Below are positions 1 to 64,000 of a stretch of 64,000 nt of DNA, piece after piece. The translations under genes and the position numbers were made by a program. How positions within the stretch are numbered: the first letter of the stretch is position 1; each line of letters opens with the position of its first letter. This DNA is from Candidatus Latescibacterota bacterium (GTDB taxonomy: Bacteria > Latescibacterota > UBA2968), in assembly GCA_965207885.1 (NCBI GenBank), contig OZ242311.1:2688001-2752000 (forward strand), written 5' to 3'. The notes beneath the pieces were generated by a model. It was not told where the DNA came from. It worked only from the letters and a program-made list of their open reading frames with translations, and did not search any database.

Positions 1-1
1 C

Positions 2-850
2 GTGGATGCCCCTCAGATATCGCGCGTCACACTCAAAGACGATCACATCCTGGAAATAACTTCGAAGGGCGAGATCGTCTGGGAATGGTGGGGGCATCAC
101 CACCTGGAAGAATTCGGATTCAGCGATCGTGCGAAGCAGATCATATTTGAAACTGGCGGGGGGCAACAGCCCGGACAGGAAGGGGACTGGCTCCATCTGA
201 ATACGCTTCACACACTTCCCGACAATCCTTTATACGATCAGGGGGATACGAGATTCAAGCCGGGAAATATTCTCAGCTGTTCCAGAAATGGAAATCAGAT
301 ATTTATTATCGAGAAATCGACTGGAAATATCGTCTGGAAGTGGGGCTATTTGGACCAGATGGAAACCATGTGGTTAAACGGGACCGAAGGGCAGAATCAA
401 TACCTGGTAGGTCCACACGATCCCAAAATGCTGCACAACGGAAATATCCTGATATACGACAATGGAGGCGGTACGGGTTATCCTCCGATTAATCGATTCT
501 ACACCCGGCTTGTAGAAATCGATCCCGTGAGTGGAGAAGTCGTATGGGAATATGCTGCGGGGCCTCAGGCCAGCAAATTCCTGAGCATTGTTACTGGCGG
601 TGTACAGCGCCTCCCAAATGGGAACACGCTGAGTCTGGACACGGATAAGGGACGGATTTTCGAAGTGACCTGGGAAGGTGAAATCGTGTGGGAGTACATC
701 AATCCGAGAGGCGGGTTCTACAGAACCCAGCGCATTGCCTACCCCGATTGCCCACTGGATTCTCCGGACCCGAAGCCAGCAGACCTCCCGGTTCCCGATC
801 ACCTCGGCCTGCCGGTATCAGATACCCTGGATTACTGCCCATCTCTCTAA
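2..850 (+). CDS. Arylsulfotransferase (ASST)-like beta-propeller protein, 5' partial
   Basis: DWLHLN, GPHDP, DNG, RLPNGNTL and repeated GEIVWEY motifs typical of the aryl-sulfate sulfotransferase family; runs off the window start. Confidence 0.75.
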   Translation: MDAPQISRVTLKDDHILEITSKGEIVWEWWGHHHLEEFGFSDRAKQIIFETGGGQQPGQEGDWLHLNTLHTLPDNPLYDQGDTRFKPGNILSCSRNGNQIFIIEKSTGNIVWKWGYLDQMETMWLNGTEGQNQYLVGPHDPKMLHNGNILIYDNGGGTGYPPINRFYTRLVEIDPVSGEVVWEYAAGPQASKFLSIVTGGVQRLPNGNTLSLDTDKGRIFEVTWEGEIVWEYINPRGGFYRTQRIAYPDCPLDSPDPKPADLPVPDHLGLPVSDTLDYCPSL

Positions 851-885
851 AATTCGATGTCACCCTTCATCCCGACTACAGGATT

Positions 886-1818
886 ATGCCCATGTCCGAT
901 TACACGTTTAAACTCGCCATGTTCACGACCGAACTGAGACTGCCCTATGACCGGGCATTTCCCAAAGCGAAAGAGATCGGCGCGGATCGCATCTGGTACG
1001 CGCCTTCGGCAGGCGACCTTCCGTTTGAAGCCATGACCGACGCGGATATGGACCGCATCGGCGCGTGCGCCGAGCAGCATCAAACGGAGCTCTTCCTGCT
1101 CTGCGGAGGCCGTAAGTTTAAAACTGTGCATCTCAGCTATCTGGATCTGGACCATATGGAAGAACATCCCGAATTCCAGGAAGCCCGAGAGGAATTGACC
1201 GCCGCCATGAAGATGGCCGCCCGACTCAAAATTCCGGCAGTAGCCACGTTTACATTTGCCTGGCCGGGTGAATATACCGCTGGTAAGCCGACCTGGCCCA
1301 TGCGATGGATGACCCGCGGCGGCGTCATTTCCGATCTGGACATGGACAAACTGGTCCGGGCGTTTACGCTGCTGGTCGAAGATGCTGATCGCTACGATGT
1401 GGATCTGCCGCTGTGCATGATGCCGTGGAATTACACGAATACCACGGAACACATGCGGCAGGTGATCGAGGCGGTCGGTTCACCTCGCCTGAAAACGGTC
1501 TGGGGGCCAGCGGATACCATGAACTGCGGCGAATCGGACACCGCCACCCGCGGATTTCAGAATGTCCGTCCGTATCTTCATACGCTCCACATAAAAGATC
1601 TGACAGTCATAGACGGTCTGAAATGCGAGTTTGAATACTGTCCCATCGGCGAAGGGGACGTGGATTTTCCGACGGTACTGCGGAACCTGCGCGATTATCA
1701 GATCGACGCGGTGATATCCATCGCCACCCACTTCAAGCCGGAAAGCGGGTCGGCGGAAGAAGCGATGCGTATCAACTTTGCCAATATGAAAGCGTTGATC
1801 GGTGGGGTAGGGGACTGA
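886..1818 (+). CDS. Sugar phosphate isomerase/epimerase (xylose isomerase-like TIM barrel)
   Basis: LHIKD and PIGEGDVDFP motifs; start at 886 or 892 after caggatt rather than the ORF-track start at 688. Confidence 0.75.
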   Translation: MPMSDYTFKLAMFTTELRLPYDRAFPKAKEIGADRIWYAPSAGDLPFEAMTDADMDRIGACAEQHQTELFLLCGGRKFKTVHLSYLDLDHMEEHPEFQEAREELTAAMKMAARLKIPAVATFTFAWPGEYTAGKPTWPMRWMTRGGVISDLDMDKLVRAFTLLVEDADRYDVDLPLCMMPWNYTNTTEHMRQVIEAVGSPRLKTVWGPADTMNCGESDTATRGFQNVRPYLHTLHIKDLTVIDGLKCEFEYCPIGEGDVDFPTVLRNLRDYQIDAVISIATHFKPESGSAEEAMRINFANMKALIGGVGD

Positions 1819-1825
1819 TTCTCGA

Positions 1826-2878
1826 TCATTGCGGTACAGCGTCGCTGATGAACCCTTCGTTTCTCACCAGGACCTGGAGATCCAGGTTTGTCATAGGGAA
1901 ATCCACCCGGGCGTTGCCCAACCGCTCCGATTCGTGAAGAGAAAGCACCATTTCCAGTGCCGCTCGTCCATCTTCTCCAGTGGATATCGTATCCCGATCG
2001 CGGTCGAGGCTTTCTGCAATCTCCTCTACTGACAACGGGATCACACATCGGCCCCTGTCCGTTGTATTCAGCTTGTGTTCCTCTGGTATTTCGGGGAATT
2101 TTTCCTCTTTATTTTTGACGAAGAGCTTGAACTGACGTGGCCGTGTATTGGCCACCGTTATCCGTCCCCTGGATCCCAACAATTCAAAGAGGTGTTGGGC
2201 GCTCCCTCCGGTGGATCCGTTCACAATGCATTGTACGCCATTTTGAAAATGAAAGTACCCGGCACCACGGGGATCCAGAGCATCCGGATCCACCAGATGA
2301 CCGGTTGCCCACGCGACATCGCCTGCAAAGAAGCGCAGCATGTCGAAAAAGTGGGTTCCGTTATTGGCAAGCCCGGCGCTGTACTGGAGCGTCATCGCTT
2401 GAAGGGAGCCGATTACCTCCTGATCGATTAGCTCCTTAATTTGGCGAAATTGCCAATCCCATCGGCGCGTGTGGTTAATGCTCAGCTTTACGTTGTTTCT
2501 CCGGCAAGCATTAATCATTTCGTCTGCCTCTCGCAACGTAGTCGCCATCGCCTTCTCACAGAATATGGCTTTTACTCCTGACTGAGCCGCGGCAACAACG
2601 ATATCCCGATGCGGAATGGGATAGGTGCAAACACTCACGATATCCAGTTTCTCAGTATCCAGCATTTCCCGCCAATCTGTGTACAGACCCGGAACATCCC
2701 ATTTGCCTCCAAAACTCTGTCGGCGTTTATCGTCCCGATCTGCTGCTGCGACAATACGGGTTCGATCACAGTGATTGTAACAACCCGCATGGGTGTTCGG
2801 CGTTCCGCGATGTGTTTCCTGCTCCAGTAGGCTTGAAATCCTGCCACAGCCGATAACACCAACGTTATAAATTTGCAT
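1826..2878 (-). CDS. Gfo/Idh/MocA family oxidoreductase
   Basis: VGVIGCGRI Rossmann motif, CEKAMA, GTHFFD; start MQIYN at 2878 after ggag. Confidence 0.85.
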   Translation of the reverse strand: MQIYNVGVIGCGRISSLLEQETHRGTPNTHAGCYNHCDRTRIVAAADRDDKRRQSFGGKWDVPGLYTDWREMLDTEKLDIVSVCTYPIPHRDIVVAAAQSGVKAIFCEKAMATTLREADEMINACRRNNVKLSINHTRRWDWQFRQIKELIDQEVIGSLQAMTLQYSAGLANNGTHFFDMLRFFAGDVAWATGHLVDPDALDPRGAGYFHFQNGVQCIVNGSTGGSAQHLFELLGSRGRITVANTRPRQFKLFVKNKEEKFPEIPEEHKLNTTDRGRCVIPLSVEEIAESLDRDRDTISTGEDGRAALEMVLSLHESERLGNARVDFPMTNLDLQVLVRNEGFISDAVPQ

Positions 2879-2959
2879 AGAAAAGCTCCGGGGAAAATCG
2901 TGGGAAGAACTCGTTTTCAAGATCTCAGATCACAATCCAAACAAAGATTTCTACCTTCA

Positions 2960-4087
2960 TCATTGTACCTTCTCGCCTGCTTTCCCGCGGTCTTCCTGCC
3001 GCTCCAGCGGCAGTTCTTGCAAAAATGTCCACTGACGGTCCCCCAGCTTTTGAAGCTGCGATTCGTCGAGTTCCATCCCTAGACCCGGACCTTTAGGCAC
3101 GAGAAGGTAGCCATTTTCGTACTGGACCCGGTGTTTGACAACGTCGTCAATGTAGAGTTGCGCGCCAGCCGCATCGCCAGGGTAATCGAGGTTGGATACC
3201 GATGCGCCCAGATGCGCCTGCGCGGAGGTCCCAATAGAAAGTTCCTGAGTTGTGCCAATCAAGGTGGAGATTCCGGTGGCCTGTGCTATGGCGAAGATCT
3301 GGCGCGATCGTTTGATGCCCTGGTGGCAGGTCGCAATATTGAAGATGTCGACAGCCTGTCCTTCCGCGAAAGCAATGGCCTGGGTCTCGTCGCTGACATG
3401 CTCACTGACCGGGAACCGGATGCGCTCACGCACCTTTGCTTTGCCCGGGATGTCGGGTGCGGGACTTTCAACCAGGATCGGCTCGACCCACTGCAGACGC
3501 TCAATGGCGGCTACGCACGACTTCCAATCAAGTCGGCGGCTGAAGTCCAGTGATTTAACTTTGAATCGATCTCCATAACGATCGCGACACTCATGTAAGA
3601 TCTGATTGTCGATTTCGAGGTTTCCACCCACGTAAAATCGGAACAGGTCGAATCCCAGCTCGAGCATTCGACCGACTCGCTCGACGTTGGGTGCGACGTC
3701 CGCCTCTTCGAATTGTCGAAAGATGGGGTAGCAGATTTTGTAGCGATCTCGGTAAGCACCTCCATAGAGGTCGTGAATTGGAATGCCCAAGCTCTTGGCC
3801 CGAAGGTCGTGAATCGCAATGTCCACACCTGCGCCAATCTGTCCCTTATATCCGTCGACGATCGGATCGATGGCGGTTGGATCGGATGGATCGATTCCGA
3901 TCAACGATTTCCGAAGTATATACTCGAGATGGTTGATGTCGGGTATGTTTCGGATACTGAGGTCGGACATTTCGCCCACACCAACTACACCATCGTCTGA
4001 GATGATACGGGTGATAATGTGAGGACTAAGCGTACCGTTCTCTCGTCTTGTTCCGACTGCAAATAGATCGAGCTCTTTAATGGTCAA
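2960..4087 (-). CDS. Enolase-superfamily dehydratase, galactarate dehydratase II-like (R-x-Y subgroup)
   Basis: GEMSD, CYPIFR, FRFYVG, SLDFS, ESPAP, SEHV and GTTQELS motifs match my recollection of the Oceanobacillus GalrD-II sequence. Confidence 0.75.
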   Translation of the reverse strand: MTIKELDLFAVGTRRENGTLSPHIITRIISDDGVVGVGEMSDLSIRNIPDINHLEYILRKSLIGIDPSDPTAIDPIVDGYKGQIGAGVDIAIHDLRAKSLGIPIHDLYGGAYRDRYKICYPIFRQFEEADVAPNVERVGRMLELGFDLFRFYVGGNLEIDNQILHECRDRYGDRFKVKSLDFSRRLDWKSCVAAIERLQWVEPILVESPAPDIPGKAKVRERIRFPVSEHVSDETQAIAFAEGQAVDIFNIATCHQGIKRSRQIFAIAQATGISTLIGTTQELSIGTSAQAHLGASVSNLDYPGDAAGAQLYIDDVVKHRVQYENGYLLVPKGPGLGMELDESQLQKLGDRQWTFLQELPLERQEDRGKAGEKVQ

Positions 4088-4168
4088 AGCAGACTCCTTT
4101 CATCGATCGTCTCAGGAACACCAATACGAATAGAGCGACCCTTGTCGCAGCTTGAACCTGACGCCAGT

Positions 4169-5020
4169 TTATGTCCCATTGTAATCGTAGGGCTGGTTTC
4201 GGAAAAGGTAGTCTATTGGTTCATCTACAAAAATTATGTTCGGGTCCAGGTCGCTTTCTGCAAAGGCGGTTTCACAACCGGTATTGAACCGGAGAGGGGG
4301 AAGGCGACGCATCCAGTGGCAACAGTAGATCGCTGCGATCATGAACCGCGTTTGGTCGGAGAGATTTGGCATTCCCCGGTGCCAGAGCCGGGGATCGCGG
4401 ATCAGAATGCTTCCCTTTTTTGTATTCCCCCGGACCGGCGGTGCCACTTTCCGGCGTGCTTCATGCAGGTGTTCTTCTACCTTGATATCATCTCCATCTA
4501 CCTTTTGCGTTTCCAGATGGGAGCCGGGCCAGAGTTCGATACTCCCGTTGGCTTCTGTAACCTCGTCCAGGGCAATATTGACGATGACTTTAGACGGCGG
4601 GTGCGCGACATCCAGGTTTGGCCAGAGTTGTCCCGAGTCAACGTGTACCGGCTGGAGCTCGCTGCCCGGCAAGTTGGTGTTGCCGGTGTAGCGGTTGTTG
4701 AAGATCCCTTCGCCGAGCAGGGCTTTCGAGACCTGGACCACATAGGGATTCGCCAGAACGTCGCGAAAGACGTACGGGGGGAAGGGGGGCGGCTCCTGCT
4801 GGACGTTTCCCCAAACGAAGTTATGGGGTGGCGCAGGGGCGTTCATGATCTTCTCTATGTCTTCGGTCATCCGCTCACAGAGAAGATCGAGGTGTTCGTG
4901 CGCGACCACTGCATTGAGGATGATGTAGCCCTCCGTTCGAATGGCATCGAGGGCCTGTTTCAGGTGCGCGTCGGTGAGAGATTCGGCTGCGTGTTCTTCC
5001 GGTGTGACGGTGATTTCCAA
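4169..5020 (-). CDS. Phytanoyl-CoA dioxygenase (PhyH) family Fe(II)/2OG dioxygenase, KanJ-like
   Basis: QPVHVD, ELWPGSH, RLWHRG; TTG start at 5020 after ggag. Confidence 0.8.
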   Translation of the reverse strand: MEITVTPEEHAAESLTDAHLKQALDAIRTEGYIILNAVVAHEHLDLLCERMTEDIEKIMNAPAPPHNFVWGNVQQEPPPFPPYVFRDVLANPYVVQVSKALLGEGIFNNRYTGNTNLPGSELQPVHVDSGQLWPNLDVAHPPSKVIVNIALDEVTEANGSIELWPGSHLETQKVDGDDIKVEEHLHEARRKVAPPVRGNTKKGSILIRDPRLWHRGMPNLSDQTRFMIAAIYCCHWMRRLPPLRFNTGCETAFAESDLDPNIIFVDEPIDYLFRNQPYDYNGT

Positions 5021-5071
5021 GTGTACTCCCTTCCCGCAGAGCTTGCATCGTGTCATGAAAAAAGATGAGAG

Positions 5072-6106
5072 CTATTTTGTCGGGTCGTCCGACACCCGAA
5101 TAATAAGCTTACCAAAATTTTCACCTTTGAGCAGACCAATCAAAGCTGCGGGCGCGTTTTCCAAACCATCGACAATATCTTCCTTGTAGCGCAGTTTGTC
5201 TTCGCGAATCCATCCGCCTAAAGTGCTAAAAGCTTCTTCCCTTTGGTCCGCATAGTCCGAGACAATGAAACCCCGAAAGGTGAGTCGTTTGGTGAGAATT
5301 TGGCGCAGCATATAATGCATCTGGTTGGGACCGGGTGGCAATCCCGTATCATTGGCAATGGCGATGGTGCCACATACGGGTATCCGGGCAAAGGGGTTGA
5401 ACAGCGGCAACACCGTCTCAAACACCTTGCCAGCCACATTCTCAAAATAAACGTCAATCCCGTCTGGACAAGCACCAGCGATTTGTTCTTCAAAATCGTC
5501 GGCTCTGTGGTTCACACACGCATCGAATCCAAACGCATCGGTGACATACCGGCATTTTTCTTCAGACCCCGCGATGCCCACGGTCCGCGCGCCTTTGATT
5601 TTGGCGATTTGCCCAACGACCGAACCCACAGCTCCCGAGGCAGCCGCCACAACGACTGTCTCATCGGGTTGCGGTTTGCCGATATTGAGCAGCCCCGTGT
5701 ATGCGGTCATGCCCGGCATGCCCAGCACGCCCACTGAGGTAGAGATCGGCCCCCAGGCCGGATCGATCTTGCGCAGCGCCTTTCCGGGGAGCGCGAAAAG
5801 GGATTGCCACCCGCCCTTGCCTTCCACGATGTCGCCCTCGGCAAATTCCGAATCGTTTGAGGCGATCACCTTTCCCACGCAGCCGCCCTCCATCACCGTG
5901 CCAAGTTCGACCGGTTTGGCATAGTTTTTCGCCTTACTCATCCTGCCGCGCATGTAGGGATCCAGCGAAAGATAAATCGTCTGGCACAAAACTTCACCCT
6001 CACCAGGGGCAGGCACGTCGGATTCCACCAACTGGAAATCACCCGGTTTCGGTTCTCCTTCGGGACGAGCAACCAGCAAGATTTGACGGTTTTTTAGATC
6101 GGACAT
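5072..6106 (-). CDS. NADP-dependent oxidoreductase (CurA/YncB, prostaglandin reductase-like MDR)
   Basis: YLSLDPYMRGRM, GMPGMTAY, AASGAVG, GENFGK; start MSDLKNRQ at 6106. Confidence 0.9.
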   Translation of the reverse strand: MSDLKNRQILLVARPEGEPKPGDFQLVESDVPAPGEGEVLCQTIYLSLDPYMRGRMSKAKNYAKPVELGTVMEGGCVGKVIASNDSEFAEGDIVEGKGGWQSLFALPGKALRKIDPAWGPISTSVGVLGMPGMTAYTGLLNIGKPQPDETVVVAAASGAVGSVVGQIAKIKGARTVGIAGSEEKCRYVTDAFGFDACVNHRADDFEEQIAGACPDGIDVYFENVAGKVFETVLPLFNPFARIPVCGTIAIANDTGLPPGPNQMHYMLRQILTKRLTFRGFIVSDYADQREEAFSTLGGWIREDKLRYKEDIVDGLENAPAALIGLLKGENFGKLIIRVSDDPTK

Positions 6107-6125
6107 ATGTATTCCTTTATCAAGT

Positions 6126-6971
6126 TCAAATGCGTGCGAATTTTTGCAGTCGATTGGGTAGGCGGGGCACTTCGGTGACGTAAATATCACCGCGACTATC
6201 AACGCAGATGCCGTGCGCAGGATCGATAAACTGCCCGGGATCTGAGCCTTCCTCGCCCCATCGTGCCAGCAGAGCACCATCCAGGTCAAAAATGCTGACG
6301 CGCTGGGGCGCTTCGGCAATATAGACAATATGATCTGCATCGATGTGTATGTTATTCGGAGATTGGATATCTGTCCACTCCTCTAGAAAGTTCCCATCAA
6401 AATCGAAAAGCTGAATGCGGTGGTTTTCTCGGTCGCTTACAAGCACGCGGTCGCGTGGGTCAATGCATAAATCGTGCGGCAGGGCAAACTGGCCGGGTCC
6501 CGTGCCTTCCTCGCCCCAGGAAAGAATCCGTTCGCCTTTCGCTGAAAAACGATGCACCCGGTGCTGGCCGTATCCATCCGAAACAAAAATCTCACCTGAG
6601 GGAGCGGCCATTGCCTTGGTTGGCCTGTTGAACGGCTCGCCCGGTGAACCTGTTTGGCCTGGCATCCCCAGGGTCTGAAGCACTTCTCCATCCGTGCTGA
6701 AGATACGCACAGTATGATCGTCAACATCCGCACAATAAATTCGATCTGCCGGGTCGATCCAGATATTATGCGGATTTGAGAGCACGTCATCACCCCATGC
6801 ACCGAGAAAGTGACCTTCCGAATCGTAAACCAGAATACCCGCAGGCTCTCGCAGGGTGACATAAACGCGATCCTGCGAGTCAACTGCCACATCGGGCACG
6901 ATCCCACCCATCTCTTTCCCTTCGGGACCTCGTCCCCATCCTTCAACAACGCGGTATTGATAAGTTGCCAT
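6126..6971 (-). CDS. NHL-repeat protein, peptidyl-alpha-hydroxyglycine lyase-like
   Basis: Repeated NHL units: FNRPT, VSDGYG, GQFALPH, DRENHRIQ. Confidence 0.8.
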   Translation of the reverse strand: MATYQYRVVEGWGRGPEGKEMGGIVPDVAVDSQDRVYVTLREPAGILVYDSEGHFLGAWGDDVLSNPHNIWIDPADRIYCADVDDHTVRIFSTDGEVLQTLGMPGQTGSPGEPFNRPTKAMAAPSGEIFVSDGYGQHRVHRFSAKGERILSWGEEGTGPGQFALPHDLCIDPRDRVLVSDRENHRIQLFDFDGNFLEEWTDIQSPNNIHIDADHIVYIAEAPQRVSIFDLDGALLARWGEEGSDPGQFIDPAHGICVDSRGDIYVTEVPRLPNRLQKFARI

Positions 6972-6997
6972 CGTGTACTCCTTTCAAATATGCCCGA

Positions 6998-7831
6998 CTA
7001 CCTGTCCAGTTTAACCCAATCGGGCCAAACGCTGGCAAAAAATGCTCGCTGAATGCCCCGTACGCTCTCTCCGCCGTCAACAACGAGATTGGAGCCTACG
7101 CTGAAGTTGCCGGCTTGCGAAGCGAGAAAGATGGCCAGGCCTGCGATGTTTTCCTTCTCTCCAACCCGTTTGCCTGGAATGCTCTTCTTCATCTCGTCTG
7201 TGTGATCCCGAGCCACCTTATTCAAATCGCTGGGAAAATCACCGGGGGAGATGGTATTGACTTGAATCCCTTCCCAGGCCAAACTATCACCTAAATGTCG
7301 GCCCAAATGGATCACACCTGCTTTGCTGGCTCCGTAGGCATAATTGTAAGCTGTGTTGAGTTTACCACAGCCGTCGATAGACGCGATATTGATCACATTG
7401 CACGGTGTTTCTGGCGAAGCCCCCACGCGCAGGAATGGCAGAAACGCTTGGGTCATAAAAAAGATGCTTTTGAGATTGAGGTCCATCACCGCGTCCCATG
7501 TTTCCTCCGTCACATCCTCGATCTCCCTGCGACCATCGCTGATTCCAGCGTTGTTGATCAAAATATCGAGCGAATGTTCTCGTTCACCGTAGGCCTTTGC
7601 CAGCGCCTTGATTCCGGAGACTGAATTTACATCGGCTGCGATATACTCGCAGGAGCCGATTTGTGCAAGTTCCTCTTGTTTCTTTTTTAGAACCTCTTCT
7701 CTGCGTGCGACAATGTAAACCTTCGCTCCAAAATTGACAAAGCCTTCGGCGATCATCGCTCCGATGCCGGTCGAACCACCAGTCACCAGTGCGGTTTTTC
7801 CCTCCAGTGAAAATAGATCTCTCATTTTCAT
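6998..7831 (-). CDS. Short-chain dehydrogenase/reductase (SDR)
   Basis: TGGSTGIG, NNAG, YGASK catalytic YxxxK. Confidence 0.9.
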   Translation of the reverse strand: MKMRDLFSLEGKTALVTGGSTGIGAMIAEGFVNFGAKVYIVARREEVLKKKQEELAQIGSCEYIAADVNSVSGIKALAKAYGEREHSLDILINNAGISDGRREIEDVTEETWDAVMDLNLKSIFFMTQAFLPFLRVGASPETPCNVINIASIDGCGKLNTAYNYAYGASKAGVIHLGRHLGDSLAWEGIQVNTISPGDFPSDLNKVARDHTDEMKKSIPGKRVGEKENIAGLAIFLASQAGNFSVGSNLVVDGGESVRGIQRAFFASVWPDWVKLDR

Positions 7832-7873
7832 TTCTCCGTGAGTTGGGCAATCTGTCGATGTTCGGCTGCCTGC

Positions 7874-8584
7874 TTACACATCCCATCGCCACGTATTGCG
7901 ACAGGCAAGCCGTGGATACTCATTCGCGTTCTTGCTTCCCGCGTGTACAAAAAAGTTCTGGTAAAACAGAATGTCTCCACGCTTTGCCACCAATTCCACA
8001 CCTTCGCCAATATCCACCTTATGCATATCCGAGTTCACGTCCCACAGGTAGGGGTACTTCTCTGGATTGCTTTCGGCAAGACCCCGCATCTTTTTATGTG
8101 AACCCGGCCATCCAAACGTGCAACCTCCATGCGATTCTGTATCACTCAAATACAAAATTGAATGCACACTGATTGGAATCGGAAATGTCACATTAAACTT
8201 CTCCCGGTTGGTTCCGCCATCGAAGTGAGGTTTCTGGTGGCTCCATTCACCTTCCGTGGGAAACGTGTTCTGCGTCAGGATATCCTTCGGCGCGTGGATT
8301 TCCTCGCGATCTACACCCGTCAATTCAGAAAGTGCGGTCAAAATATTATCCGTATAACACGCTAAGATCTCCGGCGTGCCCAATCTTCGATTTTCCGGCA
8401 GTGCGCGATGCCGTTGACTAATCGCAGGCGCTGATACGCGGTCCCAGGTTTCGGGATCGTCGCGGTCCATTTCTAAAGCCGCCCACATCGCGTCTTCACC
8501 TTTGCGAGCTACATCCTCAGGAACCAAACCCGACGCCAGCAAATACCCTTCTTCGCGAAACTGCTTCTTCTGCTCATCTGTCAT
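7874..8584 (-). CDS. PhyH family dioxygenase
   Basis: EEGYL, PHFD, WPGSH, GDILF, FVHAG; homologous to 59191..59958. Confidence 0.75.
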   Translation of the reverse strand: MTDEQKKQFREEGYLLASGLVPEDVARKGEDAMWAALEMDRDDPETWDRVSAPAISQRHRALPENRRLGTPEILACYTDNILTALSELTGVDREEIHAPKDILTQNTFPTEGEWSHQKPHFDGGTNREKFNVTFPIPISVHSILYLSDTESHGGCTFGWPGSHKKMRGLAESNPEKYPYLWDVNSDMHKVDIGEGVELVAKRGDILFYQNFFVHAGSKNANEYPRLACRNTWRWDV

Positions 8585-8587
8585 TAT

Positions 8588-9940
8588 TTACTCCTCATTC
8601 TGTTGCACAGGTCTGTTTCTATTTCTCCGAGGTCTTCTAATCCTTGGCGCCATCTGGCTTCTCCATGTCTTGAATTTTTTTTGTAGCCGCTGAACCATTT
8701 CCGGTTGCTGGTTTGCCAGATCGTTTTTCTCACCTATATCTGCATCCAGATCGTACAATTCCAGCTTCTTAGACCTGCTAAATGTAAGCTTCCATTTTCC
8801 TTCTCGAATCGCCCAGGTTCCCGAATCGCCATCCCAATACAACGCATCGTGCAATGCCCCTTCTGTTTTACCTTGCAAGACTGGCAACATATTTTTGCCA
8901 TCGTAGATACGGTCTTCGGGCAATGGAATGCCAATAGCTGCACAGACAGTCGGCAAAATATCCATACAAATAACCGGTTCATCACACACACCACCTGCTT
9001 CCAAATGCCCTGGCCAGGACACGAGAAACGGCACGCGTAGCCCCCCCTCATAGACATTTTGCTTGTAACCGCGCAGGGGCATATTGTTTGCATTTGTGGC
9101 CCTTGCACCACCATTATCTGAAAAATAAAAGATGAGTGTATTTTCCCACACGCCATTGGCCTTGAGCGCTGCCACCACATCGCCAACAGCGATATCCATT
9201 CTTTTGAGCATGCCCATCAAAATATCGCGTTTGGAATCTCCTGTATTAAATTGTTTGATATCCTCTTCGGGAGCTTGCAACGGCGCATGTACGGCATTAA
9301 AGGGAAGATAAAGAAAGAATGGGGCGTTTTTGTTTCGTTCAATGAATCCAACAGCCTCTCGCGCCAGATTATCGGTCAAGTACCCGGTATCATTGATAAT
9401 CTCTTTATTTCGATATATCGCATTATGGGCTCTGTCCTCTTTATAATTTAAATCAAAATAGTCGTGGCCTCCATGCCCTAAAAATCCGTAAAATTCATCA
9501 AATCCACGGTTGTTTGGATGATATTCAGGCGTCAAACCCAAATGCCATTTTCCAAATACCCCCGTCCTGTACCCCGCTTTTTTGAGTAGATCTGCAAGTG
9601 TGATTTCATCAACCGGCATACCGGCGCGTGAGTCACTGGCTGTATAAAAACCAAAGCGCTGCTGGTATCGACCGGTCATCAAACCCGCCCTGGTGGGCGC
9701 ACATACAAAGGCACTGGCATATCCATTTGTCATTCGAATGCCCGAGTTGGCCAGTGCGTCGATATGTGGTGTATAGACTTCTGCGGGATGTGCCTGGTAA
9801 CTCACATCTCCAAAGCCCTGGTCGTCTGACAAAATCACCACAATGTTTGGACGTTTGGCATCTTCGGCCCATACTAATGGGTTTGCTATCATTCCAGATA
9901 CTCCTATTCCCAATGCTTTTAAAGCTGCGCGTCGATCCAT
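8588..9940 (-). CDS. Sulfatase (Cys-type) with Tat-like signal peptide
   Basis: MDRRAALKAL twin-arginine leader, PNIVVILSDD, CAPTR, GKWHLG. Confidence 0.9.
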   Translation of the reverse strand: MDRRAALKALGIGVSGMIANPLVWAEDAKRPNIVVILSDDQGFGDVSYQAHPAEVYTPHIDALANSGIRMTNGYASAFVCAPTRAGLMTGRYQQRFGFYTASDSRAGMPVDEITLADLLKKAGYRTGVFGKWHLGLTPEYHPNNRGFDEFYGFLGHGGHDYFDLNYKEDRAHNAIYRNKEIINDTGYLTDNLAREAVGFIERNKNAPFFLYLPFNAVHAPLQAPEEDIKQFNTGDSKRDILMGMLKRMDIAVGDVVAALKANGVWENTLIFYFSDNGGARATNANNMPLRGYKQNVYEGGLRVPFLVSWPGHLEAGGVCDEPVICMDILPTVCAAIGIPLPEDRIYDGKNMLPVLQGKTEGALHDALYWDGDSGTWAIREGKWKLTFSRSKKLELYDLDADIGEKNDLANQQPEMVQRLQKKFKTWRSQMAPRIRRPRRNRNRPVQQNEE

Positions 9941-10000
9941 ATTGTAACGCTCCTTATCTTCAGCCCCATTCATATGCCCGGCAACCGCATAACTAAAGCC

Positions 10001-11161
10001 CTACTCGTAGGTCGTCTCTCCGGTCTTGTGGTCCTCGATCCAGTCCCGGTCGAACGCCACCCCCAGCCCTGGCCCCTCCGGCACTTCGACGCAGCCGTTC
10101 TCGTCAACCGAATCCAACTCGTCGAGCCAGCGTCTTTCTGGATAGACTGCCGGCTTGGTATCGGGCACCAGGGGATGCACCAGGCCCAGTTCGTAGTAAT
10201 TGGCGTTGCGCAGGGTCGCCATGATATGCCGGTGCGCCAGATTGCCGCCGTGCAACTCCACGTCCAGCCCGTGTGCCTCGGCCATAGCGGCGATCTTCAT
10301 TACTCCGGTGATGCCGCCGTCGGTCTGGGCGTTGGCGCGTACGAAGTCGGTGGCGCCGGCAGTAATCGTATCGGCCTTGGCTTCAAGTCCGCGCACGTGT
10401 TCGCCCATCAGCATCGGCGTATTGATCAGCTCGCGCAGCTTGGCGTGGGCAAAGCGCGAAAAGCCGCCGCCTCTAAATGGGTCTTCATACCACATATAGC
10501 GCGCCTCGTCGCAGGCGCGGCCCACCTTGAGTACGTCCTCGAAAGTGGGAAAACACCCGGCTGGATCGAGCAATAGGTCCATATCGTCGCCCACCGCTTC
10601 GCGAATGGCTAATACCGCTGCCACTTCGCGGTCGATCGGTCCGTTGATCCAACCGTGGATCTTAAAGGCAGGATAGCCGTATTGCTCCTTGCAGCGCAGC
10701 GCGAATTGCGCAAAGTCGTCCGGCGTCGTCAAACCACCGTTTTCGTCGCCGTGATAGGTCGAGGCATAGGCTGGCAACTTCTTGCGCCAACCCCCGCCCA
10801 AAAGCTCGTAGATCGGCGCGTCGTAGAGCTTGCCAGCGAAATCCCACAGCGCGATATCTACCGCGCCCGGCGGCGTGCCGTCCTGCCCGCGGCGCGAGCG
10901 CTTGAGGTCGTGCCAGATAATCTCGCGGTCCAGCGGGTTGCGGCCGAGCAAGTACTGCGCCGGGCGGGAATCGATGCCACCGGACGCAATGCCGCTGATG
11001 CCGACGCTGGTCTCAATGGTCAGCAAGCCGCCGCCCAGAGTCAGGCGGCCACCCTTGCGATAGACCGTGTCGAAGCCCAATTGCTCCTCCAACTCCATAT
11101 CGGCGATCTCATAGGCGAAACTCGTCGAGGTAATGCGGGTGATCTCAATATCTCGCGCCAT
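10001..11161 (-). CDS. Mandelate racemase/muconate lactonizing enzyme family protein
   Basis: DIALWD, AYAS, FKIH, LLDP, WYEDP, MGE, GPGLG. Confidence 0.85.
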   Translation of the reverse strand: MARDIEITRITSTSFAYEIADMELEEQLGFDTVYRKGGRLTLGGGLLTIETSVGISGIASGGIDSRPAQYLLGRNPLDREIIWHDLKRSRRGQDGTPPGAVDIALWDFAGKLYDAPIYELLGGGWRKKLPAYASTYHGDENGGLTTPDDFAQFALRCKEQYGYPAFKIHGWINGPIDREVAAVLAIREAVGDDMDLLLDPAGCFPTFEDVLKVGRACDEARYMWYEDPFRGGGFSRFAHAKLRELINTPMLMGEHVRGLEAKADTITAGATDFVRANAQTDGGITGVMKIAAMAEAHGLDVELHGGNLAHRHIMATLRNANYYELGLVHPLVPDTKPAVYPERRWLDELDSVDENGCVEVPEGPGLGVAFDRDWIEDHKTGETTYE

Positions 11162-11213
11162 GGTGCTCTCTCCTTCGCTGTGTGTTTGGTTTTAACTTCC
11201 GCTCCACGGCTAC

Positions 11214-12098
11214 TCATCTCACGATCTGAGGTGACGCATAAAGATCGGGCCTGGCCTCGCTCGCTGTGAAGCAACCGGATGATCGCGCTTTCTCTATTAA
11301 ATCTCTCGAGACCTCGGTCACGATCATGCCTTCCACTGGCGCGTGTTCGTCGATGAACTGGCCGTTCGGATCGATCGCGAAGGCGAGTCCCGGAAACCAG
11401 GCGTTGCCGCTTTTTCCCGCCTGGTTGGCGTAGAAAATGTAGAGCGCATTGTCCACGGCTCTCGCTGGCAAGACCTGGGCGGCAAGCTGTCGATGTTCGG
11501 CTGCCTGTTCGGTCTGATCGCCGTCAGGGGTGACGTTGTCAGCGCGGCCGCTTGCACCTACGGCGAGGAGGAAAAAGTCTGCGCCCTCCTGTGCGGCGGT
11601 TCGGAAGATCTCCGGAAACCTCAGGTCGTAGCAGATCCCCACGCCGAAGGTCCAGCCTTGCGATGTCACGATAGGGAGTTGGCTCCCCGGTTCGAACCAG
11701 GCCCGCTCGGTTTCATTCGGGATGTGCAGTTTGGTGAAGGTCGCGAGGTAACCGCTGGGCCCTACGATGTAGGCGCTGTTGCGATAGCGTTCGCCCGCTG
11801 GCTCGATGGTACCGACGACAAGGGTCATGTCGAGTTCGCTGCAGAGCGATTCGAGGAACGGAATTGATTTCTCGGCCGCTGCTTCTGCGATCCGCATGGA
11901 CTCCTCGGGAGGAATGTCCGATTTGTTCATCGAGCCCGTGATGCACTCTTCGGGAAAGAGCGCAAATGTGGCACCTTGCCTGTGAGCCTCTCTCGACCAC
12001 TCGGCAATCTGGTCGAGGTTGGTCGAGGGGTCGCCCATCGCGCTGTGCATGGCGACCGATGCGATACGTGTTTTTGTGTTGTTCATGGGATATGCCAT
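11214..12098 (-). CDS. Nitrilase-superfamily carbon-nitrogen hydrolase
   Basis: FPE, TKLH and ICYDLRFPE supply the E-K-C triad. Confidence 0.85.
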   Translation of the reverse strand: MAYPMNNTKTRIASVAMHSAMGDPSTNLDQIAEWSREAHRQGATFALFPEECITGSMNKSDIPPEESMRIAEAAAEKSIPFLESLCSELDMTLVVGTIEPAGERYRNSAYIVGPSGYLATFTKLHIPNETERAWFEPGSQLPIVTSQGWTFGVGICYDLRFPEIFRTAAQEGADFFLLAVGASGRADNVTPDGDQTEQAAEHRQLAAQVLPARAVDNALYIFYANQAGKSGNAWFPGLAFAIDPNGQFIDEHAPVEGMIVTEVSRDLIEKARSSGCFTASEARPDLYASPQIVR

Positions 12099-12135
12099 TC
12101 GACTCTTTCTCCGATGCGTGGTTATTCATGTGTAC

Positions 12136-13101
12136 TCATACGGCCGAACGAACCGAATAAACCGCTTCGAGAGAACCGACGTTTGGGCGGCGATTTTCAT
12201 CGTTCTGCTGGATGTTGCGGGCGAAGAAATCGTCGAACAGTTCCAACTCAAATTCTCTCGCAATGTCTATGGCCGAGCGCTTATCCGAATTGCTGTGGAT
12301 CAAGGCGGTCCCGATATAGCTCGGCACGTCGATCGTGACCTCATCTTGGTATTTCTTCTCGATCAGAGGAAACTTGCCGGAGTTTCCAGTGCGTTTGACC
12401 AGCACGCGGTCCAGGTTGATCGTTGCGCACATCGTGCGTGAATAGTTGGTGTTTAGTTTCACGGGCTGGCCGAGGGGATCGATCACCCCGCCTCCGTAGA
12501 ACCGAAGTGCGGTCAGATAGTAGCACTGGCATTCGTAAGCCCATTGCTGCTGAAGGAATCCGCCGTGATAGGCACTGGGAAATGTGAGGATGTCCGGTTT
12601 CAGGTCTCGGTATTCGAACCGAAGTTGCTCGAATTTCTGGTCGAAACAAACCACCCCCCCAAGGCGACCGATCGCGGTGTCGAAAACTTTGGGACCGTCA
12701 CCCGAGCGCAGCCCTTGTTTTCGCTCGTTATCCGTCAGGAACGTCTTGTGATAGGCCCCGATCACTGAGCCATCAGGGCCGATATACACAATCGAATTGA
12801 ACACGTCGTCGCCTTCGCGGAGCTTGATAGATCCGGCCACGTGGCATGACTCGGCCCTGGCGAAATCCCGGTACATTGACAAAAACGGACCCGGCTGTTC
12901 CACGGTCTCGGCCGTTTCCAGGGTCTGGCCGTATCCTTCGACCAGCTCACAGGTCAACACCAGGTCCAGATTGTATCCTTTCAATGAATTGAGGTCGTTT
13001 CGGGTCATGCGCAGTACTCTTTCCATGCTCTCGGGTTCACCCCGCTGCAAATCGGCAAATGCACTGAACTGAATCGATCCCACTCTTACGAATCGTGCCA
13101 T
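12136..13101 (-). CDS. Carbon-nitrogen hydrolase family protein
   Basis: LTCE, YHK and VCFD supply the E-K-C triad. Confidence 0.8.
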   Translation of the reverse strand: MARFVRVGSIQFSAFADLQRGEPESMERVLRMTRNDLNSLKGYNLDLVLTCELVEGYGQTLETAETVEQPGPFLSMYRDFARAESCHVAGSIKLREGDDVFNSIVYIGPDGSVIGAYHKTFLTDNERKQGLRSGDGPKVFDTAIGRLGGVVCFDQKFEQLRFEYRDLKPDILTFPSAYHGGFLQQQWAYECQCYYLTALRFYGGGVIDPLGQPVKLNTNYSRTMCATINLDRVLVKRTGNSGKFPLIEKKYQDEVTIDVPSYIGTALIHSNSDKRSAIDIAREFELELFDDFFARNIQQNDENRRPNVGSLEAVYSVRSAV

Positions 13102-13142
13102 ATATATCTCCTTTCACAATGCTAATCGTGCTGGACAGTCCA

Positions 13143-14432
13143 TTAGAGCGCGGCGTCGCCCGCCTCCGTCCGCAAGCTGTGTCGGCCCTCTATATGGGCG
13201 TGCCAGTCCATGCCGATCTCCGGTCGCGGCCGGGTCGGTCTGGGCAGCGCATTCGCCTGCTCCGCCACGATCGCCGGCACGCCTACGTCGCTCAGAAACT
13301 GCGCGAGATACGCCATCCGCACCAGCGTCTCGCTTTGGTACAGGCTCATGCCATCGACCCCCACCGCGTACTGTTGTGCCGCCAGTGCATAGGCCGGTTG
13401 CGGCGCATAAAAACCCGTATTCTTCTCTACTCGGTTTTCGATCAGCCCTTTGGATCCCACACCGCCAATGCACAGTTTGTCGTGTCGGTGTGCCACCGCT
13501 GCGTGATAGCCGACGTGCAGGTCCAGATCCTCGCGGGTCAGAGGAAAGGGACTCAACATCAATCCGTCGATCAGATCCTCCTCGCACCAGCGCTCGCTGT
13601 CCAGTCCATAGGCCAGCATCAGCCATCGCGCGTTGTCGGGCACCCGGGCGATGATCGGGCAGCGCCGACCCAATTTGTCCTCCTGGATGCGCACCGCCCG
13701 CCGCAGTTCGGTCATAAATTCGGTCAGCACATCGGCTCGGTACTGAAACCACGCCCGGTACTGTTCGAAGTCGTCCGAGTCGATTTCGCGCGGATCCACC
13801 CCCGTCTCCGCCATAAACGGCTCGACCAGCGCCGGATGGTATAGCAGCATCGGCATCTGCCGGCAGAAGTCGAGCACCAGCCCATCGACGCCGATCCTCT
13901 GGCACTCGAGCAAAATATCGATCCGCTCGCGCCGCACTTCCGCCAGCGCGTAGCACAGCCGGCTGGCGTCCTCGTTGCCCGGCTTGGTCACCTCCCTGAA
14001 GGCCGGATTGTCCAGCGCGAACCTGGACGTGACCCCTATCCAGTCCGTTCGCCCATAGTGGCGGTTCATCCCCAGGCGGCCCCATAGTTGCGCCCCACGA
14101 TCGCGGCACAGCGCCAGCGCGTGCCGCAGCGGACACACCTCGTCCATTACCTTGCGAACGAAGCTCCAGGAGATGCCGCCGACCTGGTCGCCATTTTCGC
14201 ACATCCGCGTGATATGGGGCAACTCGGACCAGTAGTCCACCACCGAACGCCCCAGATTCCAAACCAGATGGTCGCAGCCCGCTTGCAGGTGCAGATCGAC
14301 GCACTCGTCCAGTGCTTTAGGTCCCGGGCACGGCTTGTCGTAGTTGGCGTAGTAGCACATCCACTCCGAGATGCCGAACACCGGTTTTTCGTTGCCGCTT
14401 GCCTCGCGCAATTTGAGTTGCTCTTGCGCCAT
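13143..14432 (-). CDS. Putative glycoside hydrolase-like TIM-barrel protein (GHL10-like)
   Basis: RLGMN, LCYALAEVR, VDGLVLDFCR and GVDGMSLY pattern of GHL10-like proteins. Confidence 0.5.
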   Translation of the reverse strand: MAQEQLKLREASGNEKPVFGISEWMCYYANYDKPCPGPKALDECVDLHLQAGCDHLVWNLGRSVVDYWSELPHITRMCENGDQVGGISWSFVRKVMDEVCPLRHALALCRDRGAQLWGRLGMNRHYGRTDWIGVTSRFALDNPAFREVTKPGNEDASRLCYALAEVRRERIDILLECQRIGVDGLVLDFCRQMPMLLYHPALVEPFMAETGVDPREIDSDDFEQYRAWFQYRADVLTEFMTELRRAVRIQEDKLGRRCPIIARVPDNARWLMLAYGLDSERWCEEDLIDGLMLSPFPLTREDLDLHVGYHAAVAHRHDKLCIGGVGSKGLIENRVEKNTGFYAPQPAYALAAQQYAVGVDGMSLYQSETLVRMAYLAQFLSDVGVPAIVAEQANALPRPTRPRPEIGMDWHAHIEGRHSLRTEAGDAAL

Positions 14433-14471
14433 CTAAGGTGACCTCCTGATCGGGTGTATTTATCGAAAGCA

Positions 14472-15407
14472 TTAAGCGGACCATCGCGCGGTGCCGATGG
14501 CGTAATATTTGTGTACAAAAGGTGGTTTGGTGCGCGAAGCGTACCACATGCGCAGGGAGCCGTCGGTTAGGCGCAAGAGCGAATGGCTGGTGGTAAAGTG
14601 CGATTCCCAGGACCGCGAAGGATCGGGACCAAAGATCGGATTGTGAGGACTTTTAGTCCAGTTGAGACCATCTTCGCTGATGGCAAATCCGATGGAGGTT
14701 TTCATGACCTCGGGCGGATAGCTGCTATAGCTGCCGTACCACATCAGATAATAACCGTCTTCTTTGAGAACGGTTGGATAGACCAGGCGCTGGAACTCCC
14801 ATTCCTGGTCTAACTCCAACACCGGCTGGGGATGGACTTGCCACTCAAAGCCGTTGTCGCTGTGGGCGGCGCGTATGGTCCAGGGGTCGGCGGTCACATC
14901 GGTGTACCACAGGCGGTAGTGGTCGTCTTCCCAAAACAGGGTGGGGGCGTAGGCGTTTTCTAATAGGGGAGGGGAGGGCGTCTCCCAGCAAATCCCGTCG
15001 TCGCTGGTCATGGCGTGCAGGGTGTGGCGTGTGTCGCCAGAGGGAAAATCGGTCGAGGAAAAAAACATACGCAGCTTGCCCGCCTCGCGCCTCAGGGAGC
15101 CGTCCGGGTGGCGCACCAGGGTGGGGGTGAGGATAGAGTGGTCGGTCATAAGGGTGCAAACCGGGGAGGCGGGGTGTCGTGTAAAATGCAGGCCGTCGTC
15201 GCTGGTGGCCAGCCCCAGAGCAAAAACCCGCAGATCTACTTCGCCGCGCGAGCCGCTGTACCACATGTAATAGCGCCCGTTTTCCAAAGCGACATAGGGA
15301 GCAAAAATGTGGGTGTCGTCAAATTGACCGGCTGCGCCCAGGGACAGACAAGGTGCATCGATGTCTCGCTCCCAGGGTTGTGGATCCAGCCATTGGTTTT
15401 TGTCCAT
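14472..15407 (-). CDS. Five-bladed beta-propeller glycoside hydrolase-like protein (GH32/43/130 clan)
   Basis: Repeated YxMWY...G.A.S.DG..W blades. Confidence 0.65.
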   Translation of the reverse strand: MDKNQWLDPQPWERDIDAPCLSLGAAGQFDDTHIFAPYVALENGRYYMWYSGSRGEVDLRVFALGLATSDDGLHFTRHPASPVCTLMTDHSILTPTLVRHPDGSLRREAGKLRMFFSSTDFPSGDTRHTLHAMTSDDGICWETPSPPLLENAYAPTLFWEDDHYRLWYTDVTADPWTIRAAHSDNGFEWQVHPQPVLELDQEWEFQRLVYPTVLKEDGYYLMWYGSYSSYPPEVMKTSIGFAISEDGLNWTKSPHNPIFGPDPSRSWESHFTTSHSLLRLTDGSLRMWYASRTKPPFVHKYYAIGTARWSA

Positions 15408-15423
15408 GATCTATTTCCTCATT

Positions 15424-16842
15424 TCACCTCGCCGTATAATCCCCCTCCAAAATACAGGGGAGACCATCGCGGGCCATCAGTGCAATTCGTGCCAACCCAT
15501 GCTGTAAAAAACTTGGCCCCATCTGCGATTCGTACCAATCGATTCCCGACGCACCCCTCGGCAGATCGCCGTCCATATAAATGGCCATAAGCTTCTCGGC
15601 AAGGGCCATGCCCCCGTCCAGCCACCTGGTTTCTCCCGTCAGATCATATAAATCTGCCAATAACTCCAATCCCAATCCGGCATCCATCGATGGCACGGCA
15701 ATGTCATCCGGGAAATCGGTTTCCAGATAGCTCTTTCCAACCGCGATTGCCCACTCAAAAAGCCCTTGATGGGGCCGAATGCGATGGCCACACAGGGCAA
15801 ATAGTGCGGCATAACAGGCGGGCCAATTTCCATATACGCTGCCCCAAATCGGCATCGTTCCTTTCGCCTCGCTGGAACCCCGGTGAAAGGAATTCACATA
15901 AATACCCCGTTCCAGATCGTGGGGGGCTTTTAAAAATCCGTCGATATAAACGGCGGCCCGTTCTCTCATGCGAGTGGCCAGATCTGGTAACGCACCTGCA
16001 ATCAACTCGGCGGATTCAAGCAGGCTCACCCCCAGGGAGAGCGTCTGCCCGGGCGCATTGATTTGATAAAAATCCACATCGTCCTCGGGCGATCTGCTCT
16101 CCGTCTGCAGCAGGCTCAGGTCGTCCCGTTTCTCCCACCAGTAGTCCAGCATGGTTTCGATCTGTTGTACAAAATCCGTCCGCCCCGTCTTCAAGTAGGC
16201 AAACGCCCAATCGAAAATGTAAAATCCCCCGTGCCTCGGGAAATCGCAGGACCGCACCCCCCGGGCATAGGGGCGTTTCTCATCGATATATGCATGCCGA
16301 ATGTATTCCAGCGGCTCTCCTTCAGTCCAATGTCCGTTGATCCCCTCGGCAAAGCGCTCGACGCATGGCGGATTGAAAGCATACAGTTTTTCCCACAGCC
16401 AGAGCGGTGCCTGTCGCAGGTGATCGTGTGTCGTCTTACTGGGGCTTGCCCCTTCCCGCAACTGATAGCTGTCTGCCACCCGATCTTCCAATAGGTGCCA
16501 GTACGCGTGTTCTCCCCAGGGGAAAATACCCGTTATTGTATCTGTACAGTGGGTTGCAAACCGCTGCAAATACCGGTCTGCCGCCTGTGCATAATCCGGA
16601 CGGTCCAGCGCCTCGGCAAGCGCGTACATCGTCTTCAGTGCCGCCTGATCGTGGATCAAATTGCTGCCCAGGTGCGACCGGTCGCCGTCCCGCTGTCCCT
16701 CAATTCCCGGCGGCATTTCCGTCATCATCTGATGGGTCGATCGATCAATAATTGAGGGGAATAATCCCTCATAGGTCGCTCCCAATGCGACCAGAATATC
16801 CAGCGAACGGCACACCTTCTCAAGCATGGTTTCAGGGTTCAT
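15424..16842 (-). CDS. Uncharacterised (alpha/alpha)-toroid-like protein, WGEH family
   Basis: 472-aa ORF with RBS ggagg; shares WGEH, FPxHGG and YE motifs with 51974..53518. Confidence 0.55.
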   Translation of the reverse strand: MNPETMLEKVCRSLDILVALGATYEGLFPSIIDRSTHQMMTEMPPGIEGQRDGDRSHLGSNLIHDQAALKTMYALAEALDRPDYAQAADRYLQRFATHCTDTITGIFPWGEHAYWHLLEDRVADSYQLREGASPSKTTHDHLRQAPLWLWEKLYAFNPPCVERFAEGINGHWTEGEPLEYIRHAYIDEKRPYARGVRSCDFPRHGGFYIFDWAFAYLKTGRTDFVQQIETMLDYWWEKRDDLSLLQTESRSPEDDVDFYQINAPGQTLSLGVSLLESAELIAGALPDLATRMRERAAVYIDGFLKAPHDLERGIYVNSFHRGSSEAKGTMPIWGSVYGNWPACYAALFALCGHRIRPHQGLFEWAIAVGKSYLETDFPDDIAVPSMDAGLGLELLADLYDLTGETRWLDGGMALAEKLMAIYMDGDLPRGASGIDWYESQMGPSFLQHGLARIALMARDGLPCILEGDYTAR

Positions 16843-16868
16843 CAGCGTCCTCCGATCTAAAGAAAAGA

Positions 16869-16899
16869 ATTATATATAGCCTTTTAGGGGTCAGGTCAA
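16869..16899 (-). promoter_or_regulatory. Possible sigma70 promoter for the 16842->1826 minus-strand run
   Basis: TTGACC followed by TATATA at 17 nt or TATAAT at 19 nt. Confidence 0.4.
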
Positions 16900-16938
16900 G
16901 TGGTGTAAGGCGTGGATTGAAAGGCAGAATTGTAGAGA

Positions 16939-16969
16939 ATCCCCACTGGACAACCTATCCAGTGGGGAT
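16939..16969 (-). terminator. Hairpin downstream of the RND operon, probable terminator
   Basis: atccccactgga-N7-tccagtggggat, a perfect 12-bp stem; U tract is weak. Confidence 0.55.
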
Positions 16970-17001
16970 CTGTATCCCAATTTATTCACCATTCTGTTTT
17001 T

Positions 17002-20000
17002 TTAAAATCCGTCTGTCGAACGGCTCAAACTGTACCGGGCATTTGTGACGAGAGAGACAATATCCTCCAGAATCATATACAGACAGGGCACTAACAAAAG
17101 AATTATAGACGTCGCGAAAACAATACCAAATCCGAGAGAGATTGCCATGGGAATGAGATAATAAGCCTGGCGGGATGTCTCCAAAATAATCGGTGTCAAA
17201 CCACCAAATGTTGTCAACGTCGTCAAAATAATAGGCTTGAAGCGCCGAAGCCCAGCAGTGTGAATCGCCTCAAAAGCCGAACTATGGGCACGCCTTTTAT
17301 TTGCATAATCGATCATAATCAGTGAATCATTTACCACAACACCCGACAGGGCGATCACCCCCATCAAACTGATAAGCGACAAATCATAACCGAGCAAAAT
17401 ATGACCGATCACAGCGCCCACAATCCCAAACGGAATTGCCGCCATCACAATCAAGGGTTGGACATAGCTGCCAAATGCAATGGCGAGTAACATATACACA
17501 ATGCCCATCGCCATGGCAAAACCGCCCCATAGCGCCTGCGTTGACTCGCGCATCTCAGCCTGTGTCCCCTGAAATGTCCAGGTTAATCCCGGATACTCAG
17601 CGCGAATTTGTGGCAACACATCGGTTTTAATCGCTTCCATAACGCGCGTCATCGCTCGCTTGGGTTCCACATCCATACTCACCGTCACCACGCGCCGACC
17701 ATCTCGCCGATTAATACTTGTAAACGCTTCGCCACGCTCAATATCTACCACATCCATCAAAGGCACTTCTGTGCCATCAGGTGTACGCACAACAAATTCT
17801 TCGAGATGGCGAATATCCTTTCGCTCTGCCATCGGTAATTTCACGCGCATTTCAATTTCATTTGTACCGCGCAACTGACGCATCGCCAGTGCGCCGAAAA
17901 ATGCATCGCGCAACTGACGCCCTACCTCAACCGGCGTCAATCCCAAATTTCGGCCTTCCGGACGCAACACAAAATCAAACTGCGATTTGCCTTTATTGTA
18001 ATTGTCACTCACATCGTGCGTCTCTTCAAACCCTTCGGCGCGCTCTAAAAATGCCCGACTGGCTTTGGCCAACACGTCAATATCCGAATGGCTCAAATCG
18101 ACACTGATATCCTGTTGCCAGCCGCCCGGCCCACTCTCGGCCTCAAACGTAATCTGACTGACACCATCAATATCCCCGATGTTATCGCGCCATAGTGAGA
18201 TGATCTCTCCTGTCGTCATATCGTGTTCATCGGGCGGTTTCATCACAATTTCTACATCGATAAAACTCCCCCTGCGCACATTGGTTTTAATCCCTTCGGC
18301 CACGCGATAAAGGTTGTGCGCTTCAAACATGTGATGGGTCGATTCGGTCACATCATGTGCAACCCGCGCAGCTTGATCCCGCGTGGTCCCCACAGGCAAT
18401 CGGATACCCGCTTCAATCTCATCGGCAGAAACTTCGGGCATCATAATCATACCCATATGATCGCTGTATCCATAACCGCCCACCATCATCAGCAAAGCAA
18501 TAGCAGATGCAATCGTAACGTACCGATGCCGAATGCAGACATCCAGAAACCTGCGATAGTGTTGGTCGATAAACCGATTGAAATGGCTGGCAATAGATTG
18601 TTGCCAGCGATGCGCAGTGCCATTTACCGGCGAAACAGCGCGTTTTGAAAGGTGCCCGAGATGCGCAGGCAAAATAAACAGCGCCTCCAAAAGAGACACG
18701 GCCAGCACAGTGATCACAACCGCGGGCAATGGCCACCAGAATTTTCCCGTGGTGCCGGGCATAAACAAAAGCGGCAGAAAGGCCACAATCGTAGTCAAAA
18801 TGCTGAACGTAACCGGCCTGGCAATATCGCGTGTACCCGCAATGGCCGCCTGCATCGGACCCATACCTTGTTCCCGATATTCATGCACATTTTCACCCAC
18901 AACAATCGCATCATCCACCACAATGCCGAGCACCACCAAAAATGCAAACATAGAAACCATATTGATGCTCACATCAATAGCAGGCAGAAACACCAGACTG
19001 CCTATGAAAGAAATGGCCATCCCCATCATCACCCAAAATGCAAGCCGAAACTCGAGGAACATCGCCAGAATAAGCAAAACAATCACAATAGCCAGCACCC
19101 CGTTTTCGATCAGCAAAAACAACCGATCTTTGTAATCCTCTGCACTGTTGCTGTCGATCCGATACTTCACACCAGGCGGCAGGGTGGTCTCAAAATCTGC
19201 CATGATATTTTTAACAGCCTCGGCAATCTCAAGTGGCGATTGATTCCCAATCCGATAGATATCCACACCAACTGTAAGCTGCCGATTAAACCGTTCGTGA
19301 AATCCGCCTTCTTCAAAGCCATCCGTGATCTTTGCCAGGTCCGCCAGTGTAACCCCACCACCTCCTTCTGAAGGGATAATCACAATACGACCATATTCAT
19401 CGGCCCACTGCTTGCGCTCTTTCATGCGCAACAAAATTTCACCCGTACCCGTCTCCACAGAACCCGCAGGAATGTCTTCACTCGACGAAACAATCACGCG
19501 TGCCACATCGCGTAGTGTAAGACCGTATTCACGCAACCTGTGCTGGGGAATTTCAATATGCGTCCTGTATTCTGGCACATTGCCAAGCTCGACCTGTGTA
19601 ATGGTCGGATCGCTCAGCAATCGATCCCTTAGCTGTTCGGCCAGACTTCTCAGCGTACCGATATCTACATCGCCATACAGCCCAATATCCATCACATTGC
19701 GCTGTTGTGCCCTCAGGCTGACTTCGGGTTGTTCTATATCATCGGGAAATGTCCGAATCCGATTGACTGCCTGATCAATATCCTGAAAGGCTTTCCCCCG
19801 GTTGGTGCCTGCCACCAGTTCAATGGTCACACTCCCACGCCCCTCGCGAGCCTGCGACGTCATTTCCATGATCCCCTGCACACCGCGCACAGCTTCTTCT
19901 ATCGGCTGTAAAATCCCCTGCTCCACCTCCGCAGGTGCCGCACCCGGATAGCCCACGCTGACCGAGACGATATCCAGTTCATACTGCGGATAGACCTCCT

Positions 20001-20136
20001 TCTGGATATGAAAAGCTGTCCAGATCCCGCCCAAAATGAGGATGATCATAAACAGATTGGCCGCAATAGCATTGCGCGCCATCCAGGCAATCGGACCTCG
20101 TGTTTCTTCAAATGTATCCTGTGTCTCATTCATCAC
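17002..20136 (-). CDS. RND efflux permease (AcrB/AcrD/AcrF family)
   Basis: 1044 aa, [32 protein letters not shown]. Confidence 0.95.
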
Positions 20137-21332
20137 CGGGTGTCTCCCAGGGTTTTAGGATCTTCCTCTCCAACGCTTTTCACACGCAATTCTGCACCAT
20201 CAGCGACTCGAGACAAATTGGTCGTAACCACCCGATCCTTATCTTGCAACCCATCCGATATATAAGCATAGTCGGCATCTTGAAAAACGATCTCAACAGA
20301 CCGAATCCGCAACAGACCGTCTTTCATCACCCAGACCGTATTGCCAGCCCGGATATAATCGCGTGCCAGACGCACCACATTGGGAATTTCGTTGGCCTCA
20401 ATATGCGTCTCGACAAATGCGCCAATCATCAACGGAGATAGATGATCAGATCCATCCCGATGAGCAAGCGGGTCAGAAACGGAAACCAGTACCTGCGCCA
20501 TACGCGTCTTTTCTGCCAATGCACCAATGAGTCTGTGAAGAGAGCCTGTGCGATAAGCACCTTTTTTTTGGGTCACACGATTGCGAATCTGCACCAACGA
20601 TCCCTTTTCTGCCTCGCTGCTGGGAAAAGAAAGCCACGGAATTTTGGAAAGCGGAACGGTCGTCACCACCCAGTATGTATCCAGACCAACCAGACGCCCG
20701 AGATTATCGCGTGGAGAAACCAGAGAACCCACATTGGCATTGCGACTTAAAATGTGCGCGTCAAAAGGCGCTTTAATGGTTGTTCTCTGCAATTCCAGTT
20801 CAGCCTGATTCACTGCCGCCTGCGCCGCTTCTACCCGTGCCCGAGCTGCATTGAGCTGAGGTTGGCGCAGCACAAGCGCCTCAAGCTCACCCGACAGCGT
20901 CTCATTCAGAATCTGATAATCTTTCTGCGCCACATTCTGCCGTCCCATCTCAATATTCAAATCAGCAGTGGCACGACGCAGATCGCTCTTTTTTTGCAAA
21001 AGTGCATTCTGATAATCTGCCGGATCAATCTGCAACAGTACCTGACCCTTTTTGACAAACCCACCCGGCGTAAAAGTTGATGACAGCGAAAGTACCCGTC
21101 CACCGACTTGTGGACTCAAGATGATATCCTGTTCTGCTTCAACCGTCCCCGTCGCCACAATCACAGGGCGATACGTACCGCGTTGCACCTCAAACACATC
21201 GACGAGCATCGCGGTTTTCTTAGTCGCCGCAACGCGAGTCGCCGTAGGCTCCGTCATAAAAATCAACGCAGTAATACCTGCACCCACAACCAGAATACAA
21301 AAACAAATAATCAACCCTTTTTTGCTATCCAC
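20133..21332 (-). CDS. RND efflux periplasmic adaptor (MFP)
   Basis: N-terminal TM segment, lipoyl-like [16 protein letters not shown]; overlaps the permease start. Confidence 0.9.
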
Positions 21333-21339
21333 GTTATGC

Positions 21340-22719
21340 CTATCCGTTTATGTTATTACGAGCAATTTCAAAACCACCTGCGAGCGCCCGATAAAGCGCA
21401 ATGCGGAATTCCAGCAAATCGAGTTTCGCAGAGATCAACCCTCGCCGGAGCCTCTGTTCGTTTGTCAGCGCGGTGAGCACGTCGAGATAATCGCTGATGC
21501 CATTTAAATACTCCAGCCTTAACTGATCATACGTCTGCCTCACCAGAGCGACCTGCGCTTCGAGACTCGCGATGCGTTCAACCTGTTTTTGTTCTTGAAC
21601 CAATGCATTTTCCACTTCGGCAAATGCCGTCAAAACCGTCTGTCCATAAGCCGAAAGTTGCGCGCTTTTGTTGGCTTGATTGCGCTTGATTTCTGATCCC
21701 CGTTCACCACCATCGATAACAGGTAGCAAAAGATTGCCTATCAGATTGCCCACCCAATCTTTAAACAGACCACCGCGATCATCACCCGATGCCAATGCTG
21801 CCAGGCTCAAACGCGGATACCGATTGCTGATAGCAACCGCCACATCGCGATCCGCCGCCAGCAGCAGGTTATAAGCCCTTTTGACATCTGGACGCCGCTG
21901 AATCAACTCAACAGGCAAACCCGTATCCGGCAGAGGTGGCAGATCTGGCAAGGCGTGATGCGTGTAGGCAATGCCATCCTGAGGGGCATAGCCCGACAAA
22001 ACAGCGAGTTGGTGTTCTAATACCTCGATTCTGGATTCTGTCGCGATTTGTTGTTCGCGTGTGGATTCGATCAATTGCCTTTGTCGCAAAATATCCACAC
22101 TGCGAATCTGCCCACTGCCAAAACGCGCTCGAATCAGACTCAGCACTTGCTGATTGGTCTCGATCTGATGCTCAAAAAGTTCGTGCTGACTTTGTGCTTC
22201 CATCAACTGAAAATAAGTACGCACGACCTCTGCTGAAAGCGACAATGCCGCAGTCTGATAATCCGCCTCAGTCGCCCGCATTCGATAATGCGCGGCATCC
22301 ACACCCGAACGAATCCGCCCCCACAGATCTATTTCGTATTCGGACGTGATGCCCAAACGGATCTGCGCATTATTTTCAGAATCGGGACGTTGAACCTCAC
22401 CGCGCCCGGATACTTCCAGCGTTGGAAACCGACCAGCCCCTTCGCGATCCACAACAGCCTGTGCACTTCGCAACCGATGCCACGCCGTCTCCAAATTGAA
22501 ATTGGACTGCAATGCGCGATCGATCAGGCTGTCCATACGCGTATCTCCAAAAGCGGTCCACCACCGTTCAGAAGGCGCATGTGAGACATGACTGGAAAAA
22601 GCTGTGGGAGGTTCAAAAGGAAGGGTAAGATTTGCAGACCTGGGCGAACACCCAAAAACAAACACGGGCCAGATCAAAAGAAACAAGCGAACATATAGCA
22701 TGTGTAAGATAATTTCCAA
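21340..22719 (-). CDS. Outer membrane efflux lipoprotein (TolC/NodT family)
   Basis: Lipobox-like VFGC, YEIDLWG, RRPDV, LYRALAGG. Confidence 0.9.
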   Translation of the reverse strand: MEIILHMLYVRLFLLIWPVFVFGCSPRSANLTLPFEPPTAFSSHVSHAPSERWWTAFGDTRMDSLIDRALQSNFNLETAWHRLRSAQAVVDREGAGRFPTLEVSGRGEVQRPDSENNAQIRLGITSEYEIDLWGRIRSGVDAAHYRMRATEADYQTAALSLSAEVVRTYFQLMEAQSQHELFEHQIETNQQVLSLIRARFGSGQIRSVDILRQRQLIESTREQQIATESRIEVLEHQLAVLSGYAPQDGIAYTHHALPDLPPLPDTGLPVELIQRRPDVKRAYNLLLAADRDVAVAISNRYPRLSLAALASGDDRGGLFKDWVGNLIGNLLLPVIDGGERGSEIKRNQANKSAQLSAYGQTVLTAFAEVENALVQEQKQVERIASLEAQVALVRQTYDQLRLEYLNGISDYLDVLTALTNEQRLRRGLISAKLDLLEFRIALYRALAGGFEIARNNING

Positions 22720-22762
22720 ATGGCCACAAACATCCGTTTCAATACAAAAAGACAGCCTGTAA

Positions 22763-22807
22763 TGTAAACCGTTACAATATAATAACCAAATAGGATTATG
22801 GGATCAA
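22763..22807 (-). promoter_or_regulatory. Sigma70 promoter with a LacI-type operator upstream of the RND operon
   Basis: TTGATC-17-TATTAT (22779-22807) and near-palindrome tgtaaaccgttaca (22763-22776) just downstream of the -10 box. Confidence 0.55.
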
Positions 22808-22830
22808 GTAACCACTTACTTATTTGCCAA

Positions 22831-22902
22831 TTATTTTCCAGGCGGGCAGATCGGGTCTATCTTGTCCGCTTTATCGAGCTCGCCGTCGGCAACATTCTGT
22901 TT
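22831..22902 (-). pseudogene. 3'-end remnant of an aldo/keto reductase allele
   Basis: Reads KQNVADGELDKADKIDPICPPGK* versus KQNAAAADGELDKATLDKIDTICPSGKSA* at the end of 37031..37969. Confidence 0.85.
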
Positions 22903-22911
22903 GGAGCGGCC

Positions 22912-24000
22912 TTACCTGGCCAGGCCTTGCTCGACCTTCTGCTCAAAATCGCGCATCTGATCCGCCCCATCTAACACGCCGATTTCCATGTTGCACTCGC
23001 GCACTTCGCCCGGTTCAATGTATTGCAAGGTTCCGTGCTTGCGGTTCCAGGCGCGACCGAGTACCGAGCAGTTGCCCGGCTCAATGCCGGTGACGTAGGT
23101 GCCCTTGTGAAAGTGCTGCCATTGGTTGACGATGGGGATCTCGCTGTGCTTGAACTGCCAATACAATCCCAGGCCGAGCTTTTCGTTGAGCAGGCCGATG
23201 TGGACGCGTCCCCGGCGGTCGGTGTAGGGCCGATGCACATACACATCGTCGTGGGCGCGCGGTTGCGGCCCTTTGGCCACGGTGTAGTCCTCGGGGCCGA
23301 CGGGGCGGTCCTCGGTCCACTCGGTGCTCTCGCGGCTGTGGAGGACGAGGCGCGCTCCTTCGTCGAGGAGGGGAAAGCCGGGGTTGCAGTGATACACGAA
23401 CATGAGGGGCGAACGGTCAACGGCGAGGTTTTCGATGCGGTCGCGGATGTGGATGCTCCGCTCGCCGAGCACGGTCGAAATCTCGCGCGATAGTTCTAAA
23501 TTCTCGGCAAAGACCTCGGCCTGGCGCATTTGGCCGCGGATGCGCACGACGTAATCCGAGCCCTCCCAGCCCGCCTCAATGCCGACGTTCTTCGCCGGTA
23601 TGTACGAGAGGCGGCCGTGCAGTGGCATCTCGGCGTTTTCTTCTTCGGGATCGACTTCTGGGTGGCCGACAAAGTCGAGGCCGCAAGAGGTTACCAGCCC
23701 GCCGAACCAGCCGCGCCCCCATTTGAAGCCCTCTGGCTCGTAGAAGGCTGGCCCGACGTCTCCGGGTCCGGAGCGGAAGCACAGCGACTGGCCCTTGTAG
23801 TGGGCAGAGGCAATGTCGAGGGCGCGGCCGGGCAAGACAGAAAACCCCAGGCCCGAAGCGTTGAATACGTCGATGAGGTCGGCGCCGCGCTCGAATCCTT
23901 CGCTGCGCTCGGCGCGGCGGGCGTACATGAGTTGGCTGATGTCGCCGACGCGGTTGAGCAATTGGCGGCGAGTGAAGTTGCGGCCAAAGAGCCTGGGCAT
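22912..24000 (-). CDS. Aldose 1-epimerase-like protein (DUF4432)
   Basis: GRALDI, GGLVTSCG, PLHG, YHCNPG, GIEPGN. Confidence 0.8.
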   Translation of the reverse strand: MPRLFGRNFTRRQLLNRVGDISQLMYARRAERSEGFERGADLIDVFNASGLGFSVLPGRALDIASAHYKGQSLCFRSGPGDVGPAFYEPEGFKWGRGWFGGLVTSCGLDFVGHPEVDPEEENAEMPLHGRLSYIPAKNVGIEAGWEGSDYVVRIRGQMRQAEVFAENLELSREISTVLGERSIHIRDRIENLAVDRSPLMFVYHCNPGFPLLDEGARLVLHSRESTEWTEDRPVGPEDYTVAKGPQPRAHDDVYVHRPYTDRRGRVHIGLLNEKLGLGLYWQFKHSEIPIVNQWQHFHKGTYVTGIEPGNCSVLGRAWNRKHGTLQYIEPGEVRECNMEIGVLDGADQMRDFEQKVEQGLAR

Positions 24001-24033
24001 GGGGGACCTCCTGTAGCAAATGCTAATCGGTTG

Positions 24034-24840
24034 TTAATGATCAAGGATATGAAATTCGACCTGAACCGGTTTATGGTCGGATGGATAAACACCGTCAATA
24101 TTGTAGTCCACGACCTCATACGAGCGGACCTCAACGTCCCCTCTGAACAAAATCCAGTCGATTCCGTTGCCGCCTTCTATACTGTCTTTCAGTACGCCAT
24201 CCCCGACAAATGTTCTATAGACATCGCTCCCCGGTCTTGCGTTGAAATCTGCCAACAGAAATACAGGGCGGGGCCTGGTCCACTCACCAAACCGGTCGAG
24301 CGCACGGATCCGATCGACGATTAGTCTTGCACTATTCAGTCTTGCCAGAGCCATGCCCTCGCCTGGGGCCAGATGCGTGTTGAAGACATAAAACTCCTGA
24401 GTATTCTCCCAGTGCCCCTTGTAGTCCATTGGATAGGGACTCGTTTCTCTATCTGCCGGTCTGTTGATGATCGCGAGGCGGGCCCATGTGACCATACGAG
24501 GATTGATGTCAGGGCCGCTACCGATGACTTCCGGCGTTTCCGATAGCTGAAAACTGCCCATTTCCCTGAGTCGGAATCTATCGCGCTTGAAGAAGATGGC
24601 CATATGCTCGTCATCATCCCCCCCTTTTCGGCCTTCTCCGATGACCACGTATTCGGGCAAATGATCCATCAGATAGTCGATCTGCTCCTTCAAGCCCTCC
24701 TGGGTACCAATGATGTCGGGATTGTGTTTGCGAATCAGTGCCACTTGCATATCGCGCCGCACTTCCCAGGGCGGCTCAAACGTGGGACTGGCATATTTCA
24801 GGTTGTAAGTCATAAACTTGATCGTCTTCTCGTCGGCCAT
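24034..24840 (-). CDS. Endonuclease/exonuclease/phosphatase family protein
   Basis: MTYN, IGTQE, NTH, DFN, IDWI, SDH. Confidence 0.85.
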   Translation of the reverse strand: MADEKTIKFMTYNLKYASPTFEPPWEVRRDMQVALIRKHNPDIIGTQEGLKEQIDYLMDHLPEYVVIGEGRKGGDDDEHMAIFFKRDRFRLREMGSFQLSETPEVIGSGPDINPRMVTWARLAIINRPADRETSPYPMDYKGHWENTQEFYVFNTHLAPGEGMALARLNSARLIVDRIRALDRFGEWTRPRPVFLLADFNARPGSDVYRTFVGDGVLKDSIEGGNGIDWILFRGDVEVRSYEVVDYNIDGVYPSDHKPVQVEFHILDH

Positions 24841-24853
24841 CGGATCTCCTCAT

Positions 24854-26959
24854 TCAATTTTCGATCAGCACGGTGTCCATCGCCGGAACATCGATCGATC
24901 GGCCCGCCAGTTCCACGGATACGGGCACTGTTGTGAAGTTTGCAACGGCGATCATATCGCTGGTGCGGGACCGGAAGCGATAGGCTCTGACCCCGTCCTG
25001 AGTTGTTTGCAGTCTCTCCACGCCATGGCCTATGCGGCGCGTTCCAGCACGACCCTGGCGTATGACACACGCGTAGTCTCGGGTGGTTCCACTGCTTGCT
25101 CCGGGACGCAGGAATACGCGATCCTGTAGTAGATTCCTCCACCGCTCGGGTGTATTTCTCTCTGAGGCATCTTCATACAGAAGCTGCTCGCCACACGTCT
25201 CGATCCCCAAACATCCCGCGATCTTGATCCAGGTCGAACCGGTTTCAATCACCCGTGCACGTCCGCCGACGCCTCGTATGGTGCGACGACCGCCTTCGAA
25301 GGAGATCGGGACCCGGTTGCCGTTCAGGAAATCGTTCATGATATAGACGCCAAATCCCTCGTTGAGCGAGAGCGCGACATCCGCGACGGTCCAGTCTATT
25401 ACGAGCGAGGTTTCTCCGTCTTCGAGCGCGACGACTGCGATCGATTGTCGAATGCGGCCGTCCGCGTACTCGATTGCGCCCGTGGTTGTGAAGCCTTTCT
25501 CCGATGTGTGATCGGTGTGGAAGAGCGGCGTGGGATTCAGGCGCTCGCCGTTGATTTCGAAACGTCCGATAAAGGCGTCCTGGTCCGACCCCAGCGTGTC
25601 CTCTCCGCCAGCCGGCACGACCATCCCCATCACGCTGTGTGCGAGGGATCGCCAGGCGAATGAGAAGAGGCCCTGCTTGCTGCGGCGAACCTGTAGCCAG
25701 ACATAGGGATAGGTCTCAGTTCCGACCTGCTCACGTCTGAATTCCTCGACGGATATCGGCGAGACATCGGGTACGCCGGCAATCACGAGCACGCCCAGTT
25801 GCCCCATGATGCCCGTTTCGAACTGAAAGTAGCGACCACCAGCCGCGTGTGGCATTCGGGCGTTGAATCGGCCGTCTTCTGCGTCCCGCATCGACTCGTC
25901 CAGATACACGAGGTTCTGCCACAGCATATGACCTGCAAATCGGTCGCCGAATTCCTCGAACATGACGGCGTGCTGGTAGTTGATGTCGGATTCGTGGTAG
26001 GTCCAGTCCTGACCGGATGGGTAGGCCGTAAATCCGTTGTAGAGGAAGAATCGCCTCAGCACCTTCCAGGCATCGTGGACGCGGTGCAGGTAGTGGGGGG
26101 GAGGTGTCTTGCCCGTCAGTGTGAAGGCGAGGCGCCCCATCATCAGGAGGACGCCACAGGCGAGGTACCCCGGATGGAAGGAGCCGTGGTTTTCCACGGT
26201 GAGGTCGGGGTGGGACGTTTGCGTGCAGATCCAGTCTTTCAGCGGCCTACCGTCGAAGAGTCGCGTATCGACCCGATCGAGGTCGGTGGTAAAGGTGTTG
26301 ATGGCGAATAGCTTGCCCCGGTAGAGCCATTCGTCCGCGTGGGAATGGTCGGGTAGGAGGCAATGCGCCCAGGCGAGAAGATAGCTGTCCCAAGCGTTTT
26401 CCTCCTCCTTCGTGTCGTGCCAGCGTCCGTCCGGGGGATCGACGCCGAGAAATCGGTCCGCTTCAAAGGCGAGTACGCGATGGACGGCTTCGAGCACGTC
26501 CGGCTCCAGTTCGTCCGCAACGTGGTTGGCTGCCATTGCGATGTCCGCGATCCAGAGGGACGATTCCCAGTCGTCGCCCCACTGACCATTCCATTCGAGC
26601 GGTTCTGTCCGTCGCGATCCGCTCAGGTGATGCGCGCAGATCCAGCGGAGACATCGGTTTAATCGGTCGAGCAGGACGGGTTTCTCGATTCCGGCGACCG
26701 ACGGATCGAAGAACGCGCTTTGATGGAGGGCTGCGTAGCCTCGAAGTTCATCGCCCAGGGATCGGATGATCATTTCGTTGATCGGCCCGCCCGGGGGTTG
26801 AAATTCGTTCACATCGAGGGAGCCGAAGTAGCCGTGTCCCTCGTCTTCATCGACCCAGTACTGCTCGATGTAGGGCACATGCCGACACATCAGGTGAACG
26901 AGGTCGGCCTCGGACGGAAAAGTCGGTGCGCTCGTGTCGAGTGGGGGGTAGTCGATCAT
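24854..26959 (-). CDS. Uncharacterised protein, polysaccharide lyase-like architecture (helical toroid plus beta-sandwich)
   Basis: 701-aa ORF; DTKEEENAW, ENHGSFHPGY and YPSGQDW motifs; fold assignment is inference. Confidence 0.45.
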   Translation of the reverse strand: MIDYPPLDTSAPTFPSEADLVHLMCRHVPYIEQYWVDEDEGHGYFGSLDVNEFQPPGGPINEMIIRSLGDELRGYAALHQSAFFDPSVAGIEKPVLLDRLNRCLRWICAHHLSGSRRTEPLEWNGQWGDDWESSLWIADIAMAANHVADELEPDVLEAVHRVLAFEADRFLGVDPPDGRWHDTKEEENAWDSYLLAWAHCLLPDHSHADEWLYRGKLFAINTFTTDLDRVDTRLFDGRPLKDWICTQTSHPDLTVENHGSFHPGYLACGVLLMMGRLAFTLTGKTPPPHYLHRVHDAWKVLRRFFLYNGFTAYPSGQDWTYHESDINYQHAVMFEEFGDRFAGHMLWQNLVYLDESMRDAEDGRFNARMPHAAGGRYFQFETGIMGQLGVLVIAGVPDVSPISVEEFRREQVGTETYPYVWLQVRRSKQGLFSFAWRSLAHSVMGMVVPAGGEDTLGSDQDAFIGRFEINGERLNPTPLFHTDHTSEKGFTTTGAIEYADGRIRQSIAVVALEDGETSLVIDWTVADVALSLNEGFGVYIMNDFLNGNRVPISFEGGRRTIRGVGGRARVIETGSTWIKIAGCLGIETCGEQLLYEDASERNTPERWRNLLQDRVFLRPGASSGTTRDYACVIRQGRAGTRRIGHGVERLQTTQDGVRAYRFRSRTSDMIAVANFTTVPVSVELAGRSIDVPAMDTVLIEN

Positions 26960-27195
26960 GTGGACGCTCCCAACTCTACGGTTTCGTGTGGTTCGTCGCA
27001 GCGGAAAACGACGAGTTTGCCGCTGTCGATGCGGTTTTTCACATCTCGCACGAATTCGCGGGCGAGGTTGGTATCGTAGAGTACCAGGGCGCCCGGTGAC
27101 TGTGTGTGGGTTTGGAGTCGCTCCGATTTTTCGCTCCAGGTCGATTGAAGCGCGTCGGATGCATCTCCCTCAGCGATAAGAATGACGTATGCCAT
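26956..27195 (-). CDS. Small hypothetical protein
   Basis: 79-aa ORF filling the gap, with an ATGA overlap into the next gene. Confidence 0.45.
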   Translation of the reverse strand: MAYVILIAEGDASDALQSTWSEKSERLQTHTQSPGALVLYDTNLAREFVRDVKNRIDSGKLVVFRCDEPHETVELGAST

Positions 27196-27228
27196 GTGAT
27201 CTTTCTTTATTGTGTCCTCATAGAAGCG

Positions 27229-28071
27229 TCAGGTGAGGTAGTGCGAGGGTGTCCTGAATTCGTGGGATTTCTCGTATTCGCTCGAGGGATTCGCATTCCG
27301 AACCTCCTCGGGTACGTCACCGTCCCACCAACTGGGCGGATTGGGAAAGGAAAAGACGTCGTGCCAGGCAAGGAGCAGCGTTCGGCGTTCAGCCGTCTGG
27401 TTGGGCCACGCGCCGTGGAGGACACGCGCATCTGCGATGACCAGATCTCCGGCGTTTAAGGGGATGTCTATCGCCTCGGGGTAGTCTGCAAACGCGGGAT
27501 GCGTCAGGTCGTCGATTGCCTGGATCTCCGATCCGTGAGCTTTGGGCAGGATGTCGTGCAGTTCGTGGCGTTTCCGATGGCTGCCGGGGATCATGCGCAG
27601 GCATCCATTCTCGCGCGTGGTGTCCGTCAGGTAGTAGGACAAGAAGATGCGTATCGGCCAGGGCGTCGCAGCCTCGGGGCTCTGCCATTTCATGAAGTCC
27701 TGATGCCAGTAGAGGGGCGGACCGTATCCGGGCTTGGACAGGATGATCACGGTGTCGTCCGATACGAGATTCTCGAGCCCAATTTGTCGGCAGGCTTCGA
27801 GTTGTGCAGGCTGATCGATGATCTCCGCGGCGATCGGATCGGGAAACCGATTCTCGGCTGTCGGCGTTCCCTCACGCCATCGGCGTTCCGTGTTGACGAA
27901 GATATCGCTGCCCTGGTACCGGATTTTGTGGGGAACTGTCACGCGTTCGAAGATGCGGTCGGACCATGTCCTGAGCCTGTGCAGCAGATCCGTATCCATC
28001 ACACCAGGTACGATGGTGTAGCCCGACTCGACCAACTCCTGCCGCTTTGTCAGCGCCTGCTCATTCGTCAT
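27229..28071 (-). CDS. PhyH family dioxygenase
   Basis: YWHQD, NGCLRMIPGSH, GDLV, LHGA. Confidence 0.85.
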   Translation of the reverse strand: MTNEQALTKRQELVESGYTIVPGVMDTDLLHRLRTWSDRIFERVTVPHKIRYQGSDIFVNTERRWREGTPTAENRFPDPIAAEIIDQPAQLEACRQIGLENLVSDDTVIILSKPGYGPPLYWHQDFMKWQSPEAATPWPIRIFLSYYLTDTTRENGCLRMIPGSHRKRHELHDILPKAHGSEIQAIDDLTHPAFADYPEAIDIPLNAGDLVIADARVLHGAWPNQTAERRTLLLAWHDVFSFPNPPSWWDGDVPEEVRNANPSSEYEKSHEFRTPSHYLT

Positions 28072-28251
28072 GTCTCAATCCTTTCGGTTATCAGGGATAT
28101 TATACCTAATTATGCGAGCTTTTGTTCAAAAAATATGTCGGTTGCACGATGGATCAAAAACATGGCAGCAGGCTCGTCAAAAGTCAGTTGGTAGTCAACG
28201 CCATCGAGCGTATCTTCAATGAGCCGTCTTCAGCCATTGAGGAGGTCAACT

Positions 28252-30105
28252 ATGGTCGCGGATACAGAACTCCGCAAACAGCACCAGCGTGATGCGATCC
28301 TTCGAGATCGTATGCGGAAGGCATTTGACATGGCGTACGACACGGATGCTGCGCTCATCGTCCGCTGGAATCCGTTCTTTCCCCGTTTCAACGGCCACAC
28401 CGTCGCCCAGCAATCCCTGGACTACGCCATCCTCTTGCTTCTGTCCGACGACCGCACCTACGGGACGGACGATGCCGGTGAGGCCAACCGAATCATTCGC
28501 CGAATCCTGGACCACCAGGACCTGCGACCGAAGTCCGAAACCTTCGGCAATTTCTTCTGGATGACCCACTGGGACCGGGTTAAAGACAAGAACGCCGTTT
28601 CCTTCCTCACGATCGGCCTGGTCTTCACGTACGTCAACTTCCAGGACAAGCTGGAGGATGACACGAAGGCTGCGCTCGAGCGCGCCTTTCCAAACGTGTT
28701 GCTCGGCATCCGTGACCACAAAGTCCGATGGCAGTACACCAACATCTACTTTCTCAACCTCGGCGGCCTGGTCAGTCTTGCCCGTGTGCTGGACGATCCA
28801 TCGATCCACGCCGAAGCGGTGGCCGACTTCAACACCTGGGTCGAAGGCACTTCGGAGGACGGCTTCCATGAATTCAACAGCCCGACGTACACACCCGTCA
28901 CGCTTTCAGGTATGGAAGCGGCGTGGGCTTACACGCCAGATGGCGAGTTCAAAGACAGGCTGCGGCGCACCATGGATTTGATCACCTATCAGATGGCGCT
29001 CAACCTGATGCCCGGTGGATTTCTGGCGGGTGCTGCCGCAAGGGCTTACCAGGGAGATGTGCTGAACGGTTCAATCGGGGCTGCTTCGTATGCCCACGTT
29101 AAATTTGGCACCCCTGCTCCGGCCGAGCTTGCGGTCCTGATGCCGAGCCTGTTCGACTACGTACCGCCGGAACCTGTTCGGTCCCTGGCGAACGAGATGG
29201 CGGACGGAGCCGAAATACTCGATCGGGGAATCTCGCTGGGTAGTCGTCGGACCCACGTCATTACGCAGGCTTACGGGCTGGCATCTCAGAGTTTACAATC
29301 TGTGGGCGGCCACTCGCCTCCGTCGTATATCCTGCTGGTCCGGAACAGCAAGGCCCTGCGACCCAGTGTCCCGTTCCTTCCGGACGAATCCTTTACGCAT
29401 CAGCCGTGCGCCACATTTCTGTCGCGTCAGAACGGCAGTCAGGTGGTCGGCAGACTGTACTACGATCTGCAGGAGGAGCAGCGAAGCAAGTTTCTGGACG
29501 ATCCTGCGTTCTTTTGTGAACCTCGCGTCCTGTTTGGACTGAGGGACCAGATCGAGTCCGTTCGCATTGGCAATGTGGATTGGGGCGGAAAACCCGTGAG
29601 CCTTTTGCCAGGGCAATCCGTGGCTGTTTCCTATGGAGATATCTACCTGGGTGTTGTCGTCCTGCTGCTAGACTGTGACGGTCAAGCGATTCGTAGCCGC
29701 GCGACGCTGGCCTATGGCGAAGACGGTGAACTGCGCTTGCGAGTCAGACTCCACGGGGGAGAGGATGTGCAGCAGGAAGATAACCCGCTCGTCGCTCTGC
29801 TCTACGTCGAAGTTCAGGTTCCCGAGGAGAGCGATTCGCTCGAGACATTTGCCGACCAGTTGTCGGGCTGGCAGCTTTCCGATCAGAGCGACGGAGAGAC
29901 GGTCTCCTTCTTGGCCGAGCACGAAGATGGCGCAACCATCGCCTATCCCTACACAGAGGCGGATCCGGATCCGATGGGCGATGCTCTGCACCTATCGCCC
30001 GGGCTTGCGCTCCAGCCGGGAGACTTTGTCAAGCTGGTGAACGGGGAGAAGCCTTTGCTCTTCGGCTCTGCACAGCAAAACCGGCTTCTTCGAGAAGGTG
30101 TATAA
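28252..30105 (+). CDS. Uncharacterised helical-toroid protein (heparinase/lyase-like), inverted relative to the array
   Basis: RBS gaggagg before ATG 28252; YTNI and EFNSPTY motifs; its C-terminus runs into an antisense gene remnant. Confidence 0.55.
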   Translation: MVADTELRKQHQRDAILRDRMRKAFDMAYDTDAALIVRWNPFFPRFNGHTVAQQSLDYAILLLLSDDRTYGTDDAGEANRIIRRILDHQDLRPKSETFGNFFWMTHWDRVKDKNAVSFLTIGLVFTYVNFQDKLEDDTKAALERAFPNVLLGIRDHKVRWQYTNIYFLNLGGLVSLARVLDDPSIHAEAVADFNTWVEGTSEDGFHEFNSPTYTPVTLSGMEAAWAYTPDGEFKDRLRRTMDLITYQMALNLMPGGFLAGAAARAYQGDVLNGSIGAASYAHVKFGTPAPAELAVLMPSLFDYVPPEPVRSLANEMADGAEILDRGISLGSRRTHVITQAYGLASQSLQSVGGHSPPSYILLVRNSKALRPSVPFLPDESFTHQPCATFLSRQNGSQVVGRLYYDLQEEQRSKFLDDPAFFCEPRVLFGLRDQIESVRIGNVDWGGKPVSLLPGQSVAVSYGDIYLGVVVLLLDCDGQAIRSRATLAYGEDGELRLRVRLHGGEDVQQEDNPLVALLYVEVQVPEESDSLETFADQLSGWQLSDQSDGETVSFLAEHEDGATIAYPYTEADPDPMGDALHLSPGLALQPGDFVKLVNGEKPLLFGSAQQNRLLREGV

Positions 30106-30137
30106 TTCGGTTGGCAGCTTTAATGTAGTTCTCTCGG
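30066..30137 (-). pseudogene. 3'-end remnant of a TIM-barrel isomerase allele
   Basis: 70/72 nt identical to 32022-32093; both differences are synonymous. Confidence 0.9.
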
Positions 30138-30267
30138 GTGAACTGGAAAGCGGTGAGACCTCTCCTTGCGCTCCGTACGCGCCAGTCGCAACGCCGAAAT
30201 GTCTGGAATAATCATTCTGAGTTGTGGTATTTTTTTGTTGGTCAGAATGATCTCCTTCCTCCTTGAT

Positions 30268-31452
30268 TTACAGAACGTATTGCGGGATCTTCATCAATTC
30301 ACCGTCCTTAAGTGCCGACTCGTGGGCGACGATGCCGCCGACCGTCATATTCAGGGATTGAGCAATGTCTATAAGGGAGTCGCGATCCAGCAGAATCGCC
30401 TCGACGAACTCGCTCATCAGATAACCGTGGGAACCGCCATGGCCACCGGCACCGACCCCTGGAGGAAGCGGTGGACGAGTGATGGCTGGCGGCACCTGAT
30501 CCTTCTGGCCACTTCGAAACTCGCCGTAATAGGTCCCCTTTTGCGTGCGTATCCGGCCTCTTTCCCCACCCTGCCCCGGCGTATCCCAACTGACCGCCAT
30601 GCGGGCCATGCCGCCTTCGCTGGTGCGAAACAGGGCGATTTCGGTTCCAAACGGGTTTTGAAATTCATTGTTCTCTGGCTTCAGGTGATCGATTGAGCTT
30701 GGTATGCCCATGCATGAAACCTCGGTGAAGCTGCCACCGGTCACCCCCACATAGTAAGCATTCGAATGTGTGGGATACCACTGCGGGGGCAAGCCCGTTC
30801 GCCACCCCCTATGCGCAGATAGCGGCGTGCCAAAGTAGTGCCAGTATTCGCCTTCGGCGTAGATAACCTTACCCAGGTCTCCGGCCCTGTACATCTCCCG
30901 CATGCAATAGAGGTCATGATGAAAATAGGACGTTTCAAACATCATATACTTGCGACCTGTCGTCTTGACGGTCTCAAAGAGCGCATCGGCATCCTCCAGG
31001 GATCCAAACACAGCCGGGACAGCCGAAGCGACATGCTTGCCAGCCTTGAGCGCTTCGATGGCCAGCCGGGCGTGGCTCGGCGCATCGGTGGCAATAAAGA
31101 CGGCCTCGAGCGAATCGTCATGGATCATCTCTTCACACGAGGAATACGTCGCCTCGCAGCGGCATAACTTTGAAAGTTCGGCACACTTATCGGCATCCAG
31201 ATCGGCAACGGCAGCGACTGTCACATTTGGGTGGTCCTGAAAATGGAATTTCGCGCCGAAACTACAGACGCCGTAGCCTGCGATGCCTACCCGGATTTTT
31301 CGGTCGGAAACAGGTTGCCAGTTCTTTGCGGCCTCTGTATCGGTTACCGCTTCCTCAAATCCCTGGATCTCGACTGCTCCAGTGGTGGACTTCGGCGGGT
31401 CAGGTGTTGTCGCTCCAGCGGTCTGAACGGATTCTCTGCTCGCCGGACTCAT
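30268..31452 (-). CDS. Gfo/Idh/MocA family oxidoreductase
   Basis: RVGIAGYG, KHVASAVP, YPTH, GGHGGS; start after aaaggag. Confidence 0.8.
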   Translation of the reverse strand: MSPASRESVQTAGATTPDPPKSTTGAVEIQGFEEAVTDTEAAKNWQPVSDRKIRVGIAGYGVCSFGAKFHFQDHPNVTVAAVADLDADKCAELSKLCRCEATYSSCEEMIHDDSLEAVFIATDAPSHARLAIEALKAGKHVASAVPAVFGSLEDADALFETVKTTGRKYMMFETSYFHHDLYCMREMYRAGDLGKVIYAEGEYWHYFGTPLSAHRGWRTGLPPQWYPTHSNAYYVGVTGGSFTEVSCMGIPSSIDHLKPENNEFQNPFGTEIALFRTSEGGMARMAVSWDTPGQGGERGRIRTQKGTYYGEFRSGQKDQVPPAITRPPLPPGVGAGGHGGSHGYLMSEFVEAILLDRDSLIDIAQSLNMTVGGIVAHESALKDGELMKIPQYVL

Positions 31453-31514
31453 ATACGTTCTCCTTTGCAAGATTCATCACTCATCGGAATTATTAGGCTG
31501 TACATAGATCCCCA

Positions 31515-32006
31515 TCAGGTCGCCGGCAGCAGGCGGATTGTCAGAAATCCTGTGATTCCCGACCAGGAGTGCCCATGGATCCCTACTTTTCCGTTTGACC
31601 AGGGCTGCTTGACGATCCAATTTTCGATAATCTCGTATCCGTCCTTGATATTGCGTTCGCTAAAGGCGGCAAACGCCCCACCCGAAGCGCCAGTCCCGCG
31701 CAGCGACGCACTCACAGTGATGTAGCGCTCCCCGTAGCGATCGCCTCTATATACCGGCCGGCTCGCTTGAGGATAACCGCTCATCTCCAGGATGGCCGGC
31801 CACTTTTGAATCTGATCCTGCGGATCGAATCCTTTTGGGTACCCTACAGCTACAGCGATCTTTACACCATCGGACATCGTGGCATAAGTAAACTCGACGT
31901 AGTTGCCGTCCTTATCCAATTTGATATCGGCAAAACACCAAACCGGAGCGGCAAAAAGGACAAGTAGGAAGACGATTACATTTTTTATGTCGTTTGGTCG
32001 CAGCAT
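31515..32006 (-). pseudogene. Truncated CocE/NonD family hydrolase (5' portion only)
   Basis: Signal peptide, MSDGVKIA, RGTGASGG and WSNGKVGIHGHSWSG nucleophile elbow, then ends about 13 aa later. Confidence 0.8.
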
Positions 32007-32014
32007 ACGGGTGA

Positions 32015-32872
32015 TTAACTTCTCTGCACAGCAAAACCGGCTTCTTCGAGAAGGTGTATGATTCGGTTGGCGGCTTTAATGTAGTTCTCTCGGCCGGAGA
32101 CGTGGAATTTCTGAGAATGAAGCAAGTGCGGCTCTACGGTGATACAGCCTGAGTAGTTCATTTGGCAAAGGCGTTTGAAGATTTCGGGATATCCGCATTT
32201 TCCGTCGCCAGCAATGCAGTAGGTGCTGGTGTCGCCAGGTTCTCGAATGTCTTTGACGTGGACATTGGTGATGTAATCTTTCAATTTTTCAAAAATGTCG
32301 ATTCCAACTTCGCCGTGTGCACCAAAGTTGCCGGGGTCAAAGTTGAGTCGGAAATTCGGAGAATTAACAGCTTGAAGTGCTCTTAAACATTCGGAGGCGG
32401 TGCAGACGGCGGACGTTTTATTGGGTGGATTTTCGAGTATAAGGATTTTATTTTCCGCGGCAGCTATTTCGGTCATTGCGGTGTACATTTCAATGGCGAT
32501 TGCAAACCAGTCGGTTCCTGCGTCGCCTTTTTTATATCCCATCGTGCGCAGTTGGATTGTGCCAACGTAGTCGGCACGTTGAACGGCGCGGGTGATGTGC
32601 GATATGTCCTGTGCGCGATTGGCTTCGTCGGGTACTGTGCGACCCACCTGACCGAGATAAGTGGTGACGGTAAAACCCCGTTCTTTGACACGGTCTGCGA
32701 CACGGACGAACGTGTCGTCATTCATCTGGTCAACCATTTCACCATAGGCCGCACGCAGTTCAATAAATTTGATGCCAAGTTCATCAAGCACATCCAAACC
32801 TTCGTCCAGATCCCACGATGGACTGGGTTCGTCGTTAACACCGGCAATGCAGACGGTTGGAGTTGTGTTCAT
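32015..32872 (-). CDS. Sugar phosphate isomerase/epimerase (TIM barrel)
   Basis: IELR, LEN, NFDPGN, VHVKD, VEPH. Confidence 0.85.
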   Translation of the reverse strand: MNTTPTVCIAGVNDEPSPSWDLDEGLDVLDELGIKFIELRAAYGEMVDQMNDDTFVRVADRVKERGFTVTTYLGQVGRTVPDEANRAQDISHITRAVQRADYVGTIQLRTMGYKKGDAGTDWFAIAIEMYTAMTEIAAAENKILILENPPNKTSAVCTASECLRALQAVNSPNFRLNFDPGNFGAHGEVGIDIFEKLKDYITNVHVKDIREPGDTSTYCIAGDGKCGYPEIFKRLCQMNYSGCITVEPHLLHSQKFHVSGRENYIKAANRIIHLLEEAGFAVQRS

Positions 32873-32887
32873 AAAAACCTTCTTTGA

Positions 32888-33730
32888 TTAATTTTTGAGG
32901 TCAGCAGCGTCTTCAGCACTCCACTGTTCCCACATCAGCTCATCTGGTTGCATAAATCCACTATTGGCTCGCCGAAATACTTTTTCATCTTCTCCCAATA
33001 AACGCAGCAATCGACGATCTCCAGTCGCTCGCGCTCGCGCTTTGACAGCCTCAGAAATCGGCCCAGAATAATTGGCTCTGTGTTTGAGCCAGGAATGATT
33101 CATCGTTAAAAAGAAAAGATACCGATAGTTCTTTGAATAATTGGCTGTTCCCGAGTGTACAATCGCATTGTGGAATACGGCTATATCTCCAGATTTGGGA
33201 TAAAGGATCACTTCGTCGGGATGGGGTTGTTTTCTTTCTTCTTGTGTTAAAGTCAGGGCTTTCATGTGAGAACCTGGAATAATTCGCAGGGGGCCAATTT
33301 CATCATCGAGATCCTGTAAATAGCTCAGGGCATTGAAGAGTAAAGGTCTATGGTAGATGCCTTCTTGAGGAAACTCGGCAAACATGTCCCGGTGAAAACC
33401 CAGTACCGGGTTTGTGTTTGGGTCCTGTGGTGCCGTGCGCCGGTATGTGATGGATTCGAGTTGGACATGAGGTCCGACGATCATTTCAGCAAAGTCCAGG
33501 AGGCGCTTATTTGACAAGGCTGAGAGAATGAGATCGGGTTTGTGTTCTAACACATCGACAAAGACCTGGGGCCGGCTGCCATCGGGAGTGGGGATGCGAT
33601 CACCGATTTCTTCAAATGAATCCCGCATGGCTTTGACCCAGACATCGTCCAGCATCTTTGGGAAAAGTGTAAATCCAACTGTTTTGAATTCGTCAAGATG
33701 TTCCTGGAGAGATTTGATATCTTCTCGCAT
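32888..33730 (-). CDS. PhyH family dioxygenase
   Basis: FHRD, PLRIIPGSH, GDIA, VHSG. Confidence 0.85.
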   Translation of the reverse strand: MREDIKSLQEHLDEFKTVGFTLFPKMLDDVWVKAMRDSFEEIGDRIPTPDGSRPQVFVDVLEHKPDLILSALSNKRLLDFAEMIVGPHVQLESITYRRTAPQDPNTNPVLGFHRDMFAEFPQEGIYHRPLLFNALSYLQDLDDEIGPLRIIPGSHMKALTLTQEERKQPHPDEVILYPKSGDIAVFHNAIVHSGTANYSKNYRYLFFLTMNHSWLKHRANYSGPISEAVKARARATGDRRLLRLLGEDEKVFRRANSGFMQPDELMWEQWSAEDAADLKN

Positions 33731-33785
33731 TTTCAGTCTCCTGGTGATTTAGTTTTCAATGGGTTTGTTGCGCGAATCTGTACTT

Positions 33786-35357
33786 CTAATGGGCTCCGAT
33801 CACCACCAGGTCACGCGGTGGTAGCGGGAATTCCTGGAGCATGACGCGGTGCATCATTTCCTTCATCAGTTGCTGACGCGCCTGCTGATACGCCGGATCA
33901 TGCACGACGTTGACCAGTTCGCTGGAATCTCTGGTGAGATCGAAGAGTTCTTCCCCGTCATCGCGCCCCGGCGTGATCGAGTAGCGGAACTCACGGTTTC
34001 GCAGTGTCTCTTTCCAGGGAAACTTCATGATCCCTTCATGGAAGGGCGACTCGCACAGGCCGCCGAATGACTCGGAGAATGCCGACTGCCGCCAGTCCGA
34101 AACCCGCTTTCCCTTGCACAGAGGCATCAGCGAACGGCCGGCACATAGCGGATGGCCATCGCCGACTCCACGCCGCGACAGGGGCCTCGGGTGCTGTTCC
34201 AGAAGCGTTTCGTGCATATCCAACACGGTAGGACAGATGTCCTCGTGCTGTACGAAGAGGTCGCAAGTGCTACCCTGCTTCAGGCCTGGTCCGGCTACAA
34301 TCAGCGGGATGCGGATGACGGCGTCGTAGTGTCTGGCGGATTTTCCACCCAGATTGTGGTCCATGAGCATTTCGCCGTGATCGGAGACGAAGATGAAGTA
34401 GCTATTCTCCATCCTGCCGACCTGTTCCAATCGTTCCAGGATGCGGCCGATCTGTTCGTCGATGTGGATAAAATCGGCGAAGTAGAGTTTGCGGTAGTAA
34501 CGCCAGTTCGGTATCCTGTCAGGCCCATTCCAGTGATCCGTGCCGTAACCGATAGGGTCGGGGATGAGATCCTCGTTGACCATCTCCAGGAATCGCGCAG
34601 GTGGATGAAACGGGGGGTGGGGCTGCACATAGCTGATATGCGTGTAGAGGGGTTGATCCACGGGCGTCTCGTCGATGAAATTTAGAGCATGTTCCGTAAT
34701 CCAGTTGGTCTGGGAGATCTCTTCGGGGAAGGGCAGGGGATAGTAGCCTTCGGTGCGGGTTTTGTTCCCCCCGTCATCGCCTTTAGCCCATGCCATTTTC
34801 TTCTTTGCCCGGCGCATCCTTTCGGTCAGGTTGACTTTCCGCTCGCCATACGAATCGTAATACGGCAACTGAGAATTCCAATTTGCCGGGGTTGCCATGA
34901 TCGCATCATAGTGTTCGGGATGCTCTTTTTCGATCCAGTCGTGCCACTCGCCAGTCCGGTTGTCCTCGGTGTTGTACACCACATCCCAGCCATATTCCCG
35001 GTAGTCCGGGTACGGGTAGTATTCCGAGTCAAAGGGATAGAAGTGGATCTTGCCAAATGCGCTGGTTCGCCATCCGGCCATCTGCAATGTCTTCATGAAG
35101 GTGGGGATGTCGGGATTGAGCCGGTAGCCATTGGAGAGCAGACCGTGGCCTCGGCTGGTGAGTCCCGTGGCAATGCCCGCCCGAGCCGGACAGCAGACCG
35201 GGTTGTTGGAAAACGCATTGGTGAAGGTCACGCCCATGCTCTGGAGACGTTTCAGGTTCGGCAGGTCACAGATGCCGTTCAAGGCCGCTTCCAACCACTT
35301 TGCCCCCATCTGATCGACCATGAAGAAGATGATGTTGGGTTTGTTGTTTGGGTTCAT
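33786..35357 (-). CDS. Sulfatase (Cys-type)
   Basis: PNIIFFMVDQ, CCPAR, GKIH, SDHGE. Confidence 0.9.
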   Translation of the reverse strand: MNPNNKPNIIFFMVDQMGAKWLEAALNGICDLPNLKRLQSMGVTFTNAFSNNPVCCPARAGIATGLTSRGHGLLSNGYRLNPDIPTFMKTLQMAGWRTSAFGKIHFYPFDSEYYPYPDYREYGWDVVYNTEDNRTGEWHDWIEKEHPEHYDAIMATPANWNSQLPYYDSYGERKVNLTERMRRAKKKMAWAKGDDGGNKTRTEGYYPLPFPEEISQTNWITEHALNFIDETPVDQPLYTHISYVQPHPPFHPPARFLEMVNEDLIPDPIGYGTDHWNGPDRIPNWRYYRKLYFADFIHIDEQIGRILERLEQVGRMENSYFIFVSDHGEMLMDHNLGGKSARHYDAVIRIPLIVAGPGLKQGSTCDLFVQHEDICPTVLDMHETLLEQHPRPLSRRGVGDGHPLCAGRSLMPLCKGKRVSDWRQSAFSESFGGLCESPFHEGIMKFPWKETLRNREFRYSITPGRDDGEELFDLTRDSSELVNVVHDPAYQQARQQLMKEMMHRVMLQEFPLPPRDLVVIGAH

Positions 35358-35385
35358 CGATAAGTCTCTTTTTTGTAAAATTTTT

Positions 35386-37020
35386 TTAATGAATACCAAA
35401 CCAGAACAGATCACGTGGAGAAACGGGATAATCCTGACGGATAATCTGTTCCATCAGGCGATCTTTCAACTCGCGGCGTAAAGAGGCATGCTCCGGATCG
35501 TTGATGAGATTCTTCTGCTCGTGTGGATCCGTCTCGAGGTCGAATAGCTGCTCGCCGTGTCCATCAGGATAAAACGTGTATCGGTATCTGGATGTGCGTA
35601 CGGTGCGCGCCCAGGCTCCCAGAGTCCCTGGACCGAAGCATGGAAAAGATTCAACATACGCCTCCTCCCGCCAATCGTCCGGCACCTCTCCACGACAAAG
35701 CTCGACTAATGACCTTCCTGAAATTGCTGGCGCCCTATCGTCCAGGCGGCCACCAAAATGGCGAAAGCGTAGGTGAGGCAGGGGCACGCTGGTCATTTCG
35801 AGAATGGTGGGGCAGATGTCTTCCAGTTGCACGATTTCCTGGCATATGGCGTTCTTCTGCAGGCCGGGACCAGCAATGATCAGTGGCACCCGAATACCGC
35901 CGTCGTAGTGGCGTTCCTGTTTTTGCCAGAAGCCGTGATCACCGAGAAATTCACCGTGATCAGACACAAAAATGATGTACGTGCTGTCAAGACGCCCGGC
36001 GTCTTGCAAAGCCCTCCTGACCCGACCCAGTTGTTCGTCCAGGTGGGTAATGTCGGCAAAGTAGCAATGACGCTCGTGGCTGAGATCCGGTATCAAGGGG
36101 GGCTGTCCATCCGAACCGGGTGTAACAGCCATATCTTTCATCCAGGATGGTCGGTCGTCGCTCTCGCCGTGCAATACCCGCGCCATTTTCAGAAAGTATT
36201 CGGGCGCATCCGGATCGTTGAGCCAATCAGCCGGGACAGGAGCAGGGATTTTCTCCGGGTTGACGCGGTCCATGAATTCGGCTGGGGGACAAAACGGGCC
36301 GTGGGGCGCTACATAGCTGATATGGGCAAAGAAAGACTGATCCGAACCGGTATCGCGGATGAAATCCAGCGCCCTTGCAGTTATCCACGATGACTGCGAT
36401 ACCTCCTCGGGAAACGGCAGCGTATAGGCTTTGGGAGAGTTCTGGGGCCACGCCTCGGTGGGGTGTGGATGACGCTCTTTAGCGGCGCGTATGGCCGGTC
36501 TCAGATCGACGCCGTCGGGACCGTATTCGGCGTAACCTGGAACAGCGGGCCAGGCCGTTGAAAGGGCCGCTTCATAATGTTCAGGATGCGCCTCTTTGAC
36601 CCAGTCGAGCCACTCGCCGGCGCGGTCATCCTCAGTGCCGTGTACGACATCGAAACCATAGGGGTGGTAGTCGTGTACGAGGCTTTCGTGATGCGGCCTG
36701 AGGTGCAGCTTTCCGAAAGCGCCAGTCCGCCATCCTTTCTTTTGCAGCGCTTGCATAAAGGTCGGAATCTCAGGGTTGAGCGCGTATCCGTTCATGATCA
36801 GACCGTGTGCTCTTGAACAAAGCCCGGTGGCAATCGTTGCCCGGGTAGGTGAGCATACTGGATTGCTGGAGAATGTCCAGGTAAAGAACGTGCCGTTTTC
36901 ACGCAGCCAGTCCAGGTTCGGCAGGGCGCAGATTCCTCTGTCCTGAGCCACTTCGAGCCACCTGGCCGACAACTGATCGACCATGAAAAGGATGACGTTG
37001 GGTTTGTTTTGTGACTGCAT
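35386..37020 (-). CDS. Sulfatase (Cys-type), paralogous to 33786..35357
   Basis: PNVILFMVDQ, CSPTR, GKLH, SDHGE. Confidence 0.9.
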   Translation of the reverse strand: MQSQNKPNVILFMVDQLSARWLEVAQDRGICALPNLDWLRENGTFFTWTFSSNPVCSPTRATIATGLCSRAHGLIMNGYALNPEIPTFMQALQKKGWRTGAFGKLHLRPHHESLVHDYHPYGFDVVHGTEDDRAGEWLDWVKEAHPEHYEAALSTAWPAVPGYAEYGPDGVDLRPAIRAAKERHPHPTEAWPQNSPKAYTLPFPEEVSQSSWITARALDFIRDTGSDQSFFAHISYVAPHGPFCPPAEFMDRVNPEKIPAPVPADWLNDPDAPEYFLKMARVLHGESDDRPSWMKDMAVTPGSDGQPPLIPDLSHERHCYFADITHLDEQLGRVRRALQDAGRLDSTYIIFVSDHGEFLGDHGFWQKQERHYDGGIRVPLIIAGPGLQKNAICQEIVQLEDICPTILEMTSVPLPHLRFRHFGGRLDDRAPAISGRSLVELCRGEVPDDWREEAYVESFPCFGPGTLGAWARTVRTSRYRYTFYPDGHGEQLFDLETDPHEQKNLINDPEHASLRRELKDRLMEQIIRQDYPVSPRDLFWFGIH

Positions 37021-37030
37021 AATGATTTCT

Positions 37031-37969
37031 CTATGCTGATTTTCCGGACGGGCAGATCGTGTCTATCTTGTCCAGGGTGGCTTTATCGAGTTCCCCATCG
37101 GCAGCGGCAGCGTTCTGTTTTGCCTGCTCGGGTGTCTTCATTCCGGGAATGGGGCAGGTAACGGCAGGATTGGCGAGGGTGAACCTGAGCGCGAAATCAA
37201 CCATGTTCATGCCTTCGGGTACTAACTCGCGCAGTGCCGCAACCTTGTCGAGTTTGGCGAGGAAATCATCGCGTTGACTTTCTCCTGGGTTCCAGTGATC
37301 TCGAACCATGTCTTCAAACCTTGTATCTGCGGTAAATTTATCCGCCAAAAGACCCTGAGCTATTGGTCCTCGCAGTAATACCCCGATATTGTTGTCCAGA
37401 CAGTGGGGGAGGATGTCATTCTCAGGCCTCCGGTTAAAGAGTGAGTAGTTGATCTGACACGATGCGCATGCGCCCTCTGAGTTGAGCGCTTTGAGCGAAT
37501 CCAGATCGTTGGTGGATATCGCGTAGTGACGGATCTTTCCCTCTTTCTTTAACAACTCAAAGGCTTCGACAAAGATTTCGGGATGTTCCGGGGTTCCGAT
37601 GTGACACTGATACAGATCGATATAGTCTGTATTGAGCCGGTAAAGGCTTGCGTGACAACAATTTATGATGCTGTATATCGTCTTGTACCCGAGAGGATCT
37701 CCCTGACGGCGTCCCCAGTTGCCAACCTTTGTCGCGATATAGACCTCAGATCGCTTGCTTTTCAGCGCTTTGCCTGTGTAGATTTCACTCTGACCACAAC
37801 CGTAGCCATCCGCGGTATCAAACAAATTAACGCCCGCATCAAGGGCAGCGTTGATGGTGTCGAGGGCCTGTTTTTCTTCAACCGGGCCCCACTGTCCGCC
37901 GATGCCCCAGCATCCCATGGAGACAGCGCTTACATTCCACCCAGTTTTCCCAAGCGTTCTATACTGCAT
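37031..37969 (-). CDS. Aldo/keto reductase
   Basis: RTLGKTG, FDTADGYG, ATK, YIDLYQCH, IPG. Confidence 0.9.
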   Translation of the reverse strand: MQYRTLGKTGWNVSAVSMGCWGIGGQWGPVEEKQALDTINAALDAGVNLFDTADGYGCGQSEIYTGKALKSKRSEVYIATKVGNWGRRQGDPLGYKTIYSIINCCHASLYRLNTDYIDLYQCHIGTPEHPEIFVEAFELLKKEGKIRHYAISTNDLDSLKALNSEGACASCQINYSLFNRRPENDILPHCLDNNIGVLLRGPIAQGLLADKFTADTRFEDMVRDHWNPGESQRDDFLAKLDKVAALRELVPEGMNMVDFALRFTLANPAVTCPIPGMKTPEQAKQNAAAADGELDKATLDKIDTICPSGKSA

Positions 37970-37982
37970 GATATTCCTCCGT

Positions 37983-38831
37983 TTATGATTTTTCCCGACG
38001 AGGCGTCACGCGCCAGTCGGTTCGCAGTTCGGCAACAAGGTCGGCGGGCGGCTGCATAAAACGCTTAACCCTTTCACTGGCTTTCGCTTGCAGTTCAGGC
38101 CCGGCCAATTCCCAGGCATTGCAGAACAGTCGCTCGCTTTTTGGAACAACGCGGATGTTCAGGGTGCGCCGGGGATCAGGCGTCTGATTTACGCCAGGGC
38201 AATGTAGCCCCCCCGCGTTTACAATGAGTAGATCACCCGGATCGCCAGTCGCCTGAATCTTGTTGCTGTCTGAATCCGGCTCGGGATCCATGATCTCGGG
38301 TTCATCGGCTTTAAAGCAATGGGTGCGCGGAATCACTTTTGTACCGCCATTTTTCTCTGAATAGCCGTCAAGTATAAAAAAGAACCACAGACCGTTGTGC
38401 ATACCTTCTTCCGTGAGGCCGGGTCTGAAGTCGCGATGGAAGCGTCCCTGCCGCGCATCCGGATGATAGCGCACAGTATTAGCAATGAGATCTAATAAAT
38501 AGTAAGTACCCATAGCACGTTCGCAGATCGCGTGAACGGTATCGTGGTCGAGAAGCTCTATGGCCGCTTCGCCCCACATATAACAGATGCGGGCATTTGG
38601 ATTGATTGTGAAGTTGCGTTTCCCGTTTCCATCGAGAATGCGCACTTCTGGCAACTTCATCCCCCCTCGCCACTCGGCGATGTAATCATCCGCAGCACGC
38701 TGGGCGATATCCCGAAGAGGGTCGAGATACCCGGGTGCGATTTGCTCCCGCAGGATGACATAACCGTTTTCTTGCAGGTCGGCTACGTGTGCGTCCAATT
38801 CCTCGTCGCTCATTGGATGGACTGGTTGCAT
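37983..38831 (-). CDS. PhyH family dioxygenase
   Basis: ENGYVIL, FHRD, NGGTKVIPRTH, GDLL, LHCPG. Confidence 0.8.
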   Translation of the reverse strand: MQPVHPMSDEELDAHVADLQENGYVILREQIAPGYLDPLRDIAQRAADDYIAEWRGGMKLPEVRILDGNGKRNFTINPNARICYMWGEAAIELLDHDTVHAICERAMGTYYLLDLIANTVRYHPDARQGRFHRDFRPGLTEEGMHNGLWFFFILDGYSEKNGGTKVIPRTHCFKADEPEIMDPEPDSDSNKIQATGDPGDLLIVNAGGLHCPGVNQTPDPRRTLNIRVVPKSERLFCNAWELAGPELQAKASERVKRFMQPPADLVAELRTDWRVTPRREKS

Positions 38832-38898
38832 AGGTTGACTCCTTTCCAGTCTCTGTAGATGTGTAACAGTTTTGTAGGCGAGTTGAAATGTTTGTCCT

Positions 38899-41409
38899 TC
38901 AGTCTTTTTTTAACTCGGGAATATTGTTCGGCATAAAAGATATCTCTCGCATACCTTCGTCGCCCAAAAACTGAATTGTAACACCACCACCTATGGATAG
39001 CATGTGCTGCAAATCCTCAATATTTCTCACCTTCGCATTGTCCACAGACAAAATTACAGTATCGCCCAATAACCCTACCTGAGCGGCTTCTGACTCTGCT
39101 GGAACATCAATTACCAAAACACCATCATTGTGCTCTAATTCCACAGCCCCAATCACCGCAGATTCCCTACCATAATTTACCAGACTACGCAAGGTCGCCC
39201 CCATCCAGTCATACAGATCAGCATTGACATAGGTGCCCCAAAACTCAGCGTTTTTATCAAACGCTTGCCCCAGACCAGACCAGATGCGCACGTCAGATTT
39301 GAACCTCGAATCTTGCACACCAAATTGATCCATAGGGAAATTTTCAAATCCGACCTCAGATCCAAATTTCGCCCGATAATCTCCAGATGATGGATTGTAA
39401 AAACCTGGATCACATGTTTTCGAATGCACGTCCAGACCCAACGCCCTGTGATCTTCCGGAGGCTCATAAACCGCAAACAGATTTTCATCCACCAAATTAT
39501 CTTCGCCCTGGCAACCCGCCATTCCCATTCCACGCGGTGAATAAGCTTCTCGACGAACAAGAATATTTCGCCGAACCACATCGCCGCTATTGGGATACCA
39601 AACGTGTGGGCTGAATAAGGTAGAAATATTGTTCTCTACAGTTCGAAAAAAGCCTTCACGCAACTTGATACCACCTTGCAAGCACAAATTGCCATAAATG
39701 TGATAATGCCCAGACCCATCGTCTAAATCAATATCGTATCCATGCGCACATTGAATCCGATTGTGGCGCAAAGCAATTGGATCGACACAATCCAGCTTCG
39801 CCATCGTGCGCATGCGGGCGAATTCTTCAGGTGTTGCCTCGCCCTTTAGCTTCATCCAGTACCGATCCCGTCCCCACGAATTATAAGCTCCGTGTTCTCG
39901 CGTGGTCATTGACGTATCAAAAATATCGTTCCATTCAATCACATGTCCACCCCAACATCCATCGTTCACATTGATCGCAGCACGCGGCACATCGTAAATA
40001 CTATTATGACTGACTGTAATCTCTTTGGCCTTAGAAATGAACACACCGGCAATCTGTTTCTCTACACTGCCCAACTGCGTCATCAAATTGTCGTGAATCA
40101 CACACCGGGCCGGATAATTATTGTTCTGAGGCCCTGCTTCTAAATCGACCAACTCCTGTCCTTCATCCAGCATTTCAGACGGCAACTTTGCCATACTCTC
40201 ATTCTCAAATGGCCTGCCATTTACCATCGGTGTTTCACCCCGCATACCTTCAGGCCACCCCCACCAATGTGCCCATCGCGACCTCACGGCAGAATTATTT
40301 CCCTCAAGTAAAACAGCACTCGCACCCGTCTTTACAAACCGACACCCGCTCACAGTGACGTCCCGACTATAATCTTGAATAAAAACCCCATTCCCACCTA
40401 TGCGCTCAAACGAGCAATTTTGAACGGTGCACAATTCAGCGCCTTCAAAAACAACAGCGCCTCCCCGATACACCTTCCAATCTCCACCACTTGGTATGAC
40501 ATCCGTTTCCATAAACGTGTAAGACGTATGGGTCAGTGTCAGCCCATCCAGAGTGATATAACAAACGGGGTTGTCCTCCGACCCTCGAAACTCAAACAAA
40601 TGCCTCAGCACCACAGCTTCCACTGTGGCATCGTCAAGAGTCTGTCCTTCTTCAGGCTTGAAATACAGTGTATGAGTTTCTCGATCTAAAAACCATTCTT
40701 TAGGCGCGTCCAATTCTTCAAACACGTTTTCAATAAACATCCGCCCTTCAGCCAACACATCATACGGATTGGTTCTTCGCCCACTGTTTTGCCACCCACC
40801 TTCTACCTTCCGATCCTTCTCGTACTCAAAGGTGTAAACCCCATCTGGATCTTTTTCCAAAATACGAAAGTGCAATGTACCCCACCCCATCGACATCATC
40901 CCGTGTACAAAAGCACCCACCGGATTGGCATATCCTTTTAAGCGCGCCGAATCAATGGCATCTTGAGAGGTCTCTGGCGAAACCCATCGAATGCTGCCAT
41001 CAAAAAACCCATCTCGCGGATCAGCATTTGGATAGCGACAGCGAACCATCTTTTCACCATTGATAAAAAGCTGATCAAAATCCAAGCCCTCAGGCACCTT
41101 AGCCTTCACCAGCCCATCTCCGGCGTTTTCCCAAATCAAGTTCACAGACTCTGCCCCACTAACAACAACCTCTTCGTCCTCATAAGCCCGATAAACAATG
41201 GGCGCATCTTTCGTCCCAGAATCTTCTGCACCAAAAATGAGCGTCTCGTTCAAATAGTAAGTTCCCTGTCTCAAACACACTGTTATCGGCCCGTTTTGTT
41301 TGCATGCACGAACAACCTCTTGCGCCCGTTTTAGCGTAGCAAGAGGTTGTTCTTCGGTGCCAGAATTTCTATCGTCACCTTTAGATGAAACAAAAAGCGT
41401 CTGCCCCAT
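38899..41409 (-). CDS. Right-handed beta-helix protein (GH141-like) with C-terminal PDZ-like domain
   Basis: FVSSKGDDRNSGTEEQPLATL start, beta-helix repeats, DIDLDDG, PDZ-like tail; start MGQTLF after aaggag. Confidence 0.65.
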   Translation of the reverse strand: MGQTLFVSSKGDDRNSGTEEQPLATLKRAQEVVRACKQNGPITVCLRQGTYYLNETLIFGAEDSGTKDAPIVYRAYEDEEVVVSGAESVNLIWENAGDGLVKAKVPEGLDFDQLFINGEKMVRCRYPNADPRDGFFDGSIRWVSPETSQDAIDSARLKGYANPVGAFVHGMMSMGWGTLHFRILEKDPDGVYTFEYEKDRKVEGGWQNSGRRTNPYDVLAEGRMFIENVFEELDAPKEWFLDRETHTLYFKPEEGQTLDDATVEAVVLRHLFEFRGSEDNPVCYITLDGLTLTHTSYTFMETDVIPSGGDWKVYRGGAVVFEGAELCTVQNCSFERIGGNGVFIQDYSRDVTVSGCRFVKTGASAVLLEGNNSAVRSRWAHWWGWPEGMRGETPMVNGRPFENESMAKLPSEMLDEGQELVDLEAGPQNNNYPARCVIHDNLMTQLGSVEKQIAGVFISKAKEITVSHNSIYDVPRAAINVNDGCWGGHVIEWNDIFDTSMTTREHGAYNSWGRDRYWMKLKGEATPEEFARMRTMAKLDCVDPIALRHNRIQCAHGYDIDLDDGSGHYHIYGNLCLQGGIKLREGFFRTVENNISTLFSPHVWYPNSGDVVRRNILVRREAYSPRGMGMAGCQGEDNLVDENLFAVYEPPEDHRALGLDVHSKTCDPGFYNPSSGDYRAKFGSEVGFENFPMDQFGVQDSRFKSDVRIWSGLGQAFDKNAEFWGTYVNADLYDWMGATLRSLVNYGRESAVIGAVELEHNDGVLVIDVPAESEAAQVGLLGDTVILSVDNAKVRNIEDLQHMLSIGGGVTIQFLGDEGMREISFMPNNIPELKKD

Positions 41410-41412
41410 AAA

Positions 41413-41580
41413 ATCACTCCTTATCATAACCTGTTTTTCGATCTCCATCGACTTCCTTAGACCAGGTCGCGTACAGTTCCCAGGCATTAATGCTTTTCAT
41501 CTCTTATCCTGTCTCTGTGGATGTGTAAAAGGGCTGATCACGATATTCGGGTAGGAACCGCTGTTGTTATCACCCATCAT
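41413..41580 (-). pseudogene. Mosaic spacer of four gene/leader remnants
   Basis: MMGDNNSGSYPNIVI start; 22/25 match to 38845-38869; 17/18 match to 47631-47648; 30/34 match to 47655-47688. Confidence 0.75.
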
Positions 41581-42887
41581 CACGATCCTTTCGCCCGTTG
41601 AAACCAGTCAATGAGTTGGCTTTTAAGATCGTTATAAATCTCAGGATATTGACTGGCCAAATCATTGGCTTCGCCAATATCCTGATCGAGCTTGTACAAT
41701 TCAAATTGCAATTCTTCAATAGCCGGAATAGCCTCGGCAAATTGCCCGCGATGATTAGGGCCTGTACCAACCAGTTTCCAATCGTCTTTTACCGCTCCCA
41801 TTTTCCCAAACAAATCCCAAAACACATACCGTCCTGGCAAATCTTCTTGCCCATGTGATCTCAAATGCGCAAGCAAACTCACTCCATGAACTGGATGCTG
41901 TCCATTCATTTTGGGAATCTCAATGCCAGCCGCATCCAGCACAGTGGCAAACAAATCAAAATGCACAGCACCTGCATCAGATACCATCCCTTTGGGAATA
42001 ACACCCGGCCACTGCATCACCGCAGGCACGCGGATTCCACCTTCATATGTCATTCCTTTTTGCCCGCGTAAAGGGCCATTATTGCCCGGAAATTTATCAA
42101 TCATTGCACCATTATCGCTCAAGTAGATGACAAGTGTGTTATCTACGATAGCCAACTCATGCAATGTCGCCATGATTTTACCCACACCATCATCCATATG
42201 ATCCAGCACCGCACAATAGTCGCGCTTGGGGAACTCAATACCGCGATCTTCATACTTTTTTAACCACTCGGCTTTGCCCGATGTTTTGGGTGCCTGTTCT
42301 CGCCACAAGGGACCATGCACAGCATTGTAAGGCACATAACAAAAAAACGGCTTATCACGATGTTTCCGAATAAAGTCAATCGCATAACCAGTAAACACAT
42401 CCGTCAAATGATCTTCATGCACCATGGGCTGGTCATTGTGCAAAAGGCGACTACCATCAAAAGGCCAATAGGGGTGTGCACCACCCAAAAATCCGACAAA
42501 TTCTTCAAAACCGCGTTCATTGGGCACATTGGGTGCATCATATCCCAAATGCCACTTGCCAAACATGCCAGTTTTATATCCTGCTTCCTTCAAAAACTCG
42601 GGCAAAAGTTTTACATCATCATGAATGCGCCTTGGCAACGTATCTGTTTTCTGCCCCGGCAGTGATGGGCCACGCCACATGCCGCATTCCAAAGAATACT
42701 GCCCAGAAAAAAGAGATGCACGCGTTGGCGCACAAAGTGGATTGACCCTAAACTGTGTAAAACGCACCCCATTTTTTGCAATCGCATCCATCGTTGGTGT
42801 ATCGACCTCTGTATCCCAATAACAACCCGCATCTCCATACCCCTGATCGTCTGTAACAATGATGAGAAAATTTGGTTTTGTGGCCAT
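41580..42887 (-). CDS. Sulfatase (Cys-type) with chimeric 5' end
   Basis: PNFLIIVTDD, CAPTR, GKWHLG; 42841-42895 is 54/55 identical to 48988-49042. Confidence 0.9.
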   Translation of the reverse strand: MATKPNFLIIVTDDQGYGDAGCYWDTEVDTPTMDAIAKNGVRFTQFRVNPLCAPTRASLFSGQYSLECGMWRGPSLPGQKTDTLPRRIHDDVKLLPEFLKEAGYKTGMFGKWHLGYDAPNVPNERGFEEFVGFLGGAHPYWPFDGSRLLHNDQPMVHEDHLTDVFTGYAIDFIRKHRDKPFFCYVPYNAVHGPLWREQAPKTSGKAEWLKKYEDRGIEFPKRDYCAVLDHMDDGVGKIMATLHELAIVDNTLVIYLSDNGAMIDKFPGNNGPLRGQKGMTYEGGIRVPAVMQWPGVIPKGMVSDAGAVHFDLFATVLDAAGIEIPKMNGQHPVHGVSLLAHLRSHGQEDLPGRYVFWDLFGKMGAVKDDWKLVGTGPNHRGQFAEAIPAIEELQFELYKLDQDIGEANDLASQYPEIYNDLKSQLIDWFQRAKGS

Positions 42888-42892
42888 AATGA

Positions 42893-43339
42893 TCATTCCT
42901 TGAGTGCGGCAGCATCCTCAGCGATCCACTTCGATCCAGTCGTGCCACTCGCCGGTCCGGTTGTCTTCGGTGTTGTGTACCACATCCCAGCCGTGTAGTC
43001 CGGGTACGGGTAGTATTCTGAGTCAAAGGGATAGAAATGGATCTTGCCAAACGCGCCGGTTCGCCACCCGGCCATCTGCAATGTCTTCATAAAGGTGGGG
43101 ATGTCGGGATTGAGTCGGTAGCCATTGGAGAGCAGACCGTGGCCTCGGCTGGTGAGTCCCGTGGCAATGCCCGCCCGAGCCGGACAGCAGACCGGGTTGT
43201 TGGAAAATGCATTGGTGAAGGTTACGCCCATGCTCTGGAGGCGTTTCAGGTTCGGCAGGTCGCAGATGCCGTTCAGGGCCGCTTCCAGCCACTTCGCCCC
43301 CATCTGATCGATGATGTTGGGTTTGTTTTGTGACTGCAT
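42893..43339 (-). pseudogene. Collapsed sulfatase-sulfatase-PhyH pseudogene
   Basis: First 8 codons match the gene starting at 37020, the body matches the 5' part of the gene starting at 35357 with deletions, and the tail WIAEDAAALKE* resembles WSAEDAADLKN* ending at 32888. Confidence 0.9.
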
Positions 43340-43401
43340 AATGACTCCCCTGATGCGCTCTTTGAGCTTTTTAGTCGATAATCTTTGTTTCTACAGTCAT
43401 T

Positions 43402-44748
43402 TTATTTTTCGAAAATTGTCCCGGGCCACGGGTAAGCGTTGGATCCAGCCTCATCCTCGATGGGGCCTTCCGGCAGTGTGGCTTGCCAATCCATGACCTG
43501 CTCTGACATCTGCTTGACCAGGGTCTCTTCAAATTTGGCGTGATTGACGAGTTCCATTGGATCTGCAGGAATGTTGTAAAGTTCGACACGACTTCTGTCC
43601 GGGTTGAGAAGCAGCTTCCAGTCACCCTCGCGGATTGAAAGGATCGGGCTTTTGTGAAGGCAATGGCCGTGAACCCGAAATCGCCACTCCCACATCAACG
43701 GCGTCGTGCGATCTACCGAGTTACCTCGAAAGGCGGCTGTCATATTCTCGCCCTGCAGACCAATGTTGTCGGGAATGTCCACGCCAGCGATGGAACAAAA
43801 AGTAGGTAACAGGTCTATGGCACATAAGGGCGTCGTGTTGTCAACTTTGCCTTTTGGTCCGCCACTGCCTGGCCACCGAAGAATGAAAGGGGTTCGCACA
43901 CCGCCTTCGTAGAGGCTTCTTTTACGACCTCGAAAGGGACCAGAAGAACCGACGCCACTGTGTGACGCATTTCGGACGTGGATATCCTCAGGGCCGTTAT
44001 CAGCTGAGAAGATGACAATCGTGTTGTCGGAAAGGCCCAGTTGATCCAGCCGATCCATGAGCCGTCCAATGTGGTAATCTGCGTTGGTAACGACAGAATA
44101 GTAGATGCGTAGTGCACCTTTGTGTTTGTCTTCCAGGCCCTGAGCGGTAAGATTCATATAGGGTTCCATCTGCTCCTCTGTAGGATCCAGAGTGGCGTGG
44201 GTGTCAAGCAACCACGCTTGAACAAAGAAAGGCTCATCTTGATGTCTTTCGATGAAAGATATGGTTTCATCTATAATTACCTCTGTAGATTGAGATCTGC
44301 CTTCGGGAATCTCAATGGGGGGTCCGACCGCATTGAATGTTTTGGATTCGTCAATTCCATAAGCCGTGGTATTAGGTGCTTCTTCGCCACTTCCCAGGTG
44401 CCACTTGCCAAAGTGGCCAACAGCATATCCACTTTGTTGCAGGAGATCCGTGATGGTCGTTGCATCGGGATCCAACCAATCTGGCATGCCGCGTAGGGCG
44501 TTCTGCTCGTGACGGGCAAAATGGCCATGTATGCCCCAGTGGGCAGGAAATCGACCCGTCATGACCGCTGCCCGGCTGGGTGAGCACACACCCGAGCAAA
44601 CATAGAATTGTGAGAAGAGAATGCCCTGCGAAGCGAGCCGATCCAGATTTGGCGTTTTTACAAACTGGTGGCCGTAGCAACTCAAGTCACCCCACCCCCA
44701 ATCGTCGGCGAAGACAAATACGATATTGGGTCTTTTCGATTCAGCCAT
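43402..44748 (-). CDS. Sulfatase (Cys-type, arylsulfatase-like)
   Basis: PNIVFVFADD, CSPSR, GKWHLG, DNG. Confidence 0.9.
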   Translation of the reverse strand: MAESKRPNIVFVFADDWGWGDLSCYGHQFVKTPNLDRLASQGILFSQFYVCSGVCSPSRAAVMTGRFPAHWGIHGHFARHEQNALRGMPDWLDPDATTITDLLQQSGYAVGHFGKWHLGSGEEAPNTTAYGIDESKTFNAVGPPIEIPEGRSQSTEVIIDETISFIERHQDEPFFVQAWLLDTHATLDPTEEQMEPYMNLTAQGLEDKHKGALRIYYSVVTNADYHIGRLMDRLDQLGLSDNTIVIFSADNGPEDIHVRNASHSGVGSSGPFRGRKRSLYEGGVRTPFILRWPGSGGPKGKVDNTTPLCAIDLLPTFCSIAGVDIPDNIGLQGENMTAAFRGNSVDRTTPLMWEWRFRVHGHCLHKSPILSIREGDWKLLLNPDRSRVELYNIPADPMELVNHAKFEETLVKQMSEQVMDWQATLPEGPIEDEAGSNAYPWPGTIFEK

Positions 44749-44788
44749 TGCGGTTCTCCTTAATAAAGTAGGCGGTAAGCCTTTGCCC

Positions 44789-46129
44789 CTACGATGCCAG
44801 GGCTTTCAGGTAGGTGGCGCCTTGCGTGTCGGCGTGTGCCTGGACCCAATCAGATAGTCGGTTTCGGTGATCCGTCAGGATCTGAATGAATTCAGGATCA
44901 TTGGCGAGGTTCTTTGTTTCAGTGGGATCCGAAACCATATCGACAAGCATTTCTTCCGACGTGCCATCGTAGTGGAAGATGGAGTACTTGTACCTGGCAG
45001 ACCTTACCATTCTACCGCCAACAGTTTCGGCAACGACGAATTCCCGCCAATCGGGTTGCTCGCCCAGAGCAAGGGGTTTCAAGCTTCTACCGGGTAGTGA
45101 ATCTGGAATTTCTCCTTTGGCAAAGTCGCATAACGTCGGAAGCAGATCGATCCCATTATTGACCAAAGCATCGATCTGACCTGGAGAAACTCTTCCAGGC
45201 CAACTGATCGTGAGCGGTACGTGTGACGACGCTTCGTAGAACGACCGCTTCATTGTCAATCCGTGTTCCCCATCATGATCGCCATGGTCACTTGTAAATA
45301 TGACAACCGTACTCTCCCGCAGACCGGTGTCATCGAGCGCATCCAGTATCACACCCAACTGTTGGTCCAGGTCCTCCATATAAAAACGGTAAGCCGCACG
45401 GTAGGTCCGCCACTCGTGTTCGGTCCAGTGGATTGCACGCTGACCGAATCTTCGGTTGAGGCCGATTTCGATTGTCTCCTCGTCTCCCAGTGTCCCATCA
45501 CGGAATCTCTGCATCCACTTTGGCTCATCCTGAGGGGGTGCGTGATTATCCGGCAAGGGAGGCAAGTTGTCTCCTGGATCCGAAGGATGTGTCGGCTTCC
45601 CATCCTCATCCAGGACTTTACATATATCGTGTGGATTAATGAACGATGCCCAGAGGAAGAACGGGCGATCGGAATCTCTGTTTTTGAGAAAATTAGCAGA
45701 TCTCTCCGCAAGCTCATCCCTCTGATCGGTTGTGAGCGACTCAAATCCGAATTCCTCTGCCTTTTCTTTTGTGAAAACCTGGGTGCCCTCTACGTGCAGC
45801 TTACCGCCGGCGTACGTATCATATCCACAATTTCGGAGGAGTGTCCCCATCAATGGCGTATCAATATGGTCCAAAATCCGCGGATGTTCCGAAGCCATCC
45901 CCTTGGAGTTATGCTCCAGGCCATCAAAAGTGTGCGGCATATGGCCTGAGACCAGGGCGTACCTGAATGGGACACAAACTGGATTGGAAACGTAGGTGAG
46001 CTCGAATCTCTTACCACCTGCAGCCAGTTTATCCAAATTGGGCGTACTGACATAAGGGTCACCGGAATAGCTCGCCATTCTGTGATGTTGTTGGTCCGTT
46101 GTTATGAGAATGATATGCGGTCGTTCCAT
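44789..46129 (-). CDS. Sulfatase (Cys-type, choline-sulfatase-like)
   Basis: PHIILITTDQ, CVPFR, GKLH, SDHG; start MERPH after aaagga. Confidence 0.85.
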   Translation of the reverse strand: MERPHIILITTDQQHHRMASYSGDPYVSTPNLDKLAAGGKRFELTYVSNPVCVPFRYALVSGHMPHTFDGLEHNSKGMASEHPRILDHIDTPLMGTLLRNCGYDTYAGGKLHVEGTQVFTKEKAEEFGFESLTTDQRDELAERSANFLKNRDSDRPFFLWASFINPHDICKVLDEDGKPTHPSDPGDNLPPLPDNHAPPQDEPKWMQRFRDGTLGDEETIEIGLNRRFGQRAIHWTEHEWRTYRAAYRFYMEDLDQQLGVILDALDDTGLRESTVVIFTSDHGDHDGEHGLTMKRSFYEASSHVPLTISWPGRVSPGQIDALVNNGIDLLPTLCDFAKGEIPDSLPGRSLKPLALGEQPDWREFVVAETVGGRMVRSARYKYSIFHYDGTSEEMLVDMVSDPTETKNLANDPEFIQILTDHRNRLSDWVQAHADTQGATYLKALAS

Positions 46130-46169
46130 ATCTGTTCCTTTCGCGTTGCGGACGAATTGTAGCAAGATG

Positions 46170-47642
46170 TCAACGAGGATCGCCAGCTTCAATTGTTCGT
46201 TCCAGCAGCCTGCTGCGCATTGCTTCTTCCCGATCTCGATAATCCGGATTTCCTGCCAGATTCACCAGTTCGCCCGGGTCGTTCTGCAAGTCGTAAAGTT
46301 CAGAACGATCATTCACATAATGTGCGTATTTCCACTTCTCGTTTCGAACCATGCGACCCCGAGAAAGGAAGAACGTTCCCGACTCAACCAGCGGCAATTC
46401 AGGTACGGGCTCCGTCCGACTTATGCCGGCTTTCAGCGCGTCCAGTTCTGCTTCTGGTCCTCCCTCTGGCAATGGCTGACGGCTGCCAACTTCCGCATAG
46501 GTACAGTCTCTTTCTGGAGCCATACCCGACATCATATCTGTCACACTTCTACCCTGAACACCCGACGGGATCGAGATTCCGCTACTCTGGAGTAATGTGG
46601 GCATCAAGTCGATTTGCTCAATTTGCAGTGCGTTTGTTGCACCATCCCGTGCATGTTCCAAACCCCTTACGATCAATGGGACCTGGACAATGCAGTCGTA
46701 GAATGCAGCAGTTTTCCTAATGAGTCCGTGTTCGCCCAGGTACTCACCGTGGTCACCTGTGGCAACAATGATGGTGTCGTCCCAACGACCAAGCGCTTTT
46801 AGTCCATCAAAGAATTTGCCCAGGCAGTCATCCAGGTGCCTGAGCATGCCGTAGTAATACGCCATTGTCTGGCGCAGTTGCTCGTCATCCATGAGATGCA
46901 GCCACCCGCCGTGATAATAGACTTGCTGAACGAATGGTTTTGAGTCCAATTCACCCTCAGGTCTATGTGGGAGAGGCATGTCCTCTGGCCTGTACATCGT
47001 GGCAAAAGGTTCGGGAGCTCGATAGGGCGGATGAACATCGGAAAAGCTCAACCACACAAACGAGGGCTCGACACCCTTCCGTTCGAGATAATCGAGGGCA
47101 TGATTCACGTTGGCTCTTGCTGGAGATTCAGCAGGATCGAAAGGGTAGGTTCCGCCATACCAGATTGGGTTTGGGTGATCTCCCCAACGGAAACGTCTTG
47201 TTTGTGATTCGAACACGGATGGGTCGATGGGTATTGCAGGCCCAGGAAATGGCTTCCCATAGGCTTCTCGCTGCTTTTGCCGAAGTGGTGACTCTTCAAT
47301 ACACGCTTCAAATCCTGCAGTTTCGGCATCTGGAAAACAGTGGTTTTTCCCAAATAGGCCACAGCCGACACCAGCATCTTTCAATAGCCCTGGCAGGTGA
47401 AATCCTTCCTTTTCTTGCATCAACAGCGTGTTGTCTCTGGAACCTGTAACGCTGGGATAACGACCCGTGAAAAATGCGACCCGTGATGCGACGCAGAGCG
47501 GAGAAGGTACGGTGCAGTTTTCAAACCTGATGGCTTCGCTGGCAAAGCGATCCAGATGAGGTGTCGCTCCGACGGGATTGCCATAGCATCCCAATGCGCG
47601 AGCGGCAAGATGCTCAATGGTGATTACGACAATGTTTTTCAT
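46170..47642 (-). CDS. Sulfatase-like hydrolase
   Basis: NIVVITIE, CVASR, GKNH, GDHGE. Confidence 0.85.
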   Translation of the reverse strand: MKNIVVITIEHLAARALGCYGNPVGATPHLDRFASEAIRFENCTVPSPLCVASRVAFFTGRYPSVTGSRDNTLLMQEKEGFHLPGLLKDAGVGCGLFGKNHCFPDAETAGFEACIEESPLRQKQREAYGKPFPGPAIPIDPSVFESQTRRFRWGDHPNPIWYGGTYPFDPAESPARANVNHALDYLERKGVEPSFVWLSFSDVHPPYRAPEPFATMYRPEDMPLPHRPEGELDSKPFVQQVYYHGGWLHLMDDEQLRQTMAYYYGMLRHLDDCLGKFFDGLKALGRWDDTIIVATGDHGEYLGEHGLIRKTAAFYDCIVQVPLIVRGLEHARDGATNALQIEQIDLMPTLLQSSGISIPSGVQGRSVTDMMSGMAPERDCTYAEVGSRQPLPEGGPEAELDALKAGISRTEPVPELPLVESGTFFLSRGRMVRNEKWKYAHYVNDRSELYDLQNDPGELVNLAGNPDYRDREEAMRSRLLERTIEAGDPR

Positions 47643-47645
47643 CTC

Positions 47646-49034
47646 TTAGCTCCTATCAACTTCCTCAGACCAGGCCGCGTACAGATCCTGCAGGCGTTCC
47701 ACGACTTCGGGATGCTGATCAATCAGATCTTGACTCTCGGAGGGATCTTCCTTCAGGTTAAACAGGCAGGTATTCTGGAGAAGCTCTGTGCGTTCAACGA
47801 TCCCATCGCAGGACGGCTCTTGACCTCTCCTGCCACCTTTATGCAACAGTTTCCAATCACCAGAGCGCACGGCATAACTATCGCCCCAGCGCCAGAAGAG
47901 GTCTCGCTGGTCTGCGATTTTTGTGACATCTTTTGGGATGGGTTGACCATCCAATCCTTCGGATAACTCGATGCCTGCTGCCTGTAAACAGGTCGGAAGA
48001 ATATCGAGCGTTGAGATCGTCCTGTCACAGATCGTTCCAGATGCCGACTCATTTGGACGGGCGAGGATAAATGGCACGTGAATTCCGCCCTCCCAGAGCG
48101 TAAACTTGCTCCCGGCAAGCGGCAGGTTGCAGGCACCGGTGTTCGGTGCGCCTCCGTTGTCTGAAAACATGATCACGATGGTGTTGTCGGCAAGCGATAG
48201 CTGATCCAACGTGTCCAGAAGGCGACCGATATTGTCGTCGAGGCAATTCAGGTTCGCCAGATAGTATCTGCGAAACTCGTCGGCATTGATCTCGCCGAGG
48301 ATTCTATACCTTTTGAACCAGTCCCCATACCCGCCCATGGTCTCCGGGTCGTAGTTTGGAATCTCCCTTACGCCGTGCTTGTCGAGGTATCGTTTGGGCA
48401 CCTGGTGGATCAGGTGATGCACGGAGTTGTAAGAGAGTGTCACAAAGAAAGGTTCTTCCTGATGGCTCTCGAGAAAATCGATTGTCGCGTCGGTGAAGAT
48501 TTCCGTCAGATACCCTTGCCCAAATTCTTTGTAATCCCGGTTGTGCATGAGCGGCCCAACAACCGCGCTGTGCCCTTTTGGATCGGGCGTGCGGTCTTCG
48601 ATGTCTTTGGTGAGGAGGAAATAGTCGTGGCCATGTGCTGAGAATCCGAGAAACTCGTCATAGCCATGGTTCAACGGATATTCGTGAGCCTCGTGATCGT
48701 GAAAGCCCAGGCCGTAATCGTTCTTACCGAAACGCGCTGTGGTATAGCCGTTAGCCTTCATGATTTCGGTGATGTTCTTTTCTGTTTCAGGATGTCCGCA
48801 AAAAAAGGAAGATTTCGGATCCCAACGCACCTGGTGTCTCCCCGTATTCCATCCGGCGCGGGAAGGGCTGCATACAGGAGCTGTCACATAGGCCTGTGAA
48901 AAGAGAACGCCGCGCTCAGCGAGCCGGTCCATGTTTGGCGTTTGCACGTCTGGCGCATGATGACTGAATGCAGTCAGATCGCCGTAGCCCTGATCGTCTG
49001 TAACAATGATGAGAAAATTTGGTTTTGTGCCCAT
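47646..49034 (-). CDS. Sulfatase (Cys-type)
   Basis: PNFLIIVTDD, CSPSR, GKND, SDNG. Confidence 0.9.
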   Translation of the reverse strand: MGTKPNFLIIVTDDQGYGDLTAFSHHAPDVQTPNMDRLAERGVLFSQAYVTAPVCSPSRAGWNTGRHQVRWDPKSSFFCGHPETEKNITEIMKANGYTTARFGKNDYGLGFHDHEAHEYPLNHGYDEFLGFSAHGHDYFLLTKDIEDRTPDPKGHSAVVGPLMHNRDYKEFGQGYLTEIFTDATIDFLESHQEEPFFVTLSYNSVHHLIHQVPKRYLDKHGVREIPNYDPETMGGYGDWFKRYRILGEINADEFRRYYLANLNCLDDNIGRLLDTLDQLSLADNTIVIMFSDNGGAPNTGACNLPLAGSKFTLWEGGIHVPFILARPNESASGTICDRTISTLDILPTCLQAAGIELSEGLDGQPIPKDVTKIADQRDLFWRWGDSYAVRSGDWKLLHKGGRRGQEPSCDGIVERTELLQNTCLFNLKEDPSESQDLIDQHPEVVERLQDLYAAWSEEVDRS

Positions 49035-49063
49035 AATGATCACCCGCTCCAATCCCCGCATTG

Positions 49064-50545
49064 TTACCTGTCAGCCCCGCCGAGAAGCTGCTCTCTGGTC
49101 ATTACCTTGATTGGTGGCAGGTTATCGACCATTCCCGCGTCCGTGCGTCGAAGCTCATCAATGGTCCCTTGCCGAAGTTGGGTGAGCAACTCGTGGTGAT
49201 CGGATTCCAAAGCGAGGTTTTCCAGTTCCTCGGGGTCATTCTCGAGATCGTACATCTCTTCGATCTCCCCGGGGACGAGCCAGCGGATATATTTGTACTT
49301 TCCCATGCACAGAGATACCCACCAGGGGATAGGCGGATTGCCTATTGGCTCGCCACAGCCGACATCGGTATCTTCTCCAAAATAATGACCCGTACACTCC
49401 ATCAGCAGCGGGCGATCCCATTCAGCGTTGGGATCGGAGAGCAATAGTGTCAGGTCCTCCCCGTGCATCTTCCAGGGTTGTTTCATGCCGATCAACGAGA
49501 GAAAGGTAGGCGGGATATCCTGGCCGCCGATTGGCACATCGCATACTGTGCCTGCAGGAATCCGTCCCGGCAGCCGCATGATCATCGGTGCTTTGATATT
49601 GGCATCATAGGGCGCCACCTTGAGTCGAAAGCCGTGCTGTCCCCAGGCAAATCCCTGGTCCGACGTAAAGACGACCAGGGTATCATCCAATTGCCCCATC
49701 TCCTCTATGGTGCCGATCACCCTGCCAACCCCTTCATCCAGGGCGCACACGCCCCGGTTGTATTGTTGTTCCCAATCGGTGAGGGTCCGTCCATCCCGGA
49801 TGCCTACCGGTTGGCCGTGATCTCCCTCGCGCCAAACACCGTAGTCCCGCATATGTGTCGCCTTGGTCGGGCGCGGCGGATAGATGTCTTCTGGCGTGGG
49901 GACCTGGGAAACATCTGGATAGTCCTGGAGATGGCGGTCAGCCACTTTCCAGGGGCCGTGTACTGCGTCATAGCACAGCCAGAGGTGCCAGGGCTTATCC
50001 GGTTCTTCTGCCCGTCCGCGGAGAAATTCAAGTGCATACTCCGTGTAGTTATCGGTAGAATAGCCGCCAACCGGTTCCGGCTCCCTCCCGTTGATACTCA
50101 TATTCTGATTGACATAATAGGGCCCGTATTTCTCGGGTTGGCTGTGGTCCCAGATGGCAGAAAAATCCCAGTACCGACCGTGACCGTGATCGGGACCTGT
50201 GTGCCATTTGCCGACGATGCCTGTGTACCAACCGTTCTCGCGGAGATTCTCGAGCCAGTACGGACACTGGTCTGGATCGCGGACATAGTTTGGGTAGCTC
50301 GAGGGCAGGTGCATGCTCATCACGCCATGCGGCAATTTTCCGGTCAGGTACGTGGCGCGTGAAGGCGCACACCAGGCACTGGTATAGCAGTTGGAAAAAC
50401 GCATCCCCTCATGGGCGAGACGATCGATGTTTGGCGTACTGATCCACGAATGCGCCTCGGGGTAGCAACTCACAGACCGAAAGCTCTGATCGTCGGTGAA
50501 GATGTATAAAATGTTGCTCGGACGGTTCAATTGATCATCGTTCAT
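49064..50545 (-). CDS. Sulfatase (Cys-type)
   Basis: NILYIFTDD, CAPSR, GKWH, SDQG. Confidence 0.9.
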   Translation of the reverse strand: MNDDQLNRPSNILYIFTDDQSFRSVSCYPEAHSWISTPNIDRLAHEGMRFSNCYTSAWCAPSRATYLTGKLPHGVMSMHLPSSYPNYVRDPDQCPYWLENLRENGWYTGIVGKWHTGPDHGHGRYWDFSAIWDHSQPEKYGPYYVNQNMSINGREPEPVGGYSTDNYTEYALEFLRGRAEEPDKPWHLWLCYDAVHGPWKVADRHLQDYPDVSQVPTPEDIYPPRPTKATHMRDYGVWREGDHGQPVGIRDGRTLTDWEQQYNRGVCALDEGVGRVIGTIEEMGQLDDTLVVFTSDQGFAWGQHGFRLKVAPYDANIKAPMIMRLPGRIPAGTVCDVPIGGQDIPPTFLSLIGMKQPWKMHGEDLTLLLSDPNAEWDRPLLMECTGHYFGEDTDVGCGEPIGNPPIPWWVSLCMGKYKYIRWLVPGEIEEMYDLENDPEELENLALESDHHELLTQLRQGTIDELRRTDAGMVDNLPPIKVMTREQLLGGADR

Positions 50546-50560
50546 TTTGGTTCTCCGTAA

Positions 50561-50610
50561 TCTATATGGTCAGGTAACCAGACCATGGTTCGCTTCTATT
50601 TCCTCTGTTC
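50561..50610 (-). repeat. Intergenic 50-nt repeat, copy 1 (copy 2 at 55938-55988)
   Basis: Differs from copy 2 by 2 substitutions and 1 indel; sits directly upstream of an RBS in both places. Confidence 0.9.
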
Positions 50611-50637
50611 TGCATCTATCCGACTCTGCGCCCCTGA

Positions 50638-51705
50638 TTAGACCTCAGAGCCTGCAACAGTGCGAACGGCCTCGCTCCAGTCATCCCAAAGCCCCGGACC
50701 TTCCGCGCGTGGTTCAGGAGGCGGGACGGCCGGCCCAAGTTCAAGTTCGTGGAGTTTTCTCACGTTGGGCGGTGGCGATGGTCGTGGCCCTTTGACATAA
50801 CGGCCGTTGTATGTTCTGTCATATACAGACTTTTTGTAGGCATCATAAAGAATCATCTGTCGAATCTGCGGAGGGTTGCTGTAGTTCCGCGTTGCCGAGT
50901 GGAACATTCGTCCGTGCCACAAGACCACATCTCCCTCGTCACCAAAAAACTCAAAGGGCTCAATATTGGCGAGTGCGTCCTTGAGACCTGGGGGCTGCGG
51001 CAAAACAAATGCCGCAGCGCCGCTTTCCGGATGGGGCGAATGTAGAATTGAATAGCGAGCGAGATCTACAGAGTCCGGCTCTGCTTCGTAGAGCAAGCGA
51101 TGACTGCCGGGAAAAAGGGCGATGCCACCTCCACCCTTGGGAACCTGGTCAACGTATGCGCTCGCCACCAGATGCACCGGCTCGGGATCAATGTGTGCAC
51201 CGGCACGGACGGCATCCGCCAGAGCAGGTGAGTCGCTCTTACGCTCTCTCGGCAGCACGCAATACATACCGCGCAACTCCTTGCCACCCCAGACCGGCCA
51301 ACCACGCAACCGACTTCCACGCGGATCCGGATCGGCCGCAGAGGAAGTTACCTCTGGTATCACAACTTCACCTTTGCCGAGGAGTTGCTCAAACCAGGGG
51401 AATACGCGGCGTGGAAGCAAGTTGATCAGGTCCTCGTCGCCGGAGAGTTCACGCAGTCGCCAGCCGTGGTCACCGGTGCGATCATTCATGCCATCAGAGG
51501 TGCTTTGACGATCTGCCTCCGGGAGACCGTTTAGCCAGGTTTGAGGATCGTCTCGGCGCAAATGACTTGAGGTGTTTCCCGCCCACAGCCTGTCCCTCGC
51601 TGCAGCACAAAGTTTGGGGTCGAGGATCTTTCGTTTCACAAGGAATCCGTTCGTAATAAATTGTTGGATCTCTTCTGTACTCAGTGCTGCCAATGCTGTA
51701 TTCAT
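50638..51705 (-). CDS. PhyH-like dioxygenase
   Basis: NGFLV, AHID, FPGSH, GDVVLWH, FHSA. Confidence 0.75.
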   Translation of the reverse strand: MNTALAALSTEEIQQFITNGFLVKRKILDPKLCAAARDRLWAGNTSSHLRRDDPQTWLNGLPEADRQSTSDGMNDRTGDHGWRLRELSGDEDLINLLPRRVFPWFEQLLGKGEVVIPEVTSSAADPDPRGSRLRGWPVWGGKELRGMYCVLPRERKSDSPALADAVRAGAHIDPEPVHLVASAYVDQVPKGGGGIALFPGSHRLLYEAEPDSVDLARYSILHSPHPESGAAAFVLPQPPGLKDALANIEPFEFFGDEGDVVLWHGRMFHSATRNYSNPPQIRQMILYDAYKKSVYDRTYNGRYVKGPRPSPPPNVRKLHELELGPAVPPPEPRAEGPGLWDDWSEAVRTVAGSEV

Positions 51706-51722
51706 GGAAATAACCCTTCTTT

Positions 51723-51791
51723 CTTCAATACTGAACCATTGTACGGACTTCAATACCGAACCATTGTACAAAAAAAAGAGTTGGATTTCAA
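51723..51791 (-). promoter_or_regulatory. Sigma70 promoter heading the 51705->30268 run, with tandem duplication of the -10 region
   Basis: TTGAAA-17-TACAAT (51763-51791); 22-nt direct repeat at 51723-51744 and 51748-51769. Confidence 0.65.
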
Positions 51792-51973
51792 CAATTCTTA
51801 AAAGACAGGTACTTACGAAAGGCGATATATGTTATTTGGGATTTTGCTCGAAAATCACCCTGAACAAATTCGCTTGCTTCATGTCCGTCCCTTTTTGTAG
51901 TATGCATCCGGATCCTGCCCCTGGACACCAGCAGTAGTTTTGGTGATTTCAAATACATTGAGGAGGAAGAAAG

Positions 51974-53518
51974 ATGAAAGCAAGACCATTCAAAGGTGCG
52001 AAGATAGGCAGGGCTCTGACCATTGCATTGCTATTGGCTTTGACCGCGGGCAACGTCGCGGCCCAAAGCCCCACCGAGCTGCCAGCCAAAGATTTGAGCA
52101 CGATTGATTTGTCAAAATCGGAAGGTGCTAAATACTTTCTCATAGTAAAGGCTTATGCCGATTATATGATTACCCGCGGGCGCGACCGTTACGGAAGAGA
52201 ACATTCGCCCCTTTTTGCCACAACGCTTAACCGGGAAACCGGAAATGTATATCGCGAAAATCCTCCCGATGCACCCAAAGGTATCCGCAATGGCGATCGC
52301 ACTTGGCGTGGTTCAAATACGTCAAAAGATAATGGTTTATACAGCATACTTTATCATTTGACAGAAATCACCGGAGATGACAAGTATGCACGGGAAGCGG
52401 ATAAAGCAATCAAATGGTTTTTTGCCAACTGCCAAAGTCCTGAAACGGGATTTATGGCCTGGGGAGAACACATCGGTTGGGATTTTTTTACAGAGGCGCC
52501 TATTAAAATGGGTACTCGATCTTTGACACACGAGTACAAAATTTTCAATTATTGGGACAAGGTGTGGGAATTTAATCCGGAAGCTGCTGAAAAGTTTGCA
52601 CTGGGATTATGGGAACACCAGATTTATGCGCACGAAGGACCAGAAGCGGGCGAGTTTAGCCGACATGCCAGTTATGACACGCATAGTCCTGGAAAAGGAA
52701 GAGCTTTTCCCGCACATGGCGGCAATTATATCTATGTTTGGACAAAAGCATATCGGGAAACTGGCAAAGAAGTTTTTTTAACCGCCATTGAAACCGTATT
52801 GAATTATTATGAGCGAAATACAACCGATAAAGGTGCGATCTTATATGCATCAGATTTTCCTGAACAATATTCTTTGAAACAAAGTATGAATCTGGCATCC
52901 AATCTTTATCGCGCAAAGGATTTTATGCCCGCAGACCTTGCAAATAGGATGAAGAAATTGTCAGAAGGAACAGATTCTTTGTATTTAAGTTTTGATCACG
53001 ATCCGTCAAAAGGCGGAAAAGGATTTCTTGAATCTGCCAATCTTATGACCCTTGTACCGGGGAATTTTCGAAGGTCAAGTACTGGAACGGATGCCTGGAC
53101 TGAAATGTGGTCGGCTGGTTATGGGGTGGGATCGGGAAGTACCGAGCAGGCAAACAAATGTTATGCGCGGTATAAACTAACAGGTATTGAAGGCTATAGA
53201 ATCCTTTTTATGAAAGCGGTGAATGCCTATTACAACGAAGATCCTCCGCCGTCAGCAGTACTTTATCCCAGCAATTATTCCAGCATATTTAATATGATGA
53301 TGAATGCGTATGAATTAACAGGGGCAGAACGTTTTTTAAGCAAAGCAAAAACGTATATGGACTTATCGGTAGAAACTTTTCTGAGTGATCAATCACCTCT
53401 ACCAAAAGCATCAAACCAAAGTGAACATTATGAAGCCATAACAGGTGGCCCAGAATTAATGGAAAATGTGCTGCGTTTATGGATCGTAATGAATCCTCAG
53501 GATCGTGCTGGAGAATAG
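51974..53518 (+). CDS. Secreted uncharacterised toroid-like protein, WGEH family
   Basis: Signal peptide; GRDRYG, WGEH, FPAHGG, YEAITG; homologous to 15424..16842; AT-rich. Confidence 0.6.
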   Translation: MKARPFKGAKIGRALTIALLLALTAGNVAAQSPTELPAKDLSTIDLSKSEGAKYFLIVKAYADYMITRGRDRYGREHSPLFATTLNRETGNVYRENPPDAPKGIRNGDRTWRGSNTSKDNGLYSILYHLTEITGDDKYAREADKAIKWFFANCQSPETGFMAWGEHIGWDFFTEAPIKMGTRSLTHEYKIFNYWDKVWEFNPEAAEKFALGLWEHQIYAHEGPEAGEFSRHASYDTHSPGKGRAFPAHGGNYIYVWTKAYRETGKEVFLTAIETVLNYYERNTTDKGAILYASDFPEQYSLKQSMNLASNLYRAKDFMPADLANRMKKLSEGTDSLYLSFDHDPSKGGKGFLESANLMTLVPGNFRRSSTGTDAWTEMWSAGYGVGSGSTEQANKCYARYKLTGIEGYRILFMKAVNAYYNEDPPPSAVLYPSNYSSIFNMMMNAYELTGAERFLSKAKTYMDLSVETFLSDQSPLPKASNQSEHYEAITGGPELMENVLRLWIVMNPQDRAGE

Positions 53519-53590
53519 AGCTATAATCAGAAATCCCAAAAACACGTTTGTCTTTGGCATAGACACAGTCTTTCTCCGCCACAGCAAGCT

Positions 53591-53640
53591 GTCGGTGGCG
53601 AGCAACAGTATGTTTGGGGTGCTCACACGCTATCTCCTGA
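53591..53640 (-). pseudogene. 5'-end remnant of a sulfatase
   Basis: RBS caggag, then GTG at 53626 reading MSTPNILLLATD, the canonical sulfatase N-terminus; the sulfatase-like sequence stops there. Confidence 0.7.
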
Positions 53641-53687
53641 TTGCGATATGAAAATCCTATGCCAAATTGGGTCGCAAATCCATCAGC

Positions 53688-55157
53688 TCAGCGTTTCACC
53701 TGGGTATAGGGGCTTGAAATATACTGCTTGTAGCCGTTAACCTCTCGTCCATGATTGCTGAAGAAATCGATCTGAGAAAACCCATCCTTTAACGGTATGG
53801 CTGCCGTCCATACGCCAGTCTTTGCATCATATTCCATCTCCATCCATTGGTCTGCAGGGATTTGCTCGTGCAAGAAGGGGGCGGAACCTGCCGGAGCGCG
53901 GTCGTAGATCCACCATATACGTCCGTTTATCGGCTGAGGTCCTTCATTAAAACGCACGCTGACACTTAGTTTGTCCTTGGAGATTTTATAATTTGACTTC
54001 GGAGGCTGTAGCAAGGGCTCGCCACCAAAGAAGTGATGCCAGAGGAAGGCGTTGCGATTCTGTTCGTCCTTTGCCGTAGCGACATGCGGCGTTTGTGAGT
54101 GCCCGCCACTGGGTTCGTAATAGACAGGCAACTGGGGATGGTTTTGCGCGCCCCAAGGAACGTCAAATGCAACATAGTCATGTGTTCCCGGCTGGAAAAG
54201 AATATCGACGCCTCGCTCTTTTAGCCGATCCCAATTCTCTGTCACACACAATCTGCTAAGAATGCAATCTGCCAGGTGGTGTATTTCGTCCCAGGATCTT
54301 CCCGCTTTCAACGCAAGTTCATGCAGACTCCTCTTTGATCCCACCATAACGCCTTGATACCATTTGGCGCGTTTTTGATCCAGGTCGATATCGCCGGCCT
54401 TTACAGCCTCAAAGAATGCTTTGTTTGCCGCTCGCACGTTATCCATCTCTTCCTTGTCAAATCTTCGAGTCGGCGAATAGTAAGCAAAGGCTCTATCGGA
54501 ACATGTCGCGGTAAAACGCTCGTCATTAATCAAGGCGGTAGCAGGCGATATGCCGTTCTTGGAGCTGCCTGAGCCAGCCACTTTGCCTTTTTCAAAATGA
54601 TCGGTTTCCGCATACGCGGCGGTTACAGCCCGCATTAAAGTCATCGACCAAATCCAGACCGTCGTGTAACGCGGATTCAGGTCTTTCAGAAACAATTGCC
54701 CCATTTTTTGTTCCAGGCCTTGTTTGCCCGGAATCTGCCTCAGCGCCTTGACGTGCGTCTTAACGATGCCAACGCCACCTGCCAGCAGTTTTGCTTGAAA
54801 GGCGGTTGGGCGCGAGTCCTTCATCAGCGTCTCATATGGATTTGCTCCGGTAACACTAAAGCCCTTCGCCTTGCCTTCGAGCGGCACAATCAGGCGCACT
54901 GGAATCCGATAATCTTGTCCAGGCCACCATTCGGCGACGTTGATTTCGATTAGCTTCTGTCGCGTCGAGCCTGTCACCTCATCTACATGCCAGTCCTTCA
55001 ACGTCTTTATATCCAGCGTGCTTTCGTCAAGAATCTCTTCGGTATTGAACATGTCGCAATTCATACCAGAATCCTTCTCGGAATCGGCAGCAAACGCTAC
55101 GGAAATCGTAAAAGTCGCGAGAATAACCAGCGATGCCATTATTCTAATTCTATCCAT
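53688..55157 (-). CDS. Secreted alpha/beta-hydrolase-like protein (PqaA-like)
   Basis: Signal peptide; GSSKNG nucleophile-elbow-like motif, GTHD, GGH. Confidence 0.5.
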   Translation of the reverse strand: MDRIRIMASLVILATFTISVAFAADSEKDSGMNCDMFNTEEILDESTLDIKTLKDWHVDEVTGSTRQKLIEINVAEWWPGQDYRIPVRLIVPLEGKAKGFSVTGANPYETLMKDSRPTAFQAKLLAGGVGIVKTHVKALRQIPGKQGLEQKMGQLFLKDLNPRYTTVWIWSMTLMRAVTAAYAETDHFEKGKVAGSGSSKNGISPATALINDERFTATCSDRAFAYYSPTRRFDKEEMDNVRAANKAFFEAVKAGDIDLDQKRAKWYQGVMVGSKRSLHELALKAGRSWDEIHHLADCILSRLCVTENWDRLKERGVDILFQPGTHDYVAFDVPWGAQNHPQLPVYYEPSGGHSQTPHVATAKDEQNRNAFLWHHFFGGEPLLQPPKSNYKISKDKLSVSVRFNEGPQPINGRIWWIYDRAPAGSAPFLHEQIPADQWMEMEYDAKTGVWTAAIPLKDGFSQIDFFSNHGREVNGYKQYISSPYTQVKR

Positions 55158-55176
55158 TGCCTTCTCCTTGCTGTCT

Positions 55177-55923
55177 CTATGCCGTTTCCACTACGTTAGG
55201 ACGGCGGACGGATGGGGGCGTGAGAACGCGTTTTTGTTGCTCGGTCAGGTCTTCGTAGTCTTCGTGATTGTAGTATATTGATGCGTAGGAAGCGTGGCCG
55301 GGGGTGAATTTGTAGAGTAGGGTTCTGCGTTCGTTTTCAGCAGTCCAGGGCAAGGTTCCGTGCATCGTCGCTTCTGTGAAGATGAGGGCGTCGCCTGTTT
55401 CTGCACTTGGATTGGCGAGGTAGTGAGGGATGCGCTTAAAGGAGCGAACATCTTCAGGGACGTTGAGGGCAAAATTGGATTTGTGTGAACCGGGTACGCA
55501 GCAGAATCCGCCAGAACCTGGGGGGGCGGGTGCAAGGAAGTAGACGACTACGGTCAAGCCATTGCGCATGACGCCGTCGCGATATTTGTAATAGTGCGTA
55601 CCCGCACGATGGTCCCCACCATGGAGGCCACCTTTGCGCCCACCTTGACGCATAAAGATGCCGTAGTCGTGGTCGGCACGAAATTGGGGGCCGAGGAGTT
55701 CGCTGAGGTAAGGAATCATGTTGGGGTGGTCAAACAGATTTTGGAAGGGTTTGCCCCAGAGCGAGACTCTGCGGGGAATCTTGAGTCCGTTATTCACTTC
55801 CTCTTGGTCGGCCATTTTTTGATCGGCAATTGCATTGAGTTCGTCTACTTCGGCTTGAGAGAGTACATTTTTGACAACGATGTATCCTTGCAGGTCAAAT
55901 ATGAATTTTTCTTCAAGTGTCAC
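55177..55923 (-). CDS. PhyH family dioxygenase
   Basis: FDLQGYIV, LHGG, VPGSHK, GDALIF, MHGT. Confidence 0.8.
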   Translation of the reverse strand: MTLEEKFIFDLQGYIVVKNVLSQAEVDELNAIADQKMADQEEVNNGLKIPRRVSLWGKPFQNLFDHPNMIPYLSELLGPQFRADHDYGIFMRQGGRKGGLHGGDHRAGTHYYKYRDGVMRNGLTVVVYFLAPAPPGSGGFCCVPGSHKSNFALNVPEDVRSFKRIPHYLANPSAETGDALIFTEATMHGTLPWTAENERRTLLYKFTPGHASYASIYYNHEDYEDLTEQQKRVLTPPSVRRPNVVETA

Positions 55924-55937
55924 GGAGAATCTCCCTT

Positions 55938-55988
55938 TCTATATGGTCAGGTAAACCAGACCCTGGTTCGCTTCTATTTTCTCTGTTC
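55938..55988 (-). repeat. Intergenic repeat, copy 2 (reads as a gene 3' end, TEKIEANQGLVYLTI*)
   Basis: Matches 50561-50610. Confidence 0.9.
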
Positions 55989-56003
55989 CGGCCCCTATCT
56001 TTT

Positions 56004-56078
56004 TTAGACAACCGGCCTGATTTCAGGCGCGCGCGTTCCACTTGTTCCTGCGTTAATATTTGCTCCATTACATCTCCA
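56004..56078 (-). pseudogene. Fused 5' and 3' PhyH remnants
   Basis: RBS plus MEQILTQEQVER (ATG 56068) joined to APEIRPVV*, 25/29 nt to 61039-61067 with 4 synonymous changes. Confidence 0.85.
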
Positions 56079-56111
56079 GAAAATCAGTATTAATAAAAAC
56101 ACAGAGGGATT

Positions 56112-57539
56112 CTAAACACTCGGCAAAGGCACGGTATCTCCTGTTTCATGTTGCCACAATCGAATTTTCGCCGCCATATCGCGAATGCGATCGCGATGTT
56201 CAGGAACATCAAACAGATTGTTTTCTTCATAAGGATCTGTATTAAGGTCGAACAACTCACACTGATCACCAGCACACAAATTCAACTTCCAGCGATCACC
56301 CGTCACCACAGATCGCCAGGGCAATGTCGCCATCAAGTTAATGCTTGGATTTCCTAAATTGCGATCGCCAATCCCATTCCACTCCATAAATGCAACGTGA
56401 TCCTTCAAATCGCGCTCACCGGTGAGTGCACCAGCCAAACTCTCCCCTTCACACTGATCTGAAACTTCAACGCCCGCCAGATCCAAAAGTGTCGGCACCA
56501 AATCCGCATGCCCAAACACACCATCGATTCGTTTCTGTTCCTTATTCAACCACGGCACACTGAGCAAAAATGGCACTCGCGCAGACTCTTCGTAAAACGT
56601 CCGCTTTTCCATCATCGCATGATCGCCCACCATTTCCCCATGATCACTCGTGTAAGCAATAATCGTATTCTCCAGTTGCCCTGTCTCTTCCAATGCCTGA
56701 ATGATCCGCCCCACAGCATCATCCACAATCTTCATATTTCCGAAGTATTGCGATCTCACTTTCCGCCATCCCAATTCCGTACTTAAATCTTCACCTGCCT
56801 CCTTCTTCGTTGCATAATGCTCTGCTCGCACCCGATTAAATCGCGAATGCCCTTCAGGCTGTTTCAAAAACGTCGGGCCAACCGGCAATTCCTCAGGATC
56901 ATACAAACCGTCATACGGCCCTGTATATGGAGGGTGCGGTTCAAACGTACTGCACACCAGCAACCAGGGCTGATCGACATTTTCTCGAATAAACCGATCC
57001 GCTTCCTGCGCGACAAACGCCCCGACCTGTTGTTCCGCTGGCAAACGCGCGCGATCTCCTGCAGAAAATTGTTTCAAGTCCGGTGCCAAATGCGAGGGTG
57101 GTTCAACGCCCTGCGCCACCAACCACTCATAGTGGGAACTCATCGGCGCATCTTGAATCGTATTCAAATGCCGCAAATTATCCTGAATACTGATCCACTC
57201 ATCAAACCCATGTTGGCGAACGGTATCGTTGCCCAAATGCCATTTGCCCATATATGCCTTGCGATATGTATCTGGCATCATTTCCGCAATCGACTTTGTA
57301 TCTTCCCGTAGATGAATCCCATTCGCCACACATCCGTGCGAATGAGGGTACAACCCAGACATCAGCGTACCCCGCGATGGCGTACACACAGCCTGACCAA
57401 CATACGCATTCTCAAAAACAAAAGACCGCTCCGAAAGCGCATTCAAATGCGGCGATTGAATCCAATCATTGCCGTAACACGACATGGTATCTGTGCGTTG
57501 CTGATCTGTGAACACAAAAAGAATGTTCGGTTGATTCAT
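56112..57539 (-). CDS. Sulfatase (Cys-type)
   Basis: PNILFVFTDQ, CTPSR, GKWHLG, SDHGE. Confidence 0.9.
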   Translation of the reverse strand: MNQPNILFVFTDQQRTDTMSCYGNDWIQSPHLNALSERSFVFENAYVGQAVCTPSRGTLMSGLYPHSHGCVANGIHLREDTKSIAEMMPDTYRKAYMGKWHLGNDTVRQHGFDEWISIQDNLRHLNTIQDAPMSSHYEWLVAQGVEPPSHLAPDLKQFSAGDRARLPAEQQVGAFVAQEADRFIRENVDQPWLLVCSTFEPHPPYTGPYDGLYDPEELPVGPTFLKQPEGHSRFNRVRAEHYATKKEAGEDLSTELGWRKVRSQYFGNMKIVDDAVGRIIQALEETGQLENTIIAYTSDHGEMVGDHAMMEKRTFYEESARVPFLLSVPWLNKEQKRIDGVFGHADLVPTLLDLAGVEVSDQCEGESLAGALTGERDLKDHVAFMEWNGIGDRNLGNPSINLMATLPWRSVVTGDRWKLNLCAGDQCELFDLNTDPYEENNLFDVPEHRDRIRDMAAKIRLWQHETGDTVPLPSV

Positions 57540-57634
57540 ATCTATCCCTCAAATTTGTCGTTCGCGGTATTCCCTACTTGTTAAACCAAAGAAGCTGCAA
57601 TCCGTTTTCGCTCACAGTACTTTTTAATTTTTGT

Positions 57635-58984
57635 TCACACTTGTTTTCTGCGAAATGCGTGGGGATTTACCATTTCATATCCCCATCGATCCAACAATTC
57701 CTGCCCGTTCTCAAACGCGTCGTTCTGTTCCTTCAACAGATCTGAAAGCAAACCTTCCAGATGCGTTTGAACAGATTCTACCTCAGGCCGACCACAAAGG
57801 TTCTCCAACTGATAAGGATCTGCCTCATTGTCATACAACAACCAGGGCCCCTCCAGGTCACGCACATAAGTATAACGGCTGGTGCGAACGCCCCGATATT
57901 CCCTGCCACCATTTTTATAAGAATAATTGGCAAACGGCACGTAGCATCCAAAAAGTGAAGCCTCCAAAGGCGCATCGGCTTCACCGAGCATGTGTTTGGC
58001 AAAACTCACCCCTTCGACGCCTTCCGGTACAGGCGCGCCCACCAGATCCAACAACGTCGGCATCATATCTGGTATGCCAAAAGGGGTGTCGATTTGGCGA
58101 CCAATCCCATTTGGCAATCGCAACAGAAAGGGCACAAGAATAGATTCATCCCAGGGCCGTATTTTCCGATCATGGCCTTGCGACCCATTCATTTCACCGT
58201 GATCAGAGGTAAACACAAGAATTGTACCCTCTGTCATCCCGAGGCGTTCAAGTGCTTCTTCAACACGCCCAACACAGTGATCAAGTGCCGTAATATGCGC
58301 ATAATAACCCCACATATCATTCCGGGCAATCGCCTCACACTCAGCAGGCACATTGTCTCTCAATACGATTTCATCTTCATTGTAGAGCGCTCTGTATTCT
58401 TCCGGCACTTTGTGGAAAGGGTTATGAGGCGGGCCATATGAAACAAAAAGGAAAAAGGGATCGTCTTCACTCTGCCTGCCCTCCAGATACTCAATCGCAC
58501 AATCGGTCTGTGCAAACGCATCGTATCCTTCCCACTTTTTCATAATGCCCGAGTCATCATAATAGGGCGAATCGTAATAATTGTGCGAGCATTCGTGCGC
58601 GCGCCAAAAGTCAAAGCCCAACCGTCGCTCAGGTGGGATGAAATTTTGCTCGTGGGTATCTCCGTCCAAATGCCACTTGCCAATGTATGCGGTGTCATAA
58701 CCGTGTGACTTTAGAACCTCAGCGAATGTGGTCGTATCGGGCTCAAGCCGAATCTGGTTTAAAAAGATCCCATGCGTCAGTGGATATTGCCCGGTCAAAA
58801 GACAGGCACGAGCCGGACAACAAACCGGGCACGTTGACACAGTCGTATCCAACCGAATACTCTTTTGAGCCAGGGCATCGAGATTGGGTGTCTTAACATT
58901 TGGATCTCCCGTATACCCTGTTGCCTGTGCGCGCCACTGATCGGTCAAAATGAATACAATATTGGGCTTCTCTTTGTTGGCCAC
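57635..58984 (-). CDS. Sulfatase (Cys-type)
   Basis: GTG start after gggagg; PNIVFILTDQ, CCPAR, GKWHL, SDHGE. Confidence 0.9.
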   Translation of the reverse strand: MANKEKPNIVFILTDQWRAQATGYTGDPNVKTPNLDALAQKSIRLDTTVSTCPVCCPARACLLTGQYPLTHGIFLNQIRLEPDTTTFAEVLKSHGYDTAYIGKWHLDGDTHEQNFIPPERRLGFDFWRAHECSHNYYDSPYYDDSGIMKKWEGYDAFAQTDCAIEYLEGRQSEDDPFFLFVSYGPPHNPFHKVPEEYRALYNEDEIVLRDNVPAECEAIARNDMWGYYAHITALDHCVGRVEEALERLGMTEGTILVFTSDHGEMNGSQGHDRKIRPWDESILVPFLLRLPNGIGRQIDTPFGIPDMMPTLLDLVGAPVPEGVEGVSFAKHMLGEADAPLEASLFGCYVPFANYSYKNGGREYRGVRTSRYTYVRDLEGPWLLYDNEADPYQLENLCGRPEVESVQTHLEGLLSDLLKEQNDAFENGQELLDRWGYEMVNPHAFRRKQV

Positions 58985-59053
58985 AAAAACCTCCCTACTT
59001 AATTGCACAACAATCAGAATGCAATCACGATACGAAAAAGTTGTCCATACCTC

Positions 59054-59085
59054 ATGATAATCAAACAAATATTGATAATCAATAT
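59054..59085. promoter_or_regulatory. Fur-box-like palindrome in a divergent promoter region
   Basis: atattgat-a-atcaatat perfect 8-1-8 inverted repeat (59069-59085) plus a second tgataatca core. Confidence 0.45.
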
Positions 59086-59114
59086 AGCCCACAAAAACAA
59101 AAAATGAAGAGTAT

Positions 59115-59143
59115 TTGCCGTAGTTCAGAAATTAACTTATTAT
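59115..59143 (+). promoter_or_regulatory. Sigma70 promoter for the PhyH gene at 59191
   Basis: TTGCCG-17-TATTAT. Confidence 0.55.
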
Positions 59144-59190
59144 GGGACATGGCAGAAAAGGCTTGTAAACCATCGAATGAGGAATACTCT

Positions 59191-59958
59191 ATGGCTCTAA
59201 ACGAAGATCAACTCACCTTTTACCGACAAAATGGCTACTTGCTGGCCTCCGGCCTGATTTCTGATCAGATCGCGGCTCAAGCCGAAGCGGCGATGTGGAA
59301 GCTGATGGACATGGACGCGGGGGATGCGTCCACCTGGTCGATGGTGCCGGAGACCGCCGATACGTATAACAAAGGCAGCGGTGCGGTGATCTTTAACGGG
59401 GTGCAGGATCCCGATTTGATGGCCTGCGCCACAGACGACTACCTCAACGCTGTAGCGCAGCTGCTGGGCGAACCGATTGATTCGTTGCACTCACCCGAAG
59501 CGATCTTTGCACTAAATTTGTTGGGGCGTCCGGGGCAATGGACCATGCCACGGCACCCGCACATCGACGGCCTCAACCCGAAGCATGTGCCCAAGACCTT
59601 TCCCGGGCCCTATCGCATCACCAGCCTCCTCTATCTAAGCGATATCGAACCGCAGGGCGGAGGGACCTGTGTTTGGCCTGGTTCGCCCAGCAAGATACGC
59701 GCCCTGGCTGAATCCGATCCGGTCAAGTACAAGCACCTGAAAGATCTGAACAAGGACATCCCCTCGTTAGATCTGGAACCCGGTATCGAACTGACACCGA
59801 AGCGCGGTGATATCCTTTTTTTTCAACACTTGTTCGGCCACAATGGGTCGGTCAATACTGCGGCTAAACCACGTTTTATGATGCGCTTTTTTTGTTCGTG
59901 CGAAAAATGCTACACGACCTGGCCCAAGGCGGATCATTGGGGTTTTTGGACGCCATAG
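59191..59958 (+). CDS. PhyH family dioxygenase
   Basis: NGYLLASGL, PHID, WPGS, GDILF, FGHNG; start MALNED after gagga. Confidence 0.8.
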   Translation: MALNEDQLTFYRQNGYLLASGLISDQIAAQAEAAMWKLMDMDAGDASTWSMVPETADTYNKGSGAVIFNGVQDPDLMACATDDYLNAVAQLLGEPIDSLHSPEAIFALNLLGRPGQWTMPRHPHIDGLNPKHVPKTFPGPYRITSLLYLSDIEPQGGGTCVWPGSPSKIRALAESDPVKYKHLKDLNKDIPSLDLEPGIELTPKRGDILFFQHLFGHNGSVNTAAKPRFMMRFFCSCEKCYTTWPKADHWGFWTP

Positions 59959-59992
59959 GCCTCATCCCATAATACCGCCCTCCTGACTTCGA

Positions 59993-60039
59993 GTATTCGC
60001 CCTGTACCCAACCGCTTCGCGGTTCAGGCGGGCGAATAC
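59993..60039. repeat. REP-like nested hairpin
   Basis: gtattcgccc...gggcgaatac outer stem with inner aaccgc-ttc-gcggtt stem. Confidence 0.5.
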
Positions 60040-60041
60040 CG

Positions 60042-60209
60042 ATAATCGCCACCGGTGTCGTCGGGGTGACCCTCGAAAACGCGAAGGAACGTCAGGAGCA
60101 AGGGTTCAAAATGGTTGCATTAGGTTCAGAGGCAGGCCTGCTCATTCGCTGCGTGCGAGAAAGCATGGAATCTCTCGGACGTGATGTGAAACCACACCTG
60201 TGGTTATAG
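60042..60209 (+). pseudogene. C-terminal remnant of an HpcH/HpaI aldolase-like gene
   Basis: IATGVVGVTLENAKERQEQGFKMVALGSEAGLL...* resembles the HpcH/HpaI C-terminus; no start or N-terminal domain. Confidence 0.6.
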
Positions 60210-60275
60210 ATTTTGAGCGATTAAAATAAAGGGGAAAGAGAAATTCAGTCATACAAGTCGACATTTCGGCATTGC

Positions 60276-60310
60276 AAAAAAAGAGGCTATCCAATAGGGA
60301 TAGCCTCTTT
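60276..60310. terminator. Bidirectional Rho-independent terminator
   Basis: aaagaggctatcc-aatag-ggatagcctcttt 13-bp stem with an A tract, between convergent genes. Confidence 0.8.
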
Positions 60311-60339
60311 GTCTATATTCGTTGTATAAAATAGTCACG

Positions 60340-60801
60340 TCAAGATGACACGTCTCTATTTCCTCCCAATTCGTCTACATCGGCGAGATCTTTGGGGCGA
60401 GCGGAGGCGCGTTTGTTTTTAATAAGATCTGCCAGAGAAATATAGAACACGGGTGTTTCTCCATAAATTCCAGAGATGCGATTCTGCCAGACCTCTTCAA
60501 ACGTAAGGCCACTGATGCTGTTCATCATTTCGATTCTTACAGGCGCAATCCCCATTCTAACAATGTTGCCAGAATCGGCAAACTCTGTGGCTTGCGCTTC
60601 AGTTGTAGCCAAACCGAATCGGTCAAGTGCATGGCGAATGTGATTGATATTTTCTCGGGTATTTCGAAAAAAGAGATCCAGATCATCGGTTGCTCGGGCA
60701 TAGCCATGGAATGCAACAGCATATCCACCGACAATCACAAATTCAACTGTCTCCGCGTTTAACAATTGTAAGAACTCTTCGAAGTCGTTGTGGATATTCA
60801 C
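60340..60801 (-). CDS. Nucleotidyltransferase-fold protein (DUF6036-like)
   Basis: VGGYAVAFHG, RATDDLD, KRASARPKDLAD. Confidence 0.75.
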   Translation of the reverse strand: MNIHNDFEEFLQLLNAETVEFVIVGGYAVAFHGYARATDDLDLFFRNTRENINHIRHALDRFGLATTEAQATEFADSGNIVRMGIAPVRIEMMNSISGLTFEEVWQNRISGIYGETPVFYISLADLIKNKRASARPKDLADVDELGGNRDVSS

Positions 60802-60934
60802 GGTGGGTTACCTTACACATCTCCTGGCGTAAATCCTCAAGGAGCGAAACGCGTTCGTCCCCTGTAAGATGTCGGGTATGGTCGCAGGCTTTTTCATTGG
60901 GATCAAATTTTGAAATTGTCAGAACACGTTTCAT
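60743..60934 (-). CDS. Small protein paired with the nucleotidyltransferase
   Basis: 63 aa with RBS gagg; LTGDERVSLLEDLR pattern; overlaps the NTase start. Confidence 0.55.
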   Translation of the reverse strand: MKRVLTISKFDPNEKACDHTRHLTGDERVSLLEDLRQEMCKVTHREYPQRLRRVLTIVKRGDS

Positions 60935-60973
60935 AGGACAAACCTCAAAGGAATAACTTCACCAACACAAATG

Positions 60974-61002
60974 AATATAGCCCATCAGCATAAGCGCGTC
61001 AA
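60974..61002 (-). promoter_or_regulatory. Sigma70 promoter of the small protein/NTase pair
   Basis: TTGACG-17-TATATT. Confidence 0.6.
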
Positions 61003-61038
61003 CGAATCACAGAAATATCAAAAAGATTTGATTCCTTC

Positions 61039-61893
61039 TTAAACAACCGGTCTGATCTCTGGCGCGCCATTCTCTTCACACCACGGCGTAAGTGGGCTAT
61101 CTCCACCGCCAGCTTTGTACCCCTCTATCTTTGGATATCTTTCACCCACCAAATACCGACCCAATTCATCCAGTTTATCCATAAAGGCAGGCTCTTGACT
61201 CCGATAGTCCAGCGGCATCACCCAACGATAGCCATAACCAATCATGATCGCCTTTCGCATGTTACCCGATGTGTTTATACCTGCTGCATGCCCGGTTCGA
61301 TTTTCAAAGAACAGGCAATCACCCGCCTTTAAAGAAGCCTCAACATAACCTTTTGGTCCAGGCTCTCCTTCAGGGACTTCAATGGGGTTGCTGTGGCGAT
61401 TGGAGCCAGGCGCAACCAGCGTCACACCCGAGTTTGGTTCGGTCAGATCATTGAGATAAAACGCGCACTTTAACAAAACACGGGGCACATGATTTCCCAA
61501 TACTTTTGTCGCTGCACCATAATCGCGATGCCATCCGACCCGCCGAACTTTCTTCGAGGGATCGGAAGAGCCTCTATAAGCAAGTTGTGATACCATCAGT
61601 TGGATATGTGCACCCAAAAGCTGTACCGCAACCGACAGCGATTTGGCGTGGGTTAGCAGGGGAATAAAAGCATCATCTTTCACAATACAATTCTTAAAGC
61701 CCAGTCGTCCCGTGCGCATGTGTTGGTCGTCACTCGCAATCAACCGATCAGCAGCCTCAACGACCCGGTCAATCATGTCCTGATCGAGCACGTCGCGCAC
61801 AATGAGATAGCCTTGCTCATCAAACTGCCTGATTTCTTGCGCTGAAAGCGCATACCAGTCCAGATCAATTGACGATTCTGTCATCTGAGCCAT
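61039..61893 (-). CDS. PhyH family dioxygenase
   Basis: EQGYLIV, GWHRD, APGSN, GDCLFF, GHAA; start after aaaggag. Confidence 0.85.
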   Translation of the reverse strand: MAQMTESSIDLDWYALSAQEIRQFDEQGYLIVRDVLDQDMIDRVVEAADRLIASDDQHMRTGRLGFKNCIVKDDAFIPLLTHAKSLSVAVQLLGAHIQLMVSQLAYRGSSDPSKKVRRVGWHRDYGAATKVLGNHVPRVLLKCAFYLNDLTEPNSGVTLVAPGSNRHSNPIEVPEGEPGPKGYVEASLKAGDCLFFENRTGHAAGINTSGNMRKAIMIGYGYRWVMPLDYRSQEPAFMDKLDELGRYLVGERYPKIEGYKAGGGDSPLTPWCEENGAPEIRPVV

Positions 61894-61924
61894 TGTTTGC
61901 TCTCCTTTCATTTTGGCGCGGTGG

Positions 61925-63538
61925 TCATTCTCCCGTAACATTCGGGATGAGTGCCGACAAGCCCAGGTTTGTTAGCCGCTCGATTTCCTCCTGGAGTTCG
62001 TCGCCCTCCAGCGGACCCGCGTAGGGGGCCTGCTCGAAGCGACATGGAGACTCCACCAGGCGTGGGTCGTCGTTCTCCCGCAGAAGACCCATAAGTTCGT
62101 TCGCCAGGTCTTTGCGGATCTGCTCGTAGTCCGGGTTCGTGGCGACATTGTTCATGTAGTGGGGATCGACCCGAAGGTCGTAGAGTTCCTCTCGAGGACG
62201 CTTGCCGAAGCCGATTTCAAAGAGGGGCTGTACATCTTCGTCGGCGCGGTGGTGAATCATCCAGGCCTTGGTTGGCCCCCCATCCATGTCGGAATACGCC
62301 GGGCGCGAACTGGCCAGGAGACTGTCCCAGGACGGCGCATCCGCATTGGGGTCGTCGAGCCCTCGCGGGTCCCCCACGGGCCAACGGTCGGGCTCAAAGT
62401 TGTGGATGTAGAGAAAGTCCCGGGTGCGGATCGCACGCATCGGATAAGGCATGCCATCTCTCGCCATGACATTGTGGCGCTCCCGCCCCGTAACGACGGC
62501 CGTGCGCTCTGCTTCTACCTGTCCACTCCTGTTGCTTTCGAGCACAGGTAGAAGGCTGCGAGCCGTCATGCTGTCTGGGATGTCAACGCCCGCGGCGTCG
62601 AGGAAAGTGGGCGCCAGATCCATCAGGTTGACGAAGTCATCGACGACGCGGGCGGAAGGGATGCGTTCCGGCCACCGAGCGGCCAGCGCTACCTCGCAAC
62701 CGATGTTGTAAAGGTTGCACTTGGCGCGCGGGAAGCCCGGAATGCCGTGGTCCCCACTGACGACGATGAGTGTATTGTCCAGCTCGCCGATGGCCTCGAG
62801 GCGCTCGATCAGGACACCCAGACCAGCATCTACCGCCAGACACTCACCCAGATAGTCGTTCACGTCTTCACGGATGTCGTGGACGTCGGGGAGGAAGGCC
62901 GGAAGGCGACCTTCTAGGTCGTCGGGCTCCAGCCCCCATAGCGCCTTGCCGGAACCGCGCTCCCAGGTTCGGTGGGTGTTGGTCGGACCCCACCAGTAGC
63001 AGAAGGGCTTTCCCTTGGGCCTCGCCTCCAGAAAGGCGTCGAAGTTCTGCCGCGTCTCTTCGAGGAGCATCTCTTTGGCCCCGTCGATTCCGAGTTCAGA
63101 TGCCCGTTCGGTCGCGACGTGGGAGAAGCGGTTGTACAGCCTGCCTGCCTGCTCGTACCGCGTGCGCTCTGCGCCGTAGGGGGCGTTCATGGTCCTTCCC
63201 GGAGACCAGACCTTGTACGTGTACCCGATGTGGTAGCCATTTTCCTCGAGAATGAGGGGATAGGTCGGAATGGTCTCGTCCCACACAGCGCCCTGCAGGA
63301 TGGCGCCGAGGCCCGTCTGCCAGAAGTACTGCCCCGAGAGGATGGAACTCCGGCAGGGCGTGCAACTGGGCGCCGGAACAAAGGCGTTTCGGAAGAGCAC
63401 ACCTTCCTTGGCAATCCGGTCGAAGTTTGGGGTGTCGAGGAGTGCGTTAATCGCGTTTTCGCCCTCGACGGGACGGTATGCGCTGGCATAACGTCCCCAG
63501 TCGTCCGCAAAGGCAAAGAGTATGTTGGGGGGCATCAA
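61925..63538 (-). CDS. Sulfatase (N-sulfoglucosamine sulfohydrolase-like)
   Basis: PNILFAFADD, CTPCR, GDHG, GRERH, YPMRAIRT. Confidence 0.9.
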   Translation of the reverse strand: MMPPNILFAFADDWGRYASAYRPVEGENAINALLDTPNFDRIAKEGVLFRNAFVPAPSCTPCRSSILSGQYFWQTGLGAILQGAVWDETIPTYPLILEENGYHIGYTYKVWSPGRTMNAPYGAERTRYEQAGRLYNRFSHVATERASELGIDGAKEMLLEETRQNFDAFLEARPKGKPFCYWWGPTNTHRTWERGSGKALWGLEPDDLEGRLPAFLPDVHDIREDVNDYLGECLAVDAGLGVLIERLEAIGELDNTLIVVSGDHGIPGFPRAKCNLYNIGCEVALAARWPERIPSARVVDDFVNLMDLAPTFLDAAGVDIPDSMTARSLLPVLESNRSGQVEAERTAVVTGRERHNVMARDGMPYPMRAIRTRDFLYIHNFEPDRWPVGDPRGLDDPNADAPSWDSLLASSRPAYSDMDGGPTKAWMIHHRADEDVQPLFEIGFGKRPREELYDLRVDPHYMNNVATNPDYEQIRKDLANELMGLLRENDDPRLVESPCRFEQAPYAGPLEGDELQEEIERLTNLGLSALIPNVTGE

Positions 63539-63556
63539 TTATCCATTCAACAATTT

Positions 63557-64000
63557 TTAAAAGTTAGCGGACAGTTCGATTCTCTTCATCACCCGCTCCA
63601 ATACCCACACCCTGACGATGCCGTCCCGCTGCCCACCAAGCCCGCTTGTGTAATTGTTCTTTTCGAGTTGCGCATTGTGTTCCGGTCCGAACATCTCCTG
63701 TTTATTTATGGCCTGCTCCAGGGCGGGAATAAGCGGTTTCATGGGCTGGAGTTCTTCGCGGCTGCGGTATGACAGATAGGCACCGGCTCGTAGCCGCGCC
63801 CAGAGGATATCGCTCGACAGCGCGTGCTCAAAAGCAGGCAGGGCAAGGGCGCCTTCGCCTGCCCGCACCAGATAGTCCCCAGCGGCCAGGCTGACGCTGA
63901 TTGAGGGATCGTCAAGGAGGGGGGACAGGCGCTCGATCATCGCGCGTTCCACACCGAGTGAGCAAAGGCCGGTAACAGCCCAGAAACGCACGGCGCTGTC
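63557..64000 (-). CDS. C-terminal HEAT-repeat part of a gene running off the window (possibly a sulfatase-HEAT fusion)
   Basis: AVRFWAVTGL and LLDDPSISVSLAAG HEAT-like repeats. Confidence 0.5.
   Translation of the reverse strand, partial: DSAVRFWAVTGLCSLGVERAMIERLSPLLDDPSISVSLAAGDYLVRAGEGALALPAFEHALSSDILWARLRAGAYLSYRSREELQPMKPLIPALEQAINKQEMFGPEHNAQLEKNNYTSGLGGQRDGIVRVWVLERVMKRIELSANF

Follow-up and report, generated by a model that had tools for sequence, protein, structure and literature searches.

The window, by which we mean the whole 64-kb stretch of DNA analysed here, forms the core of a flexible genomic island in a sponge-associated Latescibacterota lineage, which reaches at least from window -13 kb to window +98 kb. 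It is probably a highly plastic island for the catabolism of glycans and sulfated compounds, one remodelled through general recombination without a dedicated cassette machine. The locus looks like an ordinary recombination hotspot rather than a new integron-like machine. A preliminary description of this DNA had proposed an integron-like array without attC sites. Its observation was partly confirmed, and its interpretation is partly supported: the scars and the allele pool stand, but the integron-like system does not.

Layout of the array and its gene fragments

The genome is one 6.23-Mb contig with a GC content of 51%. The ORF map gave 50 ORFs in the window, 45 of them on the minus strand, in agreement with the reported co-oriented runs of about 50 single-enzyme genes; ORF spacing was 2-381 nt, and six ORF pairs overlapped. 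According to the strand map (-80 to +140 kb), the minus-strand run extends beyond the window to about window +107 kb, and the window belongs to a minus-strand array of >100 kb that carries sulfatase, PhyH-dioxygenase, and further glycan-catabolic genes. Pfam assigned 13 ORFs in the window to sulfatases (including one 148-aa fragment), eight to PhyH-type dioxygenases, and others to the GFO/IDH/MocA, MR/MLE, xylose-isomerase-like TIM, CN-hydrolase, and AKR families. The genome-wide families are very large (about 196 sulfatase-like and 83 PhyH-like loci). GC3 per gene ranges from 0.38 to 0.80. The features, all on the minus strand, are as follows.

1826-63538, minus: co-oriented array of about 45 single-enzyme genes (ORF map, Pfam, strand map)
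7846-7872, minus: 27-nt copy of sequence from within g11 (11481-11507), between g8 and g7
16929-22719, minus: the one RND efflux operon in the window (g16-g18); a conserved hairpin segment (16929-16975) lies downstream
22833-22908, minus: remnant, the final ~29 codons of aldo/keto reductase g30 (37031-37969) (BLAST; 29 aa, 69%)
30066-30137, minus: second copy of the final 72 nt of g26 (97% to 32022-32093, both differences synonymous)
31471-32006, minus: g25, N-terminal 163-aa piece of an S15 peptidase (Pfam, protein-level match)
32888-32925, minus: stub, the final 38 nt of g27 (comparison with relatives)
38839-38869, minus: 31-nt leader, 84% to 41501-41531; upstream of g31 and of g32
41443-41506, minus: ghosts upstream of g32 (BLAST, joint map)
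42831-42895, minus: 5' end of sulfatase g33, matching that of sulfatase g38 (48978-49042) at 94%
42893-43339, minus: g34, composite sulfatase fragment, 148 aa (ORF map, Pfam, BLAST)
55938-56108, minus: g48-type PhyH gene remnant with an internal deletion (BLAST, protein-level match)
60340-61038, minus: g47, a DUF6036/DUF2204 nucleotidyltransferase gene, with a small upstream ORF (Pfam)

Recurring fragments were recovered at all eight spacer sites for which they had been reported, at seven by BLAST and at one (38845) weakly. The repeats, all from BLAST except the weak last one, are listed below.

7846-7872 and 11481-11507: 27 nt, 96%
22833-22891 and 37039-37103: 65 nt, 81.5%
30066-30137 and 32022-32093: 72 nt, 97%
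41447-41480 and 47655-47688: 34 nt, 88%
42831-42895 and 48978-49042: 65 nt, 94%
42930-43311 and 34929-35317: 389 nt, 93%
43310-43344 and 36991-37025: 35 nt, 97%
50561-50610 and 55938-55988: 51 nt, 94%
38839-38869 and 41501-41531: weak, 26 of 31 nt (84%)

Five of the 29 spacers of at least 25 nt had a non-self match in the window at E<1e-3. Spacer-to-gene matches were thus commoner than in shuffled controls (100 dinucleotide shuffles), in which a mean of 0.04 and a maximum of one spacer matched. When the spacers were compared with the whole genome, all matches at E<1e-4 fell within the window. Two crude genome-wide counts do not mark the window as an outlier within its own genome: it has six short high-identity local repeats, and about 32 of 97 genome windows have at least six; it has three spacers matching local genes, and about 24 of 97 have at least three. 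By both counts, such matches are no commoner here than elsewhere in this genome, an outcome that the preliminary description had itself held to speak against its model.

Several fragments had been said to differ from the intact gene only at synonymous sites. This holds for some: the g26 tail copies have two synonymous and no non-synonymous differences, the 5' ends of g33 and g38 differ at three synonymous sites and one non-synonymous site, and g34 differs from g28 at 16 synonymous and two non-synonymous sites with seven gap columns. Four further comparisons were mixed. Because the g34/g28 differences are mostly synonymous (16 against 2), g34 diverged while still functional.

The orphan gene starts or ends reported at 2925, 43371, 53591, and 60042 yielded no informative protein-level source. 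The spacers holding the last three had no protein-level match among 10,712 ORFs of the genome and of five relatives' loci. The sole match of the 2925 spacer, to a 13-aa stretch of an overlapping ORF in genome G008, was judged spurious. All four spacers coincide with breakpoints in relatives.

Rearrangement among relatives

The window genes recur at 85-100% identity in 12 genomes of the same genus and at two further loci, and gene order and content differ in all of them. This bears out the proposed insertion, replacement, duplication, and deletion of single genes or small blocks, and the scars recur in independently assembled genomes. The broad backbone order from g1 to g50 was retained in all genomes, and no inverted window cassette was found in the 12 genomes. 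The rpoB region and three random 20-kb segments were collinear in all five relatives tested.

Between the window and its relatives, all of them metagenome-assembled genomes in which strain mixing may affect individual junctions, we counted 146 distinct new joints. Fifteen lie within 16-417 nt of shared sequence, 43 share 0-13 nt, and 88 carry 1-145 nt of unrelated filler that has no match at the corresponding window site. The suggested anchoring of junctions by homology or microhomology is in keeping with the first two classes but not with the third. Of 91 breakpoint clusters, 54 fall no more than 30 nt from an ORF boundary (random, 7.0 +/- 2.5, maximum 15). Among the repeat copies, 15 of 16 touch a breakpoint cluster, against 2.5 +/- 1.4 under random placement, which supports the view of the short fragments as scars of such events.

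The fragments are real. Several of them are more simply explained as remnants of redundant duplicates, and several correspond to genes that sister genomes still have intact at that site. The g30-tail remnant sits just downstream of g19, and G015 has a complete g30 at this site, adjoining g18. The g48-type remnant consists of a start stub (56031-56108) and a tail with downstream leader (55938-56038), the leader part of which recurs at 50561-50610 upstream of g39; where the window has this remnant, G006 has g44-g48-g39 intact in this order. Besides g25, the peptidase's final 11 codons lie in the spacer (31480-31512), and another 19-aa piece lies at 28161-28217; G015 still has, intact, the 630-aa gene from which these pieces derive.

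The g28-g27 block was found at two array positions, A and B, of which the genomes retained different parts. The window has both genes at A and the fragment g34 at B; G007 has both genes complete at B, the position of g34; G010 and G008 have g27 at B, and at A they have g28 together with the 38-nt stub of g27. This stub alone persists beside g26 in at least eight relatives, and one identical joint (32925/33786) occurs in four of them, which suggests inheritance rather than re-use. The fragment g34 begins like g29 (35 nt, 97%), continues like g28 (nt 98-486, 93%), and ends in a 38-nt tail of g27 type, and its stop codon overlaps the g33 start (ATGA). No donor closer than 93.6% to g34 was found in the sampled genomes.

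The second copy of the g26 tail (30066-30137), whose opposite strand encodes the final 40 nt of the plus-strand gene g23, forms with 32022-32093 a direct repeat flanking g24 and g25 (1956 nt). In six genomes (G004, G015, G002, G012, G007, and G003), g23 adjoins g26 with a single repeat copy, and in runs X1, X5, and X19, the segment 30048-30181 is exchanged for 15 nt. Outside their 5' ends, the gene bodies of g33 and g38 have diverged; upstream of g37 lies g38 in the window and g33 in G015, G004, G017, G002, and G014. Two ghosts lie upstream of g32: one of the g38 tail (41443-41488, similar to 47650-47698) and, after it, one of 18 nt from the region where g37 starts (41489-41506, similar to 47631-47648). 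The joint 47648>41489, with 18 nt in common, is present in five genomes. Joints in G003 and G014 overlap the leader at 38839-38869. A single deletion does not account for the 27-nt copy of internal g11 sequence at 7846.

Larger units were also rearranged. The RND block g16-g18 moves as a unit, being swapped with g19-g21 in five genomes (G008, G003, G007, G015, and G004) and placed elsewhere in G006. Among the genomes compared, g1-g4 are duplicated, with a decayed first copy, only in G008, and G010 has g42 in two alleles, with 88.8% and 96.6% identity to that of the window. Within the array, g47 and its small upstream ORF look like a toxin-antitoxin-like pair; positions 60706-61037 in this region are 100% identical in G015.

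A shared allele pool, as the preliminary description had suggested, is plausible. Island segments are 93.4-96.0% identical to the relatives, above the control regions (85-95%, mostly 90-93%) in all five genomes, a gap of 2-4 points that is only suggestive because the island values come from HSPs filtered at >=84% and >=300 nt and the control values are rounded. Identity reaches 100% over 332, 114, and 280 nt between species that diverge by about 7-9% in core DNA, and the gene-to-gene spread of GC3 is likewise in keeping with exchange. Several arrangements were found together in single sponge metagenome runs, and runs X5 and X19 combine alternative joints that other genomes of the genus also have; these joints were matched at 90% likeness and possibly come from other species in the sample.

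Absence of dedicated machinery and comparison with known systems

As previously reported, the array has no integrase, transposase, or attC. No integrase or transposase family was matched by Pfam and no Rfam family was matched in the window, and neither a tRNA nor a recurrent attC-like inverted repeat at gene boundaries was found in the array. The preliminary description had recommended a search of the genome for competence genes, annealing proteins, and recombinases. ComEC and DprA genes and four tyrosine recombinases are present, the nearest recombinase about 1 Mb from the window; RecT was not found in the genome. Ku was not found there either. The presence of ComEC and DprA says little, because 10-11 of 14 control genomes also have these genes.

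There are several arrays of this kind in one genome, and since both of the other sulfatase arrays tested were also reshuffled, the reshuffling is not peculiar to this locus. A different array of G004 holds a sulfatase whose body is that of a gene from the 3.41-Mb array of genome G000 and whose leader and first ~6 codons are those of the resident gene, with one junction at the P-N-I codons and the other end 2 nt past the stop codon. The g34 start and the g33/g38 5' ends have the same pattern.

The closest described frame is that of additive flexible genomic islands, as far as the Alteromonas pangenome study presents them: hotspots at which cassettes, near-identical between species, integrate by illegitimate recombination (PMC4898812). 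The shared features are the same genomic location across species with a different cassette combination per genome, gain by illegitimate recombination of cassettes that are more alike than the core, metabolic content, and toxin-antitoxin cassettes. Unlike the islands in that account, the hotspot here has no tRNA/tmRNA, integron, or integrase marker; most units are single genes, spaced 2-60 nt apart and facing one way across >100 kb; stubs of gene ends and chimeric paralogues are conspicuous; and there are several arrays per genome. Integrons, including sedentary chromosomal ones, resemble the locus in their co-oriented single-gene array, variable order and content, and enclosed toxin-antitoxin-like module. 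However, the array here lacks intI and attC, its cassettes end irregularly, with stubs of 18-486 nt, filler, or microhomology, and its spacers are often too short for a recombination site.

Homology-facilitated illegitimate recombination was reportedly described by de Vries and Wackernagel in 2002 and by others. Its occurrence during DNA uptake is described in PMC6382021. As in that description, in the G004 chimeric sulfatase, the g34 start, and the g33/g38 5' ends, short homologous or homeologous sequence anchors one junction, whereas the other is illegitimate; unlike there, the anchors are very short conserved motifs and DNA uptake is only putative. Tandem multigene families undergo birth-and-death evolution through unequal crossing-over. 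The orientation-preserving duplications and deletions, reciprocal differential loss, pseudogene stubs, chimeric paralogues, and very large families found here are similar. In contrast, this array mixes many unrelated enzyme families; thus, most neighbours have no homology for unequal crossing-over.

Proposed mechanism and its alternatives

If general recombination reshapes the island, segmental duplications would first arise inside the co-oriented array, and gene orientation would be preserved for that reason. Deletions with ends of 0-13 nt microhomology would then remove redundant or dispensable copies and leave stubs. The stubs would persist chiefly if they overlap the coding end of a neighbour, lie upstream of the next start, or keep a frame open, and some may supply the ribosome-binding region of the next gene. 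Sulfatase paralogues would also swap gene bodies, with one junction in conserved N-terminal motifs and the other just past the stop codon, a step resembling homology-facilitated illegitimate recombination. Finally, cassettes and alleles would cross between co-resident related lineages by homologous recombination via shared neighbouring genes. The breakpoints that survive would cluster at gene boundaries because selection favours intact, co-transcribed genes, although selection alone may not account for a precision so far above random. The rearrangements, stubs, and junction classes and the lack of integron parts are observed, whereas the sequence in which these steps occurred, the part played by selection, and the path by which DNA was exchanged are inferred.

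It is unlikely that differential loss alone, in which old duplicates of an ancestral array were whittled down in each lineage without ongoing gain or exchange, produced the observed pattern. The retained backbone order, the many presence/absence differences with stubs, and the paralogous positions for g27, g28, g30, and g42 would fit. However, loss alone does not readily explain the 100% identical stretches, the excess of island over control identity in 5/5 genomes, a sulfatase gene body that sits in different arrays in different genomes, the (undated) g1-g4 duplication confined to G008, or the heterogeneity of GC3.

We regard as still more doubtful the functional capture array of the preliminary description, in which the scars would serve as portable homology anchors for single-gene swaps. 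Single-gene granularity, strict co-orientation, variable order and content, the toxin-antitoxin-like module, the repeat copies at breakpoints, cassettes more alike than the core, and variants co-occurring in single samples agree with it, as do the 15 joints in shared stretches, which are the ghosts themselves. Yet the claim that the locus works like an integron lacks support, as no dedicated enzyme, site, or regular cassette boundary was found, and a role of scars as anchors for later swaps is only hypothetical. The majority of joints are microhomology or filler rather than anchors, several ghosts are passive remnants, and the g27-tail joint points to inheritance. Two of two other arrays behave in the same way, and the ghost density is unexceptional within the genome.

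Mobile elements of the TnpB/IS200-IS605 family, or other IS, are very unlikely to have driven the rearrangement as recombination substrates or sources of breaks. A ~1.3-kb TnpB element has at least ten copies in the genome (including window -24 kb and +70 kb), one copy lies between g17 and g18 in G008, and IS-like repeats occur at the locus of G006 and G012. By Pfam, however, no IS or TnpB lies inside the window, element ends do not flank the joints, breakpoints within the window appear to have no spatial association with element copies, and the control segments L030 and L032 hold IS/MITE-like insertions with their order unchanged.

Chimeric strain joins are barely credible as the source of the pattern, although all genomes are metagenome-assembled and the contigs built from short reads of the likely source run end at the repeats, since the genome is a single contig, genomes assembled independently share its scars and joints, and contigs of an independent study (X1) with the same scars and joints bridge 31117-43145 (31117-35151 and 35184-43145, with three and six letters differing).

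Gene content of the array

The genome of this Candidatus Latescibacterota bacterium (G000) is one contig of 6.23 Mb. A simple ORF map of the window gave 50 ORFs (g1-g50) with spacers of 2-381 nt, many of them 2-60 nt, and six overlaps. The long co-oriented runs of the preliminary description were confirmed: 45 of the 50 ORFs lie on the minus strand, and no window cassette was inverted in the 12 genomes compared.

Families matched in the window by Pfam
Sulfatases: 13 ORFs, including a 148-aa fragment
PhyH-type dioxygenases: 8
GFO/IDH/MocA oxidoreductases: 2
MR/MLE enzymes: 2
Xylose-isomerase-like TIM barrels: 2
CN-hydrolases: 2
Aldo/keto reductase: 1
SDR: 1
Pectate-lyase-like and beta-helix proteins
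RND efflux operon
DUF6036 nucleotidyltransferase

By strand map, the minus-strand run extends to about window +107 kb, and the flanks add seven PhyH genes, three sulfatases, and BNR, alginate-lyase, PL4, and esterase genes. With window probes, tblastn found about 196 sulfatase-like and 83 PhyH-like loci genome-wide, and the window was the densest region of the genome for sulfatases (n = 13). Further dense sulfatase/PhyH arrays lie near 0.96, 3.39-3.43, 0.32, and 2.62 Mb. Most sulfatases in 8588-63538 begin at the K-P-N-I motif of the catalytic domain and have no signal peptide; among the window sulfatases, a Tat-like leader was found in g9 only. So many sulfatases that are predicted, from the absent signal peptide, to be cytoplasmic would be unusual.

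The window DNA was matched in sponge metagenomes from eight studies. The 628-aa product of g23 (28219-30105) matched no Pfam or NCBIfam family. Its nearest relatives outside the genus, at 50-69% identity, are in MAGs labelled Chloroflexota, Gemmatimonas, and 'Zipacnadia', and the loci encoding g23 relatives include Candidatus Latescibacterota MAGs, according to the record titles.

Several places of the ORF map were revised or given a fuller description. The 269-nt 'spacer' at 26960-27228 contains a gene of about 90 aa, absent from the map, that is 93% identical to a 132-aa ORF of the relative G015. At 6126-6971, where the start of g5 was over-called, the real gene encodes a 281-aa NHL-repeat protein. 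The DUF6036/DUF2204 nucleotidyltransferase gene and a small upstream ORF (60340-61038) look like a toxin-antitoxin pair; 60706-61037 is 100% identical in G015.

Gene order in related genomes

Part of the window was matched in 17 of the 18 other genomes of the genus. We compared the locus in 12 genus genomes and in two further loci found through the search for g23 relatives. As proposed in the preliminary description, gene order and content have changed: all 12 genomes and both further loci differ from the window.

Rearrangements relative to the window
g8 and g9 swapped: G006, G015, G004, G002, G012
RND efflux block (g16-g18) and g19-g21 swapped: for example, G008, G003, G007
g11-g13 absent: G015, G004, G002
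g24-g27 absent: G010
g27 between g33 and g35: G010, G008, and others
g33 upstream of g37, in the place of g38 in the window: five genomes

Of 91 breakpoint clusters, 54 were no more than 30 nt from an ORF boundary, against 7.0 +/- 2.5 for random positions, and an inverted window cassette was found in none of the 12 genomes. The variable zone spans at least window -13 kb to +98 kb. The controls, namely the rpoB region plus three 20-kb segments chosen at random, were collinear in all five relatives tested, with an identity of 85-95% (mostly 90-93%) and with IS/MITE-like insertions and small indels as the sole interruptions. One control segment carries a repeat of about 150 nt (L032:8439-8595, G000 about 5,208,439) that recurs dozens of times in the genomes of the relatives, at 76-95% identity, and resembles a miniature inverted-repeat element or something akin to it.

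Gene-by-gene reshuffling was likewise seen in the five relatives for the arrays at 0.96 Mb (960001-980000) and 3.41 Mb (3405001-3425000) of G000, with gene-scale gaps, local swaps, and one inverted segment (in G004 and G015). The same genes occur in different arrays in different genomes.

There are signs that the cassettes are common to co-resident lineages. Segments of the island share 93.4-96.0% identity with those of five relatives, a suggestive 2-4 points above the controls (about 90-93%), and three stretches, of 332, 114, and 280 nt, occur in different species at 100% identity. Neighbouring genes vary in GC3 from 0.38 to 0.80. The metagenome runs X5 and X19 each contain many alternative joints, that is, adjacencies different from those of the window, that match arrangements of other genomes of the genus. 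As contigs from an independent study (run X1) span 31117-43145 with almost no differences, the gene order of the window is real; the metagenome-contig evidence concerns the parts of the window with contig cover.

Scars and junctions

A self-BLAST of the window recovered the recurring gene fragments of the preliminary description at their sites; the fragment at 38845 is present in a weak form (26 of 31 letters matching). Counting local non-self matches at E<1e-3, 5 of 29 spacers had a match, whereas 100 dinucleotide shuffles averaged 0.04 such spacers and never gave more than 1. When the spacers were searched against the whole genome, every match better than E=1e-4 fell within the window. Repeat copies touched a breakpoint cluster in 15 of 16 cases, against 2.5 +/- 1.4 at random, though gene boundaries partly confound this excess. 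Both the scars and the turnover of single genes are real and well above chance.

Other parts of the preliminary description fared less well. Several fragments had been said to differ from the intact genes only at synonymous sites; this was true for the g26 tail (2 of 2 changes) and mostly true for g34 compared with g28 (16 of 18 changed codons), and not for all fragments. In the case of the four orphan gene starts or ends, a protein-level search gave no informative source: the sole match, for the spacer 2921-2959, was to an overlapping ORF in G008, and the other three spacers had none. Overlapping ORFs in orthologous spacers also made up many of the other matches in that search. Nor is the window exceptional within its own genome by two genome-wide counts, which put it in the upper-middle of the range, not at the extreme.

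The history of individual scars could be read from the relatives. The tail of the aldo/keto reductase gene (g30) at 22833 is a deletion remnant, with the whole gene at the same spot in G015. The spacer 55938-56108 is a g48-type gene with an internal deletion; g44-g48-g39 is intact in G006. A 630-aa S15 peptidase that is intact in G015 survives in the window as remnants, namely the ORF g25 and two small pieces. The copy of the g26 tail at 30066 is explained by the convergent layout of g23 and g26, whose ends overlap by some 47 nt when the two genes are adjacent, as in G004; with g24 and g25 between them, the overlap occurs twice. A variant without the copy was found in runs X1, X5, and X19. The composite sulfatase fragment g34 is the residue of a second g28-g27 block: both genes stand there in G007, and reciprocal parts are kept in other genomes. 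Among the genomes sampled, no donor for g34 closer than 93.6% was found. In G008, g1-g4 are duplicated and the first copy has decayed, and G010 has two diverged g42 alleles.

We counted 146 distinct new joints in comparison with the window, of which 43 join directly with 0-13 letters in common, 15 sit in shared stretches of 16-417 nt, which are the gene-end scars, and 88 contain 1-145 nt of other letters. One mechanism is illustrated by a clear chimera in G004, where the 0.96-Mb array contains a sulfatase body whose G000 counterpart is in the 3.41-Mb array. The foreign body stands under the leader and first six codons of the resident gene, and the junctions are at the P-N-I codons and 2 nt beyond the stop codon. 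The start of g34 and the 5' ends of g33 and g38 have the same look. The chimera resembles homology-facilitated illegitimate recombination, as described in PMC6382021. A genome-wide scan for short conversion patches at sulfatase 5' ends gave 48 patches, most of which were matches of 26-32 nt to conserved motifs or arose where neighbouring extracted genes overlapped.

Nature of the island

The best reading of the mechanism is general recombination on a permissive, paralogue-rich flexible island. Under this reading, duplication, deletion at microhomologies, motif-anchored swaps, and homologous exchange would all contribute. Among described kinds, the additive flexible genomic island (PMC4898812) comes closest. 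Such islands have an equivalent location with a differing number and kind of cassettes in relatives, which also describes the window locus. Their cassettes are more similar between species than the core and do not follow phylogeny; the pairwise identities of the window locus, 93.4-96.0% against about 90-93% in the controls, may point the same way. A tRNA/tmRNA or integron was at six of eight insertion hotspots and was not obligatory (PMC4898812). No tRNA or tmRNA was found in the window. The genome has neither Ku nor RecT; it does have ComEC and DprA, which most control genomes also possess.

A broader proposal is that sponge-associated Latescibacterota have several open catabolic arrays of more than 50 kb, shuffled per gene without a site-specific recombinase, in which gene-start motifs (the sulfatase K-P-N-I) and stubs serve as handles for cassette trade among co-resident lineages, as a recombinase-free functional analogue of an integron. 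We consider this proposal unlikely; if it were true, the open arrays would tune the glycan-degrading repertoire to the host.

A dedicated integron-like system is not supported and is improbable. Integrons consist of co-oriented, mostly promoterless single-gene cassettes that are read from a common promoter; of these traits, the window shows the co-orientation (45 of 50 ORFs on the minus strand). The adjacent IntI integrase and the attC sites of an integron are absent from it. In integrons, attC is an imperfect inverted repeat of about 57-141 nt after each cassette. The absence of attC noted in the preliminary description was borne out as judged from inverted repeats, Rfam, and spacer lengths: the 25 longest inverted repeats were mostly intragenic with no recurrent boundary pattern, Rfam gave no match, and many spacers are of 2-60 nt. 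Likewise, none of the 50 window ORFs matched integrase or transposase families. The tyrosine recombinase family PF00589 had four matches genome-wide (0.66, 1.70, 4.84, and 5.82 Mb), none within about 1 Mb of the window.

Modules of the pdif type are each flanked by a pair of XerC/XerD sites of about 28 nt. Among the inverted repeats examined, no recurrent short one was found at the boundaries, and many spacers are too short for such sites. A composite transposon or IS-bounded island has bounding transposase/IS copies, whereas no transposase family was matched in the window.

The locus reveals no new recombination machine. It gives a junction-by-junction view of an uncultured sponge-associated bacterium remodelling a very large sulfatase/dioxygenase repertoire at the single-gene scale, with a history readable from scars, and a concrete testable case of flexible metabolic islands arising without integrases or transposons. 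It is also a warning for annotation, as many short ORFs and 'leaders' in the array are remnants. The titles and abstract openings found on Latescibacter sponge sulfatases and on sponge-symbiont sulfatases and PhyH do not mention gene-by-gene shuffling of such arrays, which does not prove that it is unpublished.

Some further features of the genome were observed. A TnpB-family RNA-guided nuclease of 374 aa (NF040570, E 2.9e-95) is the product of an element of about 1.3 kb, which has at least 10 copies across the genome, none inside the window; the nearest are at window +69802 to +70926 (L033:5802-6926, a flanking segment) and window -24447 to -23308. One TnpB copy interrupts the RND operon of G008. 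The first 22 codons of a small ORF upstream of g47 reappear at the start of a 374-aa ORF 467 kb away; the reading of this match as a TnpB stub was rejected, and the two proteins had no BLASTP match. The cumulative GC skew of G000 has several turning points rather than a single clean maximum and minimum, with its lowest value near 5.8 Mb and its highest near 1.15 Mb. This irregularity suggests past large rearrangements. The 64 kb at 5,760,001-5,824,000 of G000 contain 553 local repeat pairs, far above every other window.

Follow-up and report, generated by a model that had tools for sequence, protein, structure and literature searches.

Arrays of paralogous genes are known to grow and shrink by tandem amplification and reduction through unequal crossing-over, and neighboring genes in operons can be coupled translationally by overlapping stop and start codons (ATGA, TGATG). 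Remnants of genes that decay in intergenic spacers are likewise established in bacteria, for example in the spacers described for Buchnera (PMC3164680), and genomes of Latescibacteria rich in sulfatase genes have been described (PMC4454575); a search of the literature on sulfatase arrays, tandem duplication and pseudogenes found nothing on scars of the kind reported here. The subject of this analysis is the spacer of ~170 bases between a sulfatase gene (S6) and a gene for a right-handed beta-helix protein, in a window (the whole stretch of DNA analyzed) of 64,000 nucleotides from a Candidatus Latescibacterota bacterium. We consider it probable, at roughly 0.8, that this spacer is a compound rearrangement scar without a gene of its own, left by duplication and deletion in a fast-changing sulfatase array.

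How does the spacer compare with the systems that resemble it most? Like the Buchnera spacers, as that account presents them, it looks like a gap of former-gene leftovers that deletions have cut to what the neighbors need. It differs from them in lying in a genome of free-living type, within a large paralogue array that expands and contracts, where the Buchnera of that account is a reduced symbiont, and in that its remnants come from recent segmental duplicates and that relatives with 98% identity in the beta-helix protein show different stages. Extra copies of segments, a hybrid S7/S8 pseudogene, and novel joints in which late sequence runs into early sequence are features in common with arrays that evolve by unequal crossing-over, but most joints here bring the start of one gene together with the end of another, and because these positions are non-homologous they point to illegitimate or microhomology events and not to RecA-type crossovers. 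Integron cassettes are similar in that blocks of one or two genes are reordered among the relatives, a boundary recurs and a short direct repeat surrounds one block; they differ in that no integrase family occurs in the 48 open reading frames (ORFs) scanned in the window (five of them without a family), no attC-like imperfect inverted repeat is found, and the boundaries fall within coding sequence, so that genes are left truncated. The intact genes of the array are linked much as translationally coupled genes are (S2 to S3 by 3 nt), whereas the ORFs that would be coupled in the spacer are putative chimeras of gene fragments with 27 and 28 codons.

The genes around the spacer are all on the minus strand in a tight operon, and in transcription order they and the features to which we refer are the following:

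50638..51771, minus strand: PhyH gene, the first of the operon genes listed here
49064..50545, minus strand: sulfatase S1
47646..49061, minus strand: sulfatase S2
47631..47690, minus strand: intact junction of the S2 end and the S3 start, the reference for the S3-start and S2-end pieces of the spacer
46170..47642, minus strand: sulfatase S3
44789..46192, minus strand: sulfatase S4
43402..44748, minus strand: sulfatase S5
42893..43339, minus strand: pseudogene (148-aa sulfatase fragment) whose 5' end is S7-like and whose body is S8-like, with the final 12 codons of a PhyH gene fused to it
41580..42896, minus strand: S6, an intact family S1 sulfatase gene of 438 aa (Pfam PF00884, E=3.3e-58, profile matched over its full length)
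38899..41409, minus strand: downstream gene for an 836-aa right-handed beta-helix protein (Pfam PF13229)
37983..38831, minus strand: PhyH gene downstream of the beta-helix gene

The last of these is followed by an aldo-keto reductase gene, sulfatases S7 and S8 and another PhyH gene, and sulfatases interleaved with PhyH-type dioxygenases in this way make up an unusual operon whose products are apparently cytoplasmic. Elsewhere the window contains further genes for sulfatases, PhyH dioxygenases, enolase-superfamily proteins and oxidoreductases, as well as an RND efflux system. Between 33786 and 63538 most of the array sulfatases start within 2-10 residues of their domain, too close for a signal peptide to fit.

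Relatives of the locus were collected by scanning the beta-helix protein against species-representative genomes, which gave 79 loci. Three of these, L001, L002 and L003, are Candidatus Latescibacterota MAG chromosomes with 98% amino acid identity in the beta-helix protein (the next locus has 61%), and conservation among the three sets the beta-helix start at the ATG at 41409-41407. An earlier note on this DNA had recognized the spacer as a mosaic of four pieces and placed it at 41413..41580; the spacer is real, and with this start codon its bounds become 41410-41579. Its parts (all coordinates and pieces are given for the minus strand) are as follows:

41536..41580, minus strand: relic 1, 15 codons (MMGDNNSGSYPNIVI) that are the putative start of a lost sulfatase-like gene X and are coupled to S6 by TGATG
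41497..41580, minus strand: mini-ORF 1, 27 codons plus TGA, which starts on the S6 stop and whose own stop overlaps the mini-ORF 2 ATG (ATGA)
41501..41531, minus strand: leader that contains a Shine-Dalgarno-like AGGA and matches 38869-38839, upstream of PhyH gene 37983..38831, at 26/31 positions
41489..41506, minus strand: S3' start, in which TAAGAG is followed by codons 1-4 (MKSI) of an S3-like sulfatase gene; 17/18 identical to 47648-47631
41414..41500, minus strand: mini-ORF 2, 28 codons plus TGA (MKSINAWELYATWSKEVDGDRKTGYDKE), the S3' start fused in frame to the S2' end
41446..41488, minus strand: S2'-like end, in which an S2-type sulfatase is read in frame over its final ~15 codons (…ELYATWSKEVD)
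41432..41445, minus strand: probably a second S3 start (S3'') in degraded form, with GAGATCGAAAAACA where the S2-S3 junction has GAGATGAAAAACA
41410..41431, minus strand: the beta-helix gene's own leader, with the ribosome binding site (RBS) AAGGAG at 41422-41417

The matches that define these pieces stand up to re-examination, with one change of length. A sulfatase-like start coupled to S6 through TGATG had been proposed, and the S6 TGA (41582-41580) does overlap an ATG (41580-41578) that opens a 27-codon ORF beginning with relic 1 (full translation MMGDNNSGSYPNIVISPFTHPQRQDKR). The leader match was found as claimed (41507-41531 against 38845-38869, 22/25) and extends to the 26/31 given above (41531-41501 against 38869-38839); its 18-nt core has E=0.038 in blastn-short, and a search for this 18-mer with up to 3 mismatches finds 3 sites where 0.04 are expected, namely the spacer's own, 38849-38866 (1 mismatch) and 33548-33565 (3 mismatches). 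The S3-start match (41489-41506 against 47631-47648) is 17/18 and alone also has E=0.038. For the S2-end match the 30/34 reported at 41447-41480 is correct and the piece is longer, reaching from 41488 to 41446; its 26-nt core scores 36.2 bits (E=1.6e-4). These three (E=0.038, 0.038 and 1.6e-4) are the spacer's three best matches to the rest of the window, and the fourth-best is a 12-mer with E=0.59.

Could such matches have arisen by chance, from a general likeness of the signals at gene starts and gene ends? We made 500 dinucleotide shuffles of the sequence 41413-41580 and scored their best matches to the window in the same way; 31 gave a best match of at least 28.2 bits, so that the leader and the S3 start, individually weak at E=0.038, each need support from outside the window; relic 1, moreover, has no DNA match at all. 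Against this, none of the 500 shuffles reached 36.2 bits with its best match or 28.2 bits with its second-best, so the matches are jointly beyond chance, and the leader and S3-start matches are weak singly and not jointly. The relatives supply the outside support: the S3 start runs on for 141 nt in L001 (below), and the S2'-like end can be aligned with the S2 end in each of the four genomes, most closely with that of L002 (43 nt, 88%, E=3.7e-8), and in blastx has 8/11 residues identical to the S2 C-terminus (E=0.012). Chance resemblance is thus refuted for the leader, S3-start and S2-end pieces, and as an account of the spacer we give it virtually no weight.

In L003 the arrangement of S6, spacer and beta-helix gene is the same and the spacer is 172/173 identical to that of the window; the presence of the same spacer in this independent assembly shows that it is not an assembly artefact. 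L001 has S6, relic 1 and the leader 92/94 identical to the window up to 41489. Beyond this point it reads MKNIVVITIEHLAARALGCYGNP and continues for 141 nt (~45 codons) of S3-like sequence, 97% identical to S3. Since the L001 copy runs on into these ~45 codons, the 18-nt piece of the window is the truncated start of an S3-like gene behind its own leader. L001 keeps the ~45 S3' codons downstream of S6; an intact X, S3' or S2' at the place of the spacer was found in none of the three close loci, nor was the intact ancestral order (S6-X-S3'-...-S2'-S3''-beta-helix) found among the three. With the window spacer L002 has in common only the ~19 bases that directly precede the beta-helix ATG, which indicates another breakpoint there. 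The beta-helix gene is preceded by S5 in L001 and by a PhyH gene in L002. Immediately upstream of it AAGGAGTGATTTT is common to all four genomes, and TATGATAAGGAGTGATTTT is present in the window, L003 and L002 only, L002 having a different gene as its upstream neighbor. A candidate remnant of the S6 start in L002 was rejected (the homology passes the PhyH stop by only 2 nt). The internal boundaries of the mosaic (~41489 and ~41431) coincide with synteny breaks in the relatives, and with L001 and L002 breaking at the edges of pieces these boundaries are true rearrangement breakpoints; the proposal that the spacer records several successive events is borne out.

The reversed order of two pieces is real: the S2'-like end begins directly after the fourth S3' codon (at 41488), so that the joint has the S3 start and then the S2 end, opposite to the order at the intact S2-S3 junction. 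In terms of the reference order the joint reads downstream sequence followed by upstream sequence, as a tandem duplication leaves it. An 8-nt deletion took out the S2' stop, and GAGATCGAAAAACA (41445-41432) then follows. In an anchored test 34/20000 shuffles score as high against the S3 start, for a piece of only 14 nt; AAAAACAGGT also resembles the L001 spacer upstream of the beta-helix gene, which makes the assignment ambiguous. Tentatively, then, the native order of S2 end and S3 start probably also survives, in degraded form, right after the "permuted" joint. The pieces can be read collinearly as X start / leader and S3' start / S2' end and S3'' start / beta-helix leader, the S3'' assignment being tentative.

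Relic 1 differs from the other pieces in the kind of support it has. Fourteen matches to PN[IVF][IVL][IVLF] occur in the six-frame translation of the window, nine of them at the N-termini of ORFs with Pfam sulfatase matches and one in relic 1, where PNIVI occupies residues 11-15, a position typical of sulfatase N-termini. It is kept in L001 and L003. A five-residue motif and its position thus suggest that relic 1 is the start of a lost sulfatase-like gene X; PNIVI is all that survives of a PF00884 domain, which leaves no domain to score. No donor came to light: in local alignments of DNA against the 5' ends of 11 sulfatase ORFs in the window and against the 42893-43339 fragment, no match went beyond 9-13 nt, tblastn over the window and the 79 loci (1.375 Mb) returned, among the matches listed, only the relic and its L001 and L003 copies with the others at E of at least 0.63, and blastx against 12 window sulfatases gave E of at least 1.3. 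The resemblance of "ERIVMMG" to the S2 N-terminus was set aside as protein-level only, without DNA support.

A structured RNA leader (riboswitch or attenuator) was considered for the spacer and rejected: Rfam gave no matches at E of 1 or below over 38700-41800, no terminator-like site was found, promoter-like matches were on the plus strand only and at chance level, and the spacer folds no better than its shuffles (z-score -0.79).

How could such a sequence have come about? Homology to the termini of paralogues, with the gene interiors missing and only ORFs of 27 and 28 codons left, is what remnants of pseudogenes look like, and we infer the following order of events. More genes would once have stood between S6 and the beta-helix gene: the sulfatase X, an S3-like gene behind its own leader, and one or more extra S2-S3 pairs that arose by segmental duplication. 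Successive illegitimate joins would then have removed these former genes. One such join would have left 15 codons of X in front of the leader, and another would have fused the four codons of the S3' start, in frame, to the final ~15 codons of S2'. Small indels would have degraded the S2'/S3'' junction, and everything else as far as the beta-helix leader would have been deleted. What was kept would be what the neighbors need, namely the S6 stop and the beta-helix RBS. A start joined to the end of the gene that lies upstream in the reference implies that a second S2-type copy stood downstream of an S3-type copy, that is, a duplicated array. The S3'/S2' joint itself could mark a deletion from one copy into another, or it could be the novel joint of a tandem duplication that subsequently lost its second copy (no second full copy of the duplicated segment is present in the spacer, where only the degraded 14-nt S3'' start follows). 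Both options fall under the "tandemly duplicated" half of the earlier note's suggestion of a circular or tandemly duplicated intermediate, and the present data fit either. A duplicated array is required and can be seen independently (below); a circle is not needed, since a deletion or tandem joint suffices.

That independent evidence is as follows: Two S3 starts are present in each of L001, L003 and the window; L001 has a full S5 and a second S5 end; and the PhyH gene that stands after S8 recurs upstream of S6 in all four genomes, as a second copy or as its final 12 codons. In the pseudogene at 42893-43339 the 5' end is identical to S7 and the body is 91% identical to S8, with a 12-nt deletion right after PNII, a frameshift, a microhomology (TGGATCG) at the S8'/PhyHc' joint, and ATGA coupling to S6. 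The whole interval from S5 to the beta-helix gene thus consists of remnants of second copies (MR_MLE, S7, S8, PhyHc, S2, S3) of modules that are intact elsewhere in the array. The parts common to the four genomes are 93-99.6% identical, and their gene content varies, with AAA_14/DUF4143, enolase-type, S4, S5 and S6 genes each present or absent. Concerning the spacer between S5 and the pseudogene (43340-43407), we note that it is 93-97% homologous to the MR_MLE-S7 spacer of L002 and L003; the join there falls on stop codons (AAATAA), and the spacer is the tail spacer of an enolase-superfamily (MR_MLE) gene. That gene lies just upstream of S7 in L002 and L003 and is absent between the aldo-keto reductase gene and S7 in the window and L001.

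Joints of a start with an end are not confined to this spacer. In L001, S3 (4 codons) is joined in frame to the last 150 nt of S5, S3' (~45 codons) is joined out of frame to the end of S4, and a PhyHb' start of 6 codons is joined to the S5 RBS; L003 has a collinear four-piece S4/S5 relic. Such "start/end" scars lie next door in all four genomes, and the scar type is common in the array. One breakpoint recurs, S3 being broken after exactly the fourth codon at two different junctions (L001 4742-4753 and window 41500-41489), where the four S3 codons have the S2-like end as partner in the window and L003 and the S5 end in L001. In addition, the 18-nt S3 start occurs as a direct repeat (4738-4752 and 7184-7198) on either side of a 2446-nt block of L001 (4754-7199). 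This block comprises the S5 end, PhyH, S6, relic 1 and leader, and in the window and L003 it occupies a different position in the array. The recurrent break is not what random deletions would lead one to expect; a hot spot in DNA conserved among the sulfatase paralogues, selection to keep initiation regions, or coincidence (~10 joints are known) are each possible reasons for it.

Do these regularities call for a more specific mechanism than duplication and deletion? If the S3 start TAAGAGATGAAAAxCATT, or the first codons of these genes generally, were a preferred recombination site, blocks of one to three genes could be excised, copied and re-inserted at the 18-nt S3 start like cassettes, without a recognizable integrase or attC, and the spacer would be the footprint of cassette-like exchanges and not of random deletions. 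Besides the recurrent breakpoint and the direct repeat around the L001 block, this reading accords with the position of other joints 4-22 codons from a start (X at 15 codons, the S7/S8 switch of the pseudogene at NKPN together with its 12-nt deletion behind PNII, the 22 S2-like codons with which S6 begins, and the PhyHb' of L001 at 6 codons). It also accords with the S6 block, which at 41489-42930 is 99.6% identical over 1442 nt to L001 5758-7199 while the flanking array genes are 93-98% identical, and which this comparison suggests was recently exchanged between the lineages. However, no recombinase, hairpin or conserved site structure was found, the right-hand partners of the joints have no common motif, and the N-terminal PNIxxI/DD stretch is the one stretch conserved among the paralogues, where homeologous crossovers are expected anyway; the sample, moreover, is ~10 joints in four genomes. 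We regard a dedicated joining site as improbable, and the recurrent break after the fourth S3 codon is the sole element of the locus that could lead to something new. Less probable still is the excision of an array segment as a circle that joined S3 start to S2 end and was re-integrated upstream of the beta-helix gene. The S3-start and S2-end order is indeed a circular permutation of the intact junction, and the L001 block between 18-nt S3-start repeats is what crossover integration of a circle would give, but a deletion or tandem-duplication joint yields the same order, the native S2-end and S3-start order stands directly next to it in the spacer (tentatively, as above), and recombinase and transposase families number zero among the same 48 scanned ORFs (again counting the five without a family). 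Eighteen nucleotides are also very short for homologous integration. Nor are there inverted repeats at the junctions: none was found at the S2-S3 junction, the sole pair in the spacer region is of 9 nt, one arm lying on the S6 stop and the second within S6, the L001 joint has only a short palindrome inside the S2 end, and the search for inverted and direct repeats at the joints gave nothing useful. An insertion sequence or transposon is likewise absent from L001 4754-7199, which holds only the S5 end, PhyH, S6 and relics and no transposase. The 382-aa AAA_14/DUF4143 ORF was considered as a transposase and discarded, that family not being a transposase family.

A different possibility, compatible with an origin of the spacer as a scar, is that the mini-ORFs are now kept by selection to relay ribosomes from S6 to the beta-helix gene, or as leader peptides. 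The two mini-ORFs chain the two genes without a break by TGATG, ATGA and a 4-nt gap between the mini-ORF 2 TGA and the beta-helix ATG, and we infer from this sequence a possible role in translational coupling; the S3'/S2' fusion is in frame, as is S3/S5 in L001, and the only substitution between the window and L003 (ACC to ACT) is synonymous in mini-ORF 2. Against these points, mini-ORF 1 would end ~10 nt or less from the next ATG in any of the three frames, so such a chain is cheap to obtain by chance, two fusions would both be in frame by accident with a probability of ~1/9, one substitution is uninformative on constraint, and the same beta-helix gene stands behind quite different spacers in L001 and L002. 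In-frame fusions were also dismissed as evidence of selection in their own right, being too few, with the pseudogene at 42893-43339 frameshifted and the L001 S3'/S4 joint out of frame. A selected function is accordingly doubtful, though it has a better claim than either the joining site or the circle.

As a scar of duplication and deletion, the spacer is of modest biological weight, a well-resolved instance of an ordinary and known type of feature. With three near-identical relatives it affords a base-resolution view of how a sulfatase operon of an uncultured phylum gains and loses genes, by a route that would consist of segmental duplication and then illegitimate deletions that shrink dead genes to "start/end" stubs, and such scars can be used as markers of strain-level structural variation. 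It also bears on annotation: the longest beta-helix ORF (38899-41487, with its start at 41487) is an artefact of the scar, and automatic calls may add 26 spurious residues to the protein; the two mini-ORFs and the 148-aa sulfatase fragment are best treated as remnants and not as genes.

Several smaller observations were made in the array. The first ~64 nt of S6 are 94% identical to S2 (42832-42895 against 48978-49042, with a core of 45/46), and past the first window only 17-42% of the columns match per 40-column window of the two proteins; the two 5' ends look like a recent gene-conversion or recombination tract. The gap after the ORF 53688..55157 contains, at ~53560-53620 on the minus strand, VSTPNILLLATDSLLW, which weakly resembles the relic of a sulfatase N-terminus (blastx E ~2). 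In L001 (7394-8542) and L002 (6503-7651), S4 and S5 have between them a gene for a 382-aa AAA_14/DUF4143 ATPase, which is not present in the window or L003. The spacer between the beta-helix gene and the downstream PhyH gene (38839-38885) has ~43 nt including the leader motif in the window and 14 nt in L001-L003; the leader copy at 38839-38869 is thus specific to the window, and divergence from the three relatives sets in directly after AAACATT. The PhyH protein encoded at 37983..38831 is 87-88% identical to its counterparts, and its neighbors are 96-98% identical to theirs.

Follow-up and report, generated by a model that had tools for sequence, protein, structure and literature searches.

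Origin of a 55-nt identity at the starts of two divergent sulfatase genes in an uncultured Latescibacterota genome

Sulfatases A and B are encoded in a gene array of sulfatases and PhyH dioxygenases in the genome of an uncultured Latescibacterota bacterium. Their proteins are only 31.6% identical, yet the two genes open with almost the same 55 nt. How did two such distant paralogues come to share a start? A preliminary description of this DNA had proposed that a new sulfatase recombined in frame into a resident one at a family-conserved motif, inheriting the resident translation start and leaving a remnant of the resident 3′-end downstream. The 64,000-nt stretch analysed here (the window) was compared with seven related Latescibacterota genomes (L001–L007), giving eight genomes together with the window. 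The seven related records are all metagenome-assembled genomes, of which L001 and L002 are chromosome-level records.

Two sulfatase genes with a common start

Type I sulfatases are recognised by a C/S-x-P-x-R formylglycine motif and an N-terminal metal-binding DD pair. Sulfatase A (positions 41580–42887, minus strand, 435 aa) scores 197.8 bits against the Pfam Sulfatase family and carries CAPTR and TDDQG, while sulfatase B (47646–49034, minus strand, 462 aa) scores 183.8 bits and carries CSPSR and TDDQG. With PF00884 scores above the cut-off of 25 bits and both motifs present, A and B are formylglycine-dependent type I sulfatases. Both begin five residues before the first strand and, judged from their sequences, would lack a signal peptide, unlike most of their close relatives: an N-terminal extension of at least 12 aa is found in 114 of the 120 A homologues listed and in 95 of the 120 B homologues listed. 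The GC content of A is 0.461 (GC3 0.421), against 0.530 (GC3 0.608) for B and 0.530 for the window. The difference in base composition reported earlier thus holds between the two genes, but it is not peculiar to A, as the low-GC, negative-skew tract at about 38.8–42.8 kb also takes in a gene for an 836-aa beta-helix protein (38899–41409, minus strand). This gene shares the low GC and negative GC skew of A, adjoins A only in the window and L001, and shows a dS of 0.037–0.041 against L001 and L002.

The window contains 13 sulfatase-type gene starts (12 genes and one pseudogene), and the intergenic spacers of the array measure only 3–110 nt. The gene order PhyH1-S2-B-S4-...-S6-PhyH14′-A is common to the window and L005, which are collinear. 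The array is very plastic, and gene presence and order vary between close relatives. The sulfatase-like gene S4 (46170–47642, minus strand), for example, follows B in the window and follows A in four relatives as well as in a second copy in L006. A Pfam scan of 48 window ORFs (22 + 26) returned no recombinase, integrase or transposase domains, and no Rfam families were detected in the whole window.

The shared start, here called block W, occupies 42841–42895 in A and 48988–49042 in B (both minus strand) and consists of 8 nt of leader followed by codons 1–16 (MATKPNFLIIVTDDQG in A, MGTKPNFLIIVTDDQG in B). As first reported, the two copies are identical at 54 of 55 positions, with the sole mismatch in codon 2 (GCC in A, GGC in B), and blastn extends the match to 61/65 (42831–42895 versus 48978–49042, E = 8e-18). 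Upstream of the block, identity between A and B falls to 6/24. The sharp divergence described downstream of it is equally clear: in a codon alignment, codons 1–16 are identical at 46 of 48 positions and the remainder at 541 of 1182 (46%), with the best 16-codon window outside the block reaching 32/48. Third positions match in 15 of the 16 codons of the block and in 114 of 394 elsewhere. Set against 46% in the rest of the genes and 34/47 between the A and B starts of L005, the identity of block W is an outlier far beyond chance or family conservation.

The downstream edge of the block falls in GACGATCAGGG, which encodes DDQG (42841–42851 in A and 48988–48998 in B, minus strand). The 12 intact 5′-ends of A and B from the window and seven loci all have it unchanged, and it is the only stretch of the 5′ region that is invariant across native A, native B and block W. 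The last site informative between A and B is nt 36 and their next difference lies at nt 48, placing the edge where an in-frame exchange at a family-conserved motif had been postulated. Only A and B carry the block among the 13 sulfatase-type starts. No third copy was found in the 64-kb window or in 79 loci, the lone other loose match (L061) being unrelated. An RNA element at block W was considered and rejected: no Rfam family matches it, and the 116-nt start regions around the two copies fold no more stably than shuffled sequences (z = +1.84 and −1.00).

Native starts and the mosaic composition of the block

In L005 the A and B 5′-ends are distinct, beginning ATGACC...TCA in A and ATGACG...ACG in B, so there the two genes do not natively share a start. 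In the window, L001 and L002, both genes carry block W and are 46/47 identical over the stretch that is 34/47 identical in the collinear L005, a greater likeness of paralogues within a genome that is the pattern left by gene conversion. The closest A orthologues (L004, L005 and P0001, the last representing a cluster of 103 sequences) begin with MTTKPNIVLVVSDDQG instead of MATKPNFLIIVTDDQG, as had been predicted for the native N-terminus, and agree with the A family consensus start RPNIVLVVSDDQGYGDAGCY. A further homologue, P0002 (71% identical), was rejected as root of the A tree, there being too few protein differences (8 in 435). The B family consensus start is KPNFLIIVTDDQGYADLSAF. Nine of the 12 closest B homologues start with MGTKPNF; the remaining three, which start with MTSKPNI, MMSKPNI and MTKCDSSLPNI, have PNILIIVT at the motif. 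When the N-terminus is left out of the tree, one of these, P0132 (MMSKPNI), branches as sister (100/98) to all 15 remaining rows of the signal-less clade, the branching within this inner 15-row group being unresolved. At nucleotide level the native B start is known from L005 only; for the rest, the polarity of B is taken from these three protein N-termini and the B tree.

Block W is a mosaic of the two native starts. At the 13 sites that separate native A from native B it reads aaaaabbbbaaba, that is, eight A-type and five B-type sites, to which two new substitutions are added. The leader, codons 1–6 and the codon usage are A-type, and codons 8–10 and 12 are B-type; GC3 is 0.40 in the block, 0.33 in native A and 0.80 in native B. 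The new substitutions, at nt 4 and nt 19, are found in neither native gene and occur in all 10 copies of the block examined. The shared mosaic and the two shared new substitutions indicate that the two copies descend from one another. Because the block is mostly A-type, it was probably B that took over an A-type translation start, while A gained only the B-type codons 8–10 and 12. The inheritance of a resident start by A, as originally proposed, would therefore run in the wrong direction.

Differences from relatives with native starts are clustered at the block in both genes, within a conserved flanking context. Between the window and L004, A differs at 7 positions in nt 1–47 and at 16 in nt 48–1308 (Fisher p = 8e-6), and between the window and L005, B differs at 11 positions in the block and at 102 in the rest (Fisher p = 9e-4). 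Relative to A of L004 and L005, seven positions within nt 4–34 have changed in the window, and its leader has a 10-nt deletion, which is also apparent against copy 2 in L006. In B, a tract from about −24 to +36 has been replaced relative to L005, with a 15-nt difference in leader length. The leader of B in this genome (49035–49060, minus strand) is absent from the aligned B of L005, and its positions 49039–49060 are 20/22 identical to 63588–63609, where a gene near 63.6 kb has its 3′-end (family D20).

The dS of B is 0.24–0.30 against L001, L002 and L005. Although the B bodies of the window, L001 and L002 differ by 6.3–7.6%, the B copy of the block is identical in all three, an outcome (not one change in 47 nt) with probabilities of 0.028 and 0.053. 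These three genomes are also fixed for the codon-2 mismatch between the A and B copies. Together, the invariance of the block in B and the fixed codon-2 difference make a single old event a poor explanation. The residue changes at the block (IVLVVS to FLIIVT) are hydrophobic for hydrophobic throughout, so no functional change would be expected from them.

Flanks of sulfatase A and the nature of the exchange

Immediately upstream of A lies the 3′-end (35 nt plus stop; 42893–42930, minus strand) of PhyH14′, a PhyH-family gene that natively precedes A; in L001, L002, L004 and L005 this end continues without a break into the rest of the gene. In L004 and L005, the stop region of PhyH14′ includes the leader motif CCAGGTAG. 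Since A thus stands behind the same neighbour as in L004 and L005, where its start is native, it was apparently the patch that was exchanged here and not the body, and the suggested swap of the A body into a B-type slot does not fit. Adjoining this 3′-end is a chimeric sulfatase pseudogene (42931–43339, minus strand), in which an S12-type leader and first codons are followed by an S13-type body that is cut off and joined to PhyH14′. It is 90% identical to 34929–35357, its S13-type body has 12-nt and 7-nt deletions, and its Pfam match covers only positions 21–109 of 301. This S12/S13 chimera looks like the product of a second, independent crossover at the KPN motif.

Downstream of A, the 3′ flank runs into the S4 leader (41507–41579, minus strand) and is shared with all seven relatives to 41520, and to 41489 where S4 follows A. 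The next segment, Y (41489–41506, minus strand), comprises TAAGAG and the first four S4-type codons, and is 17/18 identical to the true S4 start at 47631–47648. Fused to Y in frame, in a 28-aa ORF at 41414–41500, are the last 14 or so codons of a B-like gene (X; 41443–41488, minus strand). X matches the end of B (47650–47698) with 83.7% identity over 49 columns (E = 9e-6), its peptide reading ELYATWSKEVD where B has DLYAAWSEEVD. The same X/Y scar is found in L001, and A and S4 are intact neighbours in L002, L003, L004, L007 and the second copy of L006. A B-like 3′ remnant is therefore present, as noted before, but it does not directly abut a putative incoming segment: with the S4 leader and S4 codons 1–4 between the A stop and X, X is not the end of a gene replaced by the A body. 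It is more readily understood as the scar of a separate, independent deletion that would have joined the fourth S4 codon to the end of a B-like gene now lost.

The body of A is unusually young, with a dS of 0.004–0.042 against all seven relatives, whereas B, S2, S4, S6, PhyH10, AKR11, S12, S13 and TIM15 span values of 0.08–0.41, the range found for eight of nine other modules. In the same genome pairs, dS is 0.13–0.26 for PhyH14′ (leaving out L004, in which its reading frame is truncated) and 0.00–0.03 for the A body, and the age break between this old upstream gene and the young body begins at block W. The youth of the body favours the earlier proposal, but A itself occurs in every one of the seven relatives and is thus no newcomer to this genome.

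Across the eight genomes, block W links four left contexts (PhyH14′ with the leader deletion, PhyH14′ without it, leader U1 and leader U2) to two bodies (A and B) in five combinations, and thereby doubles as a crossover point. In L003, L006 and L007, U1 is followed by ATGGGC with its B-type codon 2, by TCA at the A-type codon 12, and then by the A body; the same leader of about 75 nt precedes B in L001. Short leaders are also repeated at other gene boundaries, the examples being U1, the S4/PhyH10 leader and a leader downstream of PhyH genes.

The 55-nt identity is thus probably a short recombination tract at the heads of two distant, signal-less sulfatase paralogues. Gene conversion may have taken place in two or more non-reciprocal transfers of short tracts, one moving codons 8–12 from B to A and one moving the leader through codon 12 from A to B; alternatively, a single hybrid-forming crossover may have been followed by copying. 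Both parents are still present, each in its own slot, which would call for non-reciprocal transfer and not a single crossover. This would have left some 60 nt as the one long identity of A and B, at which homologous crossovers could then have occurred inside a genome or from one genome to another, while in the window the patch alone would have been exchanged and A would have stayed in its ancestral slot. Against this explanation, the order aaaaabbbbaaba can be obtained only through several switches, from a donor allele outside the sample or by mismatch repair that was patchy, and an age break at the 5′-end of A would also be expected had a body been replaced at DDQG.

That replacement, in which the A body entered a resident B-like gene in frame at DDQG, kept the resident start and left 41443–41488 as the resident 3′-end, accounts for the differing native N-terminus of A, its young body beside old neighbours, its low GC (0.46 versus 0.53), the B-like remnant downstream, and the A bodies of L003, L006 and L007 that sit behind the leader and codon 2 belonging to B in L001. 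It is nevertheless improbable, as the PhyH14′ 3′-end stands upstream of A just as in the native-start genomes, the shared leader and codons 1–6 are A-type and differ from the native leader and start of B in L005, the S4 leader and codons separating A from the remnant echo the A-S4 adjacency of five related loci, and B matches the remnant at only 84% identity, against 98% for the 5′ block. An unsampled paralogue that carried the block natively, perhaps with U1, and donated it to both A and B is an unlikely source. It would explain the substitutions at nt 4 and nt 19, the travelling of U1 with the block ahead of either body, and the resemblance of the B leader to the gene end at 63588–63609, a hint of another former neighbourhood; but no such third copy turned up in the window or the 79 loci, and native A already accounts for the leader and codons 1–6, with CCAGGTAG lying within the PhyH14′ stop region of L004 and L005.

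Two further explanations dispense with recent recombination between the genes. The block is AT-rich, as 5′ coding ends often are, and is invariant in the B genes of three genomes whose bodies differ by 6–8%, as a translation-initiation or regulatory RNA signal under selection might be. Such selection is very unlikely to have kept the two copies alike, given that only A and B among the 13 starts have the block, that L004 and L005 manage without it, that it has neither an Rfam family nor a stable fold, and that selection would not yield identical synonymous sites and a mosaic of two parental sequences. A chimeric join or collapsed repeat could be suspected where the related records are all metagenome-assembled, but the same two copies in the same contexts, with the same codon-2 difference, recur in the separately deposited chromosome-level records L001 and L002, and A and B are both intact, full-length reading frames, so an assembly artefact is extremely unlikely. 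Block W, in sum, is probably a short recombination patch and crossover point produced by ordinary recombination between paralogues, and not the scar of a body swap.

Comparison with known systems

Single-cell genomes of Latescibacteria have been described with 14 and 3 sulfatases and their presumed substrates (PMC4454575). The present array resembles the polysaccharide-degradation islands of that account in having many PF00884 sulfatases in one genome of the phylum, and the passages of that paper on sulfatases contain nothing on recombination or missing signal peptides. Among the papers listed on sulfatases of Latescibacteria none deals with recombination, and those listed on sulfatases with gene conversion and tandem duplication all concern eukaryotes. 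The locus gives a base-level view of how a large sulfatase repertoire is remodelled in an uncultured phylum. Some 60 nt, with the most conserved motif of the family at one end, suffice to link genes whose divergence would otherwise keep them from recombining; leaders and bodies then reassort. The N-terminus and the body of one gene can consequently differ in history, a warning for annotation and gene trees, and the ages of adjacent genes can lie nearly a hundred-fold apart (dS 0.004 to 0.41). No new molecular mechanism is indicated.

Integron cassette arrays, which are marked by an integrase gene and attC recombination sites, consist of co-oriented, tightly packed genes that vary in presence and order from one close relative to another. 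The sulfatase/PhyH array is similar in its orientation, packing and variable content; unlike an integron, it has no integrase among the 48 window ORFs, its spacers are 3–110 nt, and its junctions are the ends of neighbouring genes and short shared leaders. It is conceivable, if rather unlikely, that the short start modules (a spacer plus the KPN...DDQG codons) form, together with the other repeated boundary leaders, a standing system of cassette reassortment that works without a recombinase. Were this the case, whole sulfatase bodies would be exchanged in frame behind a few expression signals, within a genome and between Latescibacterota species, and young bodies such as that of A would sweep several species while their neighbours stayed old.

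Unequal crossing-over between tandem paralogues gives rise to chimeric genes and deletions. Its products are matched by L003, L006 and L007, where U1 and a B-type codon 2 precede an A body, and by the S12/S13 chimera, all at the N-terminal KPN...DDQ motif. In the window, unlike in such products, both parents persist in their own slots. Bacterial paralogues that undergo ectopic gene conversion and concerted evolution have been treated in a prokaryote-wide survey (PMC6053082) and for multigene families of M. tuberculosis (PMC12046097; PMC13061034). As in such conversion, paralogues in one genome are closer to each other over the tract than to their orthologues in a sister genome, substitutions are clustered and the flanks are orthologous. 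As points of difference, the tract of block W is very short (approximately 47–60 nt) and connects genes that are 32% identical as proteins, covers the ribosome-binding spacer and the first 12–16 codons, and is a mosaic of both parents that later became a reassortment point for whole bodies.

Two sulfatase genes with a common start

The window is densely packed with co-oriented genes, among them 12 for sulfatases, nine for PhyH-family dioxygenases, and others for oxidoreductases and sugar-acid enzymes; there is also one sulfatase pseudogene. A Pfam scan of 48 window ORFs found no recombinase, integrase or transposase domains. Ten of the 12 sulfatases begin a few residues ahead of the first strand and are thus predicted to lack an export signal, the exceptions being 8588–9973 and perhaps 57635–59092. 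Sulfatase A (41580–42887, 435 aa) and sulfatase B (47646–49034, 462 aa) are both encoded on the minus strand, each with a full Pfam Sulfatase match. The 54/55 identity reported between their starts (42841–42895 and 48988–49042, minus strand) was borne out. The match comprises 8 nt of leader and codons 1–16, its sole mismatch lying in codon 2 (GCC in A, GGC in B). Identity is 6/24 directly upstream and 541/1182 downstream in the codon-aligned genes, and the proteins are 31.6% identical. Over 16-codon windows, the block scores 46/48 and the best window elsewhere 32/48, while third positions agree in 15/16 block codons and 114/394 others. The block is among nine off-diagonal matches (E ≤ 1e-3) in a self-comparison of the whole window.

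Scanning genome contigs with protein A gave 79 loci, seven of which (L001–L007) encode A at 97–100% identity; the next best locus reaches 58%. All seven belong to Latescibacterota metagenome-assembled genomes distinct from that of the window. The A protein of L001 is identical to the window's, with flanks of 90–99% nucleotide identity in a different arrangement. L005 has the gene order of the window (modules PhyH1-S2-B-S4-...-S6-PhyH14′-A). Its A gene has the leader CCAGGTAGATCACT and protein start MTTKPNIVLVVS, and its B gene the leader ...ACAATGTGTATTGAT and protein start MTSKPNILIIVT. These two starts are distinct (34/47 identical), so in L005 the orthologues of A and B do not natively share one, and GACGATCAGGG is the sole long common stretch. 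The start of A in L004 and in the database protein P0001 is the same as in L005, so that the native N-terminus of the closest homologues differs from that of window A, as the preliminary description had expected. P0001 differs from window A at 8/435 residues, six of them in residues 2–12.

In the window, L001 and L002, the mosaic block (W) heads both genes. At 13 sites separating native A from native B it reads aaaaabbbbaaba, and every W copy differs from both native genes by substitutions at two further positions (nt 4 and 19). GC3 is 0.40 in W, 0.33 in native A and 0.80 in native B. In both genes the block is where differences from orthologues are concentrated: window A differs from L004 at 7 positions in nt 1–47 and 16 in nt 48–1308 (p=8e-6), and window B from L005 at 11 in the block and 102 in the rest (p=9e-4). 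The tract replaced in B starts ~24 nt ahead of its ATG, and the leader within it differs in length by 15 nt.

IVLVVS is the A-family consensus and FLIIVT that of the B family. An N-terminal extension of at least 12 aa occurs in 114/120 A-family matches listed (median 25 aa; a hydrophobic run in 109 of the 114) and in 95/120 B-family matches listed. Within the signal-less B clade, nine of the 12 closest homologues among the matches listed start MGTKPNF, and the remaining three have PNILIIVT at the motif (MTSKPNI, MMSKPNI and MTKCDSSLPNI). A B tree was built from 25 of the 120 matches listed (P0121–P0145) and four translated B genes, with the part through DDQG removed. P0132 (MMSKPNI) is sister (100/98) to the clade's other 15 rows, which form no resolved order among themselves. 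On the mosaic pattern and this polarity evidence, the leader and codons 1–6 of W appear to derive from A and codons 8–10 and 12 from B, and the present copies would descend from one hybrid.

Age and history of sulfatase A

Gene modules common to L001–L007 and the window share 86–99.6% nucleotide identity; which of them are present, and in what order, varies across the seven loci, and the breakpoints coincide with the edges of genes. Across all eight closely related genomes the modules vary greatly in order, copy number and age (dS from 0.004 to 0.41). Upstream of A lies PhyH14′ (L001, L002, L004, L005 and L006 copy 2) or PhyH1 with leader U1 (L003, L006 and L007). A is followed by S4 (L003, L004, L007 and L006 copy 2), by an S4 reduced to its initial 141 nt (L002), by PhyH10 (L005), by an AAA_14/DUF4143 gene (L006 copy 1), or by an S4-start scar and then a beta-helix gene (window and L001). 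The AAA_14/DUF4143 ATPase gene lies between S4 and S6 in L002 (11594–12742, after the S4 cut at 141 nt), L005 (6497–7693), L006 and L007, a slot held in the window by sulfatase S5 (44789–46129).

Between the window and its relatives, dS is 0.004–0.042 for the A body, 0.037–0.041 for the beta-helix gene, 0.08–0.14 for S2, S4, S6 and TIM15, 0.17–0.28 for AKR11 and S12, and 0.24–0.41 for B, S13 and PhyH10. In the same genome pairs (L004 left out), PhyH14′ directly upstream has a dS of 0.13–0.26 and the A body 0.00–0.03, and the step between them falls at the block. A, with its low dS beside older neighbours, is therefore a recently shared body. The reported difference in base composition holds (GC 0.461 in A, 0.530 in B), but the low-GC, negative-skew tract is not confined to A; it spans ~38.8–42.8 kb and so also covers the downstream beta-helix gene. 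That gene (38899–41409; 836-aa product) resembles A in its low GC, strongly negative GC skew and low between-genome divergence, and adjoins A in the window and L001 only among the eight genomes.

The preliminary description proposed that a new sulfatase body had recombined in frame into a resident one and inherited its start. The youth of the A body and the age break at the block agree with such a swap, but the conserved slot and the A-type leader and codons 1–6 do not. Lineages may have exchanged A bodies through a crossover whose 5′ point lay at DDQG; this fits the data, as does a history in which the whole A gene would have spread recently and its start been patched afterwards. The second history is preferred, given the A-type leader and codons 1–6 and the conserved slot. 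Three genomes have the same B copy of W despite a 6.3–7.6% divergence of their B bodies (P=0.028 and 0.053), a uniformity that a single old event would explain poorly. That a third donor, in place of an A–B hybrid, gave the block to both genes is improbable. A functional RNA was rejected (no Rfam match, no stable fold, and no block in L004 and L005), as was an assembly artefact, both W copies recurring in two other genome records.

Scars and junctions at module boundaries

The B-like 3′ remnant noted downstream of A is real (41443–41488 against 47650–47698; 83.7% over 49 columns, E=9e-6). It is not the end of a gene replaced by A's body, since the S4 leader and codons 1–4 intervene. All seven relatives share A's 3′ flank after the stop. 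Beyond that flank lie the leader of S4 and its codons 1–4, ATGAAAAGCATT; this S4-start piece (41489–41506) matches the genuine S4 start at 17/18 positions and is fused in frame to ~14 terminal codons from a B-like gene, giving a 28-aa ORF ahead of the beta-helix gene. L001 carries the same scar. Its structure is what would result if a deletion had begun at S4 codon 5 and ended inside a B-like gene that is now missing.

In L003, L006 and L007, leader U1 (~75 nt) is followed by ATGGGC (with codon 2 of the B copy), TCA (A's native codon 12) and the A body, and in L001 U1 precedes B. The internally deleted second A copy of L006 lies behind PhyH14′; its leader is undeleted and its W has GCC as codon 2. 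Thus, W joins left contexts to right bodies in five combinations across the eight genomes. A second, independent crossover example is the pseudogene at 42931–43339 just upstream of A (42893–43339 with the PhyH end, leader to about 43407). Its leader and opening codons are those of sulfatase S12 as found in L001 and L006, and at the KPN motif they join an S13-type body 90% identical to 34929–35357. This body has a 12-nt deletion (FFMV lost) and a 7-nt frameshifting deletion, and it breaks off at a junction with the final 35 nt of PhyH14′.

Other repeats occur in the array. A 72-nt direct repeat (30066–30137 and 32022–32093, 97% identical), corresponding to a TIM-barrel gene 3′ end, flanks a 1.96-kb segment with a GFO/IDH/MocA oxidoreductase gene. 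L001 and L007 lack this segment and have the repeat once only. A common intergenic leader (50552–50620 and 55930–55999, 86% identical, core GAAAATAGAAGCGAACCA) occurs once downstream of PhyH1, ahead of sulfatase S2, and once upstream of PhyH 55177–55923; part of it also precedes U1 in L003, L006 and L007. The short leader TTACACATCYACAGAGACWGGA (41501–41531 and 38839–38869, 84% identical), another repeated module-boundary element, precedes S4 in relatives and PhyH10 in the window. B's leader (49039–49060) shares 20/22 nt with 63588–63609, where the gene preceding sulfatase 61925–63535 has its 3′ end, and this is possibly a relic of another former neighbourhood of the block. In the pair 22833–22891 and 37039–37103 (81% identical), a 59-nt copy of the aldo-keto reductase 3′ end lies next to the DUF4432 gene, which in L003 adjoins 262 nt of that reductase gene.

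Comparison with known recombination

The observation is confirmed, and its original interpretation is partly supported. A literature search found no description of such exchange for bacterial sulfatases; a study of Latescibacteria (PMC4454575) reports multiple sulfatases, and its sulfatase passages contain nothing on such recombination. The A/B block is probably a product of interparalogue gene conversion combined with unequal crossing-over, processes that are familiar from bacteria. What sets it apart is no more than its very short tract, its position over the translation start and its later reuse as a junction.
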